Source: a virus
UHGV virus genome: UHGV-0385110
DNA length: 47,876 nt
Direction: 5' to 3' (one strand)
Under the pieces are notes generated by a model. That model searched no databases, was not told where the DNA came from, and saw only the letters and a list, made by a program, of their open reading frames with translations. Positions within the stretch are counted from its first letter, which is position 1; each line of letters opens with the position of its first letter. A program made the position numbers and the translations under genes. Shown in pieces: positions 1 through 47,876 of this stretch.

Positions 1-362
1 CTATTCTGGGGGTCATATCCCGTTACGGGGATTTTGAACGTCAGGGTGATTAACTGCCTTGTGCATGATGCGGGCAAAATAGCGCTATCTGGAAGCAGGA
101 CACGACCCAGATAATGACCAGTTGACTTAATGCCGCCGCCATCGTAATCCATTGCGTAGCCGACTGTTGCAGCGTCATCGGTATAGCAAAGGTTTTTCAC
201 AGTATCGTTGCTGGCGTAGCCGGATGTTTTATTTCCGCCGGGCCAAGTGCGACCAAAATCCAGCAGAAGACGACACGCATCGTTAATGGCTGCATCACGG
301 TACAGATACTCGCCGCTCGCCAGAGTGACATTTCCACGTTTCTCAAAAGGACCTGCTGTCAT
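1..362 (-). CDS. tail fibre-like protein, N-terminal 121 codons; ORF continues across the window boundary into 47408..47876
   Basis: ATG at 362 (MTAGPFEKRGNVTLASGEY...) stays open to position 1. The codon split across the ends (pos 2,1 + 47876) is in frame with the minus ORF ending at 47408. Minus-strand terminator lies after 47408. Confidence 0.5.
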   Translation of the reverse strand, partial: MTAGPFEKRGNVTLASGEYLYRDAAINDACRLLLDFGRTWPGGNKTSGYASNDTVKNLCYTDDAATVGYAMDYDGGGIKSTGHYLGRVLLPDSAILPASCTRQLITLTFKIPVTGYDPQN

Positions 363-377
363 ATCTATTACTCCGTA

Positions 378-2375
378 TTAAAGCCAGCCCTTGCTGACCA
401 TGAATTGATTAATGAAAATTGCGTTTACCTCAGTGCCAATGTACAGCGCGTTAGCCTGAAGTGTCTGGCTGGGATGTAGGTTGTCCTGCCGTAATGAGGT
501 CGGGGTGACGCCATTGGCAATGTCAGTCACATCCTGTGCGTAAGCTGGGTTGTAGTGATTTTTGAAGTTCTGCAACAGGTCAACACCGTCGATTTCGCAG
601 TAGTTTCCTGGGTAGAGTCGTTTCAGTTCTGAGTTCAGGTACGTGATCTGCGCCTGCCCTGCTGTGCCGTTAACTTCGGTGGCTGTCGGGAATTCCGGCA
701 ACACGACAAAGCGGCGGTTTTGCCGGGTCAGTTTGTCAGTGATGGCCTTCATGTCGCTGAGTATTTGCATAATGGAAGAGGCATTATTGCGGCCAATCCA
801 TAGGATATTAATAGACTCACGGTGCTGGTCATAGCGGGTCGCCAGCGGAATATCGCCGATTTCTCTGGTGGTATATGGATATACAATCAACGGCGTCGGC
901 CCGGTGACACTGACAGCGCTCCCCGCTTCTGCGCGGGTGAATATCATCTCGGTCCCGGTCCAGTTAATGACACCATCAACACCAGCGAGGGAGCACCGCA
1001 GGCCGTCATTCGCCGCAACATCACCAACAATCTGCAATGGGCCAGGTTGTGCTGGCGTCAGCGTCACATCGCCTGACTCGGGAATAACGCCGCCAACGGG
1101 CTGGTAGTTTTTGGTGTAAGCGCCGTTTCTCAGTGCAATTGCTACCGACGTCGCACCGGATCGCCCGAAGTTGTAGGCCGGATAGCCTGTCAGTTGGCTC
1201 AGTTTCAGGCTGAAAGAGGTATTGTTACCGATGAAGGAATGCCCCCACAGCGCGAGCGTCTTACGACCGTACTCTGAAACGGGCAGCCAGGCGTTATATG
1301 GGCACATGATCTCTCCGGCGACAGCATCTGATGATGGGGAATTGAAAACGAAATAGTCAGGTTCGTTACGAACATTTGTGAAGTCGGTGTCTGTAGCGAA
1401 TACCGCCATGCTCGATGTTTCGAGGTTCAGCACCTTTAGATTATTGTCATCAACGAATGCGCGGAAGTTTCCCTCCTCTTCCTTTGGGTACACCTCACCG
1501 TCACTGGACAGCCCTTCGATAATACGGTTGTTCTCATCCAGAACACCGGATACGAGTACGCTGCCTTCAAATTCGGATGCGTCCACTAAATACGACTGAT
1601 ACGGCACTCCCGCGATTGTCAGGTTTTCAACATCAATAGCATTGGCTAGTAAAGCCCCCAACGTCACGTTTTTAAAGTATGCCCGGTCGCCAATCCACCC
1701 CATCATCCAGCGCAGATTTTCAGACACTAATGCGCTGTCAAATCGCGCTCCCGCGTACTCATCTGAATCGAGATAGTCAACGTTATCGACACTTTTGACC
1801 GGAACGCCGTTGATAGTGACCTGCCCCGCCTCAATCTCTTCGACATCCGCCTTCTCGGCGGTCAAATTCCCCGTTACGACAAGATTTTTTAACCACAGAA
1901 CATCAGCTACCCACTTCCATAACCAACGCCCGGCACTGTCCATTCCGGCAGAATCGGCGCCAGAACCCTCATACTCATCATCTGAAACGTAGGAGACTAG
2001 TTTCAGCAGGTTTATAAGCGGCTCTATTGATTCCTGGGACGGCATTTTGCGCCCTGTGGCTTCCAGCGTTCCACCGTTGTTGATGTACTCGTCTGCCAGC
2101 GAGCTACCATCTGCGCTGCGGACGTAGGTTGTGGAGCCGACGGGGATATTCGCTATATCTGCCTGTGCTGCTGCCAGAGTCATGTACTGCTTACCAAGAG
2201 GAATGAGGTTTTTCCTCACGCCATCAATTGTGTATCTTTGGACACCGAATCTGTCGCTGTACTTCTCGCTATCTGAATTTATAATCTGATCAACTTTTTC
2301 GCAGTTGAATCTGAAGTCATTTAGGTCATTCGACGGGACTGGCTTGTTAGTTGGGGTAGTAGCCATCGGCTGCAA
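378..2375 (-). CDS. tail fibre / tailspike with C-terminal SGNH (GDSL-family) esterase-like domain
   Basis: 665 aa. N-terminal region typical of phage fibre/spike anchors. C-terminal about 300 aa carries SGNH blocks: GHS (Ser nucleophile, ..LALWGHSFIG..), GRSG, GRNN (GxND-like) and DNLHP (DxxH). Sits at the distal end of the tail module. Confidence 0.55.
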   Translation of the reverse strand: MQPMATTPTNKPVPSNDLNDFRFNCEKVDQIINSDSEKYSDRFGVQRYTIDGVRKNLIPLGKQYMTLAAAQADIANIPVGSTTYVRSADGSSLADEYINNGGTLEATGRKMPSQESIEPLINLLKLVSYVSDDEYEGSGADSAGMDSAGRWLWKWVADVLWLKNLVVTGNLTAEKADVEEIEAGQVTINGVPVKSVDNVDYLDSDEYAGARFDSALVSENLRWMMGWIGDRAYFKNVTLGALLANAIDVENLTIAGVPYQSYLVDASEFEGSVLVSGVLDENNRIIEGLSSDGEVYPKEEEGNFRAFVDDNNLKVLNLETSSMAVFATDTDFTNVRNEPDYFVFNSPSSDAVAGEIMCPYNAWLPVSEYGRKTLALWGHSFIGNNTSFSLKLSQLTGYPAYNFGRSGATSVAIALRNGAYTKNYQPVGGVIPESGDVTLTPAQPGPLQIVGDVAANDGLRCSLAGVDGVINWTGTEMIFTRAEAGSAVSVTGPTPLIVYPYTTREIGDIPLATRYDQHRESINILWIGRNNASSIMQILSDMKAITDKLTRQNRRFVVLPEFPTATEVNGTAGQAQITYLNSELKRLYPGNYCEIDGVDLLQNFKNHYNPAYAQDVTDIANGVTPTSLRQDNLHPSQTLQANALYIGTEVNAIFINQFMVSKGWL

Positions 2376-2404
2376 TCTCCGTAATCATTAATCGCCCTAT
2401 TGTA

Positions 2405-4885
2405 TCATGCAACGGGATTGGTGTAGGCGTACATAGCGTCATTGTACTCAGTTACTGTAAGAGACACTGTGCCATCTGTGCCCGGAGTTTTCTGGCTAAC
2501 TGTCCATAACGTCGAATCAAGTTCAACCTCTGTAGAGATGGCATATCTTGATTCTGACTGAACATTAACACCATCGAAAATATTTAACGCGAAATCGGAT
2601 GGCAATGCGCACTCGAATGTGTTCAACCCGGTAACAGTGCAAGCCAGACGTTCTGAAACATTCCCATTGGCGCCAGTAATAACTACAAACAGGCCGCTTC
2701 CTGCTGTGAGTTGCTCACTGGTGGTAAATACGTTTCCAGACCTTGAGCGGATAACTCCTGTTTGTTGTACTGAATCATAAATGTCAACAACGGAAATCAT
2801 ATCGCCAACGTTCACCCACTCGCCATCAGCAAGCGCTTTTATCTCCATTCCGCGACGTGAGTACATCAGACGATTGCACTCAAGCATGGCTCGGTCTGTC
2901 GCCTGATACAGGTTTCGAACATAAAGCATGTCGAACTTTTTTGGCTTTGTTGGCTCTCCCGGCTCTATGCCGGATGCGCCAACTTTATAATAAATATATG
3001 CCTGTTTGTTAGTGTTTGGGTCTCGGTACTGAACACTTACACCATCATATGAGCCAGGCAAAGTCATGTCATAAGACATTTTATAACCATCTGCCTGTGT
3101 GTTCCTGGTATTGAACACTGTTTCAGGCGTTGATTTTTGTTCATCTCTTGAAAAAGATAAAACGCCATCATCCCAAAACACAGTCACGCGAGCCGCATCG
3201 CAGATGGTCTGAATTCGCTCACCAATAGATTTATCCTCATCGTCAAAGGTGTAATCAAAATACCCAAGGCGCGCATCAGGCAGTACGTCGGCTATCTCAT
3301 AAAGTCTGGCAATGTCAATGGTGCTTTCAGGTTGACCGGCAGTGATTAGCCAGTTATGCAGCACTGAATCTGCAAAACTTCTTGATGGCGTTAATGTGTA
3401 ATCTACCTCTCCAGTCGCTCTGTTATATCCAATCGTCCAGCGGGTGATCAGCGCATTATATTTGCGCTCAGATACCGATGTTGGCTGGAGGGTGGCCTTC
3501 ACTGTCACTTTAACCAGAGTGTCATCTGGATAAACCACGTTTTCACGGATATTGATGGCATGCGCTGCCTGCAACGTTACGCGGTTGCCAGAGTTTGAGT
3601 TGTTTGTCCTTTCAATGCTGATGGCATATTTAGCCAGACCATAAGTAGGCGTTAACTTATACGTGCGGTAATAGGTTTTTGTTGTCTGATTGAATGGGTT
3701 GTCAATGCTGTCTGCGAGCTGTTCCTCAGTGCCGGAGATAGCATCCCCATTATCATCGACAGCCCATACCTTGATCAGATAATCGGCCGTGCCGCTGGTA
3801 GGCCCAAGCTCCGACTGAACGTGAACCCATACCTGCGTTGATTCCACGGCTCCAACATATGGGCCAACAACAAGCGCCTCATTATCCACAATCTGGAAAT
3901 AAGTGTTATTGATGGTTGCGCCGCTCAGGTTGCCAAGATTTGCGCCTGTCAGGTTATTAAAGGTGAAGTTATAAAAATACTGAATATCAGGAGCGACCCC
4001 TGTTTCGGTTTCCTCAGCTGAGATGATATTGCCACTGAGTTCAATGTTTTTTGTTACATGGCCAGATGTTGTATTGTAAGTAATATTTATTGTTAATGTT
4101 ACTGAATGAGGAAGAGATAGCCCCATGAAGTAATCGAAATCAGTGTTTTTTGGTATGACCATCAACAGCTGGCCGCCAGCATAATTTCCACTGGTAACAG
4201 ATGTCGTGGTTGCCGTCTCTATCGGGGTATCTTCTGATTCGTTCAGCCCTGGAACCTCCTGACCATCAAGCCCGTCGAACTGGTAAGGCTCTATGATTTG
4301 CCCGATCACATCGCCTGGATTGTAGATGACATGAGTGGCGCCGGGCAGAGAACCAAGATTAGTTTCCGCATAGCGAACCGATGAAATGGTGTATTTCCCA
4401 AGGCCAAAGTTCATGAACTCGGTGACATACTTCAGATCGTCAATGTATTCAAAAAGCGATTCCTGAATCAGGTCAGGGAATGCCCTTATCTGTCCGAAGT
4501 TGTCAGGTCTTGCCTCTCCATTTCGCGCAATATTGGTTTGCGATTTCAGGCTGTTATTGGGTGATTCAACCGTCGAACCAGTGCTGGTTGATGGCGTTGA
4601 TGCTTTTGGCAGCAGGAAAGAAAGAACCTTAGTTACAGGCTTGAGTATCGCGCTGATAAGGTCGCCAATGGCGCCGCGAGGCTGGCAGTAAATGTTAACA
4701 ATATCGTTTTGTTTTAACGATATCGAAAGCTCATCATCAGGGCCAAACATGTGGCCATTCAGCGCAATCCTGATATCAGATGGAAGGCCGGAATTCTCCA
4801 GCCACCTCCACAGATTAGTGCCAGCAGGAACATTACCCGTCTCTTTTGGAACACCTGGCATCTTCTGAATGTGAATAACCGGCAT
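2405..4885 (-). CDS. central tail tip / host-specificity protein (lambda J-like)
   Basis: 826 aa. Position immediately downstream of K-like gene. Large beta-rich protein at the end of the minor-tail series. Confidence 0.55.
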
Positions 4886-5312
4886 AAGTCAGGAACCTTA
4901 ATTTTGTTGATAATTTTTCGAGTGTTTTAAGGCGGTCTGTCTTGACTGCCGTTTTCTCTCGCGCATGCAGTATTTTATCACGCCCCCACCACAGCGCGAC
5001 ATGTACCGGATGACTCCCGCGATAGGCCACCACCACATCGCCAGTTTTGGGATGGTCGGTGTCTTTCCAGAATGAAACTTCTCCATTGAAACAAGTGACA
5101 AAATCGCCGCCACTTGAATATGAGTCATCATTATGAACATTGATATGCATACAAAGACGATAGAACAGCACTACCAGACCCCAGCAGTCCACTGCATCAA
5201 CGTGACAACACCTGTCGACGTATGGTTTACCAGTCATCATTCTTTCAAAATCGTCAAACGGTACGCAGTCCGGGGAATTCTGTGATGTCATAAAGTTTTG
5301 CCACGTTGCCAT
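4833..5312 (-). CDS. tail assembly protein, NlpC/P60-like peptidase fold (lambda K-like)
   Basis: 159 aa. Cys/His motif (..VDCWGLV.. / ..HVALWWG..). Overlaps neighbours as in lambda L-K-(I)-J. Confidence 0.5.
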
Positions 5313-5724
5313 TGATTGGGTTTTTTATGGAGATGGAGACAGTTACATCGGACTGATCAAGCGTCACATCGTTCACATAAAGCGTATATGGTTTTAATGG
5401 TGTGTCTTTATCAGTCTCGTCAAAGCGCTGGTATAACGCAGTGATAGGCTCAATGCGTCCAGAACCTGACCATAACTTTAAATATTGCTTAAAGTCATTA
5501 GCCAGCCTTGCAAACTTCAGCGTGGCATTGATTACCGGTGTGTTCGATTGCTGACTTCTGGTTACATCCATGCGCACTGGCTGGTAGGTATGGCCGCCAA
5601 GAACAACATCAGAGAACTCGTTGCCAACCAGCCGGACGTAACCAAATGAAGAGTGATAAAAGGTTATGGTGTCATACAGCTTCCAGTTTGGCCTTTTTGA
5701 CTGGTATTCACGCAATGTTGGCAT
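5254..5724 (-). CDS. minor tail protein (L-like position)
   Basis: 156 aa. Gene order between M-like and K-like. Overlapping starts and stops. Confidence 0.4.
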
Positions 5725-6194
5725 TATGGATACTCCGGCAAATCTCTGTTAACGACTTCATCAAGCCATGAAAACCATCTCTCATCAAGCTCAACGAGAA
5801 CATCATCAAATTCATCCATAGAGTTATTGAGAGTTTTACAGATGACATTTCCAGTCCATGTAACGATGCCGCCATTGATGCTTGTCTGCACGGGGTAATC
5901 AGTAAAGTGCAAAGTCTGATTCTGTAATCCGCTGCCACCAAGGTCGATATCCATCGTGAACCATTCATTGCAATGGTTGAGGTAGTTTGGGCTTCTCAGC
6001 CATTGGAGAAATGCCCTTTCCTGCCTGAGAGTAAGGACCCACGTAAGGCTCCATGTTACTGCAACATCGGTAGTTAATTTTTGAAAAATCGGCGCCCCAA
6101 CCGCAGGCTGATCGCTACGGAATGGGGTTTGAGTCGTCATATTCTTGCTGGCACGCTGAGCAAGCGGTAGCCATGATGGATAAGCTATAGCCAT
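5724..6194 (-). CDS. minor tail protein (M-like position)
   Basis: 156 aa. Directly downstream of tape measure gene, ATGA-type junction. Confidence 0.35.
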
Positions 6195-9100
6195 TATTCT
6201 GTTGCCCTTCTGGTTGCAGTGGTATGGCTGGTAATAGCGTTTGATATCGGCCCGCCAGCCTCGATATCTGCCACAATCGTCTCAATTGTAACAGACCCAT
6301 CGCCATTATCTCTTGCGGTTGATGATGTAGTTGCTCCACTGCTAGTATTGGTTACGTTATTATAAATAACGATACCACTGCCACCGCCGGTAAGGTCTTT
6401 ATTGCTGATAACCTTACCTGAATCTCCGGGAATCATATACTGCTTTCCTGTGCTTGCCTGGAATATTTCAGGGAGGTTATTCTCACCTACCTGATACATT
6501 GAGCCAGCCTGCGCAGGCCCACCATTCTTCAGCGCTCCGGCAATCGACATGGCTTTAGCCACACCAACGGTGGAAACAATGCCAGCCTGTGCAGGGATTG
6601 CGTTCGCACCAGCTGTAGCAAGTGAGGTCATTGCTGCTGCTGGAGCCATAGCCGCTGCGATTAGCTGGGCCTGAGTCGCTGCCATCGCTGAGGCTGCGGT
6701 CATCCCAACCTGACCCATAATCACCGATTTAAGCCACTCCACGCCCATCTGAACGAATGAGTTAATCACAGCGTTCAACACGGTGCTGCCGATTGACTGT
6801 AGCGCCTCGCTAACAGACATTGATCCCGTCAGAACGCCAGTTAAGGCATTGCTTGCGGTTTGCCCAAAAGCATCAAATGCTGCGGCCGCCGCTTGTGTGG
6901 CTGCGTTCTGCTGGCTCCATTCCTGCCACATAGCATCAAGGCGCTGCTGTCGGTATTGCTCCTCAATTGCTGCTCTGGCCTGCTCAACATCCGCTATCTT
7001 TTGCGGGTAAGCTACCGCGTAAGCATTGAGCGCTGCTAAATCCTTCTGGTAATTTGTTTCAACGGCAAACATTGGGGATGTCTGCGATTTTAATGCAGCG
7101 AATCCCTTGACAGCTTCTACCCTTTGTTTCTCTGCCTCTGCCTGAGCCTTGAGTGCGTTGGCATTATCCCATGCCTTGGCCGCATATTGCCCGGCAAGGT
7201 TAATTTGCTCCTGAGTGGCTCCCTTACCAAGGGATTGCTGAGCAGCCAGTATTGACTGTTCGCGGCTAAGCTCTCTTGTACTTTCAGCGGTAAGCAATGA
7301 CTTCTGGCGAAGCTGCTCAAGTTTATTGGCGATATTCTCCTGCTCTGTGGCTGCCTTGTTGGCCGCTGACTGAGAATCATTTTGCGCTTTCTCTCTTGCT
7401 TTCTCAGCCTCATTTAAATCATATATCTGCCCTGCAAGCTCACCAGCTCTGGCTATCTGATTGGGGTTATCAGTTACCTTTTGAGCCTCCAGTCGTGCTT
7501 TTGTTACCGCCCTTTGTCTTTCGTCCTGTATTTTTAAAAGCTGATTCTGCTCCTCAAGACTGAGAATCATCTTATCAGCTTCTTTTGTTGGGGCTGACAC
7601 CTGCAAAGATTTGGGGTTGAAGTTTTGCCCGGCTTGGTTAGCTCGATTTATCTCATCAGCAGTCAAGCCAAATGCTCTTGCCACCGCTCCTTGCACCCTC
7701 TCAAGAGTCGAGCCTTTCTCAATCAGGCCATCATGCACACCCATTGATGTGAGCATATTGTTTGTTAGGGTTCTGCTTGCTTCTGCTGCCGTGTCCTGAG
7801 TTCTTGCTAGTTTATCCTGGGCGTCAGCTAAATCTCTTGATGCTTTATTTAATTTATTGAGTACTGATTCCTGGTCTGAAGCAAATTGCGACCCTTGACC
7901 AAGAGATTCTGCCACCTCTTGCGCGGCAGGAGTGAAGCTGAGATACCTATCACGAAGTGTGTCAACTTCACTTTGCAGATTTCTCACAACATCCTTTTGC
8001 GCCGAAATTGAAATATTGGCGTCAGCTATCGCCCCCCTGAGTTGGGTATTATTCATCGCCTTCATTGAGGCGTTTACTTTGTCCAGACTATCGGCAAAGC
8101 GGATTGCTTCTTCTTTGGCTTGCTGTGCTTTCTGCCAAAAGTAAAATATTGCCCCCGCCGCTAACATCGCCGCGCCTGCTGGGCCGCCTATCAATGAAAG
8201 CGCACCTCTGGCAAGTCCAATCCCTACTGATGCAGCGCTTGCCGCGGATGCCGCTCGCGCTGATGCGGCAGCCTGTGAGTTTTCAGCCTGAGCAAGCGAT
8301 AGTGACGCGGCACTAGCTCTTGATTTTGCCGCAACCAAAGCATCAAGAGCCAGCGCCTCGGCTGCACTTCCTTTTGCTACGTTATATTCGGCCTGAGCAA
8401 GCGACAGAGATGATAGCGCCGCCTCTTTATCAGCTAAAGCCTTCCTCTGCGCGGAATTTGCAGCCACAAGTGCTGATTGTGCCTGCTGGTTCTCAGCTAT
8501 TAATTGCTGTCTTGATGCTGCTATATCTGATATTTTCGCGGCAGTGGACATTGCCAGCGCGCCAACATAACGGCTCCCCATTACGCCAGCTACAATGGTT
8601 AGCGCTGTACCGAGAGCCTGAATGTTTTCACTGGCCAGTATCACTGAGTCGCTAAAGATTTTTACGCCTGTTTTTACCGTTGCGTTTTCCCCAAAGAATC
8701 TTGCAACGTTATTTCCGGCTATCTCCAGAGACTGGCTGATGGTAGAAGTTGTTTTGGCGAACTCTCTCCCAATACTGTCTCCCTGCGAAAGAAGGCCATT
8801 AACTATAACATCAGTTGTCAGCTTCCCTTGCGCAGCCATATTTCTAAGCTCACCGATACCAACGCCCAGAGAGTCGGCAAGAGCTATCATGAGCCGGTTG
8901 CCCTGCTCGTTTACTGAGTTGAACTCATCTCCTCGAAGGGCGCCAGATGCCATGCCTTGTGCAAGCTGTATAATTGCGTTGCTCGCCTCCTCAGCTGACG
9001 CGCCGGATACAACAAAACCCTGATTGATTATTGTTGTCAGCCTTGTCAGGTCTTCCACGCTTGCACCATAGCTTCTGGTAGACCTCTCAAGTCTGGCGTA

Positions 9101-9487
9101 CAAGGTGGCCGTTGCGTCAAGTCCTGAGCGTGTTTTCTGCGCGATATCAAAAACACGATTAGTTACATCGGCAAGGGTTTCAAACGGCGGAACCGAATCT
9201 CTCACGGCGTTAGAGAGTTTGTTACTCATATCCTGCCACGCCTGAGCGTAGGCGCCAACCTGTTGCACGGAAAGTGCTGCAAGCAAGCCTTTTGCGACAC
9301 CAGTGAGGCTCGACATGGTTCCTTCCATTGAGCTTATAGAGCGCTCCGTCCTGTTTACACTGGCCTCGAGCCGTCCCATGTTCCCACTGAGGTCATTTAG
9401 CATCGACTCTATTTCACGACTTCCAGCTGCTAACTGAGATGTGTCAATGCCAACCTCATAGACAATGCCGCCAACTTCTTCTGCCAT
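6194..9487 (-). CDS. tail tape measure protein
   Basis: 1097 aa. Ala/Gln-rich heptad coiled-coil stretches, C-terminal Gly/Ser-rich tail. Between chaperone and minor tail genes. Confidence 0.8.
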   Translation of the reverse strand: MAEEVGGIVYEVGIDTSQLAAGSREIESMLNDLSGNMGRLEASVNRTERSISSMEGTMSSLTGVAKGLLAALSVQQVGAYAQAWQDMSNKLSNAVRDSVPPFETLADVTNRVFDIAQKTRSGLDATATLYARLERSTRSYGASVEDLTRLTTIINQGFVVSGASAEEASNAIIQLAQGMASGALRGDEFNSVNEQGNRLMIALADSLGVGIGELRNMAAQGKLTTDVIVNGLLSQGDSIGREFAKTTSTISQSLEIAGNNVARFFGENATVKTGVKIFSDSVILASENIQALGTALTIVAGVMGSRYVGALAMSTAAKISDIAASRQQLIAENQQAQSALVAANSAQRKALADKEAALSSLSLAQAEYNVAKGSAAEALALDALVAAKSRASAASLSLAQAENSQAAASARAASAASAASVGIGLARGALSLIGGPAGAAMLAAGAIFYFWQKAQQAKEEAIRFADSLDKVNASMKAMNNTQLRGAIADANISISAQKDVVRNLQSEVDTLRDRYLSFTPAAQEVAESLGQGSQFASDQESVLNKLNKASRDLADAQDKLARTQDTAAEASRTLTNNMLTSMGVHDGLIEKGSTLERVQGAVARAFGLTADEINRANQAGQNFNPKSLQVSAPTKEADKMILSLEEQNQLLKIQDERQRAVTKARLEAQKVTDNPNQIARAGELAGQIYDLNEAEKAREKAQNDSQSAANKAATEQENIANKLEQLRQKSLLTAESTRELSREQSILAAQQSLGKGATQEQINLAGQYAAKAWDNANALKAQAEAEKQRVEAVKGFAALKSQTSPMFAVETNYQKDLAALNAYAVAYPQKIADVEQARAAIEEQYRQQRLDAMWQEWSQQNAATQAAAAAFDAFGQTASNALTGVLTGSMSVSEALQSIGSTVLNAVINSFVQMGVEWLKSVIMGQVGMTAASAMAATQAQLIAAAMAPAAAMTSLATAGANAIPAQAGIVSTVGVAKAMSIAGALKNGGPAQAGSMYQVGENNLPEIFQASTGKQYMIPGDSGKVISNKDLTGGGSGIVIYNNVTNTSSGATTSSTARDNGDGSVTIETIVADIEAGGPISNAITSHTTATRRATE

Positions 9488-10194
9488 TATTTTGCTCCTT
9501 TGCTTTTAGCGGCCTTTCTGGCGGCTTTTTCTTTCAGTTTCTGTTTATTCAGCTTGGCCCGCTCATAAGACGCATCATACTGCTCGCGCGTCATGCCTTC
9601 CGGTTCCGGGTATTTTGATTTTATCATCTGCTGATACTCGGTCATGGTCAGGTCTTCGGCTTCCTCACGGGTGATTCCGAAATGGGTGCGAGCTGAGATG
9701 ATGTAATCCGACATTCTCAGCTCACTGGTTGTGCGCTTTTGGTTTTCCGAGCGCTGAGGAACCTTGAGCGGAGACTTGCCGATGATGCCATGCTCCATCA
9801 GGTTTCGAGCAATAATAATAATGTCATTTACGGGCATTCTTCCGGTGACGTACTTCACACCGCGTGGCGTTGCCTTCCATGACCCAATGAGCACAGAAAT
9901 ATCATCATCGCAACAGGACTGCATGATTAGACAGGCGGCACTGAGCACTTTCTTACCATAGGCAGGGCGTGACAGGATTTTTGCTACCTGAATCTGCGCG
10001 CCATATGGCATTGACTGAATTGCTCCGAGTATGGCCGCGTATTCATAGCCATTAAGCGTAGCGTACAGCTCGACAATCTCTTTCGGTGAGCCAAGCTCGT
10101 TCATCGCCGCAAATGATGGTTTGAAGAAAAAAGACTTGTCAGCCAGGGAGATGCGCATCTCTCCGATTTCAGTTAGCGGTGTGCGTTGTCTCAT
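9487..10194 (-). CDS. tail assembly chaperone (putative)
   Basis: 235 aa, basic C-terminus (KKAARKAAKSKGAK). Located between major tail protein and tape measure. Stop overlaps tape measure start. Confidence 0.4.
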   Translation of the reverse strand: MRQRTPLTEIGEMRISLADKSFFFKPSFAAMNELGSPKEIVELYATLNGYEYAAILGAIQSMPYGAQIQVAKILSRPAYGKKVLSAACLIMQSCCDDDISVLIGSWKATPRGVKYVTGRMPVNDIIIIARNLMEHGIIGKSPLKVPQRSENQKRTTSELRMSDYIISARTHFGITREEAEDLTMTEYQQMIKSKYPEPEGMTREQYDASYERAKLNKQKLKEKAARKAAKSKGAK

Positions 10195-10231
10195 GATGGA
10201 ATCCTGTTTTCACAATGACGTAATTATACCA

Positions 10232-10261
10232 TTGACAGGGGATGCAAAGCTGACGTAGATT
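10232..10261 (+). promoter_or_regulatory. sigma70-like promoter TTGACA-18-TAGATT; the 12-mer ctGACGTAGATT at 10250..10261 overlaps it
   Basis: TTGACA 10232-10237, TAGATT 10256-10261. Heads the plus-strand HNH/methyltransferase island. Confidence 0.45.
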
Positions 10262-10412
10262 GAAAGCATAAGGTGATTGAGGGTTTGATATATGAACGAG
10301 AATGATGCTGATTTGAGATTTTACATCGACCTGTATGTTGATTGCGGGTTTACCTATGATGAGGCCGAGTTGATGGCGAAAAAATTACTTGCAATGGTAG
10401 GGGTGACATTCG

Positions 10413-10898
10413 ATGAAGATAACTGATTGGTCAGATATTTTTTATTATTGCGATGGGGCTATTTACTGGAAGATAAGAACCTCAAACAGAGTGAAAATCG
10501 GAAGCGAGGTGAAGGCGGTAGGAGGTAATGGATATAAGATTGTTGGAATATATGGCGTCAAGTATCTTGTTCATCGCATCATCTGGGAAATGCATAATGG
10601 GAAAATTCCTGACGGAATGCAGATTGATCATATAGACCACAACAAAACAAACAATAAGATAGATAACCTCAGGCTTGTCACTCCAAAAGAGAATAATCAC
10701 AACATGAAGTTCAGGGTAACAAACAAATCAGGTGTTACTGGTGTTTCATGGGATAAACAACATAAAAAATGGGCCTCAAACATAAAAGTTGATGGTGTAA
10801 AGATTCATCTTGGATTGTTTTCTGATTTAAATATGGCCGCTGAAGCAAGGAGAAAGGCGGAAGTTAAATATAATTTTCATGAGAACCATGGTAAATGA
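10413..10898 (+). CDS. HNH homing endonuclease with AP2-like DNA-binding domain
   Basis: 161 aa. ..IDHIDHNKTNNKIDNLRLVTPKENNHN.. HNH motif. C-terminal ..VTGVSWDKQHKKWASNIKVDGVKIHLGLF.. AP2-type domain. Confidence 0.8.
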   Translation: MKITDWSDIFYYCDGAIYWKIRTSNRVKIGSEVKAVGGNGYKIVGIYGVKYLVHRIIWEMHNGKIPDGMQIDHIDHNKTNNKIDNLRLVTPKENNHNMKFRVTNKSGVTGVSWDKQHKKWASNIKVDGVKIHLGLFSDLNMAAEARRKAEVKYNFHENHGK

Positions 10899-11146
10899 TG
10901 ATGGATAACGAAAACCGCTACACCTGTGAGCAGTATCTCGATGCACTGGTAACACTGGAATTATCCGCAAAATTTGCCATGGTCGAGCGTCGCCCGGTAA
11001 ATGGCAGCATCAAAGCGTGCTGGCAGGCTATCAGGCCGCGAGTGACCAATGAACTTAACAGGAAGATTTTCGACGGCGTGAGCCGCCAGGCTATGCCACA
11101 TGGTGCGCTGTGCATGTTGCGCCGACAGCTTGATGAGTGTGTATGA
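10895..11146 (+). CDS. hypothetical protein
   Basis: 83 aa, ATGA overlap with HNH gene, translationally coupled to following gene. Confidence 0.4.
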   Translation: MMMDNENRYTCEQYLDALVTLELSAKFAMVERRPVNGSIKACWQAIRPRVTNELNRKIFDGVSRQAMPHGALCMLRRQLDECV

Positions 11147-11814
11147 TGGTGATCTGGTCGATGTTTGACGGCTCCGGGATTATGGTTAAGCCGTGGGCCG
11201 ATGCAGGGCATGAATGCTACTGCTTTAATTATGATGGTGCGAATCATGGCGGATACGAGTCAATTCGTGTTAAGCACAGCAATATCCACTATATAAATAT
11301 CTGGATTGATGATCTGTTTAATGGCGCCGTGCGGATCATGGGCGTTCCGGCTCCAGGTATCATCTTTGCCTTCCCTGACTGCACCGAATTCGCCGCATCC
11401 GGTGCAAAGCATGGCCATAATGGGGTGGCATCGCTGCATAGCGCCCGCCTTGTTGAGCGAATCGCCGGGAGTTACGGAATTCCCTGGATGGTAGAAAATC
11501 CAGTGGGCAAGATGTCAACACTATGGCGCAAGCCGGATTACTACTTTGACCCGTACGAGTATGGCGGTTACATGGACGGCAGCGAGGAAAGTTTTCACCA
11601 GAAGATGCCAGCTTATGACGGGTACACAAAAAAGACCTGCATTTGGGCTGGCGGAGGGTTTGTAATGCCAGAGAAAAAGCCGGGTCCGATAAATATTGGA
11701 ATGTTCTGGGGATGGAGATGGTTGGGCGGCAAATCTCAGCGCACCAAGCAACTTCGCTCACTAACGCCGCGTGGATTTGCCAGAGCAGTATATGAGGCTA
11801 ATCATGAACGTTGA
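11137..11814 (+). CDS. DNA C5-cytosine methyltransferase-like protein, N-terminal catalytic half only (motifs I, IV, V, VI)
   Basis: 225 aa. SMFDGSGI (FxGxG, motif I). AFPDCTEFAASGA (PC-type motif IV). LHSARLVERIAGSYGIPWMVENPVG (motif V + ENV motif VI). No QRR motif, no target-recognition domain, no motif IX/X. Confidence 0.5.
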   Translation: MCMMVIWSMFDGSGIMVKPWADAGHECYCFNYDGANHGGYESIRVKHSNIHYINIWIDDLFNGAVRIMGVPAPGIIFAFPDCTEFAASGAKHGHNGVASLHSARLVERIAGSYGIPWMVENPVGKMSTLWRKPDYYFDPYEYGGYMDGSEESFHQKMPAYDGYTKKTCIWAGGGFVMPEKKPGPINIGMFWGWRWLGGKSQRTKQLRSLTPRGFARAVYEANHER

Positions 11815-11826
11815 ATTATGAAGAAT

Positions 11827-11852
11827 AAACCCCCTTTCGGGGGTTTTGTTTT
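11827..11852. terminator. bidirectional rho-independent terminator
   Basis: aaaCCCCCtttcGGGGGttttgtttt. Ends the plus-strand island and the minus-strand major tail gene. Confidence 0.6.
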
Positions 11853-12606
11853 ATGCGGTGACGGTGACAACGCACTTGGTCGAGTCAACGTAATCCGGGT
11901 TGGTCGCCGAATCAGTCACGCGGCAGAAGTACGTGCCAGCATCGCCAGTGGAGGCGCTCGCCTTGGTATACGTGGCAGAGGTTGCACCACTAATCGGCGA
12001 CGTGCCTTTGTACCACTGATAAGAGTACGGCTCAACGCCGCCATCTGCGACAACCGGGCCAATCGTCAGAGCTGAGCCGCTAGCAACGCTAAGGGTCGCG
12101 GAGATATCAGTGGTCAGTGCCAGGTCTTCGATACTTGACACGTCAACGGTAGAGCCATCATACGGCTTGAATTCGACCGAGCCAGTGATGATGTCGTTGG
12201 TGCCACCATCATAGCTCAGCGCAGTGATGTTGCAGTAGGCCACGACAACGGTGTTACCAGTGGTCTGGCGAACCCACAGCGACGGCTGACGACGCGCCTT
12301 AACTTCTGTGACAAAATATTTGATGAGGTTATGCACACCGTACTCATCAGCCTTGTCAGCCTTGCGTACTTCGAAGTCGCCGGAAATGGTCAGGTCGGCA
12401 GTCGTTACCAGAGTAGCAACAAAGCCATCACCATCATCGGCCTCGGAGGTGGTGGTACTCGGACTGAAGTCGACACCTTTCGAGGTCATCGGGGCGAAAA
12501 ACTTCCAGTCTTCCTCTGCTGGCACAGCATCCCAGCAGCCATCAGCCAGCTCGATGAGCGACTGGCGACCTGTGATGATGCCGTTATCATTTGCACAAAT
12601 AGCCAT
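11851..12606 (-). CDS. major tail protein with C-terminal Ig-like domain
   Basis: 251 aa. C-terminal ..GGVEPYSYQWYKG..AGTYFCRVTD.. Ig-like signature as on siphovirus major tail proteins. SD GAGGA before ATG at 12606. Confidence 0.7.
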   Translation of the reverse strand: MAICANDNGIITGRQSLIELADGCWDAVPAEEDWKFFAPMTSKGVDFSPSTTTSEADDGDGFVATLVTTADLTISGDFEVRKADKADEYGVHNLIKYFVTEVKARRQPSLWVRQTTGNTVVVAYCNITALSYDGGTNDIITGSVEFKPYDGSTVDVSSIEDLALTTDISATLSVASGSALTIGPVVADGGVEPYSYQWYKGTSPISGATSATYTKASASTGDAGTYFCRVTDSATNPDYVDSTKCVVTVTA

Positions 12607-12651
12607 GTTTAGAATCCTCTGTGTTTAGCCAAACAATCGCATTATATCATG

Positions 12652-12680
12652 TTGACAGGTTTTGATTGGTGGTGTAGATT
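12652..12680 (+). promoter_or_regulatory. canonical sigma70-like promoter TTGACA-17-TAGATT firing into an ORF-less region
   Basis: TTGACA 12652-12657, 17-nt spacer, TAGATT 12675-12680 (ggtgTAGATT motif core). Confidence 0.5.
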
Positions 12681-12922
12681 AAATGGCAGACACAACAGGT
12701 AAGAGCATTAAAGAACTTGCAAAGAGCTTAACGGTCTGCGAAAGCGTTTCCTAGTGGCACAACTGGCAGGTACAACTGAGTGCTCTTTCCGTTGTGGTAA
12801 TGCGGCTATGCGCACGCGGCAAGGTAAAAATAACTCCTTTTGGGTATGCCTGCTGGATTTACCGACCAGCAACATGGAGGCACCATGGCCACAACAATAA
12901 AATGCTGGATAATCGGATGATT

Positions 12923-12947
12923 ACAGGTTCGAATCCTGTCGCTGGAA
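12923..12947 (+). ncRNA. tRNA-like 3-prime fragment (T-arm acagGTTCGAATCctgt plus 7-nt acceptor strand)
   Basis: Canonical T-loop GGTTCGAATCC with 5-bp T-stem, followed by cgctgga + discriminator a. No complete cloverleaf could be folded upstream. Confidence 0.25.
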
Positions 12948-13109
12948 CAACAACTACAAACTAAATGTAGAGGGTAATATGCCATTATTTCCACCAAGCT
13001 CTGATTGGTATAAAAAGCAACGGCTTATGAAGTCAATTAGCCATATAGCAAACCCGCATAAAAGAAAGTCCATGCTAAACACAAAATCACTGTGGATGAA
13101 GGTTAAATA

Positions 13110-13131
13110 GGCCGGTCAGCGGCCTTTTTTA
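13110..13131 (+). terminator. rho-independent terminator for the plus-strand ORF-less transcript
   Basis: GGCCGgtcagCGGCC followed by TTTTTTAT. Confidence 0.45.
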
Positions 13132-13512
13132 TTCACCAAAAACAACCCTCAGCAACAACTCATAAACCGGCCTCTTCTCTGTCGTAAGCGTAGGGCGACC
13201 AAGCGGCGCCTGCAACTGAATCATGCCAATGCAACTATCAACTGGATGTTCTTTGATATATGAGATGACATCAAGCGCTTTTGCTTTTGTCTCCTCGATG
13301 TTGTACTGACCCTGCTGTCCGACAACATAGAGCGAGAAATAATAATCTCCGCCGAGTCCTTTGCTTACGCTCGTGCCGCCATTGGATTGCAGCACCATGA
13401 AGCGCTCTGTACCAACTTCGGTATCGTTCCAGAACTCAAGCTGAGAAGTCCATCCATCATAAAGACCGGCATCACTAAGGTACTGGTCAACAAGCTCAAG
13501 CATATCTCTCAT
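13129..13512 (-). CDS. tail completion / tail terminator protein (putative)
   Basis: 127 aa. Position between connector genes and major tail gene. ATGA overlap with upstream gene. Confidence 0.35.
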   Translation of the reverse strand: MRDMLELVDQYLSDAGLYDGWTSQLEFWNDTEVGTERFMVLQSNGGTSVSKGLGGDYYFSLYVVGQQGQYNIEETKAKALDVISYIKEHPVDSCIGMIQLQAPLGRPTLTTEKRPVYELLLRVVFGE

Positions 13513-13976
13513 TTTAATGTCATCTCTTTTTTAATTACCTGATCGACAAGCTCGCGTGTATTCTCGCCAGCCTTGAGAAGAAATTTAGGCTCTCCGCTCG
13601 GGTCCCAATAGTTTCCCTGCAACGAACCACCACCAAACTCCCTGACCTGCTGCGGCCCGAATTCAGAGCGGTTACTTGTCTTACCAAAGTGTGCGCGCGG
13701 CTGCCCCTTTAGTGTACCCGGTGCATTGTGCACATACAGGGCATATTTTGCTGTATATCCTATCTTCCCGGTTATACGAGTTCCGTTCACCTCAACAGTG
13801 TCATATTGGCTGTTTATGAGGTTGGAGGTATCGACGGGCGTCATGCTGGCTGCTTCAGTGCGGATAATAAAGTTGGCGCTTTTTATGGCCCGCACAGCCT
13901 TTTCACCAGTAATCTCGCCGACTATCTGTTGAGTGCGCTTAATCGCCTGCTGGATACCTCGCATTTTGGCGGCCAT
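13509..13976 (-). CDS. head-tail connector protein, HK97 gp10-like (putative)
   Basis: 155 aa, position and size. Overlapping start/stop with neighbours. Confidence 0.35.
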   Translation of the reverse strand: MAAKMRGIQQAIKRTQQIVGEITGEKAVRAIKSANFIIRTEAASMTPVDTSNLINSQYDTVEVNGTRITGKIGYTAKYALYVHNAPGTLKGQPRAHFGKTSNRSEFGPQQVREFGGGSLQGNYWDPSGEPKFLLKAGENTRELVDQVIKKEMTLK

Positions 13977-13979
13977 ACA

Positions 13980-14324
13980 TCACCCCGTTACCAGCGCAAA
14001 ATCAGGCAGGTCACTGCGGTTTAACGTGTTGCCGTAATTCACGACGTTTCTAATCTGGTCAGCTCCTGCTGCCAGCGGGTCAGCACTGGTAATGGTACCA
14101 TGCATGATGAAGTCGCCAACAGACGCATTCTGGTATTCCGTCCAGAATGTATTTTTCTGTGCGATCTCATTGCCAGCAGTGCCGGTGGTCAGATTTTTAT
14201 CGAAGCCATAATCACACATAATGGCCTCTGGCGCGGCAAATGTTGGCTTGCCATACTTATCCTTGCCAGTAAGCCGCCAGATTGTGCATGGCTGCGTATA
14301 AGTCCACCTGGCTATTGCTGACAT
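13980..14324 (-). CDS. head-tail joining / head closure protein (putative)
   Basis: 114 aa, position in connector series. Confidence 0.3.
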   Translation of the reverse strand: MSAIARWTYTQPCTIWRLTGKDKYGKPTFAAPEAIMCDYGFDKNLTTGTAGNEIAQKNTFWTEYQNASVGDFIMHGTITSADPLAAGADQIRNVVNYGNTLNRSDLPDFALVTG

Positions 14325-14442
14325 GGCGCCACCTCAAGAGTGTAAATCCAGCGCGGAACAGGAAGGCGCAGCAATACCAGAATAACCAGCAGCGGAATGC
14401 TCCATTTACGGATTGCGATATTTACAGTTAATGTTGACGTTT

Positions 14443-14835
14443 TCATCTGCACTTGCTCCCGGTGACAACCCGAAACCACGGCTTTGCTGCCCCATCAGGC
14501 TCTTCCACAAGGTCGCCTGTGCAGTCTGCCGTATCGAGTAGTTTCATCTGATTGTAAAGGGCCATCCACGGCTTGCTGCCATAGCCAAATGACTGCGACG
14601 CACCAGATGGCGCCCGGTGGCTGGTGATGTATCTCCCTGCGGTATTTGAGGCAATCAGGATAGATGCCCATAGCAGAATTGCATCCTGCCTGCATGTGTC
14701 TTCAGGGTAATTAAGCTCAAGACACTCTGTGATGCTCGCCACCAGGCACAGGATGCCCGTTGCGTCTGCTGTGGTGATAGTTACGCCTCTTGACGCCATG
14801 GCGGCGACAAGTTCACTTGCTGTCGGTGCTGCCAT
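14443..14835 (-). CDS. hypothetical structural protein (likely start at internal Met MAAPTASE with SD GGGAGAG)
   Basis: ORF open from 14904. ATG at 14835 has a Shine-Dalgarno, and the upstream part overlaps the preceding gene. Confidence 0.3.
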   Translation of the reverse strand: MAAPTASELVAAMASRGVTITTADATGILCLVASITECLELNYPEDTCRQDAILLWASILIASNTAGRYITSHRAPSGASQSFGYGSKPWMALYNQMKLLDTADCTGDLVEEPDGAAKPWFRVVTGSKCR

Positions 14836-15100
14836 TCTTTTTGCTCTCCCGAATCTTCCACCACATCTCGAAAAGGTTTTTTGCCACCAGTGATAGCGCG
14901 CCAAGTATAGAGGCTACCGCTGCCCACTCGGTAATCGAATGGGGGATCATTGAGGCAATGTATGATTGCGCTACCGGCGTTTGCTCCGCCACCTTCAGGC
15001 CAAGGCCCGTGCCGATGGATGTATAACCTGCTTTGTCGATTACCTGGCCGACAGTGCCACTAATTATCTGGTTTGCGGCGTGCTGAAGCGCGTCTCTCAT
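14813..15100 (-). CDS. hypothetical protein with C-terminal transmembrane helix
   Basis: 95 aa, ..WAAVASILGALSLVAKNLF.. TM segment. Confidence 0.3.
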   Translation of the reverse strand: MRDALQHAANQIISGTVGQVIDKAGYTSIGTGLGLKVAEQTPVAQSYIASMIPHSITEWAAVASILGALSLVAKNLFEMWWKIRESKKNGSTDSK

Positions 15101-15261
15101 TAATTATTCTCCGAATGATGAACTTCCAGCATCTGTACACCTGAACCAGCGAAAACGCCATGACGATAACGCCGATTGCTATATCCAATTTCGCCGCCTT
15201 ACGTTTTTCAGGACGGAACAGCGCGGGGTGAGTGTTGTTGGTTTAATTTTATCATAAAGTG

Positions 15262-15290
15262 TTGACGTAGATTGAGGGTGCCGCTATAGT
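15262..15290 (+). promoter_or_regulatory. sigma70-like promoter TTGACG-17-TATAGT containing the 12-mer TTGACGTAGATT; second copy gtGACGTAGAAa at 15292..15303
   Basis: TTGACG 15262-15267, TATAGT 15285-15290. Heads the ParB-like operon. Confidence 0.5.
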
Positions 15291-15312
15291 GGTGACGTAG
15301 AAACAACAATAA

Positions 15313-15576
15313 ATGTTAGAGGTGATGAAGATGAAAGGTTTTAAAGGTACGCCGGGACCGTGGTTTTGGCAAGGCGGTGTGTTATGTAACAAGGATTTTA
15401 TTATTGGGGGTCTCGGGCACAACTTCAACAATCAGGCCAACAAGAATCTAATCACAGCTGCGCCGGAACTATTAGAAGCGTTACAGTTAATAATGAACGG
15501 TGATTTCTATATGCCAAAAGAATCTGCTGATGTTGCAAGATTGGCCATCGCCAAAGCAATCGGAGAATCCCAATGA
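15313..15576 (+). CDS. hypothetical protein
   Basis: 87 aa, first gene of the plus-strand operon. Confidence 0.4.
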   Translation: MLEVMKMKGFKGTPGPWFWQGGVLCNKDFIIGGLGHNFNNQANKNLITAAPELLEALQLIMNGDFYMPKESADVARLAIAKAIGESQ

Positions 15577-15689
15577 TCCGCCACGAAATCCGTAAAGAAG
15601 ACCTGAAAGAATGGCGTAAGTTCAAAATAAATCTTGCGTTAATCGTTATCGGATTCGCCATTGCCAGCGCAATCTGTTTATCAAAGTGA
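15573..15689 (+). CDS. small membrane peptide (38 aa)
   Basis: ATGA overlap with preceding stop. ..INLALIVIGFAIASAICL.. TM helix. Confidence 0.25.
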   Translation: MIRHEIRKEDLKEWRKFKINLALIVIGFAIASAICLSK

Positions 15690-15696
15690 GGAAAAG

Positions 15697-16512
15697 ATGA
15701 CATCTCTCGGAAAAATTTACTCAGACAAAGAAACTCGCGGCGGAATCGTGGTCAATAAAGGTTATCAGGTTCCTGTCGACCAGCTTTATCTTGAGCCGGG
15801 TTACAACATCCGCGAAGCCGATGAGCAGCACGTTGAATACTTCGCGCAGTGCTGGGAATCAGGTCAGCCAATCCCGGCGTTAACTGTTATTCCTGATGCC
15901 GACGGAAAGCGCATCAAGATTCTTGACGGCCAGCATCGTTATCTTGGCGCATTGCGTGCCATTGAGCGCGGCGTACCAATTGCGCGCATTGAGTGCAAAG
16001 ACTTCACCGGCGATGAAGCGGATAAAATCGCCTTCATGGTGTCATCCAGTCAGGGTAAGCAACTCGACCCGCTTGAGCGTGCAAAGGCTTATGTGCGCCT
16101 GAAAGGGTTCGGATGGACGAATGAAGAAATCGCCAAGAAGGTAGGTCGCTCCGTTTCTGATGTGCAAATGCACCTGTCATTAGGTGATGTGCCTGACGCC
16201 ATTAAAGAGCGCATCAACTTAGGGCAGATTAGCTACGCCAACGCCGTTGCAGTCGCACGTGAGCATGGCGATGATGCCGTTAACGTTATTGATGCTGCCG
16301 TTGAGGAAGCTAAAGCGCAGGGCAAGGATAAGGTGACGGCGAAAACACTCAAGGCCAAAAAAGTTAAGCCGATTGACCGCCTGATTCAGCTGCTGAAAGA
16401 AGCAGACCATATGGTTGTCGCTGAGGGCCATGTGGCACAGGAGACAGAAGAATTTTTGCGCCTTCCTTCTTCGGAATTGAATGAAGTGCTGGCGATTCTG
16501 GAGAAGCTGTGA
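15697..16512 (+). CDS. ParB/Srx-like nuclease domain protein with C-terminal HTH
   Basis: Start ATG 15697 with SD GTGAGGAAAAG. ..KILDGQHRYLGAL.. ParB-N signature. C-terminal ..NEEIAKKVGRSVSDVQMHLSL.. HTH. Confidence 0.6.
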   Translation: MTSLGKIYSDKETRGGIVVNKGYQVPVDQLYLEPGYNIREADEQHVEYFAQCWESGQPIPALTVIPDADGKRIKILDGQHRYLGALRAIERGVPIARIECKDFTGDEADKIAFMVSSSQGKQLDPLERAKAYVRLKGFGWTNEEIAKKVGRSVSDVQMHLSLGDVPDAIKERINLGQISYANAVAVAREHGDDAVNVIDAAVEEAKAQGKDKVTAKTLKAKKVKPIDRLIQLLKEADHMVVAEGHVAQETEEFLRLPSSELNEVLAILEKL

Positions 16513-16718
16513 TGAGTACATCACTGCTGTCTTTGCTAAGAACTGGTGAATATAGCATCAGAGAAATGGCAAAAATTTTAGGTATATCAAAACATCGTGT
16601 TTCATGGTTCATTGCGGAACTTGAGCGCCGTAAATGGGTAGAGGTTACAAGGTGCGCGATATGGCTTCACGATGGAACACGATCAAATAAACCAAATAAA
16701 TACAGAGTTAAATTATGA
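16512..16718 (+). CDS. small HTH DNA-binding protein
   Basis: TGATG overlap with ParB-like gene. ..YSIREMAKILGISKHRVSWFIAELERRKWV.. HTH. Confidence 0.5.
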   Translation: MSTSLLSLLRTGEYSIREMAKILGISKHRVSWFIAELERRKWVEVTRCAIWLHDGTRSNKPNKYRVKL

Positions 16719-16888
16719 CAGCAGAACAATTCATAGAGAAAAACCTGCGCGAAAAACTGCCAGGCATCGACAACGCGGCTATAGAAGCAGCAATTACCCA
16801 CTACAGGCGCAACCAGGGTGAAAAGAAAGGCAAGATTTTCGATGAATGCCTGAAGGTTGCAAAACAACACATGGTGAAGGTGAAGTGA
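16715..16888 (+). CDS. hypothetical protein (57 aa)
   Basis: ATGA overlap upstream, TGATG overlap downstream, coupled in operon. Confidence 0.35.
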   Translation: MTAEQFIEKNLREKLPGIDNAAIEAAITHYRRNQGEKKGKIFDECLKVAKQHMVKVK

Positions 16889-17424
16889 TGAAATTAAAAG
16901 TTAGCAAGTCGCTCCTTGAAGGTGCTTTGATATTTCAGGCCAAACATGATGCGCGTTACTACCTGAATGGCATTTGCTTTATGCCTGATGGTCGAGTTGC
17001 CGCTACTGACGGTCATCGCGCCATGATTGCCAGTAAGCATGAAAATAAATTGAAAGATAACGTTATCGTTTCTGTCAGCAAGTCGCCAACTAAGCGTTAT
17101 GCGTATGCGCTACTGGACACCAAAACAGGTATTGTTACTTACCATGACGAGCATGAAATCATGGTAGGCGCAGGTATCTGCTCTGAGATTAATGGCCGAT
17201 TCCCTGACATTGATCGTGTTATCCCAAAGAAGACAGCGGCAACAGAGCAAATCGGCTTTAACGCCAAATATCTTGCAGATGTTGAGAAGCTGGCGAAGTT
17301 GTTTAACCCGAAATTTGAAGCGGTTCGCTTTGAACTTAACGGTAATACCAGCGCCGCTGTCGCAAACATCAGTGCGCCTACTGGCGAGACTGCAAAAGTT
17401 ATCGTTATGCCAATGAGGATTTAG
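16888..17424 (+). CDS. hypothetical protein (178 aa)
   Basis: ATG 16888 (MKLKVSK) with SD GGTGAAGGTGAAG. The track ORF starts earlier at a TTG. Confidence 0.45.
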   Translation: MKLKVSKSLLEGALIFQAKHDARYYLNGICFMPDGRVAATDGHRAMIASKHENKLKDNVIVSVSKSPTKRYAYALLDTKTGIVTYHDEHEIMVGAGICSEINGRFPDIDRVIPKKTAATEQIGFNAKYLADVEKLAKLFNPKFEAVRFELNGNTSAAVANISAPTGETAKVIVMPMRI

Positions 17425-17426
17425 TG

Positions 17427-17678
17427 ATGAAAAAGAATGGTGTTTTTACTCAGAATGATGGCTCAAAAGTTTCCCGTCTTGGCGATGGTTATGTTGGCGT
17501 TAAATTTAGCTCTTTCCAGGGTGAGAAGTTAATAGCCATTGCGAATAGCGTAAATCGTGGCGTACCAGGCGATGAAACTGATGATGTTGATGAGCCAGAA
17601 ATTTACATCACATTTAAAGACAACGCCTCAATTCAGCGGCTGATTGATGGCCTTGCTAATCTCCGCGACCATAAGTAA
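17427..17678 (+). CDS. hypothetical protein (83 aa)
   Basis: Stop/start overlap with preceding gene. Last gene before terminator. Confidence 0.45.
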   Translation: MKKNGVFTQNDGSKVSRLGDGYVGVKFSSFQGEKLIAIANSVNRGVPGDETDDVDEPEIYITFKDNASIQRLIDGLANLRDHK

Positions 17679-17680
17679 AC

Positions 17681-17708
17681 AAAGCCCCTTTCGGGGCTTT
17701 TCTTTTAT
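17681..17708. terminator. bidirectional rho-independent terminator
   Basis: aAGCCCCtttcGGGGCTtttctttt. Ends the plus operon and the minus gene 17708..18523. Confidence 0.6.
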
Positions 17709-18523
17709 CACGGAAGATAAGCGTCATCCTCAAACCACGAAACGTAAGCATTGATATTTTGTGCCGCAGTATCCAGTGACGTAATGCGTAACAGGTAGGT
17801 AGTATTAGGCGCCATGATGACCTGTTCACCTAGTTTTGCCTGTGAATTACCCTGCCCCTGGTTTGATGCGTTCCCTTCACTATACGTCGCGGCCACCGTC
17901 AGCTGCCCAATGCTTGTCACAGTAGAGCCAGTCAGAAGCTGCACTGTTGCAGTATGCGGCGCTATGTCATTTTGGTTATTAATCTCCGCAGCGGTGCCGC
18001 CAGTAGCTACAGCTCCACGGTAGATTGACGCTACAACACCTTTACCGGTGTATCCGATTATGCGCTGGTTAAACACAACCTGTTTTGAGCCGGTAATAAA
18101 AATGCTGTCAAGGTTAGCCCCGCCAGCAACATCAGTCACGCGACGCGATGCGGTGAATAGCTTCCCTTGCTTATTGGCAAGCTCCGCATAGGACTGCGCT
18201 ACAACCTGACTTGATGGCACTGAAGTATCAGCTAGCCATACCAGAACTTTCAGGGATGCAACGCCAGCAGGAAGCTGTGACTTGATCACTTTCAGTCGCA
18301 GTGCCACGCCATAATAATTATTATTGTTAACGTCAATCCAGAAGTCACCAGATGCAAACGGAGATACCATTACGGAGACAGAGCCGCTTGTTAATGGTGC
18401 ATGACCTCCGGAAGAGTTTAATGGCACAATCTGCAACTGCAATGCAGTCCAGTCTGCTGACATGGTTTCGCTAAGCAAAACCTCTCCGTCAGCCGGAGTT
18501 GTGTTTATTTCGTACCTGACAGC
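17708..18523 (-). CDS. structural protein of unknown role (271 aa; possible head fibre/decoration or minor capsid protein)
   Basis: Start at MAVRYEIN (SD GGTGG). The longer track start would lie inside the upstream terminator hairpin. Gly/Thr/Ser/Ala-rich beta-type composition. Confidence 0.35.
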   Translation of the reverse strand, partial: AVRYEINTTPADGEVLLSETMSADWTALQLQIVPLNSSGGHAPLTSGSVSVMVSPFASGDFWIDVNNNNYYGVALRLKVIKSQLPAGVASLKVLVWLADTSVPSSQVVAQSYAELANKQGKLFTASRRVTDVAGGANLDSIFITGSKQVVFNQRIIGYTGKGVVASIYRGAVATGGTAAEINNQNDIAPHTATVQLLTGSTVTSIGQLTVAATYSEGNASNQGQGNSQAKLGEQVIMAPNTTYLLRITSLDTAAQNINAYVSWFEDDAYLP

Positions 18524-18567
18524 CATGATAACCACCAATAAAAAACCCGCAAACAAGCGGGTTTATT

Positions 18568-18762
18568 TTACTTGGTTTTCTTCGCCTTTGGCTGCGATTC
18601 TTGCGGAGTTGCAACTTCCAGAATTTTCTCACTAACCGGGCGAAGTTTTGACTCAATGTGCGGAGTCGATTCTTCAATGATATCGCCAATAGCAAGTTCA
18701 CGCAGGCGACCGTCTTTATCCTTGATGAAGATTCCGCTGGCGATTACTTCGTATTTAGCCAT
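18568..18762 (-). CDS. hypothetical protein (64 aa)
   Basis: Between major capsid gene and the 271-aa gene, flanked by hairpin terminators. Confidence 0.35.
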   Translation of the reverse strand: MAKYEVIASGIFIKDKDGRLRELAIGDIIEESTPHIESKLRPVSEKILEVATPQESQPKAKKTK

Positions 18763-18805
18763 GATAACCTCTGATAGTTAAAAGGGGCTATTCGCCCCTT
18801 TATTT

Positions 18806-19894
18806 TTACAGCGCGGTTTGCGTGCCGTATGCGTTAAACACCTTGCTTCGGCCCGAGAAATCCCGGCGAATTTGCAAACCCATAGCAGCCCACGTTAAAA
18901 AGTTAAAGTTAGCGTGCGGCGTGGTACGCGGCTCTGCATAGGTGGATACCGGCTGAGCGACGCGAGGGCGAATATACAGTGCATTCTTCACATAGCCGAC
19001 GAAATGGTTACCGGTCAGCTTGAAGTTGGTGCCGATAGACGCGATGCGGCCAACGTTGCCGGTTTTGCCGAATGCGAGGATATAATCCTCAATGGTGCCG
19101 CCTTTGAAGCCTGCCGCGTTGGAGTACGGGCGGCTGAAGGAACGGCGCACAGACGGAGAAACCCACAGAGTAACCGGCTCGAACACGTTCTGCGCATCCA
19201 GAACCGCCTGGAAATCCTGGTTGAAGAACTCAACGATTTCATCAGGGGTTGCAGTTTGCAGGTCGATGTTCAGCGCACCAGTACCAGAGGCGCTCAGGTT
19301 GAGCTGCACGGTGTTCGGGTGGTTGGTGATGCCGTAAGCAGTATAAACGCCGTTCACGTTCAGGCTTGCATCGCCGACCAGCAGATAATCCGCCATGTCT
19401 GCGCGCAGGTTGAAGGTGGTGCTTTCCTGGTCATCAATCAGCGGGTCGAAACCTTCAGATTGCATACCCATCAGCTCACGCCACTCACGGCCATAACCGG
19501 TTTTGAAGATCGGGATTACATCGCCGCTGTAGGAGTAGCGGGTTTTATCCAGGTCTTCAGGCTCCTGACCGGAGATGGTGCGTACAACCTTGCCAGCATC
19601 GGAGGCCATGCGGCTAATTGCCACGGTCTTACCGATGTTGATGTTGGTCGCCAGCGTCATCAGGTCGGCCATCATGTCCATGCCGGACTCGTTGCGGAAT
19701 ACACGGGTGGTCACGTCGTCCACTTCGCGCCAGTAGTCTTTCGTTACCAGAGCGGTGGCGTTTACGCCGTATTCTTTCGCCAGAGCGTTTTCACCATTGA
19801 TGAAAACCTTGCGGTCAACGGTCAGATGGCGCCATTGCTCTTTAACCACCTGCGAGTTGGTGATCAGGCCTTTCGTAAAGATAATCTTTTCCAT
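18806..19894 (-). CDS. major capsid protein
   Basis: 362 aa. Follows decoration and scaffold genes. Composition and length typical of HK97-fold siphovirus major capsid protein. Strong hairpin terminator downstream at 18781..18810. Confidence 0.75.
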   Translation of the reverse strand: MEKIIFTKGLITNSQVVKEQWRHLTVDRKVFINGENALAKEYGVNATALVTKDYWREVDDVTTRVFRNESGMDMMADLMTLATNINIGKTVAISRMASDAGKVVRTISGQEPEDLDKTRYSYSGDVIPIFKTGYGREWRELMGMQSEGFDPLIDDQESTTFNLRADMADYLLVGDASLNVNGVYTAYGITNHPNTVQLNLSASGTGALNIDLQTATPDEIVEFFNQDFQAVLDAQNVFEPVTLWVSPSVRRSFSRPYSNAAGFKGGTIEDYILAFGKTGNVGRIASIGTNFKLTGNHFVGYVKNALYIRPRVAQPVSTYAEPRTTPHANFNFLTWAAMGLQIRRDFSGRSKVFNAYGTQTAL

Positions 19895-19905
19895 TGTTCG
19901 GCTCC

Positions 19906-20370
19906 TTACGCCGCAGGCATTGCAGCATTGCCAGCACGACGAACTGCAACGAGTTCAGCGCCATCAGATGCTACGGTGTAGGCTTCATACGCATAAAACA
20001 GGATGTTTTCGCCTGCTTCTGCCACTTTTAACGCGCCGGAGCCATTGCTTGCCAGCGGAGTACCTTTTACCAGCTCGGAGGATTCCGCAACCAGAGCGTG
20101 ATACGTTACGCCAAATTCGCACTGCACTGCCATGCCGGTAGCATTTGCCGGTACAGCTTCGCTCACGTCGCCGCCGCCAACATAGTTGTGTTGCAGGACG
20201 TAAGGGAAACCATGACCGCCAGCAGTCGCATGCGCGATGATTTTGTCAGAGGAGTTGAAGTCGACCAGCGCGCCAGGTTGCAGAGCAACGTTCATCAGAC
20301 CTTCACGCAACTGCGGGTCATTTTTGCGGGCCGGGCCGCCGATGATGGTGCCATAACGGATAGTAGCCAT
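19906..20370 (-). CDS. head decoration protein (putative)
   Basis: 154 aa, Ala/Gly-rich, between scaffold/protease and major capsid genes. Confidence 0.45.
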
Positions 20371-21644
20371 TATTCAGGTGCCTCCATATCAAAATCTTCT
20401 TCGGCACGGTTCGGCTGGAACCCGCCGGAAATCGGAGCCGCTTTACTGGTGAGCGCATAGGTTTCACGCAGTGCTTCGCCAGTCAGCGCATTAACAGCAG
20501 ATTCCGGTAGCTTCAGCTCAGCCATAATAGCGGCGCGCATTGCGGTTTCTTCCTGTGCGGCATTGGCTTGCAGCTGGTCGCGCAGAGTTTTATTTTGCGC
20601 CTCCACATCGGCCAGTTTTTGGTTGACTGCGGTCAACGATTCCTGAACCGGTTTGAGGGCGTCGGCCAGTACAGCCTGCAATTCCTCGTTAGTCATTGAG
20701 ATTTCCCCTTCGTTTGATTTTACCGGTTCAAGCTCTGTCTTATAAACAGCCTTAACCCGTTCACCGACTAATTCTACCATATCCTCACGGACGATGTAGG
20801 ACTGCATATAAATGGTGCCGTCAATCTCAACTCCGAAGTAATTATCATAAACAGCGACGATATAAGGCCATGAGTCGGCTGGCATCTCGGCCTTAATGAT
20901 ATTGCGGATCTGCTCAGTAATATCGGTGAATGACAGTTGATTGCCAGTCAGGCGATTAATGGCACGCTGCCACCATTTGATTTTGTTTGCACTTTCGTCG
21001 GTCATTGCCGATTCCTCAAGATTAACCACAACGCGCTCAATGTCTTCGCCATTGGTGGCAAAAATGCCAACACCATCTTCTGGCGTTCCCGCCCCCGGAA
21101 CCCCGGGTGGAAGAATGGCGAGATGGTCCCATTCCATGTTGCGTGCGATCCATGAGTATTTTTTGCCTTTGCTTGTTCCCTCCGCTGCTTCACGGTTAAG
21201 CAATAAGCCAGTGGATACATGGATTGGTTCAGCGCCTTCGGCGGAGTTCATCAGAGCTTCAATGCGACCGAGTAGCTCCCGACCTTTCTCTGAGCGTTCA
21301 GCGATGACTTTGTTTACCTTCAGGTCAACAAGCACCTTGCCACCATCATGAGAGGCGTTTTCTATCCACGCGCCAATATGATACTGGTTTACCGCCCGAA
21401 TGTTGTGTGCTGAAACGAAAGAGCCATCAACCATCGGGTGGTTGTATGGGGCCGGGTTTCCATTCAGGCCATCATAGGATTTCTTGATTTCGTCAGATGG
21501 GTACATCCCGCCGTTCATCACTATATCGTCGCATAGCGGAATAACATTTTTTATAACGTAGTGCATGTCACCGTCGATCACCTGCTCACTAATATTGCTT
21601 GCAGAGTTGATTGTGGTGAGCACGTTGACTTGCAGCTTATTCAT
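20370..21644 (-). CDS. prohead protease / scaffolding protein (fused, putative)
   Basis: 424 aa. C-terminal coiled-coil (..[38 protein letters not shown]..) typical of scaffold. Immediately upstream of decoration and capsid genes. Confidence 0.45.
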
Positions 21645-21826
21645 TGCGTGGCTCCACGGTTAGTTTATGCCCGGATTATAACACACCATGAATATGCACC
21701 ACGAAACTGACGCGAGAAGGTAAAGCGGAGAAGCGGTAAAAGCGAAAAGAGTAGCAAAGAATGATATCAGTATGATTGGCATGGCTGCTACCTCCTGAAT
21801 GCAAGGTAACAGCCAATGGTGGAGAT

Positions 21827-22171
21827 TTATTGAGGACTATTCTTATTTAACATTCCACAGTTAACTTTTGCGCGGTTTACGGCATCCATGAATTTCCCGA
21901 CAGGCATCGTTTTACGGATTTCTGCCAGAATGGCGCCATGCAACATTCTTTCTTCTCCATAGTAGAGCTTATCAAGTCGAGTGCGAACCAGCGCGCGGGT
22001 GCGCTGCATGTGATCTCGTGCTTTAATGGCCTTTTGCCGCCATACCTTATCATCGCCATGAAAGCCGCTCAACTGGCGTTCAATGGCCTCAATCTCAAAT
22101 GCCAGCAGCATGTCGGCATCGTCGAGTTCACTTACTGTTGCGGTCATGATTTCTGATAGCTGAATTTTCAT
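21827..22171 (-). CDS. hypothetical protein (114 aa)
   Basis: Part of minus-strand small-gene block 24022 to 21827. Confidence 0.35.
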   Translation of the reverse strand: MKIQLSEIMTATVSELDDADMLLAFEIEAIERQLSGFHGDDKVWRQKAIKARDHMQRTRALVRTRLDKLYYGEERMLHGAILAEIRKTMPVGKFMDAVNRAKVNCGMLNKNSPQ

Positions 22172-22443
22172 TGTTTCACCTTTAATCCTAATTTAACTAA
22201 GCGCCTTTTGACTTCCAGCCAGAAAGCATCTTCTCTAAACTTTCCATGCCAGCTCGAATACCATTTTTTATCTTCAATGGATGGCAGTTCGACCTCTATT
22301 ACTTCCCGTGATGCGCACCAGTATTCCCATAAATCAGCAGTTACCCAGTTGGCGTAGTCCCCATCCTCATTAACAGCAAGGTAATCTTCGCCATATTCGT
22401 GCATAACTTTATCTTCAAACTGCTCTCTACTCGTCATCATCAT
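22168..22443 (-). CDS. hypothetical protein (91 aa)
   Basis: ATGA overlap with downstream gene. Confidence 0.35.
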   Translation of the reverse strand: MMMTSREQFEDKVMHEYGEDYLAVNEDGDYANWVTADLWEYWCASREVIEVELPSIEDKKWYSSWHGKFREDAFWLEVKRRLVKLGLKVKQ

Positions 22444-22630
22444 CTCCTGAGGCTAGTTCATCGCACCACATGCACTTATAGTAAAGATCGGGCCATCGGC
22501 CGCAGCTCACCCATTCGTGATTACATTCTTTCTTTTCCACTATCCACCCCATCTCTCTGCGATTATTGGCCGTGCGTTCACAGTTGGTGACAAACAGCAC
22601 AGTTCCTGATTTATGCTTTACCGCCCACAT
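22427..22630 (-). CDS. small Cys-rich protein (67 aa)
   Basis: CxxC...CxxC-like spacing (..ECNHEWVSCGRW..CMWCDEL..), acidic tail. Confidence 0.3.
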   Translation of the reverse strand: MWAVKHKSGTVLFVTNCERTANNRREMGWIVEKKECNHEWVSCGRWPDLYYKCMWCDELASGDDDDE

Positions 22631-23106
22631 GACTGGCGCGCCCCGGCAAGCAGCTTTTCAAACATCATCCTGTCACGGCTCATTCCAAACGGGATTATTT
22701 CCTGCCAGTAATATTTCCATGCGCCGCCAGGAAGCATTTCACGGTCAACCTGACCAATGCTTGCCAGGTAGCGCATGCGTGCCTTGAGGATGGTGTAGCT
22801 CACGCCAATGGCTGATGATATCTGTTTGCTTTTGCTGCCAGGATGCTCCTCAAGATACTGCTGAATAGCCAAATCAAGCGCAGTATTATCGGGATTGAGG
22901 AAATACTTAAAGCAGCGCCGACCATCACTTATCCCTTCCTCTTTGACAATAAACCCCATTTTTCCCATCTCTACCAGGCAGAGATTTATTCTTACGCGGT
23001 CATCAACTCCAGTCTGCTTGCGAAGCATTGCGTTTGTTGCTCCGGGATGCCTTTCAATAATGCTGATAAGTTGTGTCTTAAAGTCCATGCTTGCGCTCCA
23101 GTGCAT
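22618..23106 (-). CDS. winged-helix DNA-binding protein (tandem wHTH-like), candidate transcription regulator
   Basis: 162 aa. Two repeats resembling MarR/ArsR-type wHTH (..ISIIERHPGATNAMLRKQTGV.. and ..QYLEEHPGSKSKQISSAIGVS..). Confidence 0.4.
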   Translation of the reverse strand: MHWSASMDFKTQLISIIERHPGATNAMLRKQTGVDDRVRINLCLVEMGKMGFIVKEEGISDGRRCFKYFLNPDNTALDLAIQQYLEEHPGSKSKQISSAIGVSYTILKARMRYLASIGQVDREMLPGGAWKYYWQEIIPFGMSRDRMMFEKLLAGARQSCGR

Positions 23107-23314
23107 CTTGTTTGTAGTCGTTGATTGTATAAAGGCATCCCTCCCTGGTATTCCATGACCTCACGGCAGTGCAAAGGCGGAGATATTCGTCACCTTTCTT
23201 TCCGCAATCATTACACTCAATAATCCACACGGATCCCTTTACGTAGGGGGAAACATCAAGGCTCCCGCAGTCATGGCACTCAAGCAAACCATTGCTGCCC
23301 ATCATCGGTTTCAT
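23078..23314 (-). CDS. zinc-ribbon protein (78 aa)
   Basis: Two CxxC pairs (..CHDCGS..ECNDCGK..). Confidence 0.35.
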   Translation of the reverse strand: MKPMMGSNGLLECHDCGSLDVSPYVKGSVWIIECNDCGKKGDEYLRLCTAVRSWNTREGCLYTINDYKQDALERKHGL

Positions 23315-23547
23315 TTCGCCACCTTTTCCATCATGTATTTAACCTGAATGTTGCATAGCTTTCTCAGCACCCTATCCCTGCGATAATCGCGTTTTATGCC
23401 AGGGCGCCCGAACTTAGTACGCAGCATCTGCTTCAGTGTTCGGCGGTCAGGCTGGTTTTTCTGCCGCCCGGCCCTTGCATTGTCCTCCCTGATATCAGCC
23501 ATGATTAACTGAAGCAACGTGCTGGCCTTGCTCATTTCTCCACCCAT
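23311..23547 (-). CDS. hypothetical basic protein (78 aa)
   Basis: Arg/Lys-rich. Overlapping stop/start. Confidence 0.3.
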   Translation of the reverse strand: MGGEMSKASTLLQLIMADIREDNARAGRQKNQPDRRTLKQMLRTKFGRPGIKRDYRRDRVLRKLCNIQVKYMMEKVAK

Positions 23548-23723
23548 TCACCAATATTGCTGAAATGCGGGCGCCCATCGCGCCATTCGATAATTTCGCG
23601 GTTAACCTGCCGTTGCATGCGGTTGCGAACCTCGCGCAATTCGCTTTCAACCCAGGCGCGAGTACGGTCGAGTTCTTCCAGCTTGTTCAGCAATTCTTTT
23701 TCGTATACCTGATCAGTGGTCAT
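23532..23723 (-). CDS. hypothetical protein (63 aa)
   Basis: Helical charged protein. Overlaps neighbours by a few nt. Confidence 0.3.
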   Translation of the reverse strand: MTTDQVYEKELLNKLEELDRTRAWVESELREVRNRMQRQVNREIIEWRDGRPHFSNIGEWVEK

Positions 23724-23889
23724 TTTTTCTCTCCATCAGCACTTTGTAGTGAACGCCATAATATTTGAGTACCTGACTATGGTTGTGCAGATACCCGTCA
23801 GCATCTTCAATCGGAAGTCTTACCACGATGTAAAATGCCCGGTAGAGTTCTGTCCATCCATGACAGCATTTGCGCTTCCTCGGCTTCAT
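23713..23889 (-). CDS. hypothetical protein (58 aa, start at internal Met with SD GGAGG)
   Basis: ATG 23889 preceded by tatGGAGGcagccc. Overlaps the next ORF by 83 nt, so one of the two may be spurious. Confidence 0.25.
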   Translation of the reverse strand: MKPRKRKCCHGWTELYRAFYIVVRLPIEDADGYLHNHSQVLKYYGVHYKVLMERKNDH

Positions 23890-24022
23890 GGGCTGCCTCC
23901 ATAGCAGCCAGGTCAATGCGCTGCTCGATAGATTTAATGATTGACTCTGGAACATTAAGCATTTGCAGAGTCTCCCGGCAATCGCGCTTATGAACCTCTG
24001 TCACCTCCTGCCATTTCTTCAT
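23807..24022 (-). CDS. hypothetical protein (72 aa), first gene of the minus-strand early block
   Basis: ATG 24022 preceded by AAAAGGTGGTG. The longer track ORF start would run into the divergent promoter region. Confidence 0.4.
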   Translation of the reverse strand: MKKWQEVTEVHKRDCRETLQMLNVPESIIKSIEQRIDLAAMEAAHEAEEAQMLSWMDRTLPGILHRGKTSD

Positions 24023-24076
24023 TCCACACCACCTTTTATCATTATGGTACAATCTACAACACAGAGTATTGACTAA

Positions 24077-24088
24077 TTGACGTAGATT
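24077..24088 (+). promoter_or_regulatory. 12-mer TTGACGTAGATT within inverted repeat TTGACG-TAGATT-CGTCAA; reverse-oriented TTGTAGATT at 24050..24058
   Basis: 31 nt upstream of the first plus-strand gene. Minus-strand variant faces the minus early block. Confidence 0.45.
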
Positions 24089-24118
24089 CGTCAAGATGAT
24101 TTTCACAGGAGAGCGACA

Positions 24119-24319
24119 ATGGCGAGACAACGCAAAGAACCACTGGAAGTACTGACTGAGATTATCGCTAAGCGCCAGCCGTTAAGCCTGCGAGATGTCA
24201 GATATTACGCGCACTGCTACGTAGCAATGCGGGAATGGAGCGCTGAAGAAATGTATGCGTTTGTGCGTGGGCACTTCAGCGTGGATGAGAAAAACAAGGT
24301 TACATTGAGGGTGAAGTGA
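24119..24319 (+). CDS. hypothetical protein (66 aa)
   Basis: SD GGAGAG before ATG. Confidence 0.4.
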   Translation: MARQRKEPLEVLTEIIAKRQPLSLRDVRYYAHCYVAMREWSAEEMYAFVRGHFSVDEKNKVTLRVK

Positions 24320-24501
24320 TGGAAAGGTGGACGGTAATTAATGATAATGGCGCCCCGGTTTCTTATGTTAATGGGGATGGTGATGACACTCCACCAAGAA
24401 TGATTGTCTTTGAAGACCGGTTTGATGCCTATAAATGGGTTGTTGAAAATGGCGCCTCAAGTGATGAGGTGGTGAAAATTAAATTTGAGGTGGTGAAATG
24501 A
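24316..24501 (+). CDS. hypothetical protein (61 aa)
   Basis: ATGA overlaps. Confidence 0.35.
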   Translation: MMERWTVINDNGAPVSYVNGDGDDTPPRMIVFEDRFDAYKWVVENGASSDEVVKIKFEVVK

Positions 24502-25028
24502 AATACAAATACCTGAAGGGAAGTGAAGCGGATTTTAATGGTGCATTTACTGATAAAGAATACGCCATCAAAAAAAATTCCGATGGGAGAATATTTTTCC
24601 CTGACAATGTCATTGATGTCAACTTCGATTTATATGACCTGATAGGTCAACGACAATTAATTGACGAAGAGCAAGACATTAATGATTGCATTGATGCGCT
24701 AGATTCAGCAATACAAGGCATTCCATTGCGCGATATTGATGGAGCTGCAGCCATTGAATATCCAGGCGTGGAGGAGCTCATCACCGAGCGCGGCAATCGC
24801 TATGGCAAATTCAAAGACGGCGCAGATATCATGCAGTCACTGAAGGACACCATGCGCGACGTTGACGGTTGGAATAACCTGACAGCAAGCCAGAAGGAAG
24901 CGCTCGACATGATTCAGCATAAAATAGGCCGCATCCTGAATGGCGATCCGACATACGACGACAGCTGGAAAGACATTGCTGGATATGCAACATTAATTGT
25001 TAATGAACTGAATGGAGAGGTAAAGTGA
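24498..25028 (+). CDS. hypothetical protein (176 aa)
   Basis: Coupled to neighbours. Confidence 0.4.
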   Translation: MKYKYLKGSEADFNGAFTDKEYAIKKNSDGRIFFPDNVIDVNFDLYDLIGQRQLIDEEQDINDCIDALDSAIQGIPLRDIDGAAAIEYPGVEELITERGNRYGKFKDGADIMQSLKDTMRDVDGWNNLTASQKEALDMIQHKIGRILNGDPTYDDSWKDIAGYATLIVNELNGEVK

Positions 25029-25237
25029 TGGGTGTTTATGATGAACTCGACAATGCAATTCTGCGCCGTCTTGATGACTCGGTCGGGCCTGTTGGTATTG
25101 AGTCGATCTGGTTTGAGGTATTGGATATTTCACCAGTCAAAAACATCACAATCCTTGACAGGAGAATGCAGGCACTGAAAAAGAAGGGGCTGGTTTATAA
25201 CGTGAGAGGCAAAGGCTGGGCGAGGTTATCGAAATGA
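25025..25237 (+). CDS. hypothetical protein (70 aa)
   Basis: ATGA overlaps. Confidence 0.35.
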   Translation: MMGVYDELDNAILRRLDDSVGPVGIESIWFEVLDISPVKNITILDRRMQALKKKGLVYNVRGKGWARLSK

Positions 25238-25596
25238 AAAGACTCCTGAAAAACATCGCATGGGATATCTTCCTGACGTGGCCGCTGATTTACTTCGGCC
25301 TGTTTATGCAAAACGTATATGCATACAATATGGCTGTGGCTTTTTTCTGGTTCATCAGCGTTGGTGGCATCATTGTCGCTATCAGCACCATTGCATCTGG
25401 TGAGATGCTGAAGAAGGCGGTGGCCAGATACAAAAGGCCGCTATGGATTCATCGCAAGTATCAGGCTGTAACCTCGATTGGTGAAGTTGCGTTGATGTTT
25501 GCGTTAGGGTATTTCTGGCTTGGTTGGTTTTATGCCACCGCCGTTATTTTTGTGATGGCGATGAAAGAAAAGGTAGCAGAGGAGGCTGGTAAATAA
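25234..25596 (+). CDS. integral membrane protein (120 aa, 3-4 TM helices)
   Basis: Hydrophobic segments ..WPLIYFGLFM.., ..AVAFFWFISVGGIIVAISTI.., ..EVALMFALGYFWLGWFYATAVIFVMA.. Confidence 0.4.
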   Translation: MKRLLKNIAWDIFLTWPLIYFGLFMQNVYAYNMAVAFFWFISVGGIIVAISTIASGEMLKKAVARYKRPLWIHRKYQAVTSIGEVALMFALGYFWLGWFYATAVIFVMAMKEKVAEEAGK

Positions 25597-25740
25597 TGCC
25601 GGTAAAGCAGAATAGAGTACCAAAGGCCTACATCATCACCAGCAATCGTGGTCGCCGCTATCTGGCGTTTGCTGGTAGTGTTGAGCATCAAAACGCAATC
25701 ATGTTTGGATATAAAATGAGGGCTTTATATGAGTAAGAAA
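25597..25740 (+). CDS. hypothetical small protein (47 aa)
   Basis: ATG one nt after preceding stop. Below the track length cut-off. Confidence 0.25.
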
Positions 25741-25905
25741 GTTGAGGAATTCGTCAAAAGAATGCAGTCATCTGGCGTTAGCCTCACTGTAGAAGGTGGG
25801 GTTGTGGTGGCGCGTAACACTGCCGGAATGTCAGGGAAAGACATTATTGAGATGGCCAAACTAGATAAGAATGGGGAGTTAGCTAAGTATCTATCAATCA
25901 GATAA
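25729..25905 (+). CDS. hypothetical small protein (58 aa)
   Basis: Ends directly at hairpin terminator. Confidence 0.3.
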   Translation: MSKKVEEFVKRMQSSGVSLTVEGGVVVARNTAGMSGKDIIEMAKLDKNGELAKYLSIR

Positions 25906-25908
25906 AAC

Positions 25909-25934
25909 AAAGCCCCGTGAGGGGCTTTTTTATT
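25909..25934 (+). terminator. rho-independent terminator
   Basis: aaAGCCCCgtgaGGGGCTtttttatt. Confidence 0.6.
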
Positions 25935-26085
25935 GCTACAGAAATTCTGGCGTCACACCCCATTTATCTTTCGCTGATTTGCTGTAGCGGCTTTTGCGAG
26001 CAGGCTGATAGCCAGCTCTACCGAGGGCCACGTTAACGGCCATTTCGCTATATTTTCGCTTTGCGCTGTCGCCCTTCATACGGCC

Positions 26086-26334
26086 TCACTTACCGAAATT
26101 ATCCCGATACCAGTCCTGCCAGTCATAAACAGTCAGCTTTCTTTTTGTGGCGCACTCCGTATTCTGGTTTTCCAGAACGATACTTTCATCACTATTTTTG
26201 GGCGCCACTTTCGACAACTCGCACACCTGCCCCAGCATCTCTGCTGATGGCGGAGTCGGCGTCGAGGGATTGTTGGCGCAACCGCTGGTAGTTGTCATCA
26301 AAAACACACACATTACGATTCGGGTCGGAGACAT
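26086..26334 (-). CDS. o-spanin (Rz1-like lipoprotein) in overlapped architecture
   Basis: 82 aa. Signal/lipobox ..MTTTSGC.., Pro-rich ..PSTPTPPSAE... Starts inside the Rz-like gene in another frame and extends past its stop. Confidence 0.55.
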   Translation of the reverse strand: MSPTRIVMCVFLMTTTSGCANNPSTPTPPSAEMLGQVCELSKVAPKNSDESIVLENQNTECATKRKLTVYDWQDWYRDNFGK

Positions 26335-26572
26335 ATTTCACCACGTCACGGTAAATGGTTTTGTATTTGGTTTCAGTCACAACGCGCACCTGCTGAGATT
26401 GTGTCGTGGACTTAGCCTGCTTGCTTTGCGCCGCCTGCCTACGCTTTTCTGCGTCACGATTAACTTTTTCGCTGTGCGCATACCATCCTTTCAGGTATCC
26501 AGCGCCATAACCAGATGCAGCAATGATTACCGCGACGCCTATGGCGATTAGAATTAACTTAATTCTGGTCAT
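26192..26572 (-). CDS. i-spanin (Rz-like)
   Basis: 126 aa. N-terminal signal-anchor TM (..LILIAIGVAVIIAASGY..), charged coiled-coil periplasmic domain. Confidence 0.55.
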   Translation of the reverse strand: MTRIKLILIAIGVAVIIAASGYGAGYLKGWYAHSEKVNRDAEKRRQAAQSKQAKSTTQSQQVRVVTETKYKTIYRDVVKYVSDPNRNVCVFDDNYQRLRQQSLDADSAISRDAGAGVRVVESGAQK

Positions 26573-26792
26573 TTTTCAGCGCCTTAATCTCTTTCTTCAT
26601 GCCGTGCATTTTCCCAAACAGCGAGGCAAGAAGGATGCTGTAGCTGATCGCCTTGACCGCAATCGGCGGAATGGCAGACTTTAAGTCTTCAGGCATGAAA
26701 GCCCATACGTGAACCATGGCATCGGGCCAGAGCTGAATCAGCGAGCAGAATGACGCCCAAATGCCGATAAGCCAGTTACTTAATCGCCTCAT
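26559..26792 (-). CDS. putative holin (77 aa, two TM segments)
   Basis: Between endolysin and spanins. TM1 ..LIGIWASFCSLIQLW.., TM2 ..IAVKAISYSILLASLFG... Charged C-terminus. Confidence 0.4.
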   Translation of the reverse strand: MRRLSNWLIGIWASFCSLIQLWPDAMVHVWAFMPEDLKSAIPPIAVKAISYSILLASLFGKMHGMKKEIKALKNDQN

Positions 26793-27223
26793 TCCATGTA
26801 AACCTCACGTTCGGCTGCGCGGCGCTTGGTGAGTCCGTTCATGACCTTACCATTAGCGCGATTCCACACCCGGAACTGGTCGGCGGCGCAGGTGTAGCAG
26901 CGGGCGTTATGCTTTTTCAGAAGTGTTGATTTGCCAAAGTTACCAAGCCCGATGTTATAGGCCAGCGACACCATTGCATCAAATTGGCCCTGAGTTGTCG
27001 GCGCGGTGATGAGTGACGAGACGCCGCTTTCAAATTTCGCTACGTCGTCACGCAGCATCTTTTCCGCTTGCTGTGCGGTGATAACCATGCCTGGCTTAAC
27101 GCCTTTGGTTGTACCGTAACCGATAGTCCACGGCGCTCCGCCAGTGGCTGGGTCTGGATATGCCTTCGAGCTGTAACCCTCGAATTGTTTAATTAGTTCA
27201 ATGCCCTTTTGAGATAATTTCAC
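26789..27223 (-). CDS. endolysin, GH24 (T4 lysozyme-like)
   Basis: 144 aa. ..IKQFEGYSSKAYPDPATGGAPWTIGYG.. catalytic E/D/T region of phage lysozymes. Confidence 0.8.
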   Translation of the reverse strand: MKLSQKGIELIKQFEGYSSKAYPDPATGGAPWTIGYGTTKGVKPGMVITAQQAEKMLRDDVAKFESGVSSLITAPTTQGQFDAMVSLAYNIGLGNFGKSTLLKKHNARCYTCAADQFRVWNRANGKVMNGLTKRRAAEREVYME

Positions 27224-27224
27224 C

Positions 27225-27953
27225 CTAAGCCTCCCGGGAAAATTCTTTGTGGTGTCTCATTCTAACATTTTTTATCCACTCTGCGGCTTCATTCAGGTCG
27301 TCAAATACCCTCTCTGCCACCAACACCCTTGATGCGTAGACCCTGGCTTTCCATTTTGATAACCTTTTGTCCCAGCAGACGCCTTTGACGCCTGACTTAT
27401 TGCTTTCTGAAAGGCCCTTGTTTTGTTGATTTTCACAAAAAGTGGCAAGCCTAAGATTTTTAATTCTGTTATCTGTTTTGATGCAATTAATGTGATCTAT
27501 CTCACCTGGCGGCCATGCTCCATAGTGCATAAACCACGCCAGTCTATGTAGTAAGTACCTCTCTCCCTGAATCTGACATTCAAGATAACCATTCTTAGTT
27601 TTGCTACCAACCTTCCTTCCTATTGAGTCTCGAATTGTTGTGTTCTTAACCCAAGTAAAATCACCCGTTTCAGGTTCATATTTAACGATATCGGAAATAT
27701 CAAGGTCTCTCACCTTGCTCCTGCACCTTTCTGATGATCTCCTGCCATGCTGAATCCTTGCACACTTATCGCATCCTCCATGTTTTCCCTTTAAGTGGGT
27801 ATCTGGATGAGTGAGGAAAGCCCCGTGCATCCTACAAATTATTATTAATTTTTTCTTTTTCCCGTCATAAACGCACTTTTCGTACTTGAATCTACTCCCG
27901 TGTGCTGCCCTGGCGGATGCCACAAAGTCTTCATTTGACATTTTTTTTGACAT
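27225..27953 (-). CDS. HNH-AP2 homing endonuclease, paralogue of 10413..10898
   Basis: 242 aa. ..IDHINCIKTDNRIKNLRLATFCENQQN.. HNH. ..VKGVCWDKRLSKWKARV.. AP2-like. N-terminal Zn-binding Cys/His cluster. Confidence 0.75.
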   Translation of the reverse strand: MSKKMSNEDFVASARAAHGSRFKYEKCVYDGKKKKLIIICRMHGAFLTHPDTHLKGKHGGCDKCARIQHGRRSSERCRSKVRDLDISDIVKYEPETGDFTWVKNTTIRDSIGRKVGSKTKNGYLECQIQGERYLLHRLAWFMHYGAWPPGEIDHINCIKTDNRIKNLRLATFCENQQNKGLSESNKSGVKGVCWDKRLSKWKARVYASRVLVAERVFDDLNEAAEWIKNVRMRHHKEFSREA

Positions 27954-27992
27954 AATGATTTCCTCAACCGATAACTTCCTAACCCATGTGTC

Positions 27993-28001
27993 ATTATATC
28001 A
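27993..28001 (-). promoter_or_regulatory. extended -10 (TGaTATAAT) of the minus-strand lysis-cassette promoter
   Basis: Reverse complement of 27993..28001 is TGATATAAT. Lies 35 nt upstream of the HNH ATG (SD GAGGAAA). Its -35 region overlaps the plus-strand 12-mer. Confidence 0.45.
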
Positions 28002-28010
28002 TAAAAACAC

Positions 28011-28022
28011 TTGACGTAGATT
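28011..28022 (+). promoter_or_regulatory. 12-mer TTGACGTAGATT; variant GATGTAGTT at 28039..28047
   Basis: 46 nt upstream of 28068 gene. Diverges from the minus-strand lysis promoter. Confidence 0.45.
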
Positions 28023-28067
28023 TAGTCGTAGGCGATGATGTAGTTACACAAACACAGGGGATTCAAG

Positions 28068-28358
28068 ATGAAAAAATTTATCGCAGTGGCAGTATTCGCA
28101 ATGTCTTCATTTGGCGCATCGGCTGGTGAAGTGTGCAACAAAGTTGGTGATGTTGGATTCGCCGCGGCCGATGCTCGTGACTCTGGCGTACCTCAGAGCG
28201 TGGCAATGGCAGTAGCACAAAGTCCTGAGTACGGCATTGATGCCAACAAGGTACTTGGCGCAACAGTAAATATGGCCTACTCAATGCCGAACAAGACACC
28301 GAAAGAAATCAAGGCAATCACAATTGCGCTTTGCGTATCAAGCATGGGTGACTTGTAA
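28068..28358 (+). CDS. secreted (periplasmic) small protein, 96 aa
   Basis: Signal peptide MKKFIAVAVFAMSSFGASA / GE (AxA cleavage site). Two Cys. Confidence 0.45.
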   Translation: MKKFIAVAVFAMSSFGASAGEVCNKVGDVGFAAADARDSGVPQSVAMAVAQSPEYGIDANKVLGATVNMAYSMPNKTPKEIKAITIALCVSSMGDL

Positions 28359-28485
28359 TGTGCCCGCGCCTGATGTTTAAGGCCCGCAATCGCTACGTTA
28401 GGCTGGTGATGCGCGGCATGGATGAGCATGCAGCATGGCTGAATGTGATGGGTGAACTGAAAAGCATTTATAACGGAGAAAGAAA

Positions 28486-29421
28486 ATGAAGCTGATTGAT
28501 ATTTTGGTTGAAGAGCTGCCGAAGCTTGGGGGATGGCCGGAAGATGTGGGAGCTATCACGCAGGATTCAGACAGATCGATAAATAACTATAGAACTGCGG
28601 ATGGCCTGGAAACCAACGAGTACGGAACATGGAGATACTCATCAGCATGGCAATGTTATCTATTTTCTCATGACGATGTAAGTTCCCTGGCAGATGACTA
28701 TACTACGGCTATCATCACCCGCGAACAGTACGAATCCGCGCTGGCTGCGAAGGATGACGGATGGATTGAGTGGGGTGGTGGGGAATGCCCGGTTCCGTGC
28801 GGCACGATAGTTGATGTCAAGCATCGTTGCGGAGCGGTAAGCGGAAACCAGCAAGCGTGGCCAAAACATCATAAAGAAAGCGATGTAGTGGTTAATCCAT
28901 TTTCTAATGCCGGGCAGGCATTTTGGCGGCATGAAAATTCAGTTGTGGACATCATCGCCTACCGCCTGCACCAGCCGAAGAAATCAGAACAGGTACGTGC
29001 TGATGCATGGAATGCTTATGCTGGCATTACTAAAGCGGGTGACGAAGCAGACCTGAATGAGTGCATTGGTCAGGATTCATCAACGGCATGGAGTGTGAGA
29101 TGGCTGCCATCTGCTGGATGTGAGTGTGAATATCAATACAAGGTTCATGGAAGCGAGTGGTGCAGTTTTGAGTGCGTTGCTGTTGATGGTAATGCAGCCT
29201 TCGGCTGGAGTAACAAAACTCCGATAGCTTTGCAATTAAACACGCACAATTTCCGCCAACTCCGCACCGAAGCAGAGCGGAAGCGAGATGAGGCCATTGA
29301 GGAAATGATTAAGATTGCAACAATGTATACTACTAAATCTCTTGGCTTGGGTTTGGCATTTAATTCAATCTACAACTTTATAGCAGCTGGTGAAATACCC
29401 GGCGTGAAGCTGGAGGATTGA
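28486..29421 (+). CDS. hypothetical Cys/Trp-rich protein (311 aa)
   Basis: Good SD (GGAGAAAGAAA). Clustered Cys (..GGGECPVPCG.., ..AGCECEY.., ..CSFEC..). No recognisable catalytic motifs. Confidence 0.45.
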   Translation: MKLIDILVEELPKLGGWPEDVGAITQDSDRSINNYRTADGLETNEYGTWRYSSAWQCYLFSHDDVSSLADDYTTAIITREQYESALAAKDDGWIEWGGGECPVPCGTIVDVKHRCGAVSGNQQAWPKHHKESDVVVNPFSNAGQAFWRHENSVVDIIAYRLHQPKKSEQVRADAWNAYAGITKAGDEADLNECIGQDSSTAWSVRWLPSAGCECEYQYKVHGSEWCSFECVAVDGNAAFGWSNKTPIALQLNTHNFRQLRTEAERKRDEAIEEMIKIATMYTTKSLGLGLAFNSIYNFIAAGEIPGVKLED

Positions 29422-29422
29422 T

Positions 29423-29611
29423 ATGTACAGAATGAGCAAGAAAAGCCTCGCCGGAAGAATTATCATGGCGCCACTGTTTTTCATTGTTTTGGTTATCGAG
29501 GTGACGCTGAATAAAGCTGATGACTGGAGCTGCCATGTAAGACGATTCAGAATTAAGATGACTGACTTTGTTGATAAGAAGTTTCCGCTGGCAAGCAACA
29601 AAAAAAACTAA
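29423..29611 (+). CDS. small membrane protein (62 aa)
   Basis: ..IIMAPLFFIVLVIEV.. TM helix, basic flanks. ATG one nt after preceding stop. Confidence 0.35.
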   Translation: MYRMSKKSLAGRIIMAPLFFIVLVIEVTLNKADDWSCHVRRFRIKMTDFVDKKFPLASNKKN

Positions 29612-29620
29612 TATTTGACA

Positions 29621-29648
29621 GAAGCCGCCATCAGGCGGCTTTCTTGTG
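29621..29648 (+). terminator. rho-independent terminator (hairpin overlaps the stop of the convergent head morphogenesis gene)
   Basis: gaAGCCGCCatcaGGCGGCTttcttgtg. Confidence 0.5.
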
Positions 29649-30575
29649 TGTGTCCTGCCATGCTTCACGCTGCTTATCGAGCCTTTCCTGCGTCTTCTCA
29701 AGTATCACAGGCTTGCCATCCATTACCAGCGCTGGAGTCTGTGCGCAGTGACAATTTCGGCGGTTTCCTACCTCACTGTAGAACTCATCAATCTCTTCAG
29801 GTGTGTAATACTTCCCGTGACGCGCGGCATGTGTGACGCGGGTTGTCTTCATCAGCGCCGACTGCCAGAGCATGATGGTTTCAATGCCCAACGTGACCTG
29901 AGCCTCTTTCACTTCGCGCCTGTTGGCTTCGCGCAGGGTATTGGTGATTTCAGTCTGAGCAATCGAACGAGCATAGCTTCTTGATACATCCATGCGGTTA
30001 ACGATGTTTTGCTCAACCACTCCCGGTGCATCGCCATTTGCAATGCCAGCAGTGATAACCTCCGCCACCTGCTGACGCGTGTAATCTGAAAGCCCACCCC
30101 AATCGTTATACGTGCGCGTGTACGCAATCTGAAGCCGGTCGAGATAAGGTTGAGAGTAGAGTATTTCAGCGAGCGGCCTGCTGTCTTTGTATGCCGATGA
30201 CAGGTCGCCAAGGTCGGAATTTGCCTTCTGCGTCCCGGCATACATGGCATCACTGACATAAGATGAGGCCCATAACCTTCCATGTGTAAAATCATCACCT
30301 TCCAGCAACTGATTATCAAGAATGCGCTGAAGCTCATCAAAGAATGTCGATGCGCGGTAGGCAGAGAAATCATAATAATAATTTCCAGCCTCAGCATTGC
30401 CGGTCGCCACAGGAATTGTGCGGAACAACTCGGCAACCTGCGATTTTAACGTCACATATCTGGCGTCAACGTCGCGCACCATCTTATTGACGCGACCCAC
30501 TGCGCCGAGCGGGTCTGTCAGGCTCATGCTTAATTTTGGCTGCGGAAGCCGGGCATTAATTTTGAGGAGGCGCAT
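29631..30575 (-). CDS. head morphogenesis protein (SPP1 gp7 / Mu F-like minor head protein)
   Basis: 314 aa. ..[24 protein letters not shown].. signature region of the gp7/F family. Directly downstream of portal. Confidence 0.65.
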
Positions 30576-32004
30576 CGGTCTGACCCTGCTGTTGGTCTTG
30601 CTGCGATTGCTGGTCTTGCTGCTGGCCTTCCTGCAATCCGTCAGGAAGCTGTGCCTTCAACGGCTCCATACCGACAATTCCGCGCATCTCATCGGCGGTC
30701 ATCAGGGCCATCTGGCCTGCGTCGAATACAGATTTATTGGCTGCGGCAAGTTTAACCAGCAGATCTGCCTTGTTCAGTTCGGATGGCGCAAGCAGGTCAT
30801 CCCATTTGCAGTAATAGCCGCTTTCTGGTGCCTTATCCAGAATGCCAAAAGAAATCATCCTGTCGATGAACACCGAAATGATGTAATCCAGCCAGTCCTC
30901 GCGGCGTTGTTTGGCGCTCATAGCGTCGTCGGTCTTATCCTCATCGGATGCAAGGCGGCCAGTCTGCTGACCAAACAGAATAGTGAATGGCTTCTTGATG
31001 GATGCCGCAAACTGGTTGGCCGCAATAGTCCATGTCGGCCCTGGGTCGGCTGGTGTCACTGAGAGCACCTTAACATCGGCCCCAATGCTAAACATTGCCG
31101 CGTCAATAGCCTCATTCAGGCGCGCCACATCCTCATTGAGCACATCTGCCAACTCTTCCAACGGCACGCCCATCTGCTGCGCAAGAGACTGGGCGGAAAC
31201 GCTGTCTTTATTATAATTAACGTTGAGCTGTCGGCTTGCATTCTTCAGGAAACCCTCAGCGCTTGATCCGGTGACTTTCGCCATGTCGATGAGGTGGTTA
31301 TAACCGGCACGCAGGAGTGGAACGCCAGAGTAAATGGAGCCATCCATCGCGCCCTCGGCGAATACGATAATGCGGTCAGGGTGGATACTCAGGGAGCGTG
31401 TGGGCTTGCCGTCATTGTTGCAGGCACCGATTACCGATTCCTGATACAGATACATCTTCGGCTGACCATAGTCCTCACTGGTCTCATCATTATTCCAGTC
31501 GCTGACGGTTAACTGCTCCTCCCATGCCGGAATGTAGCGGACAATGGCAGCATCCTTGATGCGCCTTGTTTTCGTGGTGTCTACCGGCTCATTCCACTGC
31601 TTTCCATCGCGGATTTGCAGGATGAGGCCGGAATAGCGGTTGATGAGGTTGCGGCGGTCTGCATCCTTGATGAACGGCGCAGCGCGCTTAAACAGCTTGT
31701 TGGCGGCCTTCTCCCACGGGGTACTGGCCTTATCATCGGCGCCCTCCTGAAGGATTTGCGGCGGAGTCTGCCAGCACTTATCGAGTACGCGATTGACTCC
31801 AGCCGTTGCCGGCGCATAGCGCTCATAGGCATAGCGGAACATCTCGGCGGTGATTTCATCGGGGTAGCCACATTCGACCCAAAGACGATCGTGTTTGTGG
31901 TCGATATTCTTCCCACCAAACTCCCGACGCTGCCGCTCGATGAGCCTGTTATTGTTCGCCACTCGCTGCTGAATATAGGCGTTTACCGCCTCTAACTTTG
32001 ACAT
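30556..32004 (-). CDS. portal protein
   Basis: 482 aa. Position between terminase and head morphogenesis gene. Acidic Gln-rich C-terminus. Confidence 0.7.
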
Positions 32005-32057
32005 TTCGTCACCATAAAAAATCCCATCACATGGATGGGATTATAGCATGGTCATGG

Positions 32058-32267
32058 TTAATCTTTTTCGACCTGGAATGGGTATCTCTTCCTGAATCTT
32101 CCAAGAGCACAAAATACATTGTACTCAGCGCCATAATTAAAGTGAACCTGATGGCCACCACCAGCACGCACAACATTAAGACATATTGCCACCTGTCCTG
32201 TGTGTGACTTGTACTTTTTGCCAACCATCTCCTCACGGAGTGATTCTGTAGTTTTAAAGTGCATCAC
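32058..32267 (-). CDS. hypothetical protein (69 aa)
   Basis: One of three small genes between TerL and portal. Confidence 0.3.
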   Translation of the reverse strand: MMHFKTTESLREEMVGKKYKSHTGQVAICLNVVRAGGGHQVHFNYGAEYNVFCALGRFRKRYPFQVEKD

Positions 32268-32273
32268 TTCACC

Positions 32274-32699
32274 TCAACACATTTCGTTATTGGTTAACAT
32301 AAAAGCTCGCATCCATTTACCGACTGGCTTGCAAAGTTCTGCCTTGAGACGCTCAAGTGAGCTGGTTATGTCTCCCCACTCAGTAAATGGAACGTATCTC
32401 ACAAACCGGTAGTCAGCTCCAGACCAGTGCCATCCAAGAGTGTAATCAACATATTTACCATCGTCCTGCATGTTGATGTAATGCGCTGTCACTGAGTCAT
32501 CATTAATCATAACAACCTCGACAACGGCTGCGCTGTTTCCTGCCCTTGCGCGATTTACCGCATTCAGATGACAGGCGTGATTGTACATGCCAACACCATC
32601 AATAAAACTAATATCAATTTTTTTCGTGTACTTCTCCATTGCGGCTTTGCGCATCTTCATTTGCAGCTTTTTCTTTATCATCACTACCTCAATCATCAA
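32274..32699 (-). CDS. hypothetical protein (141 aa)
   Basis: Lys-rich N-terminus. Between TerL and portal. Confidence 0.35.
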   Translation of the reverse strand: MMIEVVMIKKKLQMKMRKAAMEKYTKKIDISFIDGVGMYNHACHLNAVNRARAGNSAAVVEVVMINDDSVTAHYINMQDDGKYVDYTLGWHWSGADYRFVRYVPFTEWGDITSSLERLKAELCKPVGKWMRAFMLTNNEMC

Positions 32700-32837
32700 T
32701 CTTTACAGATGAAGTCACAAGCACGGCAACAAAAAGAAACCATCCCCATCCCTCTTTATTGTTGTATGCCAGCCACGCAGCAGCACAAATGGAAAATATT
32801 GTTGGTAACTTCACCATAATCATAAACGCGACATCCC

Positions 32838-33077
32838 TCATAAATCACCACCCTCATCGTTATTTAACTCAACATTCCGAAAGAAATCGTTAATCGTCTT
32901 CAGGCCACTATAACCACGGCGCCGCTGCAACTCACAAAGCACCTCATCATACATGCGCAGAAGGATGGCTTCATCCACATCGTACCTTTCGCACAGCACT
33001 TCATCCGACACACCAGCTCTTGCGAGTGAATATATCTTCTCCTTCTGCTCCCACGAAAAAGATGAGTATGCCTTCAT
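32838..33077 (-). CDS. hypothetical small helical protein (79 aa)
   Basis: ..KEKIYSLARAGVSDEVLCERYDVDEAILLRMY.. HTH-like segment. Confidence 0.35.
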   Translation of the reverse strand: MKAYSSFSWEQKEKIYSLARAGVSDEVLCERYDVDEAILLRMYDEVLCELQRRRGYSGLKTINDFFRNVELNNDEGGDL

Positions 33078-33110
33078 GATGCCTCGGTGATGTAGTTATG
33101 TCAATACGCC

Positions 33111-33139
33111 TTGACGTAGATTCTAGCATGGCGTAGATT
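33111..33139 (+). promoter_or_regulatory. sigma70-like promoter TTGACG-17-TAGATT containing the 12-mer; variant GATGTAGTT at 33089..33097
   Basis: TTGACG 33111-33116, TAGATT 33134-33139 (also 33117-33122). Confidence 0.5.
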
Positions 33140-33165
33140 AAAATGAAACCTCTCGGAGAAATCTT

Positions 33166-33456
33166 ATGAAATGTGTCATTTTTGAGCTTGATGGGGTGCT
33201 GCGTGATGTCGAAGGTAATGCTATTGCTGGCAACGTCGCACTGGCTAAGTCGCTTTACTCTGCCGGTCACGACGTCCTAATCATGAGGGCAAAGCATGCG
33301 TATGAGTGGCTGCATGCTAACGATGTTTTCTATGATGACATCATGGCTTCGCACCAGCAGATTGACGCAGGTAGGGTGGCAATGGCGGTCGTGTCTGATG
33401 ACGTGATTTATGCCGCCATGCGCAATGCGGGGATTCATTGCTGGCTTTACAAATAG
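33166..33456 (+). CDS. hypothetical protein (96 aa) with HAD motif-I-like N-terminus
   Basis: MKCVIFELDGVL resembles the hhhhDxDGTL motif, but with Glu in place of the nucleophile Asp and far too short for a HAD enzyme. Confidence 0.35.
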   Translation: MKCVIFELDGVLRDVEGNAIAGNVALAKSLYSAGHDVLIMRAKHAYEWLHANDVFYDDIMASHQQIDAGRVAMAVVSDDVIYAAMRNAGIHCWLYK

Positions 33457-33478
33457 CCCCCTGATGGGGTCTTTTCTT
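33455..33478. terminator. rho-independent terminator (plus gene; overlaps TerL stop)
   Basis: aGCCCCCtgatGGGGtcttttctt. Confidence 0.5.
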
Positions 33479-34934
33479 ATCTCCTGCTCCGCCTAATCCA
33501 TCCAGAGCCGCGCTGTACGATGTGGTCTCCAAGGCCATAGCGCAAACTATCTGTGGCGTGGTTGTGCTTGTCGATGATATCAGGAAGTATATTGCCAGTG
33601 AGCTTGTCCACCTTGTAGCTGTAAAGCGTGAACTCCTCAATGACAGTCTTACATCTTTCGTGAACAAAAATCCTGTCACAACCCCTTAGCCATGTGATTC
33701 CGTCCTCAATGCTTCCAGGCCACTTTGCGCACGGGTGGATATCAAATCCTGAGCGCTTTATATGGCTTATTGTTTCTGGCCTTGCGCAGTCACCATACCA
33801 TCTGTATTTTTCTGAACCCGGGAATGCCAGTCGCATAGCCTCTGGCGTGTCAGTTATCTCAAGACCAACCTTTGCAAAGTCTCGGTATATGTACAGGTTT
33901 CGCCTTCCACCACCCAAATCCTCGACATAGGATTCAGTTGCTGCCGTAGCATCCTGTGAGAAACCAAAGTCAATACCATAGTAAGGCCCACCCCAATCTG
34001 GTGATGGCTCAAAATCAAGAGTCTGCCATTTGCCCCCAAGTACAGCCTCATCTGAACGACGGTTAAATAAGCCTTCATAAACCCAGAGATAGCGGTCATA
34101 ATCCACTACCTTCATCTGGTTCATATGCTGCTTCAGCTCTTCAGTGAACCACGGGTTGTGGATGTAATTGACATTCACAACAACAATATCATCATCCTGA
34201 TATATCCCGTCCACCATCTTATCCACGTATGGCTCAACAAAGTTTGTCCACGTTGGATCGGTTTCCCGATTGGGGTTGAAAACAATAATAATTTCAGAAC
34301 CTGAGGCGCGAACCGTGGGGATGAGTGTGTCCCATGACACCTGACTTATGTTCTCTGACTCCTCACAGAACACATCGGTAATCCCCGCCATCCCTTTAAT
34401 GGCTGTAATGTTGCGCCACATACCCCTGAACACGAATTTTGACCGAGTTCCGTAGTGTGTTATCTCGCCATCAACGCAGCGATATTCATGCGCATGTCCC
34501 TTCCTGTTAATTTCATCAACAAGCTCTGTGTAGCTTGATTGCTTGATTGAGTTCTGAATCTCACGGAAGCAGCCAACCCTGCAATTTCTGAATCTTGCCT
34601 TTTCGATGAGATAGGAAACGACGTTAGCCGTCTTCCCGCTGCCCCTACCCCCATAAAAAACCTTAAACCGGCGCGGATAAAGCAAAAGCTCCATGCGTTC
34701 AGGAATGAGAATTGTTGGCTCCTCAGTTGTTTCTGATACGCCATCCTGAGTCATTTTAAGTCGCTTGATAACATTTGGCTTGCCATCATCAAGCAGCTTG
34801 TCGACAATGCCGAAAACTGCGGAATCTGGCTTCTCTATGGAGTTTCCGACAGCCTCTTCCAGCTTTTCGATTGCCAGTGCGGACAGGCGTTTACGAGCCA
34901 TGGCAAGTGCGACCCCATGCAATAACCCAACCAA
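33477..34934 (-). CDS. terminase large subunit
   Basis: 485 aa. Walker A ..FYGGRGSGKT.. N-terminal ATPase. C-terminal nuclease-type acidic residues. Confidence 0.8.
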   Translation of the reverse strand: MVGLLHGVALAMARKRLSALAIEKLEEAVGNSIEKPDSAVFGIVDKLLDDGKPNVIKRLKMTQDGVSETTEEPTILIPERMELLLYPRRFKVFYGGRGSGKTANVVSYLIEKARFRNCRVGCFREIQNSIKQSSYTELVDEINRKGHAHEYRCVDGEITHYGTRSKFVFRGMWRNITAIKGMAGITDVFCEESENISQVSWDTLIPTVRASGSEIIIVFNPNRETDPTWTNFVEPYVDKMVDGIYQDDDIVVVNVNYIHNPWFTEELKQHMNQMKVVDYDRYLWVYEGLFNRRSDEAVLGGKWQTLDFEPSPDWGGPYYGIDFGFSQDATAATESYVEDLGGGRRNLYIYRDFAKVGLEITDTPEAMRLAFPGSEKYRWYGDCARPETISHIKRSGFDIHPCAKWPGSIEDGITWLRGCDRIFVHERCKTVIEEFTLYSYKVDKLTGNILPDIIDKHNHATDSLRYGLGDHIVQRGSGWIRRSRR

Positions 34935-35041
34935 TGCACCAGAACATCAAGCCAAAGATGCTTCCAGTAAAATCATTAGTTGGTAGGGTTATGCTTGTTA
35001 AGCTCATAATAATTGATGCTAAAAAGCAAGCCATAATGCTA

Positions 35042-35461
35042 TTATCCATTCTGAGCCTCCAGCAACTTCTCCAGGCTCTCAAGGCGCGCCGCAAGCTCTG
35101 TTACTTCCGCGACGTCAAGTCCGGTCTTAATAACTTCGGCAAACATCTTACCAATGTCGGCTGGGATAATGCCGGATGCAATGCCTCGAATAACCGCGTC
35201 AATCTTCTCTACCGGGGTTCCATCATCCGGGAAATCAACCTCAAACACAGGGGCTACAGGCTTTGGCAGGGGGTTGAACCGCACGATAAGCTCTTTCATC
35301 ATTGCGGTATCGCGCTCAATCATTGCCATTTCAATAATGGTATCGTACAGCTTTTCCTCGCTGAATCCCTTGCGCTCAAGAGCCTCTACAAGCAGCTTTC
35401 GCTTGTCCTTCCCGCGCTTGTTCTGTGGTTGATTTTCGCTACTGAATAGTTTTTTAGCCAT
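35042..35461 (-). CDS. terminase small subunit (putative)
   Basis: 139 aa. Basic N-terminus (..NKRGKDKRK..), helical. Immediately upstream of TerL. Confidence 0.5.
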   Translation of the reverse strand: MAKKLFSSENQPQNKRGKDKRKLLVEALERKGFSEEKLYDTIIEMAMIERDTAMMKELIVRFNPLPKPVAPVFEVDFPDDGTPVEKIDAVIRGIASGIIPADIGKMFAEVIKTGLDVAEVTELAARLESLEKLLEAQNG

Positions 35462-35562
35462 AGATAAAACCTATCAATATTCCGCTATTTTTCCGTTATT
35501 GGATATTGTATCAGATTCTACACCATGTCGCATAACGCATAAAAAGAACCCGCCGAAGCGGG

Positions 35563-35760
35563 TTAAATGGTGGTGGGTGATGATTGATGAGATGATTGTA
35601 CATCAGTTTTCGCATAACACCAAACATTACAGTTATTGCTTTGAACGTGAACCACCTCAATCGCATCAGGGAAGGCTTTGGCGATTGCTGCTATGAAATG
35701 GTCGACGCCTTCAATCTGCGCAGCATTCCACACCTCCTGCTTTGATTTTTGCGGCATCAC
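35563..35760 (-). CDS. hypothetical protein (65 aa)
   Basis: Followed by hairpin terminator at about 35540..35566 (minus). Confidence 0.3.
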   Translation of the reverse strand: MMPQKSKQEVWNAAQIEGVDHFIAAIAKAFPDAIEVVHVQSNNCNVWCYAKTDVQSSHQSSPTTI

Positions 35761-35915
35761 TGATACCTCGTCGTTGAGTACATATGCCGAAGCATGCTGT
35801 TATGCTCAACCACCATCATCATGCTGCCAACCTGAATGACGGCATGATGCTTTCCGGTCTCCTCATACAGAAAATCAGCCTCTTCGCATGCAGCCTGAAT
35901 GTCGCTCCACAGCAT
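35757..35915 (-). CDS. hypothetical protein (52 aa)
   Basis: ATGA overlap with downstream gene. Below the track cut-off. Confidence 0.25.
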   Translation of the reverse strand: MLWSDIQAACEEADFLYEETGKHHAVIQVGSMMMVVEHNSMLRHMYSTTRYQ

Positions 35916-36007
35916 AAATCACCTCAAGATAAAGTAGGCGGCCAACGCAACAACAATCCAGAATGACAGCAGTGATACGGCAATAAGCCTGCGGATGATG
36001 TATGGTT

Positions 36008-36739
36008 TCATGGTTTAACCTCCTGCGGAGCTGCCGGTAGCGGCATCCAGTGGGTTATATTCTTGGCAACGAATTGGTTTGCCTGCCAAGCACCAAATAT
36101 GAATGCGTAGGTAGTTACGTAACGATTATCCCAGCAAAGATACGCCCCATCATTTTCAGGCATCTGCTCGCTTACCGGAATCCATTTACCCGGCACAGCG
36201 GCCGGTTCACTGCCGGTCGACTGCGCGGCGGCTGCTAATGTGGAGTCAAGAATATGCTGACGCATCCAGTTAGCTCCTCGTGCAAACACTTCCACCGGGT
36301 CTCCGTGGTAATCACCTATTTCATATGCCTGCTCTGATGTCATCTCTTCAGGAATTGCCGACACTGGCTGCGCGTGGTAGGCGCGTAGCGCTTCTATTGC
36401 CTCCTGAATCACTGCTTTGTTACCAATCGCCATGTTGGGCCACAACAAACCCTCAATGGCATCCGCTATACGGATATTTTCTGCCACCGGCTCGCAGTCC
36501 ATTGCGGCCAGCGCCATGCGAGCCACTCGCTTGAGAATCTCTATGTCGGCAAACCCAAGCCGATAGCCAGCCTTTAAATCAAATACGGCCTGAACGCTTT
36601 CTTCTCTGGTTATGGTTGATTTGGTCATTTCTTTGCTCTCCTGCGGCGTTTGGCGTTTCGGCGTTCTGCAGCCTTCCCTGTATGACGATTTGAAACCGGA
36701 TATGATTGGGGCCGAAGCTCGCAAATGGTTCTTTCCCAT
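36008..36739 (-). CDS. DUF551-like domain protein (C-terminal ..THWMPLP.. signature); start may be the internal Met at 36627
   Basis: C-terminal ..GKWIPVSEQMPENDGAYLCWDNRYVTTYAFIFGAWQ...ITHWMPLPAAP.. Compare 40894..41109. Confidence 0.45.
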   Translation of the reverse strand: MGKNHLRASAPIISGFKSSYREGCRTPKRQTPQESKEMTKSTITREESVQAVFDLKAGYRLGFADIEILKRVARMALAAMDCEPVAENIRIADAIEGLLWPNMAIGNKAVIQEAIEALRAYHAQPVSAIPEEMTSEQAYEIGDYHGDPVEVFARGANWMRQHILDSTLAAAAQSTGSEPAAVPGKWIPVSEQMPENDGAYLCWDNRYVTTYAFIFGAWQANQFVAKNITHWMPLPAAPQEVKP

Positions 36740-36800
36740 GCCACAGAAGCTGTACCTATCGAGGCAAGTGCCATCGCTATTGCTATTGATGACTTACGCA

Positions 36801-37250
36801 TCACTCAGCCTCCACCTTGATGCCAGCGGCGGCGAGCATATCTTCAATTTCCCAGCGCGCATAAACCGGGTAGCGCTCTGACCCATCGCAGCAGCGGTCT
36901 TTCTCGCTATGAGATACCTCTACATCATCCCAGTAATCATCTGGCGCATGGCCTGCCTGAATCCAGATTAAGTGAGCGTGTGGCTTAGGAAGCTTCACGG
37001 TGCGGGACTCCAGCTCGGCGATACGCTGCTGTGCCTTCTCCAGCGCCTCTACCAGCGCGAGGATGTTGGCCGGACTTGATAGCTCGTACCACTGGTTGAT
37101 CGTTGCGATATCAATGTCGACCTGTTCACCTTCGTGCTGTGAAAGGTCAATTAGTTCGTCGCTTGGGAATGCTTTTAGGCGGTCGATGGCGGCGGCGGTT
37201 GTATTGGCTGCCGCTTTCAGGCTCTGCGCCAGTTCGGTGATATCAGTCAT
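36801..37250 (-). CDS. hypothetical protein (149 aa from MTDITELAQ..)
   Basis: The longer track ORF overlaps the upstream gene. The internal Met abuts that gene's stop. Confidence 0.3.
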   Translation of the reverse strand: MTDITELAQSLKAAANTTAAAIDRLKAFPSDELIDLSQHEGEQVDIDIATINQWYELSSPANILALVEALEKAQQRIAELESRTVKLPKPHAHLIWIQAGHAPDDYWDDVEVSHSEKDRCCDGSERYPVYARWEIEDMLAAAGIKVEAE

Positions 37251-37626
37251 TCTCGGCCTCCACGCGCAGCTGCTTGGCAAATGCGTAGGCAACTTTAACG
37301 TAGTCATGGTGCCTCCCACGTGATTCAAGCTTTTTAGCAAACTCCTCCACCCCATCAGCCTTAAAGTCGGCTACGATGCGATCGGTGGCGGGGGTTTCGA
37401 TATTGTTGAGAGCGTCAGTAAACCCGCCCCTTTCCATACCAAGTTCGGCTTCATAGTCGGCATCAAATACAGCGTTTTTGCAGAACTTCTTCAGCCCCAC
37501 ATTCTCGGCAGCCAGCTGAACGCACAGCTTTGCAATCTTGAGGTATTTCTCCTCTTTGATTGAGAGTTCACCGTCACTCTCAAGGTTTTTAATAATTTTC
37601 TGAACTTCACTAATAGTTATGGTCAT
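37243..37626 (-). CDS. hypothetical protein (127 aa)
   Basis: Charged helical protein. Confidence 0.35.
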   Translation of the reverse strand: MTITISEVQKIIKNLESDGELSIKEEKYLKIAKLCVQLAAENVGLKKFCKNAVFDADYEAELGMERGGFTDALNNIETPATDRIVADFKADGVEEFAKKLESRGRHHDYVKVAYAFAKQLRVEAEND

Positions 37627-37640
37627 TTTTATGCTCTCTG

Positions 37641-37853
37641 TTAGTGAATTTGCTCGCCAGACGATAACTTAATTCGCATGCAAGCATCATCCCATTCGTG
37701 AAGCATTTCGGTTTTGCCGGTGCTTTCAAGATACCCTCGAATAAAACTCAGGCAATAGTTCACCCTGTCCTCGCCAGCTGCATGCACTGCCTGCATTGCA
37801 TCCTGAAATTTCTTATCTGCTACCTTCTTTTTGCTTGTCATCACACACCTCAC
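37641..37853 (-). CDS. hypothetical protein (70 aa)
   Basis: Minus early block. Confidence 0.3.
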   Translation of the reverse strand: MRCVMTSKKKVADKKFQDAMQAVHAAGEDRVNYCLSFIRGYLESTGKTEMLHEWDDACMRIKLSSGEQIH

Positions 37854-37862
37854 AAGTATTCT

Positions 37863-38141
37863 TTACTTAACCGCCTGTAAACGCTCAAGCTCACGCATCA
37901 GTGCAGATACACGGCGTTGCCGCAAAGTTTCTGCATGCTCTTTTGCCTGTTGCTCATCAAGCCAGTATTCACCACGCTTAAAGTAAACATCGCCAACCAC
38001 AGCTACCTGACCATCGGCAAACAGCTGTGCGCTTTCGTACTTTTGAATGCCACGGGTCAGTGCATACTTCGTGACCCATATAGTCTCTGCGCTTGCCGCG
38101 TTAGCGATAACCAGTAAAACCACTGCCAGTAATTTATTCAT
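37863..38141 (-). CDS. secreted small protein (92 aa)
   Basis: Signal peptide MNKLLAVVLLVIANAASA / ET. Confidence 0.4.
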   Translation of the reverse strand: MNKLLAVVLLVIANAASAETIWVTKYALTRGIQKYESAQLFADGQVAVVGDVYFKRGEYWLDEQQAKEHAETLRQRRVSALMRELERLQAVK

Positions 38142-38156
38142 CGTTGCTAAACCGGT

Positions 38157-38342
38157 TTAATTTCCACCATATGACACGATAACCTGCTCAAGCACTCTCT
38201 GCTTGCCTTCGCCACTAAAAACGCGACAGACGCGCTTACCGTTGCTGTATGCATGCATTGCCTGTGCCATCATAAAGTTTTGCGCTTTCACTGCGCCCAT
38301 TTCTGGTTCCAACTGGGTGCGCGTGTAGATTGCTTTGGTCAT
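38157..38342 (-). CDS. hypothetical protein (61 aa)
   Basis: Minus early block. Confidence 0.3.
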   Translation of the reverse strand: MTKAIYTRTQLEPEMGAVKAQNFMMAQAMHAYSNGKRVCRVFSGEGKQRVLEQVIVSYGGN

Positions 38343-38346
38343 TTAG

Positions 38347-38532
38347 TTAATCCTTATGCTCTGTATAGCACCGCTGAAATGTCTTTGTGTCAGCATCGCA
38401 CTTAATAAAATACTCATTTACGCCATCATCTCTTGAGAATTTCTCGCAAGTTATGACATTTGCGTTTTCATACCCATTATCACGGCGGCAACGTTGCAAG
38501 AATGAGTTGTTGTTCATTTTTATGCCCCTCAA
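38347..38532 (-). CDS. hypothetical Cys-containing protein (61 aa)
   Basis: Minus early block. Confidence 0.3.
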   Translation of the reverse strand: MRGIKMNNNSFLQRCRRDNGYENANVITCEKFSRDDGVNEYFIKCDADTKTFQRCYTEHKD

Positions 38533-38640
38533 AATCCAAAATCGCCAGTAAACTGAGCAAGCTCTTCGCCATGCTCATCCACTACATAGCCATCGAATAC
38601 AACGTCACCATTTTCGTCTTGCTGCTTTTTATCTTCCATC
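38530..38640 (-). CDS. small acidic protein (36 aa), first ORF after the early promoter
   Basis: SD AAGAGGTGA before ATG 38640. ATGA overlap with next gene. Confidence 0.25.
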
Positions 38641-38670
38641 TTTCATCACCTCTTTGTTGTTGATGTGGTA

Positions 38671-38698
38671 ACTATACGATGGCGCCAAATCTACGTCA
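38671..38698 (-). promoter_or_regulatory. minus-strand sigma70-like promoter TTGACG-17-TATAGT containing the 12-mer (same architecture as 15262..15290)
   Basis: Reverse complement reads caTTGACGTAGATTtggcgccatcgTATAGTtacc. Confidence 0.5.
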
Positions 38699-38699
38699 A

Positions 38700-39089
38700 T
38701 ATGATGGTGAAAATAAAATTTAGTTAGTAATCACTTACAGTTATAAATTTTGCAAGTTATTGATATTTATATACCACGCTCAACCCATTTAACCCAAGTT
38801 TTTTTTGGATTTAACCATATATAACCGTTTAGATTCATTAACTTACATGATGTTCAACCATTTATCACTTAAACCTTCACCATGAGAGAAAAGTAGAAAA
38901 TCTTTGATGCATTTTTTTTGCTAAAATTTGCGCAAAGCAAAAAATGGGTTGAATTGGATAAATACTACTATCTATTGATAATAATAGTAGTAAATACATA
39001 TACATAGTATGTAAAAACACTTATCTAAACTCTTATCCAACTTTATCCATTTCAACCCGGCATTGGATTATGGGGCAGGAAAAACAATG
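38700..39089. repeat. AT-rich non-coding origin-like region with DnaA-box-like 9-mers, TCAACC(C)ATTT-type iterons and a 9-bp-arm perfect palindrome
   Basis: TTATCTAAA 39021-29, TTATCCAAC 39034-42, TTATCCATT 39044-52, inverted TGGATAAAT 38953-61. TCAACCCATTTAACC 38780-94, TTCAACCATTT 38852-62, TTCAACCCGG 39051-60, inverted GGGTTGAATTGG 38946-57. Palindrome TACTACTAT-n12-ATAGTAGTA 38963-38992. TTTTTTTTGC..GCAAAAAA 38913-38944. Confidence 0.45.
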
Positions 39090-39117
39090 TTGCGCGCTTG
39101 CGTGGTTAATGTATAAT
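39090..39117 (+). promoter_or_regulatory. strong sigma70-like promoter TTGCGC-16-TATAAT (TG immediately upstream of -10)
   Basis: TTGCGC 39090-95, TATAAT 39112-17. Heads the replication block. Confidence 0.5.
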
Positions 39118-39143
39118 TGATTAACAAAAGTGGGAGGGTTGCC

Positions 39144-39410
39144 ATGTTTAAGGTAATAAGCAAAGAAGAAACACAGTCACTAGCATCAAAGCCAAAGGTT
39201 GAATTCTCAACAAAAGGAATGACAGAACAACTTAGAAATCAATTTAAATCAATGTCTTTTGGAGAATCATTCATTTATCCTGTGAGACTTGAAAAACACA
39301 AAAGAACAGTTTCCAGCAGACTAAAGGGAACATGCAATTCTCTTGGATTCATTATAAGAACAAGGACTGTTGATGATGGAATTCTTGTCATTTTTGAAGG
39401 ATACAAATGA
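39144..39410 (+). CDS. hypothetical protein (88 aa)
   Basis: ATG 39144 (MFKVISKEE) preceded by GGGAGGG. The track start is an upstream TTG. Confidence 0.4.
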   Translation: MFKVISKEETQSLASKPKVEFSTKGMTEQLRNQFKSMSFGESFIYPVRLEKHKRTVSSRLKGTCNSLGFIIRTRTVDDGILVIFEGYK

Positions 39411-40897
39411 TGGCAATAAAGACCATTTACGACCTCACCGCCGACATCAAAAAAGACTCATGGTACGACATCACCAAGCCGCCAGGCCTTGCTGGTGAGA
39501 TAGCTGAAGACATCGCCGCTGGTGAGGTGCGAGAACAGCCAAGGTTGCGCGCTGTGGCAGCACTGCATGAGCTGGTAATTGCCAGCAAAGGTAAAATTAA
39601 AACCCCAAGCGGCATGAAAGGAAACTTGCTGACCATCTGCATTGCTGATTCTGCCGGTGGTAAAGACCGTTCTCAAAGTCACTTCAAGATGATCGCCCGC
39701 GATATCGACAAAGGTCAGCACGTTTTTGGCCGCATAGCATCATCAAAAGATATCGGGCGCACACTGATAAACCACGAAGGCGTGGCAACATTTATTATTG
39801 ATGAATGCCATGGTCTTTTTGGCGTGATGTCACAAAAGAATGGCGCCACCTATATGGCAGAGCTTGGCTCTGAAATTCTCTCAATCTATTCAGACCGCCT
39901 GAAAAAATTCTCTGACCTTGATGCCATTAATGCGAAGGAGTTGCTGGAGAAGGAGTTAAAAAAACTGCGCGCAGAAGTTAAGGATAAGGGCATTGTTGAA
40001 ACTGAGTATCGTCGACGTGAAATGCAGCTCGAAAAAGAAATCTTATGGCCTATCCAGAACGGGATAGAAGACCCTATATTTTCAATGATGTGCTTCTCAA
40101 CGCCTGAAAAGCTGGCAAGCATCATCTGCTCTGAAAACATTGGCACCGGCCTTATTGGTCGTGCGATATTCATCAAAGGAAAAGATGGCCGAGCAAGGAA
40201 AGCAAAAAGATTCGGTCACAAGACGCCGCCATCGCTTATCGAGAAGATGAAACAGATAGAGAAATCAGCACCAACCGTGGCGAGGTACGAAGATACAATG
40301 GTTGAGCAACTTGCCGAATCTCTTGATGATCGTTTTGAGGAGTTGCGGAATGATGTTGCGCTAGGGGCTGTAATATCACGTTCATTTGAGCAGGTTGAAA
40401 AGGTTGCAACAGCTCTTTCTGCTGGTAATAAAGGAGTCATTACAGAATCCATGCTCATGTGGGCTTTTTGCTTTGTATGCGAAAGCCTTACTGACGTGAT
40501 GAGCATGCTTAAAGTGAATGAGAGCCAGGAGGAACTTGGTACTATGGCGCGATGGAACGAGATTAAAAACCGCATTGAAAACGTGCTATCTGGTAGAACA
40601 CGCGATGATTCAATGCCTCAGTCAAGCATTATTCAGCGCGTAGTTAAAACCAAGTCGCTAAAAGGACTGGCAGAAGCTATTGCTCGTACCAATGGAGAGG
40701 ATTTTAATTTCGGCGCAAAAACACTTATCACGCCAGTAATGCAGGCATTAATGGAGTCAAGAGCTATTGATGCTGTCGGTTGCGGTTACTGGATTAACGA
40801 CGCGAGCAAATTTGAGTCGACAAAAATGAGCATTAAATTCTCTCAGATTGTTGAGGGTATCGGCATGAATATGGCGGCGCAGAGAGGTTGGAGATGA
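39407..40897 (+). CDS. hypothetical replication-associated protein (496 aa) with DExH-like motif
   Basis: ..TFIIDECHGLFG.. resembles helicase motif II. No canonical Walker A seen. Sits between the origin-like region and primase/helicase. Confidence 0.3.
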   Translation: MMAIKTIYDLTADIKKDSWYDITKPPGLAGEIAEDIAAGEVREQPRLRAVAALHELVIASKGKIKTPSGMKGNLLTICIADSAGGKDRSQSHFKMIARDIDKGQHVFGRIASSKDIGRTLINHEGVATFIIDECHGLFGVMSQKNGATYMAELGSEILSIYSDRLKKFSDLDAINAKELLEKELKKLRAEVKDKGIVETEYRRREMQLEKEILWPIQNGIEDPIFSMMCFSTPEKLASIICSENIGTGLIGRAIFIKGKDGRARKAKRFGHKTPPSLIEKMKQIEKSAPTVARYEDTMVEQLAESLDDRFEELRNDVALGAVISRSFEQVEKVATALSAGNKGVITESMLMWAFCFVCESLTDVMSMLKVNESQEELGTMARWNEIKNRIENVLSGRTRDDSMPQSSIIQRVVKTKSLKGLAEAIARTNGEDFNFGAKTLITPVMQALMESRAIDAVGCGYWINDASKFESTKMSIKFSQIVEGIGMNMAAQRGWR

Positions 40898-41109
40898 AAA
40901 ATAAGTGGATTGAATGTAGTGAAAAATTACCAGAGGAAAATACAAAAGTAATTTTTTATCCAAAAGATAATGAGCCACTACATGGAGTTTATCTTCAAGG
41001 ACACTGGTTTCAGGATGTATCTTGGTGCAGCATAGACTCTGATGGAGTTCTTGATAACATGGTAACAATTGGTGTTACTCACTGGATGCCAGTTCCAGAA
41101 AAACCATAA
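40894..41109 (+). CDS. DUF551-like small protein (72 aa)
   Basis: ..KWIECSEKLPEEN...VTHWMPVPEKP. ATG 40894 with SD GAGAGG. Confidence 0.5.
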   Translation: MKNKWIECSEKLPEENTKVIFYPKDNEPLHGVYLQGHWFQDVSWCSIDSDGVLDNMVTIGVTHWMPVPEKP

Positions 41110-41112
41110 ACA

Positions 41113-41143
41113 AAAACCCTCCATCAGGAGGGTTTGTTTTTTA
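41113..41143. terminator. bidirectional rho-independent terminator
   Basis: aaAACCCTCCatcaGGAGGGTTtgtttttt. The primase stop lies in the loop. Confidence 0.55.
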
Positions 41144-42017
41144 GTGCTTCAAATAGTTCTTCTGGTTTATACAGCCTTTTTCTGATGGCACTGCTGTAAC
41201 GGATATCCTGACCGTCATCAGTAATCAGCATCGGTAGACCTGCATTCTCGGCGGCGCATATCTCGTCGAAATTATTATTAATGATACAGCGTAGTTTAGC
41301 TCGCTGCTCATTGCTCACATTGCGCACAACTTCCCACATATTCTCAGGAGACCAGCAACACCAGACATGAGCACCGGTAAGCCGGTGTGCTCTCCAGGCA
41401 TCGAAGTAATCCGCAACCAGGTATGTCCATTCCGTCTTATCGCCGATGGGTGTCACCGCGCCGCGCGTAAGTCTTCCACGAGTGTATTCGTGGCTGAAAC
41501 CCGCGCGAAATGACACACTTTCATCGTCAGCAATGAATGCCACATTGCATGGCGTCATTGTTCCAGCCATATAGAGCGGTATCGCCACCAGTTCACCAGT
41601 TTTGCCGGTTATGGTGTCGCCTCCTGCTTTTTCCATGATGGCCGCCACTTCTTCCTCTGTCAGGTAGTCAGAAGCATGGTTGACCTTCGGAAGTTGCTTT
41701 CTAATCGTCTCAAGTTTTTCGCGTGGGTGCATGTTTAGAAATCCGGCCAGTGCCTCCATTGACTCCGGAAACGTCATTCCTGACAGCTTCATTAGCCATG
41801 TGATGCCGCTGCCGTTTCCGCACTGGTTGCAGATGGCGCCGCCGTCACCTTTGTAGTCAAGATGGTCATCAAATCTGAACCGGTCATTGCCGCCACAGCT
41901 CGGACACGGCTGATGTTTACCATTGAAAATTCTCATGTCGACATTGACTATCGACATGATGGCAGCCTGCCAGTTTCCTACCATTAAAGGCTCTATATCC
42001 TTCCAGTCGTATCGCAT
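41124..42017 (-). CDS. DNA primase (zinc-ribbon + TOPRIM-like)
   Basis: 297 aa. ..CPSCGGNDRFRFDD...CNQCGNGSG.. zinc-binding. Acidic TOPRIM-like ..FIADDESVSF.. and ..LITDDGQD.. Confidence 0.55.
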   Translation of the reverse strand: MRYDWKDIEPLMVGNWQAAIMSIVNVDMRIFNGKHQPCPSCGGNDRFRFDDHLDYKGDGGAICNQCGNGSGITWLMKLSGMTFPESMEALAGFLNMHPREKLETIRKQLPKVNHASDYLTEEEVAAIMEKAGGDTITGKTGELVAIPLYMAGTMTPCNVAFIADDESVSFRAGFSHEYTRGRLTRGAVTPIGDKTEWTYLVADYFDAWRAHRLTGAHVWCCWSPENMWEVVRNVSNEQRAKLRCIINNNFDEICAAENAGLPMLITDDGQDIRYSSAIRKRLYKPEELFEALKNKPS

Positions 42018-42034
42018 AATTTAACCTTGATTAT

Positions 42035-42069
42035 TGCCGTAGATTCAGTCTACTATTGTGACGTAGATT
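42035..42069 (+). promoter_or_regulatory. tandem motif copies TTGCCGTAGATT (42035-46) and gtGACGTAGATT (42058-69) upstream of helicase
   Basis: Two plus-oriented copies in the primase/helicase divergent intergenic region. Confidence 0.45.
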
Positions 42070-42091
42070 GAGCAACACAAAGGTGGATGAA

Positions 42092-44026
42092 GTGCAAAAA
42101 ATTGATGCAATGATTGCTGAGCTGGATATGGATAAGCTGCGGGCCAGCATCCATACCGGGGAAATTGAACCGCGCCCCTATCAGTGGCTGGTATATGAAA
42201 AGACAGCGGAGGTTATCCGCAAGTTTGGTAAGCAGCCAAAGCCAAGTTATGTTACCGCGTCAGTTGGCGCCGGTAAGACCATCATGATAGCCATGATTGC
42301 CCGTCGTTTCCAGGATATGGGGTGGGAGGGTCTTGTCATCGCGCGACAAGGCGAAATTATTGAGCAGGATGCTGAGGAGCTTTGGAATCTGAGCGTGAAA
42401 AACTCTTTGTTTAGCGCTTCACTTGGGCGTAAGGCTTATGCCTATCCGCTTATCGCGGGAACAGAGGGCACAATAATAAATGGCCTTTTTGATAAGACGG
42501 CAGAAGACGGCACAGTGACAAAATCTTTGCTTTCGGATTTTACCCCTCGCTACATCCTTGTCGACGAATGTCACCAGGTTAACTGGCAGGACATAATATC
42601 AGAGCAACCAGAGACGCAGTACGGTGTCATCATGAATGAACTTAACCGGCGCTGTAAAGCGAAGTATGGGCATGAGGTCATTGTCATTGGCTACACCGGC
42701 AGCCCATTTCGCGGCGTTGAGTCGATCAAAGGGGCTTACTGGAAACACGAAATCGTCAACATCAGCACGAAATACCTTGTCGATCTTGGTTTTCTTGTTC
42801 CTACCATCTTTGGTGGACAGGATATCGAAGACCTGCAATACGATCTGCATGAGTTTGCCAGTAGTGACGTTGACGGCGTGCAGGACTTCACTGATAGCCA
42901 GCTAAAAGAGATGCAGGAAGAAATCCTCAAGCAGGGTACATTGACGCAAAAAATAATGCTAAAAGTCATGGAACTTACGCGCGACAGGCTCGGTGTACTC
43001 ATTACCTGCGCCGGTAAAAAACATTGCAAGGAGGCTGCAAAATACTTACCAGAAGGCAGTTATTCCATTGTTACCGAGGATATGGGGCAGAAAGCCAGAC
43101 GGAAAGCGCTGAAAGATGCGGCTACAGGGAGAAAAAAATACACGCTGCAAATCGGCTGCCTCACTACTGGCGTTAATATTCCATATTGGGATACTTCTGT
43201 CATCCTGAGAAAAATTATGTCCCTGACGCTTCTGACGCAGTTACTTGGCAGACCAATGCGCCTTTTAAAGCCTGAGCAGATTTCCGCAGGTCTGGTGAAA
43301 GAAAATCATCTTTGTCTTGATTTCACCGGAACCATGTTCGAGCTTGGCGGTCTGTACGAAGACCCTATTCTTGAGGAAGCAGAAGCGCAGCGCGCCAAGC
43401 GCAGCGGAGAGCAGGTGCCATGCCCTAAATGCCAGACGATGAACAGCCCATATGCACGGCGTTGCATCGGTAAAGATGCAACATCGCCAGACGGACGATG
43501 CGAAGAGTTTTTCAGCTTCATTCGCTGTGGTTTCGACAAGCACGGCATCCGTATTTTCGATGATGGCTGTGGAACAAAGAACGACCCGACAGCTCGTTAT
43601 TGCCGTCAATGCGATCACGTTTTGCGCGACCCTAACGCGGCGCTTAATGAGCGCGCTTATACCGATAAGGAATGGACAGATGTGCAAGATTTTAAAGTCG
43701 AGTTGACCAAAGACGCTGAGGGGGTTCTTTATCGTTACCTGGTGGTAAAAGCTGATGGAAAGACCGGCTGGGCAAATGAGGTGTTTTATCCGTTCGGAGG
43801 CAAGCCAAAGCACCTGCGTGACATGTTTAAAATGAAGGCTCTGCTTCCACACCTGGAAGATAAATCAATGATGAAGAAAATGATGGACTGCCATGATGCG
43901 AAGACTTTCATGCATTACGCTGGGTTAATCCGGGCACCTAAGCGCATTACGCACCGTTTTAACGATAAAGGCCGCGATATCATCCACCGCAAGGATTTCA
44001 TAGGAGAACAAATTGAAGCAGCTTGA
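42092..44026 (+). CDS. SF2 (DEAD/DEAH-type) DNA helicase with C-terminal Cys-cluster domain
   Basis: Start uncertain: the track uses TTG 42068, GTG 42092 follows SD AGGTGGA. Walker A ..ASVGAGKT... Motif II ..LVDECHQV... C-terminal ..CPKCQTMNSPYARRC...CRQCDHV.. Confidence 0.65.
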   Translation: MQKIDAMIAELDMDKLRASIHTGEIEPRPYQWLVYEKTAEVIRKFGKQPKPSYVTASVGAGKTIMIAMIARRFQDMGWEGLVIARQGEIIEQDAEELWNLSVKNSLFSASLGRKAYAYPLIAGTEGTIINGLFDKTAEDGTVTKSLLSDFTPRYILVDECHQVNWQDIISEQPETQYGVIMNELNRRCKAKYGHEVIVIGYTGSPFRGVESIKGAYWKHEIVNISTKYLVDLGFLVPTIFGGQDIEDLQYDLHEFASSDVDGVQDFTDSQLKEMQEEILKQGTLTQKIMLKVMELTRDRLGVLITCAGKKHCKEAAKYLPEGSYSIVTEDMGQKARRKALKDAATGRKKYTLQIGCLTTGVNIPYWDTSVILRKIMSLTLLTQLLGRPMRLLKPEQISAGLVKENHLCLDFTGTMFELGGLYEDPILEEAEAQRAKRSGEQVPCPKCQTMNSPYARRCIGKDATSPDGRCEEFFSFIRCGFDKHGIRIFDDGCGTKNDPTARYCRQCDHVLRDPNAALNERAYTDKEWTDVQDFKVELTKDAEGVLYRYLVVKADGKTGWANEVFYPFGGKPKHLRDMFKMKALLPHLEDKSMMKKMMDCHDAKTFMHYAGLIRAPKRITHRFNDKGRDIIHRKDFIGEQIEAA

Positions 44027-44429
44027 TAGTGGAATATGGGTATTTGATAGCGGTTATCGCGGAGAGTGTCCGCTGGAATGCACTGACCAGATGGCCTATG
44101 GTCTGTGGATGCAATACCGTTTTCCTGATGCTCTGTGGTTTCATGTTCCTAACGAGACAGGAACAAAGAGCGGCCCTCAATTCGTCGAAAAACGTCGCAA
44201 AATGGGCGTCAGGAGCGGTATAAGCGACAATGTGATACTAACTCACGGCATTAATCATAAATGCGGACTGATTGAGCTGAAGAGGCGTGACAAGACAAAA
44301 TCAAAAGTATCGCCATCGCAGATTGAGGTTCTGGAGTGCGCCATTGCAGAGGGTCACTTTGGCGCTATTGCTTATGGCCTTGAGGAGCTAAAAAGAGCGA
44401 CGTTATTCTATTTTGGGCTTGATGAATGA
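44013..44429 (+). CDS. VRR-NUC domain nuclease (PD-(D/E)xK)
   Basis: 138 aa. ..FHVPNETG...GVRSGISDNVILTHG...GLIELKR.. matches VRR-NUC core. TTG start with SD AGGAG. Confidence 0.5.
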   Translation: MKQLDSGIWVFDSGYRGECPLECTDQMAYGLWMQYRFPDALWFHVPNETGTKSGPQFVEKRRKMGVRSGISDNVILTHGINHKCGLIELKRRDKTKSKVSPSQIEVLECAIAEGHFGAIAYGLEELKRATLFYFGLDE

Positions 44430-44447
44430 CGTGGTTTGATGTAGATT
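44419..44447 (+). promoter_or_regulatory. sigma70-like promoter TTGATG-17-TAGATT (motif variant gaTGTAGATT)
   Basis: TTGATG 44419-24, TAGATT 44442-47. Upstream of the 44467 gene and the recombination genes. Confidence 0.4.
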
Positions 44448-44466
44448 GATTTAACAATAAAAAGAG

Positions 44467-44664
44467 GTGATTGATATGAAATTATTTTGTTCAAGTTCAA
44501 CTAGTGAAAGATTCACTGAAGGTGAATTTTATGATGCTCAATTTAATGGTCGTCAATTCCATGTTACAGACAACACAAGTAAAGCGTGGTCAGCTTTATA
44601 TGAGGATGACTCTGGATTCATAGTAATTGAGATGGTCGGCGGTGATTTTGTGGAGTTCGAGTAA
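44467..44664 (+). CDS. hypothetical protein (65 aa)
   Basis: SD AAGAGGTGA. ATGA overlap with exonuclease gene. Confidence 0.4.
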   Translation: MIDMKLFCSSSTSERFTEGEFYDAQFNGRQFHVTDNTSKAWSALYEDDSGFIVIEMVGGDFVEFE

Positions 44665-45641
44665 TGAAAGTATATCTAAACAACGAACTCAGCAATGAGC
44701 AGTACCACGCTGACACCGAGCACATCAACGGCTCTGGTCTGTGGAACATCTACGACCGCTGCCCGGCAGCATGGCGATATAAAGACGAAGAAGACGAGCA
44801 GTCAAAGGCGCTTGTCTTCGGAACGGGTAGCCATACCGCACTGCTTGAGCCTGAGCGCTTCGAAGCAGAATATGCCCGCATGCCAGTTGTCGAAGATTTT
44901 CCAAAAGACAAAGATGGCAATCGCACGGTGCTGGTAACTGCTTCTGACATGAACTCATGGGCAAAAGAGCGCGGCATCAAAGGTCTTTCAGGGAAGTCGA
45001 AAGCTGATGTGATCAAAATCATTCAGGCCACTGGAGAGCCAGTACAAATTTACGATGTTATCCGTAAAGAGGCAGAGAAGGCCGCTACTGGTAAGCATAT
45101 GCTTGAAGGAACTGATTATGACGCCATCATGCAGATGCGCGCCGTAATCCATGCGAACAGCTATTACAGCAGCCTGCTTTCTGGTGCTTATTCCGAGGTG
45201 TCAATTCTCGGTGAGTTGCTTGGCGAGCCATCAAAAGTTCGCTTTGACTGCCTTACTCGAGGTGGCGACATCATCGACTACAAAACAGCAGTGAGTGCCA
45301 AGCCTGATGAGTTTTTTCGCCATGCTGCGCGGCTCGGATACTTTATGAAGATGGCAATGCAGCACGACATTTTTGTAGAGGCTTATGGGCATGCACCTCG
45401 CTCGGTAAACCTTCTGGTGCAGGAGAAAAAATCTCCATTCATCCCTGCATTGATTCGTCTGACGGATGAGCAGTTACGCATTGGTCGCATTCAGCTGCGC
45501 AGCGCGATGGAAATCTATAAGGCATGCAAAAAAGCCAATTCATGGCCCGGTTACTCAATGGGTAATCCGGTTATCGAAATGGAAACGCCGGAATGGTACA
45601 AGCAACAGTATGGCATTAATGACAAACATAGCAACTGGTAG
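44664..45641 (+). CDS. PD-(D/E)xK recombination exonuclease (YqaJ / lambda Exo / RecE-like)
   Basis: 325 aa. ..VRFDCLTRGGDIIDYKTA.. D...D/E-x-K core. Precedes ATPase + SSB, as in phage recombination modules. Confidence 0.55.
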   Translation: MKVYLNNELSNEQYHADTEHINGSGLWNIYDRCPAAWRYKDEEDEQSKALVFGTGSHTALLEPERFEAEYARMPVVEDFPKDKDGNRTVLVTASDMNSWAKERGIKGLSGKSKADVIKIIQATGEPVQIYDVIRKEAEKAATGKHMLEGTDYDAIMQMRAVIHANSYYSSLLSGAYSEVSILGELLGEPSKVRFDCLTRGGDIIDYKTAVSAKPDEFFRHAARLGYFMKMAMQHDIFVEAYGHAPRSVNLLVQEKKSPFIPALIRLTDEQLRIGRIQLRSAMEIYKACKKANSWPGYSMGNPVIEMETPEWYKQQYGINDKHSNW

Positions 45642-45667
45642 TTTTAATTTATAGTAAATGAGGTGAA

Positions 45668-46708
45668 ATGATGGGAATTCTTGATATCAAACCTGCTAAA
45701 CGTTCAGGTTCTCGCGTAGTGATTGGCATTTCTGGTCAGTCTGGTAGCGGAAAGACATACAGCGCACTCAAGCTGGCACGCGGCATGGTTGAATCACCAT
45801 CTGAAATAGGTTTTCTGGACACGGAAAACGGTCGCGGGCGTCTTTATTCAAATATCCTCGATGGAAAATTCCTGCATGCTGATTTGTATGCGCCATTTAG
45901 TCCTGCCCGTTATCGCCAGGCTATCGAAGAGTTTCAAAAAGCAGGTGTTAAAGTGCTGGTTATCGATTCCGGTTCGCATGAATGGGAAGGAGAAGGTGGT
46001 TGCTCAGATATAGCCGATCAGCCGCTGCTGCAAGGAAAGAAAATGGCAGACTGGAAGCGCGCCAAGGCTGAGCATAAGAAGTTCATGAGTGCGCTATTGC
46101 AGAGCAATATGCATATCATCGTGTGCCTGCGTGCACGCAATAAAACCGACTTCAGCAACCCCAAAGACCCTATGCCGCTTGGGCTTCACCCGGTCTGTGA
46201 AAAGGATTTTATGTTTGAAATGACCGTCAGTATGATGATGTATGACAACGGAAAGGTGCAGGATTTTACCAAGCTACCAGAAGAACTGCGCCCGATATTT
46301 TTTGAATCTGGCCGAGATAGTCAGCATCATGGATATATTGGTGATGCTCATGGGCGAGGTTTAATTAAATGGGTTGAGTCTGGCGTTAAGATTGATGAGG
46401 AGTTTGAGCACTGGCGTTCTAAGTTGCAAATGACCGCTTCACGCGGAGTTGCAGCACTGAATGCTGAGGCTGCAAATATTCCAGATTCAGTCAAAAAGAA
46501 AATCAGGGAAATATGGTCAACCCTCAAGGCATCAGCAGAAGAGTATGAGCGCATTGAATCATTCATTAATGATGAATCTCCAGCAGCTGTAACTATCACG
46601 CCGCAGGATGATTTCAACCCGGCCAAACTCCAGAAAGCAGATGCGCCTGTGTCATCTGCACATGAAGAGAAGCCATCAACATCTCAACAGAACATCGAAA
46701 ACTTTTAA
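45668..46708 (+). CDS. RecA-fold ATPase, Sak4-like single-strand annealing/recombination protein
   Basis: 346 aa. Walker A ..GISGQSGSGKT.. near N-terminus, Walker B-like ..VLVIDSGSHEW... Followed by SSB. Confidence 0.5.
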   Translation: MMGILDIKPAKRSGSRVVIGISGQSGSGKTYSALKLARGMVESPSEIGFLDTENGRGRLYSNILDGKFLHADLYAPFSPARYRQAIEEFQKAGVKVLVIDSGSHEWEGEGGCSDIADQPLLQGKKMADWKRAKAEHKKFMSALLQSNMHIIVCLRARNKTDFSNPKDPMPLGLHPVCEKDFMFEMTVSMMMYDNGKVQDFTKLPEELRPIFFESGRDSQHHGYIGDAHGRGLIKWVESGVKIDEEFEHWRSKLQMTASRGVAALNAEAANIPDSVKKKIREIWSTLKASAEEYERIESFINDESPAAVTITPQDDFNPAKLQKADAPVSSAHEEKPSTSQQNIENF

Positions 46709-46717
46709 GGGTAAATT

Positions 46718-47215
46718 ATGGCATCTCGCGGAATCAACAAAGTAATCATTTTGGGCACCCTCGGACAAGACCCGGAAGTTAAATATATGCCATCTGGCGG
46801 CGCTGTGTGCAACATTTCTCTGGCAACATCAGAACAGTGGAATGACAAGGCCACAGGTGAAAAGAAAGAGCAGACAGAATGGCATCGCGTGGTTATCTTC
46901 GGAAAGCTGGCAGAGGTGGCTGGAGAATACCTGCGCAAAGGCTCTCAGGTATATGTAGAGGGTAAATTACGCACTCGAAAATGGACAGATCAAATCGGTG
47001 GTGAAAAATATACTACTGAAATCGTTTTGCAGCCGATGAACGGTGTTATGCAAATGATCGGTGGTAAATCAAGTGATAATGGGAACCAACAATCACAACA
47101 ACGGCAACAGTCAGGAAGTAATCAGCAATCAGGATGGGGTAAACCTCAGCAGCCATCAAACACATCAAAACCACCGGCAAACGAGCCGCCGATGGATGAT
47201 GATATTCCGTTTTAA
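46718..47215 (+). CDS. ssb: single-stranded DNA-binding protein
   Basis: 165 aa. OB-fold N-terminus (..[36 protein letters not shown]..). Gln/Gly-rich linker. Acidic tail ..DDDIPF. Confidence 0.85.
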
Positions 47216-47220
47216 TGAAG

Positions 47221-47243
47221 AAAGGGCCGAATGGCCCTTTTAT
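47221..47243 (+). terminator. rho-independent terminator
   Basis: aaaGGGCCgaatGGCCCttttat. Confidence 0.55.
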
Positions 47244-47360
47244 GATATAAATTTTTTATTTTTATCGACACCAGTTACATGAAACCAGGTTGATATATTA
47301 CTGATCTGTCATCTACAAAACCATGCTTTTATACGAAGTATTTTTATTGATGGAAAGATA

Positions 47361-47398
47361 AAAAAAAGGAAGCGGCTATCAATTTTCATAATAGCCGC
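47361..47398 (-). terminator. rho-independent terminator for the wrap-around tail-fibre gene
   Basis: On minus strand: GCGGCTAT..ATAGCCGC hairpin followed by TTCCTTTTTTTT. Confidence 0.5.
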
Positions 47399-47407
47399 AA
47401 TGTGCTG

Positions 47408-47876
47408 TTAGCTAAAGCGCGAATGATTTCGAGAATAATCCAGAGCAACAATATCTGCCGGATTAACATCGGAGTCTGTCATATCGTAAACACCAGCGCG
47501 GTAGATTGTAGCCACCGTACCACCTGTAACCGCTGTACCGAATGATCCGCTAAGAAGTTGTTTTTTTGTAAACGAAGACGGATATGTTGCTGCGGTGGCA
47601 ATCGCCTTTTCAACTACCGGGGAACCATTAACAAAAAGCTGGCTCTTAACCTGCGTCGAACTGACTTTGTAGGCGTACATCGCCACCTGGGTAACTGTTC
47701 CCAGCACTGCTTTCACAGCAGTATCCACACCACCTGAACCATCCCACGACGCCCCCCATGCCTGGAACTGCATGTTATTCAGTGCGCCAGAGGCATTACT
47801 GTTCCCTAGAATTCCAGACAGGGTTGTTGCATCCGCCGCGCCGCTACCTACTGAAAGTAACGCGCATTGTCGGGCG
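47408..47876 (-). CDS. tail fibre-like protein, C-terminal part (continuation of the ORF starting at 362)
   Basis: Open to the window edge. In frame with 1..362 across the junction. Gly/Ala/Thr/Ser-rich. Confidence 0.5.
   Translation of the reverse strand, partial: ARQCALLSVGSGAADATTLSGILGNSNASGALNNMQFQAWGASWDGSGGVDTAVKAVLGTVTQVAMYAYKVSSTQVKSQLFVNGSPVVEKAIATAATYPSSFTKKQLLSGSFGTAVTGGTVATIYRAGVYDMTDSDVNPADIVALDYSRNHSRFS

Follow-up and report, generated by a model that had tools for sequence, protein, structure and literature searches.

Strong early promoters read by sigma-70, with near-consensus hexamers and a 17-bp spacer, are known from phages T4 (early), T5 (P25, P26 and N25) and T7 (A1–A3). 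Operators lying over core promoter elements are found at OR and OL of phage lambda and on plasmid RK2, where the KorA site covers the -10 and KorB has 12 sites. The middle promoters of T4 combine a MotA box with a sigma-70 -10, and -35-independent extended -10 promoters occur in temporal classes in Thermus phage P23-45 and as the AsiA-resistant promoters of T4. PeSL (promoter-early stem-loop) cassettes, known from T4-type phages, and 'morons' are small groups of genes placed between a conserved early promoter and a strong terminator.

Here we describe a 12-mer, TTGACGTAGATT, which stands at the start of about ten blocks of early and replication genes in a virus genome of 47,876 nucleotides, analysed in full and referred to as the window; the terms 'early' and 'late' derive from gene content alone. 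The source is a Klebsiella phage of Roufvirus, sister to the Skatevirus group, and is not classified as T1-like, the assignment made in an earlier note on this DNA. From comparison of related loci, the 12-mer is probably an early/replication promoter signature of this clade, read by host sigma-70 and also, as a unit, by a second factor.

Occurrence of the 12-mer

Five exact copies of TTGACGTAGATT and four with one mismatch were found in the window:

15262, 24077, 28011 and 33111 (plus strand) and 38688–38699 (minus strand): exact copies
10250, 42034, 42058 and 44436 (plus strand): copies with one mismatch

With up to two mismatches, there were 14 matches compared with 3.35 ± 1.8 expected, a number reached by none of 100 shuffled sequences. 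GTAGATT occurred 18 times (3.9 expected), and the core TGRYGTAGATT ten times (0.09 expected). Intergenic DNA makes up 7.7% of the window and holds all nine copies with at most one mismatch (binomial p ~1e-10) as well as 12 of the 18 GTAGATT copies (p 5e-10). The nine close copies were all oriented toward the next gene, with the motif ending 22–48 nt before the start codon. Enriched over shuffles, intergenic and co-oriented with the downstream gene, the recurrent element reported in the earlier note is real. Its sites stood, but several coordinates had to be corrected: 44445 to 44436–44447, 42035 to 42034, 33131 to 33128–33139 and, on the minus strand, 38687–98 to 38688–38699 and 24050–58 to 24051–24059 (TTGTAGATT). 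Its placement at the head of every non-structural unit was overstated: the 39117–41109 unit (496-aa primase/helicase-like gene) has TTGCGC-N16-TATAAT without the motif, and the primase gene (41124–42017, minus strand) has only a TAGACT variant. In addition, packaging or structural genes are entered by two motif-driven units, of which that from 38688 (minus strand) extends to the large terminase gene and that from 24059 (minus strand) runs toward the head genes.

Promoters containing the 12-mer

The copies lie in the following predicted promoters:

10232..10261, plus strand: heads the cassette of HNH endonuclease and methyltransferase genes (first gene 10292); TTGACA-N18-TAGATT, with CTGACGTAGATT (10250–10261) in the -10 register; sigma-70 match 10/12
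12652..12680, plus strand: heads the variable slot for tRNAs / small RNAs; TTGACA-N17-TAGATT, with GTGGTGTAGATT (12669–12680) in the -10 register; sigma-70 match 10/12
15262..15303, plus strand: heads the ParB/KorB-like operon, whose first gene starts at 15313; exact 12-mer (15262–15273) in the -35 register, N17, TATAGT (15285–15290); sigma-70 match 10/12
24051..24062, minus strand: copy GTGTTGTAGATT heading a leftward unit of small genes that includes the tandem winged-helix gene, first gene 24022
24069..24094, plus strand: promoter/operator region of a rightward unit, first gene 24119; TTGACT-AA-TTGACGTAGATT-CGTCAA, exact 12-mer at 24077–24088, inverted TTGACN arms
28011..28044, plus strand: heads the unit that starts at 28068; exact 12-mer (28011–28022) in the -35 register, GATGAT at N17, degenerate second copy GATGATGTAGT(T); sigma-70 match 9/12
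33111..33139, plus strand: promoter of the single-gene unit 33166–33456; TTGACG-17-TAGATT, formed by a TTGACGTAGATT copy in the -35 register and, at a distance of 17 bp, a ATGGCGTAGATT copy in the -10 register (TAGATT at 33134)
38671..38699, minus strand: heads a long leftward unit (first gene 38639) that reaches the large terminase gene at 33477; exact 12-mer (38699–38688) in the -35 register, N17, TATAGT (38676–38671); sigma-70 match 10/12
42034..42069, plus strand: region heading the helicase unit (start 42092); TTGCCGTAGATT and GTGACGTAGATT, spaced 24 bp from each other
44419..44447, plus strand: internal promoter of the exonuclease, annealing protein and SSB genes, start 44476; TTGATG-N17-TAGATT, with TTGATGTAGATT (44436–44447) in the -10 register

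Three details of the earlier description were confirmed. A second -10 lies exactly 17 nt past TTGACG at 15262 (TATAGT), 33111 (TAGATT) and 38699 on the minus strand (TATAGT); TAGATT has a separate upstream -35 at 10232 (TTGACA, N18), 12652 (TTGACA, N17) and 44419 (TTGATG, N17); and the palindrome TTGACG-TAGATT-CGTCAA is present at 24077–24094. Strong terminators end each motif-headed unit, being located at 11827–11846, 13109–13125, 17681–17700, 25909–25928, 29621–29642 and 33456–33470 for the units of the 10232..10261, 12652..12680, ParB/KorB-like operon, 24069..24094, 28011..28044 and 33111..33139 promoters, respectively.

Conservation was followed site by site. Orthologues of the 10232..10261 promoter (n=25), whose counterpart is annotated as 'host promoter' in PP454752.1, kept TTGACA and CTGACGTAGATT at ≥90%, with other spacer positions variable. 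At the ParB-operon promoter, all 12 motif columns, TATAGT and TGACGTAGA were ≥90% conserved in 44 distinct orthologues, and the remaining 11 spacer positions were 50–90% conserved. A third copy in this promoter, GTGACGTAGAAA (15292–15303), covers the predicted transcription start and sits in a leader conserved over its full length, so that its conservation could act at the RNA level. The motif of the 38671..38699 promoter (n=23) and every column of the 33111..33139 promoter (n=9) were likewise ≥90% conserved. The 24051..24062 copy was kept as TG(T/G)TGTAGATT in 19 distinct relatives, and region AGTATTGACTAATTGACGTAGATTNGTCAAGATGA of the 24069..24094 site was nearly invariant among 19 distinct sequences, in which CGTCAA and AGTCAA variants each still pair, as an inverted repeat, with one of the two TTGACN hexamers lying upstream. 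Relatives carry ...cgatgaTGTAGATA at the 28011..28044 site. The 42034..42069 region overlaps a minus-strand TTGCTC-N17-TAGACT, a candidate promoter of the primase gene. Counterparts of the 12652..12680 promoter in relatives drive tRNA-Arg/Met, sometimes Ser, Thr or Ile; no tRNA was found in the window.

The 12-mer was found in all Roufvirus/Skatevirus-like loci and was absent from the outgroups, including true T1-like phages such as TLS. The composite pattern occurred in only 30 of 2.9 million viral contigs, every one from the Roufvirus/Skatevirus-like clade. The element is thus conserved in related phages and, judged by this conservation, is under clade-wide purifying selection. A published description of the composite element was not found in the literature.

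Sigma-70 geometry and a contrasting promoter class

Among 69 context families, TAnnnT lay exactly 17 nt past TTGACG in 23 (1–3 at the other spacings from 14 to 19), and TTGnnn lay exactly 17 nt before TAGATT in 19. An unbiased scan for TTGACN-N17-TAnnnT returned 41 families, in contrast to 22 at N16 and 8 at N18. The best generic sigma-70 matches in the window were the motif sites, and start codons followed the inferred -10 at a constant distance. Almost certainly, the 12-mer serves as a promoter element for ordinary host RNA polymerase. The 24077, 24059 (minus strand) and 42058 promoter types have no -35-like hexamer at 16–18 bp, and sigma-70 use there would therefore be weak or in need of help.

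Six structural or lysis operons are headed by promoters of the extended -10 type, TGnTAWAAT without a -35, in agreement with the earlier claim that structural operons lack the motif:

10223..10231, minus strand: TGGTATAAT, tail operon, back to back with a motif promoter
12641..12649, minus strand: TGATATAAT, major tail gene
15246..15254, minus strand: TGATAAAAT, head-tail connector operon
21675..21683, minus strand: TGTTATAAT, capsid genes
27993..28001, minus strand: TGATATAAT, lysis cassette
32040..32048, minus strand: TGCTATAAT, upstream of the portal gene

The extended -10 at 10223..10231 was ≥90% conserved in relatives, and the Skatevirus-like group has TGCTAAAAT in place of that at 15246..15254.

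Behaviour of the 12-mer as one unit

The two halves of the motif were linked. TGRYG preceded 17 of 18 TAGATT -10s versus 1 of 23 other -10s (p = 2e-9), and a TAGATT-like sequence followed 18 of 25 TTGACG -35s versus 0 of 16 TTGAC[ACT] (p = 2.6e-6), values that could be inflated by concerted evolution among copies, the promoter families being not fully independent phylogenetically. Conservation extended to halves of no use to sigma-70, for example TAGATA or TGGATT following a -35 and TGACGTAGAAA at the transcription start, and in two promoter families TGAYGTAGAAAC-form copies lie at or past the start site. Since the half unused by sigma-70 is still conserved, and copies dead as a -10 occur at or after the start, we infer a second factor reading the 11–12-mer (TGRYGTAGATT); it is plausible that the 12-mer is also an operator-like site read as a unit. 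What the earlier note called a phage-specific promoter/operator code is thus a clade-specific promoter code used in two registers, with a plausible operator part; its modified sigma was not upheld, since searches of the phage proteins detected neither sigma factors nor sigma-appropriation proteins, and no RNA polymerase of the phage itself.

Proposed mechanism and alternatives

In the proposed mechanism, TTGACG would be the -35 hexamer and TAGATT the -10 hexamer, both read by host sigma-70 RNA polymerase. A copy in the -35 register would be completed by a separate -10 (TATAGT or TAGATT) 17 bp downstream, a copy in the -10 register by a separate TTGnnn 17–18 bp upstream, and two copies 17 bp apart would make a complete promoter by themselves. 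Each motif promoter would open a promoter-genes-terminator cassette, usually inserted back to back with an extended -10 operon for structural or lysis genes. The second factor would most likely be a DNA-binding protein encoded by the phage; positioned over the -35, -10 or +1, it would repress the early units jointly, with the extended -10 late promoters staying active.

It is unlikely, though worth serious consideration, that these are plain sigma-70 promoters without a second reader, made uniform by recombination between paralogous copies or by selection for tandem start sites, in which case each copy would itself be a weak promoter. The geometry fits, promoter boundaries coincide with mosaic junctions (28.5% of downstream-related pairs were unrelated upstream at the motif versus 0.3–10% at control offsets, an enrichment that is only suggestive), a breakpoint at the tRNA slot lies about 10 nt past the -10, and the phage exonuclease and annealing protein could exploit short homologies. 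However, the unused half is ≥90% kept in 44 distinct orthologous sites while the adjacent spacer drifts, and the A2 or T6 required by sigma-70 is missing from the second half in 7 of 18 -35-register families, so that this half is not preserved for -10 function; GTGGTG and similar upstream halves are unusable as a -35, and copies with a dead -10 are located past the start site. A phage-altered host polymerase, in which sigma appropriation (T4 MotA/AsiA-like) or a phage sigma-like factor reads TGRYGTAGATT without a -35, is highly improbable. It would account for the three conserved promoter types with the 11-mer and no -35, and for the invariant G at -13 and TG at -17/-16, which sigma-70 is not known to read, and most early ORFs are of unknown function; but no MotA, AsiA, sigma or RNA-polymerase-binding families were detected, a canonical partner hexamer accompanies most copies at exactly 17 bp, the sigma-70 optimum, and an early-gene promoter has to fire before phage proteins are made.

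With regard to the identity of the second factor, it is doubtful that the 12-mer is the operator of the ParB/KorB-like protein (15697–16512), acting as a global early-unit repressor like KorB on RK2. This protein is a true ParB/Noc/KorB-family member, matching Spo0J, ParB, Noc and KorB structures and containing Pfam HTH_ParB and KorB domains, and the promoter of its own operon has motif copies at -35 and +1, a layout resembling autoregulation. It is present in every motif-bearing phage, partly by construction because the loci were anchored on ParB, and is kept in a genome-reduced mutant (36,975 bp) of the relative seszw and listed for every reduced seszw genome examined, although likely regulatory elements were not among the targets of the genome-reduction study. 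The known sites of ParB, KorB and Noc, however, are palindromes of 13–16 bp, whereas the 12-mer is asymmetric and strictly directional; no palindromic sites except terminators were found in the window, and phages with 42–44% identical ParB lack the motif. Binding by the tandem winged-helix protein (22618–23106) or the 69-aa HTH protein (16509–16718), both suggested earlier, is very unlikely. The tandem winged-helix fold of the 162-aa protein was borne out, with two winged-helix domains predicted per chain, which could read an asymmetric site; its gene belongs to a motif-driven early unit and was found in 36/39 and 27/33 related loci. Its fold matches are generic, and a viable genome-reduced seszw mutant has lost the homologue but retains all nine motif sites, so the protein is not an essential activator and would be at most a non-essential modulator. 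The HTH protein is a rare accessory gene product (1/39 and 2/33 related loci, all motif-bearing) and fails as a conserved binder.

Comparison with known systems

Like the early promoters of T4, T5 and T7, the motif promoters have near-consensus hexamers with a 17-bp spacer for the host polymerase, are repeated many times within the genome and have a phage-specific consensus reaching beyond both hexamers. Unlike in those phages, the extension is a second hexamer, TAGATT after the -35 or TGRYG before the -10, and the same 12-mer recurs in the -35, -10 and +1 registers; to our knowledge, no such composite exists among the T4, T5 and T7 early promoters. As with lambda OR/OL and RK2 KorA/KorB, many promoters have one short sequence overlapping their -35, -10 or +1, conserved beyond the needs of the polymerase; a KorB/ParB-family gene is encoded in the phage. 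The lambda and RK2 operators are dimer-bound palindromes, whereas the 12-mer, a putative operator, is asymmetric and always co-oriented with transcription. T4 middle promoters similarly have a phage-specific element that lies in or next to the -35 region and keeps a fixed spacing to a TAnnnT -10, but here the sequence is not a MotA box (TGCTTtA), the canonical TTGACG -35 is retained, and no MotA or AsiA homologue was detected. Two promoter architectures share the genome, as in P23-45 and T4, the early/replication class being -35-dependent and the structural/lysis class extended -10; the P23-45 and T4 classes are temporal, whereas the two classes here are told apart by architecture and gene content. 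Finally, although found in another phage lineage and with another promoter sequence, the motif-headed units resemble PeSL cassettes, being promoter-to-terminator gene cassettes among structural operons with mosaic junctions at the promoter.

Position and orientation of the 12-mer

The 12-mer TTGACGTAGATT, a -35-like TTGACG fused to a -10-like TAGATT, was located throughout the window, and the coordinates in the earlier note proved correct to within a few bases.

Copies of the 12-mer with at most one mismatch
15262, 24077, 28011 and 33111, plus strand: exact copies
38688-38699, minus strand: exact copy
10250, 42034, 42058 and 44436, plus strand: copies with one mismatch

With up to two mismatches the 12-mer occurred 14 times in the window against 3.35 expected, a count reached in none of 100 shuffles; the GTAGATT core occurred 18 times (3.9 expected), and the refined 11-mer TGRYGTAGATT 10 times (0.09 expected). 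For the gene map, ORFs were combined with tblastn results for the annotated relative PP454752.1. Intergenic DNA makes up 7.7% of the window and holds all nine copies with at most one mismatch (p ~1e-10), the intergenic enrichment anticipated in the earlier note; together, the enrichment counts and the intergenic restriction exclude chance as the source of the copies. Each of the nine is oriented toward the next gene, with 22–48 nt from motif end to start codon. Except for the internal promoter at 44436, the plus-strand copies lie within short divergent intergenic regions facing a minus-strand operon (74–212 bp; 522 bp for the tRNA/small-RNA slot).

Non-structural transcription units and terminators
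10292 onward, plus strand: motif-headed; small ORF, HNH endonuclease, methyltransferase
12681 onward, plus strand: motif-headed slot without genes in the window
15313 onward, plus strand: motif-headed ParB/KorB-like operon
24022 leftward and 24119 rightward: motif-headed divergent pair of small-gene units
28068 onward, plus strand: motif-headed unit
33166-33456, plus strand: motif-headed unit of one gene
38639 leftward, minus strand: motif-headed; 13 small genes, reaching the large terminase gene
42092 onward, plus strand: motif-headed helicase unit
44476 onward, plus strand: motif-headed; exonuclease, annealing protein, SSB
39117-41109: unit without the motif, TTGCGC-N16-TATAAT
41124-42017: primase gene without the motif, TTGCTC-N17-TAGACT
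11827-46, 13109-25, 17681-700, 25909-28, 29621-42, 33456-70 and 41114-35: strong terminators, often bidirectional, ending units

The motif had been placed at the head of every non-structural unit; this holds for about ten units, but the two at 39117 and 41124 lack it. The motif units show a promoter-to-terminator cassette structure. Locus pairs that are related downstream and share no 9-mer upstream made up 28.5% at the motif versus 0.3–10% at control offsets, which are noisy, and the effect was seen in one direction only; in the tRNA slot a breakpoint falls about 10 nt after the -10. A tendency of the predicted promoters to coincide with mosaic junctions is thus suggestive only.

Two non-coding regions drew attention in their own right. 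The major tail gene is separated from the next structural gene by a 522-bp gap (12607-13128), which contains a promoter of its own, TTGACA-N17-TAGATT (12652-12680), together with a plus-strand terminator (13109-13125). Neither a tRNA nor a known RNA was found in this gap by ARAGORN and Rfam; tRNA remnants like GGTTCGAATCC... are visible. Most relatives carry one to four tRNA genes in this slot (Arg-tct, Met-cat, Ser, Thr, Ile); in L068, one of the relatives, a tmRNA-like gene called by ARAGORN overlaps tRNA-Met. The slot is a mosaic of segments common to different relatives, and may hold either decayed tRNAs or the gene for an uncharacterised RNA, about 440 nt long. The AT-rich, non-coding 417 bp at 38700-39116 separate the divergent units starting at 38639 (minus) and 39117 (plus). 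Here GGGTTGAATTGGATAAA is present in two inverted copies, at 38946-38962 and 39042-39058, that are 94% complementary. The region also holds a AAATGGGTTGA/TCAACCCATTT pair and DnaA-box-like TTATCCA motifs, adjoins primase/helicase-like genes, and is a candidate replication origin.

Sigma-70 geometry of the motif sites

Sigma-70 promoters have -35 and -10 hexamers 16–18 bp apart, with an optimum of 17. Copies with at most one mismatch were grouped into 69 distinct sequence-context families. TAnnnT followed TTGACG at exactly 17 nt in 23 of the 69, and in 1–3 at the other spacings from 14 to 19; TTGnnn preceded TAGATT at exactly 17 nt in 19 families and at 18 nt in three. The partner hexamers described in the earlier note were all present at their sites. 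Measured from the inferred -10, the start codon lay at about the same distance (about 23–31 nt) whether the TTGACG half served as the -35 or the TAGATT half as the -10. A generic TTGACN-N17-TAnnnT search returned 41 families (22 with N16, eight with N18), with TAGATT as the -10 in 18 and TATAGT in six, and in a generic sigma-70 consensus scan of the window the motif sites were the best matches, at 10 of 12 positions. Three conserved promoter types with the 11-mer, at 24077, 24059 (minus strand) and 42058, have no -35 at a usable distance. In relatives, tRNA genes (Arg/Met, sometimes Ser, Thr or Ile) are driven by the 12652 promoter, and GenBank record PP454752.1 labels the equivalent of the 10250 site "host promoter".

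Pfam/PHROG searches of 50 ORFs (20 against Pfam), which very divergent proteins could escape, found neither a phage RNA polymerase nor a sigma factor, MotA or AsiA, and no RNA polymerase gene was seen among annotated relatives. The modified sigma factor once proposed as reader of the motif found no counterpart among the 50 scanned ORFs. The 17-bp geometry, the consensus ranking, the tRNA use and the lack of a detected phage polymerase or sigma factor lead us to predict, with high confidence, that the motif sites are host-polymerase promoters. Middle promoters of the T4 MotA/AsiA type carry a MotA box, (a/t)(a/t)TGCTT(t/c)A centred near -30, in phages with MotA and AsiA genes; the 12-mer differs from it in sequence. 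Promoters of single-subunit phage RNA polymerases consist of about 20 conserved bp ending at +1 and go with a phage-encoded polymerase, a gene that was not found here.

Phage identity and distribution of the motif

At about complete-genome length for its group (relatives, 45–49 kb), the window represents a Klebsiella siphovirus; its identity to Aeromonas phage pIS4-A, Vibrio phage pYD38-A and many Klebsiella phages is about 90%. The phage and its close relatives belong to the genus Roufvirus, which is not assigned to a family; in the BASEL collection paper, its sister is the Skatevirus group, made up of Salmonella and E. coli phages. The former label "T1-like" does not fit this assignment: true T1-like genomes such as TLS share just a 42%-identical helicase.

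The motif was traced through 140 related loci, retrieved with the ParB-like gene and the helicase as anchors. Every Roufvirus-like locus carried it, as did the group whose ParB is about 80% identical (Vi II-E1, seszw, swi2 and others), and it took the slightly variant forms TTGACGTAGATA and GTGACGTAGATT in a group with 68% ParB identity. Within this set it was absent from loci with a 42–44% identical ParB and from T1-like helicase relatives. Of 2.9 million viral contigs, only 30 contain the composite TTGACGTAGAWT-N6-TGRTGTAGATT, and each of them belongs to this clade. Conservation in related phage genomes, by which the earlier note proposed to judge the element, is therefore seen across the clade.

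Two outgroup signals were recorded separately. In three motif-free T1-like outgroups (L130; L132, 49,902 bp; L138) the 8-mer CTGATTGG/CCAATCAG is over-represented, with 11–13 copies versus about 0.6 expected in about 20 kb, and may be their own recurrent signal. The E. coli Chi sequence GCTGGTGG occurs eight times in 14 kb (0.45 expected) in L077, a motif-less phage with a distant ParB.

Extended -10 promoters of the structural and lysis operons

Structural operons had been described as lacking the motif, and six structural/lysis operons open with an extended -10 instead.

Extended -10 elements at structural/lysis operon starts, with no recognisable -35
10223-10231, minus strand: TGGTATAAT
12641-12649, minus strand: TGATATAAT
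15246-15254, minus strand: TGATAAAAT
21675-21683, minus strand: TGTTATAAT
27993-28001, minus strand: TGATATAAT
32040-32048, minus strand: TGCTATAAT

TGNTAWAAT occurred 10 times in the window (4.0 expected). Extended -10 promoters carry TG at -15/-14 (TGnTATAAT). The structural-operon promoters have this feature; TGRYGTAGATT lacks it, its TG falling at -17/-16 and R and Y occupying -15/-14. The genome thus contains two promoter classes of distinct architecture, composite 12-mer versus TGnTAWAAT, which suggests that a temporal switch may act on -35 recognition.

The 12-mer might alternatively be a (class II) activator site for the divergent extended -10 promoters. It lies 10–21 nt from the divergent -10 hexamer, its centre at roughly -29 to -41; because this distance varies and because the promoters at 21675 and 32040 have no nearby motif, we rejected this role.

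Selection of the 12-mer as one unit

The two halves of the 12-mer proved strongly linked in the 41 families from the generic search, which is unbiased with respect to the motif. TGRYG preceded 17 of 18 TAGATT -10s versus one of 23 other -10s (p = 2e-9), and a TAGATT-like sequence followed 18 of 25 TTGACG -35s versus none of 16 TTGACA/C/T (p = 2.6e-6).

Motif portions not used by sigma-70
15268-15273, plus strand: TAGATT, in a copy whose TTGACG half serves as the -35
10251-10255, plus strand: TGACG, in a copy whose TAGATT half serves as the -10
15293-15301, plus strand: TGACGTAGA, in the motif copy over the predicted start site of the ParB operon

Orthologous promoters were aligned from anchors outside the promoter. 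In 44 distinct sequences of the ParB-operon promoter, all 12 motif columns and TATAGT were at least 90% conserved versus 50–90% for the other 11 spacer positions; the TGACG half in the 10250 promoter family (25 sequences) shows the same conservation pattern. Sigma-70 needs T(-7) and A(-11) in the -10. Among the families that use TTGACG as the -35, seven of 18 have TAGATA or TGGATT as the second half, without T(-7) or A(-11), and upstream halves such as GTGGTG are unusable as a -35. The conserved unused half is, judged from these variants, not maintained as a working promoter element. Two promoters, that of the ParB operon and the helicase promoter of the Skatevirus-like group, have copies ending in TAGAAA at the start site or beyond it. 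As in operators, one site recurs over -35, -10 or +1 and is conserved beyond polymerase needs. An element acting at the RNA level was rejected, since the inferred start site falls downstream of most copies; Rfam and tRNA searches of the window gave no matches.

We rate the element as a putative clade-specific sigma-70 promoter code, whose joined -35 and -10 hexamers form a single unit under selection that serves in three registers. From the linkage of the halves, the conserved unused half, the copies dead as a -10 and the promoter types without a -35, we infer a second reader, a factor that would recognise the whole 11–12-mer beside sigma-70. The simplest model would be a coordinated repressor of the early units, since the site coincides with -35, -10 or +1 and its occupancy should exclude polymerase.

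Two further stretches are strongly conserved. In the ParB-like operon, the 5' leader TGACGTAGAAACAACAATAAATGTTAGAGGTGATG (15292-15325) is at least 90% conserved over its full length across 44 distinct relatives, spanning groups whose ParB proteins are only about 80% identical, which suggests a regulatory role, transcriptional or translational. Across 19 distinct relatives the divergent promoter core at 24060-24100 hardly varies. The position directly after the 24077 12-mer is either C or A: in the C form CGTCAA pairs with the TTGACG of the 12-mer, in the A form ATTAGTCAA pairs with the upstream TTGACTAAT, and the inverted repeat is thus preserved in both.

Candidate readers of the motif

Both proteins previously suggested as binders were examined. 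The 69-aa HTH protein (16509-16718) was present in only one of 39 and two of 33 related loci, a distribution that excludes it as the conserved binder and marks its gene as accessory. For the tandem winged-helix protein (22618-23106) the fold was confirmed (162 aa, pLDDT 77), with only generic neighbours in the structure and fold search; a pattern-based homologue search reached only close relatives within the motif-bearing clade. An essential activator role did not hold, because its homologue, present in wild-type Seszw_1 (L044), is deleted in seszw_280L (L212, MZ375349.1), a viable genome-reduced Salmonella phage mutant of 36,975 bp (PMC9825161). This mutant also lost a clamp-like gene and three small genes, and kept the ParB-like gene ("DNA binding protein") and nine TGRYGTAGATT sites. 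Annotation of the 192-aa protein at 16846-17424, whose gene is deleted in the viable reduced seszw mutant, is conflicting in public records: weak Pfam matches are to DNA polymerase III beta-clamp domains, and the best PHROG family is "RusA-like Holliday junction resolvase".

All the reduced seszw genomes considered list the ParB-like gene. Its product (15697-16512) matches Spo0J, ParB, Noc and KorB structures and the Pfam HTH_ParB and KorB domains, and is a genuine member of the ParB/Noc/KorB family; its operon promoter carries two motif copies. Known sites of such proteins (parS, OB, NBS) are palindromes of 13–16 bp. The 12-mer is asymmetric and directional, and no palindrome with arms of at least 7 nt other than terminators was found in the intergenic DNA of the window, so that a palindromic parS-like site was rejected. 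To our knowledge, none of the host transcription-factor consensus sequences compared (FNR, CRP, IHF, DnaA, MatP, others) fits the 12-mer.

A tentative and rather doubtful proposal is that the 11–12-mer is the operator of a clade-specific global regulator, perhaps the ParB/KorB-like protein acting without a palindrome, perhaps a small early protein that lacks annotation. Such a regulator would recognise one sequence made of the promoter's own -35 and -10 hexamers; by occupying -35, -10 or +1 of about ten promoters it would turn off all early/replication cassettes together, while late expression would be carried by the motif-free extended -10 promoters. If true, one site and one protein would form the temporal switch of a virulent siphovirus that leaves all its transcription to the host polymerase.

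Significance and comparison with known systems

Searches of the literature by motif sequence, genera and phage names found no published description of the 12-mer element, no start-site or RNA-seq data sets for the clade and no publications on the transcription organisation of Roufvirus/Skatevirus-like phages, many of which are being isolated as candidates for therapy directed at Klebsiella, Salmonella and E. coli. The analysis yields a testable transcription map (about ten composite-promoter cassettes running to terminators, and six extended -10 operons) and a concrete hypothesis of temporal control without a phage polymerase. The composite promoter would be a compact, portable module for engineering these phages. 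Adjacent -35 and -10 hexamers linked as one selected unit are an unusual promoter architecture, and this linkage could reveal a new operator logic or unrecognised polymerase-DNA contacts.

The 12-mer differs from extended -10 promoters, the MotA box, phage-polymerase promoters and parS/OB sites in their defining features. In function, the predicted composite promoters are comparable to the strong early sigma-70 promoters that T4, T5 and T7 carry, likewise with a phage-specific extended consensus. The predicted split between -35-dependent early and extended -10 late promoters is reminiscent of P23-45 and AsiA-type logic; the recurrence of one site over core promoter elements, of the global operators of lambda and RK2; and the cassettes, with their tentative junctions at the promoter, of the promoter-bounded cassettes (PeSL) of T4-type phages.

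Follow-up and report, generated by a model that had tools for sequence, protein, structure and literature searches.

The window analysed here is the whole stretch of 47,876 nucleotides of the virus genome UHGV-0385110, whose source is a Roufvirus-like Klebsiella siphovirus with ~93% identity to Tbat1_6, DP01, ZCKP8 and pIS4-A. Within the tail module, two minus-strand genes are separated by an intergenic gap at positions 12607–13128. This gap holds a small plus-strand unit that runs from a promoter to an intrinsic terminator and carries, in order, two predicted structured RNA modules (A and B), a remnant of a tRNA gene and a cassette with a short open reading frame (ORF) (Table 1).

Table 1 Features of the plus-strand unit and the genes on either side, in window positions
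Feature	Position	Strand	Basis or detail
Major tail protein gene	11851–12606	minus	phrog_853
Sigma-70 promoter, TTGACA-17-TAGATT	12652–12680	+	consensus scan, 10/12 positions match
Hairpin module A	12691–12796	+	fold and comparative pairing
Module B, STnc100/PasD-like multi-branched RNA core	12791–12895	+	covariance model R1
Weak promoter-like site, TGGCCA-16-GATAAT	12886–12913	+	consensus scan, 9/12 matches
tRNA-Met(CAT) remnant, 42 nt	12909–12950	+	alignment to intact tRNA-Met of VLCpiS13d, KP591P1 and L026
178-nt cassette after the tRNA-Met remnant (43-codon ORF and terminator)	12951–13128	+	identical module in L026
43-codon ORF	12979–13110	+	ribosome-binding site (RBS) GAGGG at 12970–12974, 4 nt ahead of the ATG
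Intrinsic terminator, AGGCCG-gtcag-CGGCCT and TTTTTT	13109–13131 (stem 13109–13125)	+	terminator scan
127-aa tail-module gene, convergent to the unit	13129–13512	minus	phrog_782

Both boundary signals lie where a sequence-only reading of positions 12652–13131 had placed them. The promoter scan is not significant by itself (4 sites against 3.1 expected per 3 kb); of the 38 homologous intergenic regions, however, 36 have exactly these hexamers and this spacing, and one has a CTGACA variant. The terminator, a stem followed by a run of T, adjoins the stop codon of the convergent 127-aa gene and is shared by the relatives in which a cassette occupies this position. Transcription would begin at about 12687, and the remaining transcript is predicted to be ~440 nt long with two structured modules. 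Plus-strand ORFs in the unit encode 23, 48, 56, 26 and 43 aa, close to the lengths given in the earlier reading, and none is long. Its statement that the unit contains no credible ORF went too far, as the 43-codon ORF has a GAGGG RBS and occupies a site at which relatives carry small-ORF cassettes.

We took the homologous intergenic region from 37 relatives, comprising 35 IMG/VR loci and 2 GenBank phages. Among these Klebsiella siphoviruses the region is 169–1316 bp long and contains tRNA-Arg and tRNA-Met, in some cases with tRNA-Ser and tRNA-Thr, on the plus strand between the same two tail genes. The shortest complete form consists of the promoter, an 18-nt leader, tRNA-Arg(TCT) and tRNA-Met(CAT), the last of which adjoins the stop codon of the convergent gene; in this basal architecture the promoter thus lies 18 nt upstream of tRNA-Arg. 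Longer forms have extra RNA modules inserted between the promoter and the tRNAs, and small-ORF cassettes, each with its own terminator, 3′ of tRNA-Met. The size range, the shared promoter and the basal tRNA form together mark the locus as a tRNA mini-operon that has been conserved and as a hotspot of insertions. The locus had been thought undescribed, which is incorrect: GenBank relatives have tRNA-Met, tRNA-Arg and tRNA-Ser annotated at exactly this position on the plus strand (KP591P1, VLCpiS13b and pYD38-A). Locus, promoter and strand are the same in these tRNA clusters as in the window. Their tRNAs are intact, whereas all that is left in the window is the 3′ fragment of 42 nt, altered at two positions. 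An intact tRNA is missing from 11 of the 38 homologous regions, and the lesions differ. Most relatives also carry a ~160-nt conserved module after the promoter and before the first A hairpin (for example, L001 1584–1745). This module is missing in the window, where hairpin A begins ~5 nt past the inferred start site.

The remnant at 12909–12950 comprises the last two anticodon bases, the 3′ strand of the anticodon stem, the variable loop, the T-arm, the 3′ strand of the acceptor and a mutated CCA. The T-arm (acagg-TTCGAAT-cctgt, 12923–12939) and the acceptor strand behind it are as the sequence-only reading described them, and the 5′ acceptor strand, the D-arm and an intact anticodon loop are indeed absent. 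Over 12909–12948, identity to the 3′ part of tRNA-Met(CAT) is 95–97.5% across more than 25 relatives. Two point changes set the remnant apart from the intact gene of L026: G>T at 12943, within the acceptor strand, and C>A at 12949, within the CCA. Alignment with VLCpiS13d, in which module B, a spacer and tRNA-Met follow one another, places 9 nt (12900–12908) where that phage has 159 nt; a deletion has taken out the spacer along with the 5′ half of tRNA-Met, and the 3′ fragment that is left is dead. ARAGORN found no tRNA gene anywhere in the window, and the Rfam tRNA model covered the T-arm alone (12919–12939, model positions 44–63; 14.4 bits, E = 9.8, against a gathering score of 29). Because the segment is colinear with the tRNA-Met of the relatives yet gives no cloverleaf call, it is almost certainly, as judged from sequence, a fragment of a tRNA gene (a pseudogene remnant) and not a tRNA gene. 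The proposal of a degenerate tRNA was therefore right for 12909–12950, which corresponds to the tRNA-Met of the relatives between the second base of the anticodon and the 3′ terminus.

Truncated tRNA-Met genes in relatives are of three independent types, with breakpoints equivalent to 12909, 12923 and 12928. Four loci (L027, L031, L020 and L035) carry chimeric tRNAs, in which a 5′ part of tRNA-Arg is joined to a 3′ part of tRNA-Met at the common GGTTCGAATCC and which ARAGORN no longer calls. In another lesion, tRNA-Met is cut at the T-loop. Several independent truncations together with Arg/Met chimeras form a pattern of decay. The region is probably a decayed copy of a small promoter-driven tRNA/small RNA (sRNA) operon, in which the structured modules A and B have been kept and the tRNA fragment is dead.

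Module A is a long imperfect hairpin. In its lower stem, CACAAC (12691–12696) pairs with GTTGTG (12791–12796), followed by a bulged A at 12697. GG (12698–12699) then pairs with CC (12789–12790), and a U.U mismatch (12700/12788) leads into the upper stem, in which AAGAGCAUU (12701–12709) pairs with AGUGCUCUU (12779–12787). An apical domain of ~69 nt (12710–12778) completes the hairpin. The stem thus comprises 6 + 2 + 9 bp and continues into the tip, giving ~20 bp with one bulge and one U.U mismatch. The 6-bp hairpin reported previously, cacaac at 12757 with gttgtg at 12791, can form; comparative data nevertheless favour the pairing of gttgtg with CACAAC at 12691–12696.

The same stem recurs far beyond this locus. 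In the relatives it encloses 31 distinct elements of 68–134 nt, and the two-arm pattern is found in at least 120 IMG/VR contigs as well as in 43 species genomes. The variant of the window itself is carried by E. coli prophages, between Q and S (~95% identity over 12690–12804), and by HK620, also between Q and S (91% over 12671–12804). The species genomes comprise Enterobacterales prophages and contigs of unrelated taxa with an identical 65-nt match, found in assemblies of Pseudomonas, Shewanella, Oceanobacillus, Bradyrhizobium and others (L168, L191, L198 and ~20 short contigs). As the lambda copy gives the same 65-nt match and several of these contigs are ~48.4–48.5 kb long with low coverage, the matches in unrelated taxa look like contamination with phage lambda.

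To assess pairing, we compared 147 distinct A stems. These are 93.7% paired, against 36–65% when partners are slid, and both sides have changed in 18 of 19 pairs; G.U pairs number 199 against 12 A.C. Of the 147 stems, 108 have the U.U mismatch; the constancy of the bulged A among them is not independent evidence, since it was a criterion by which the stems were collected. Some A hairpins directly adjoin tRNA ends, and every tRNA within 1 kb (38 of 117 contexts) shares the strand of the hairpin. Pairing, compensatory changes, the excess of G.U and the shared orientation with tRNAs indicate an RNA structure made from the plus strand, and we consider it highly probable that A is a real structured RNA. 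The tips, by contrast with the stems, vary: they fall into 53 unrelated sequence clusters and are not unusually stable as a class (mean z = −0.43; 15% below −1.64). T-arm-like hairpins occur in 13 of 117 tips, for which shuffled sequences give an expectation of 0.42. Folding energies of the window segments are unremarkable (z = −1.6 and −1.1).

No Rfam family covered hairpin A at permissive thresholds in the window, the relatives, lambda or P1, and literature searches covering the stem sequence and RNase III action on the late leader or late transcript of lambda returned no description of it. Candidates that were considered and set aside are miRNA precursors, RAGATH-24 and snoRNAs, which gave weak chance matches in these scans, and a Y RNA-like (YrlA) identity for the T-arm-bearing hairpins, for which the best scores were 15–26 bits against a gathering score of 69. 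A weak match to RAGATH-24 on the minus strand, inside the major tail protein gene (12467–12568; 18.8 bits, E = 0.83), most likely reflects chance.

Lambda and P1 are among the carriers of hairpin A. In lambda (NC_001416) it occupies 44787–44863, right after tR′, the terminator of the 6S RNA. Over 44787–44942 (L209 988–1143), a reduced domain resembling B, with GTTGTGCTG/CAGCACAAC as its closing helix, comes after the hairpin, and the lambda late leader overall folds far better than shuffled sequences (z = −6). The P1 ban operon contains two copies, one of which starts straight after the CCA of tRNA-Thr. At this P1 locus (NC_005856 69472–70041; L211 1179–1748), the minus-strand genes plp and upl overlie the two plus-strand A hairpins, plp overlaps the end of tRNA-Thr, and an STnc100-like domain lies just downstream of the hairpins; plp and upl may be mis-called ORFs over RNA genes. 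The E. coli K-12 prophages DLP12 and Qin yielded no canonical A hairpin, only a diverged variant upstream of dicF. This variant, in the dicB operon of Qin (K-12 1649164–1649254; L213 19165–19255), precedes the sRNA gene dicF by ~130 nt, and its stem reads CATAAC-G-CG-A-AAGCGCA ... TGCGCTT-C-CG-GTTGTG.

Module B overlaps the end of A. It is closed by a helix between GUUGUGG (12791–12797) and CCACAAC (12889–12895), so that its 5′ strand is the 3′ arm of A. Inside it, the first hairpin (from ~12802) contains a bulged A, and CAUGG-AGGCA-CCAUG (12873–12887) forms the last. We built a covariance model (R1) from 12 copies outside the source phage group, true STnc100 among them, with the window and its close relatives left out of the seed. 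The three helices of the seed are 98.7% paired, with both sides changed in 10 of 19 pairs. In the window, R1 recovered module B with exact ends (58.7 bits, E = 7.5e-13) as the sole significant match, the next best having E = 0.18. The window copy has the complete core fold, namely a closing helix, a bulged-A first hairpin and a terminal hairpin with a GAGGCAC-type loop.

The Rfam model for STnc100 (RF02076) gave no match at E ≤ 10 on 12400–13400 or 12770–12915. On this model true STnc100, which follows stx2B in O157, reaches 207.7 bits, and a graded series of intermediates connects it to the copy of B on a P1-like plasmid (43 bits, E = 1e-7); the scores of the P1-like intermediates, 43 and 33 bits, are both below the gathering score of 47. 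B is not followed directly by a terminator: the tRNA remnant comes next, and the only terminator lies 214 nt downstream. B is very likely related to STnc100. As the Rfam model misses the window copy and the copy lacks a terminator of its own, we regard it as a divergent relative, not as a member of STnc100 by the Rfam criterion.

STnc100 and PasD are related prophage sRNAs of E. coli and Salmonella (bioRxiv 10.64898/2026.05.13.724894), and their function has been described as still unclear (PMC12370729). With B they share a multi-branched core closed by a helix of 7–9 bp, a bulged-A first hairpin, a GGAGGCAC-type loop in the last hairpin and a location in phage transcripts near tRNAs or late genes. 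The window copy of B is too divergent for the Rfam model and has neither the 5′ leader of STnc100 nor its own terminator; it also differs from the Pas sRNAs in having no terminator directly behind it. Moreover, B is fused to hairpin A in the tail module of a virulent-type siphovirus, whereas STnc100 and PasD reside in a lambdoid late region. The suggestion of a structured small RNA was thus correct for the upstream 205 nt, although these hold not one new RNA but a member of a lambda/P1 hairpin family and an STnc100-like domain.

The overlap of A and B is not peculiar to the window. Among 109 A hairpins with enough flanking sequence, a perfect complement of the 3′ arm occurs 58–142 nt downstream in 74, against 14 of 109 in the upstream control. 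A and B are therefore usually paired, with two helices competing for one strand. The lambda copy illustrates this competition, as its minimum-energy fold takes the B closing helix and its centroid fold takes the full A hairpin.

Downstream of the tRNA remnant, the cassette with the 43-codon ORF is identical over 12951–13128 to the module that lies behind an intact tRNA-Met in the IMG/VR locus L026. The ORF ends 1 nt ahead of the terminator stem. At the same site, relatives carry alternative cassettes that encode 61 aa, 32–34 aa or 65 + 32 aa (L008, L012, L021, L029, L034 and L036), and one terminator, GCCGC-N6-GCGGCCTTTT, closes every one of them. The 61-aa product matches phrog_35112. The promoter-like site upstream of the ORF (12886–12913) spans the deletion junction, and from its sequence may be either a chance match or a new promoter made by the deletion.

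These observations raise the question of whether the unit is mainly a protein-coding 'moron', whose promoter expresses a 43-aa basic peptide and whose upstream RNA is only a long structured 5′ untranslated region. The spacing of RBS, start codon and terminator, the other small ORFs (61, 32–34 and 65 aa) at the same site and before the same terminator, the phrog_35112 match and the identical cassette in L026 all speak for this reading. Against it, DNA BLAST and tblastn, and searches of GenBank phages, of a 5.8-billion-protein collection and of PHROGs, returned no homologue of the 43-aa product, and the substitution pattern cannot be evaluated from the two identical copies known. Furthermore, modules A and B are conserved on their own across unrelated phages, which argues that they are not mere leader sequence. 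We therefore regard a mainly protein-coding unit as rather doubtful.

A further alternative is that A acts as DNA, either as a miniature inverted-repeat mobile element or as an attC-like recombination site, with arms that a recombinase would recognise and the interior as cargo. Several properties are reminiscent of integron attC sites and miniature inverted-repeat elements, namely imperfect inverted arms, an extra-helical base, a variable centre and recurrence in a variable hotspot. The arms are near-identical across unrelated phages and the interiors unrelated; CACAAC forms a direct repeat that flanks the A–B unit and is single in the empty site; and the locus is an insertion hotspot with the length range given above. 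The plus-strand excess of G.U over A.C, however, is not expected of a DNA inverted repeat, and the orientation of A is always that of the nearby tRNAs. The attC core consensus is RYYYAAC/GTTRRRY, and ACACAAC and GTTGTGG each break it at one position, so that the arms do not fit. In addition, no recombinase or integrase gene was seen next to the copies studied at tail-gene, lambda-type Q–S and P1 ban-operon positions. A role of A as a DNA element is accordingly very unlikely.

The idea that the tRNA 3′ fragment is a functional mimic, either decoying a host nuclease that targets tRNAs or providing a processing signal, is highly improbable: its T-arm is perfect, the 3′ end of tRNA-Met is kept in all three truncation types and T-arm-like hairpins are enriched in A tips, but the fragment differs from the functional gene of the relatives in the acceptor strand and the CCA, as relaxed selection would give, lacks the 5′ elements and intact anticodon loop that known anticodon nucleases would target, and belongs to a decaying locus at which many relatives retain intact tRNAs instead.

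Returning to A as a structured RNA, we considered how it might act in a transcript that carries tRNAs and sRNAs. RNase III takes part in the maturation of T4 tRNAs and of DicF, and the early and late mRNAs of T7 carry RNase III sites. For lambda, RNase III processing sites in the Q-dependent late transcript in vivo were reportedly the subject, by title, of work by Daniels et al. in 1988 (reference 49 of PMC7547250). The RNase III hairpins of the lambda late leader, T7 mRNA, T4 tRNAs and DicF resemble A in having a ~20-bp stem with a bulge and a mismatch, and, like A, they lie between the functional RNAs of a polycistronic phage transcript. The A stem provides about two helical turns of double-stranded RNA with covariation-supported pairing, as expected of an RNase III hairpin, and abuts tRNA ends and the starts of sRNAs. 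Given that the A family adjoins tR′ in lambda, it is a candidate counterpart of the RNase III sites of the lambda late leader. On this comparative basis, the chance that A is an RNase III site appears about even.

A plausible sequence of events can be outlined. Host RNase III would cut the A stem and in this way detach the tRNAs or sRNAs next to it from the primary transcript; an uncut stable hairpin beside the 3′ end of a tRNA would block exonucleolytic trimming. One strand serves both as the 3′ arm of A and as the 5′ strand of the B closing helix, and cutting A would therefore free it for the B fold: release of GUUGUGG would let the closing helix form. The likely products in the window would be the B RNA and possibly the 43-aa peptide, with the tRNA fragment as debris.

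Compared with RNase III hairpins, however, the A stem is far more conserved, and its tip far more variable, than recognition by RNase III alone explains. To our knowledge, near-identical stem sequences are not normally required by this enzyme. That the stem, bulged A and U.U mismatch included, is conserved beyond what RNase III needs hints at an additional, sequence-specific partner. A broader reading would take A–B as a single mobile phage RNA module that matures by processing-triggered refolding, with the A tip as exchangeable cargo. The primary transcript would hold GUUGUGG in A until RNase III, or a factor recognising the bulged A and the U.U mismatch, released the strand. The 53 types of tip, some with tRNA T-arm mimics, could then be, for example, small regulatory or decoy RNAs rather than filler. 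We put this reading forward as a speculative and, at present, unlikely one.

Taken as a whole, positions 12652–13131 are an ordinary decayed tRNA operon, and the A–B RNA module is the part that deserves follow-up. The feature that drew attention to the locus is likewise ordinary, being a decayed tRNA gene rather than a new tRNA mimic. What accompanies it is a hairpin that combines a sharply conserved stem with an exchangeable tip and is in most cases joined to a fold resembling STnc100. This hairpin recurs near tRNAs and late genes of unrelated enterobacterial phages and is lacking from Rfam. Should A prove to be where RNase III cuts the lambda late leader, it would provide a simple, testable rule for how phages punctuate their tRNA and sRNA transcripts, as well as a handle on the 5′ ends of the prophage sRNAs STnc100 and PasD. 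If instead A and B do form a mobile module, they would represent an uncharacterised RNA system of phages, lambda and P1 included.
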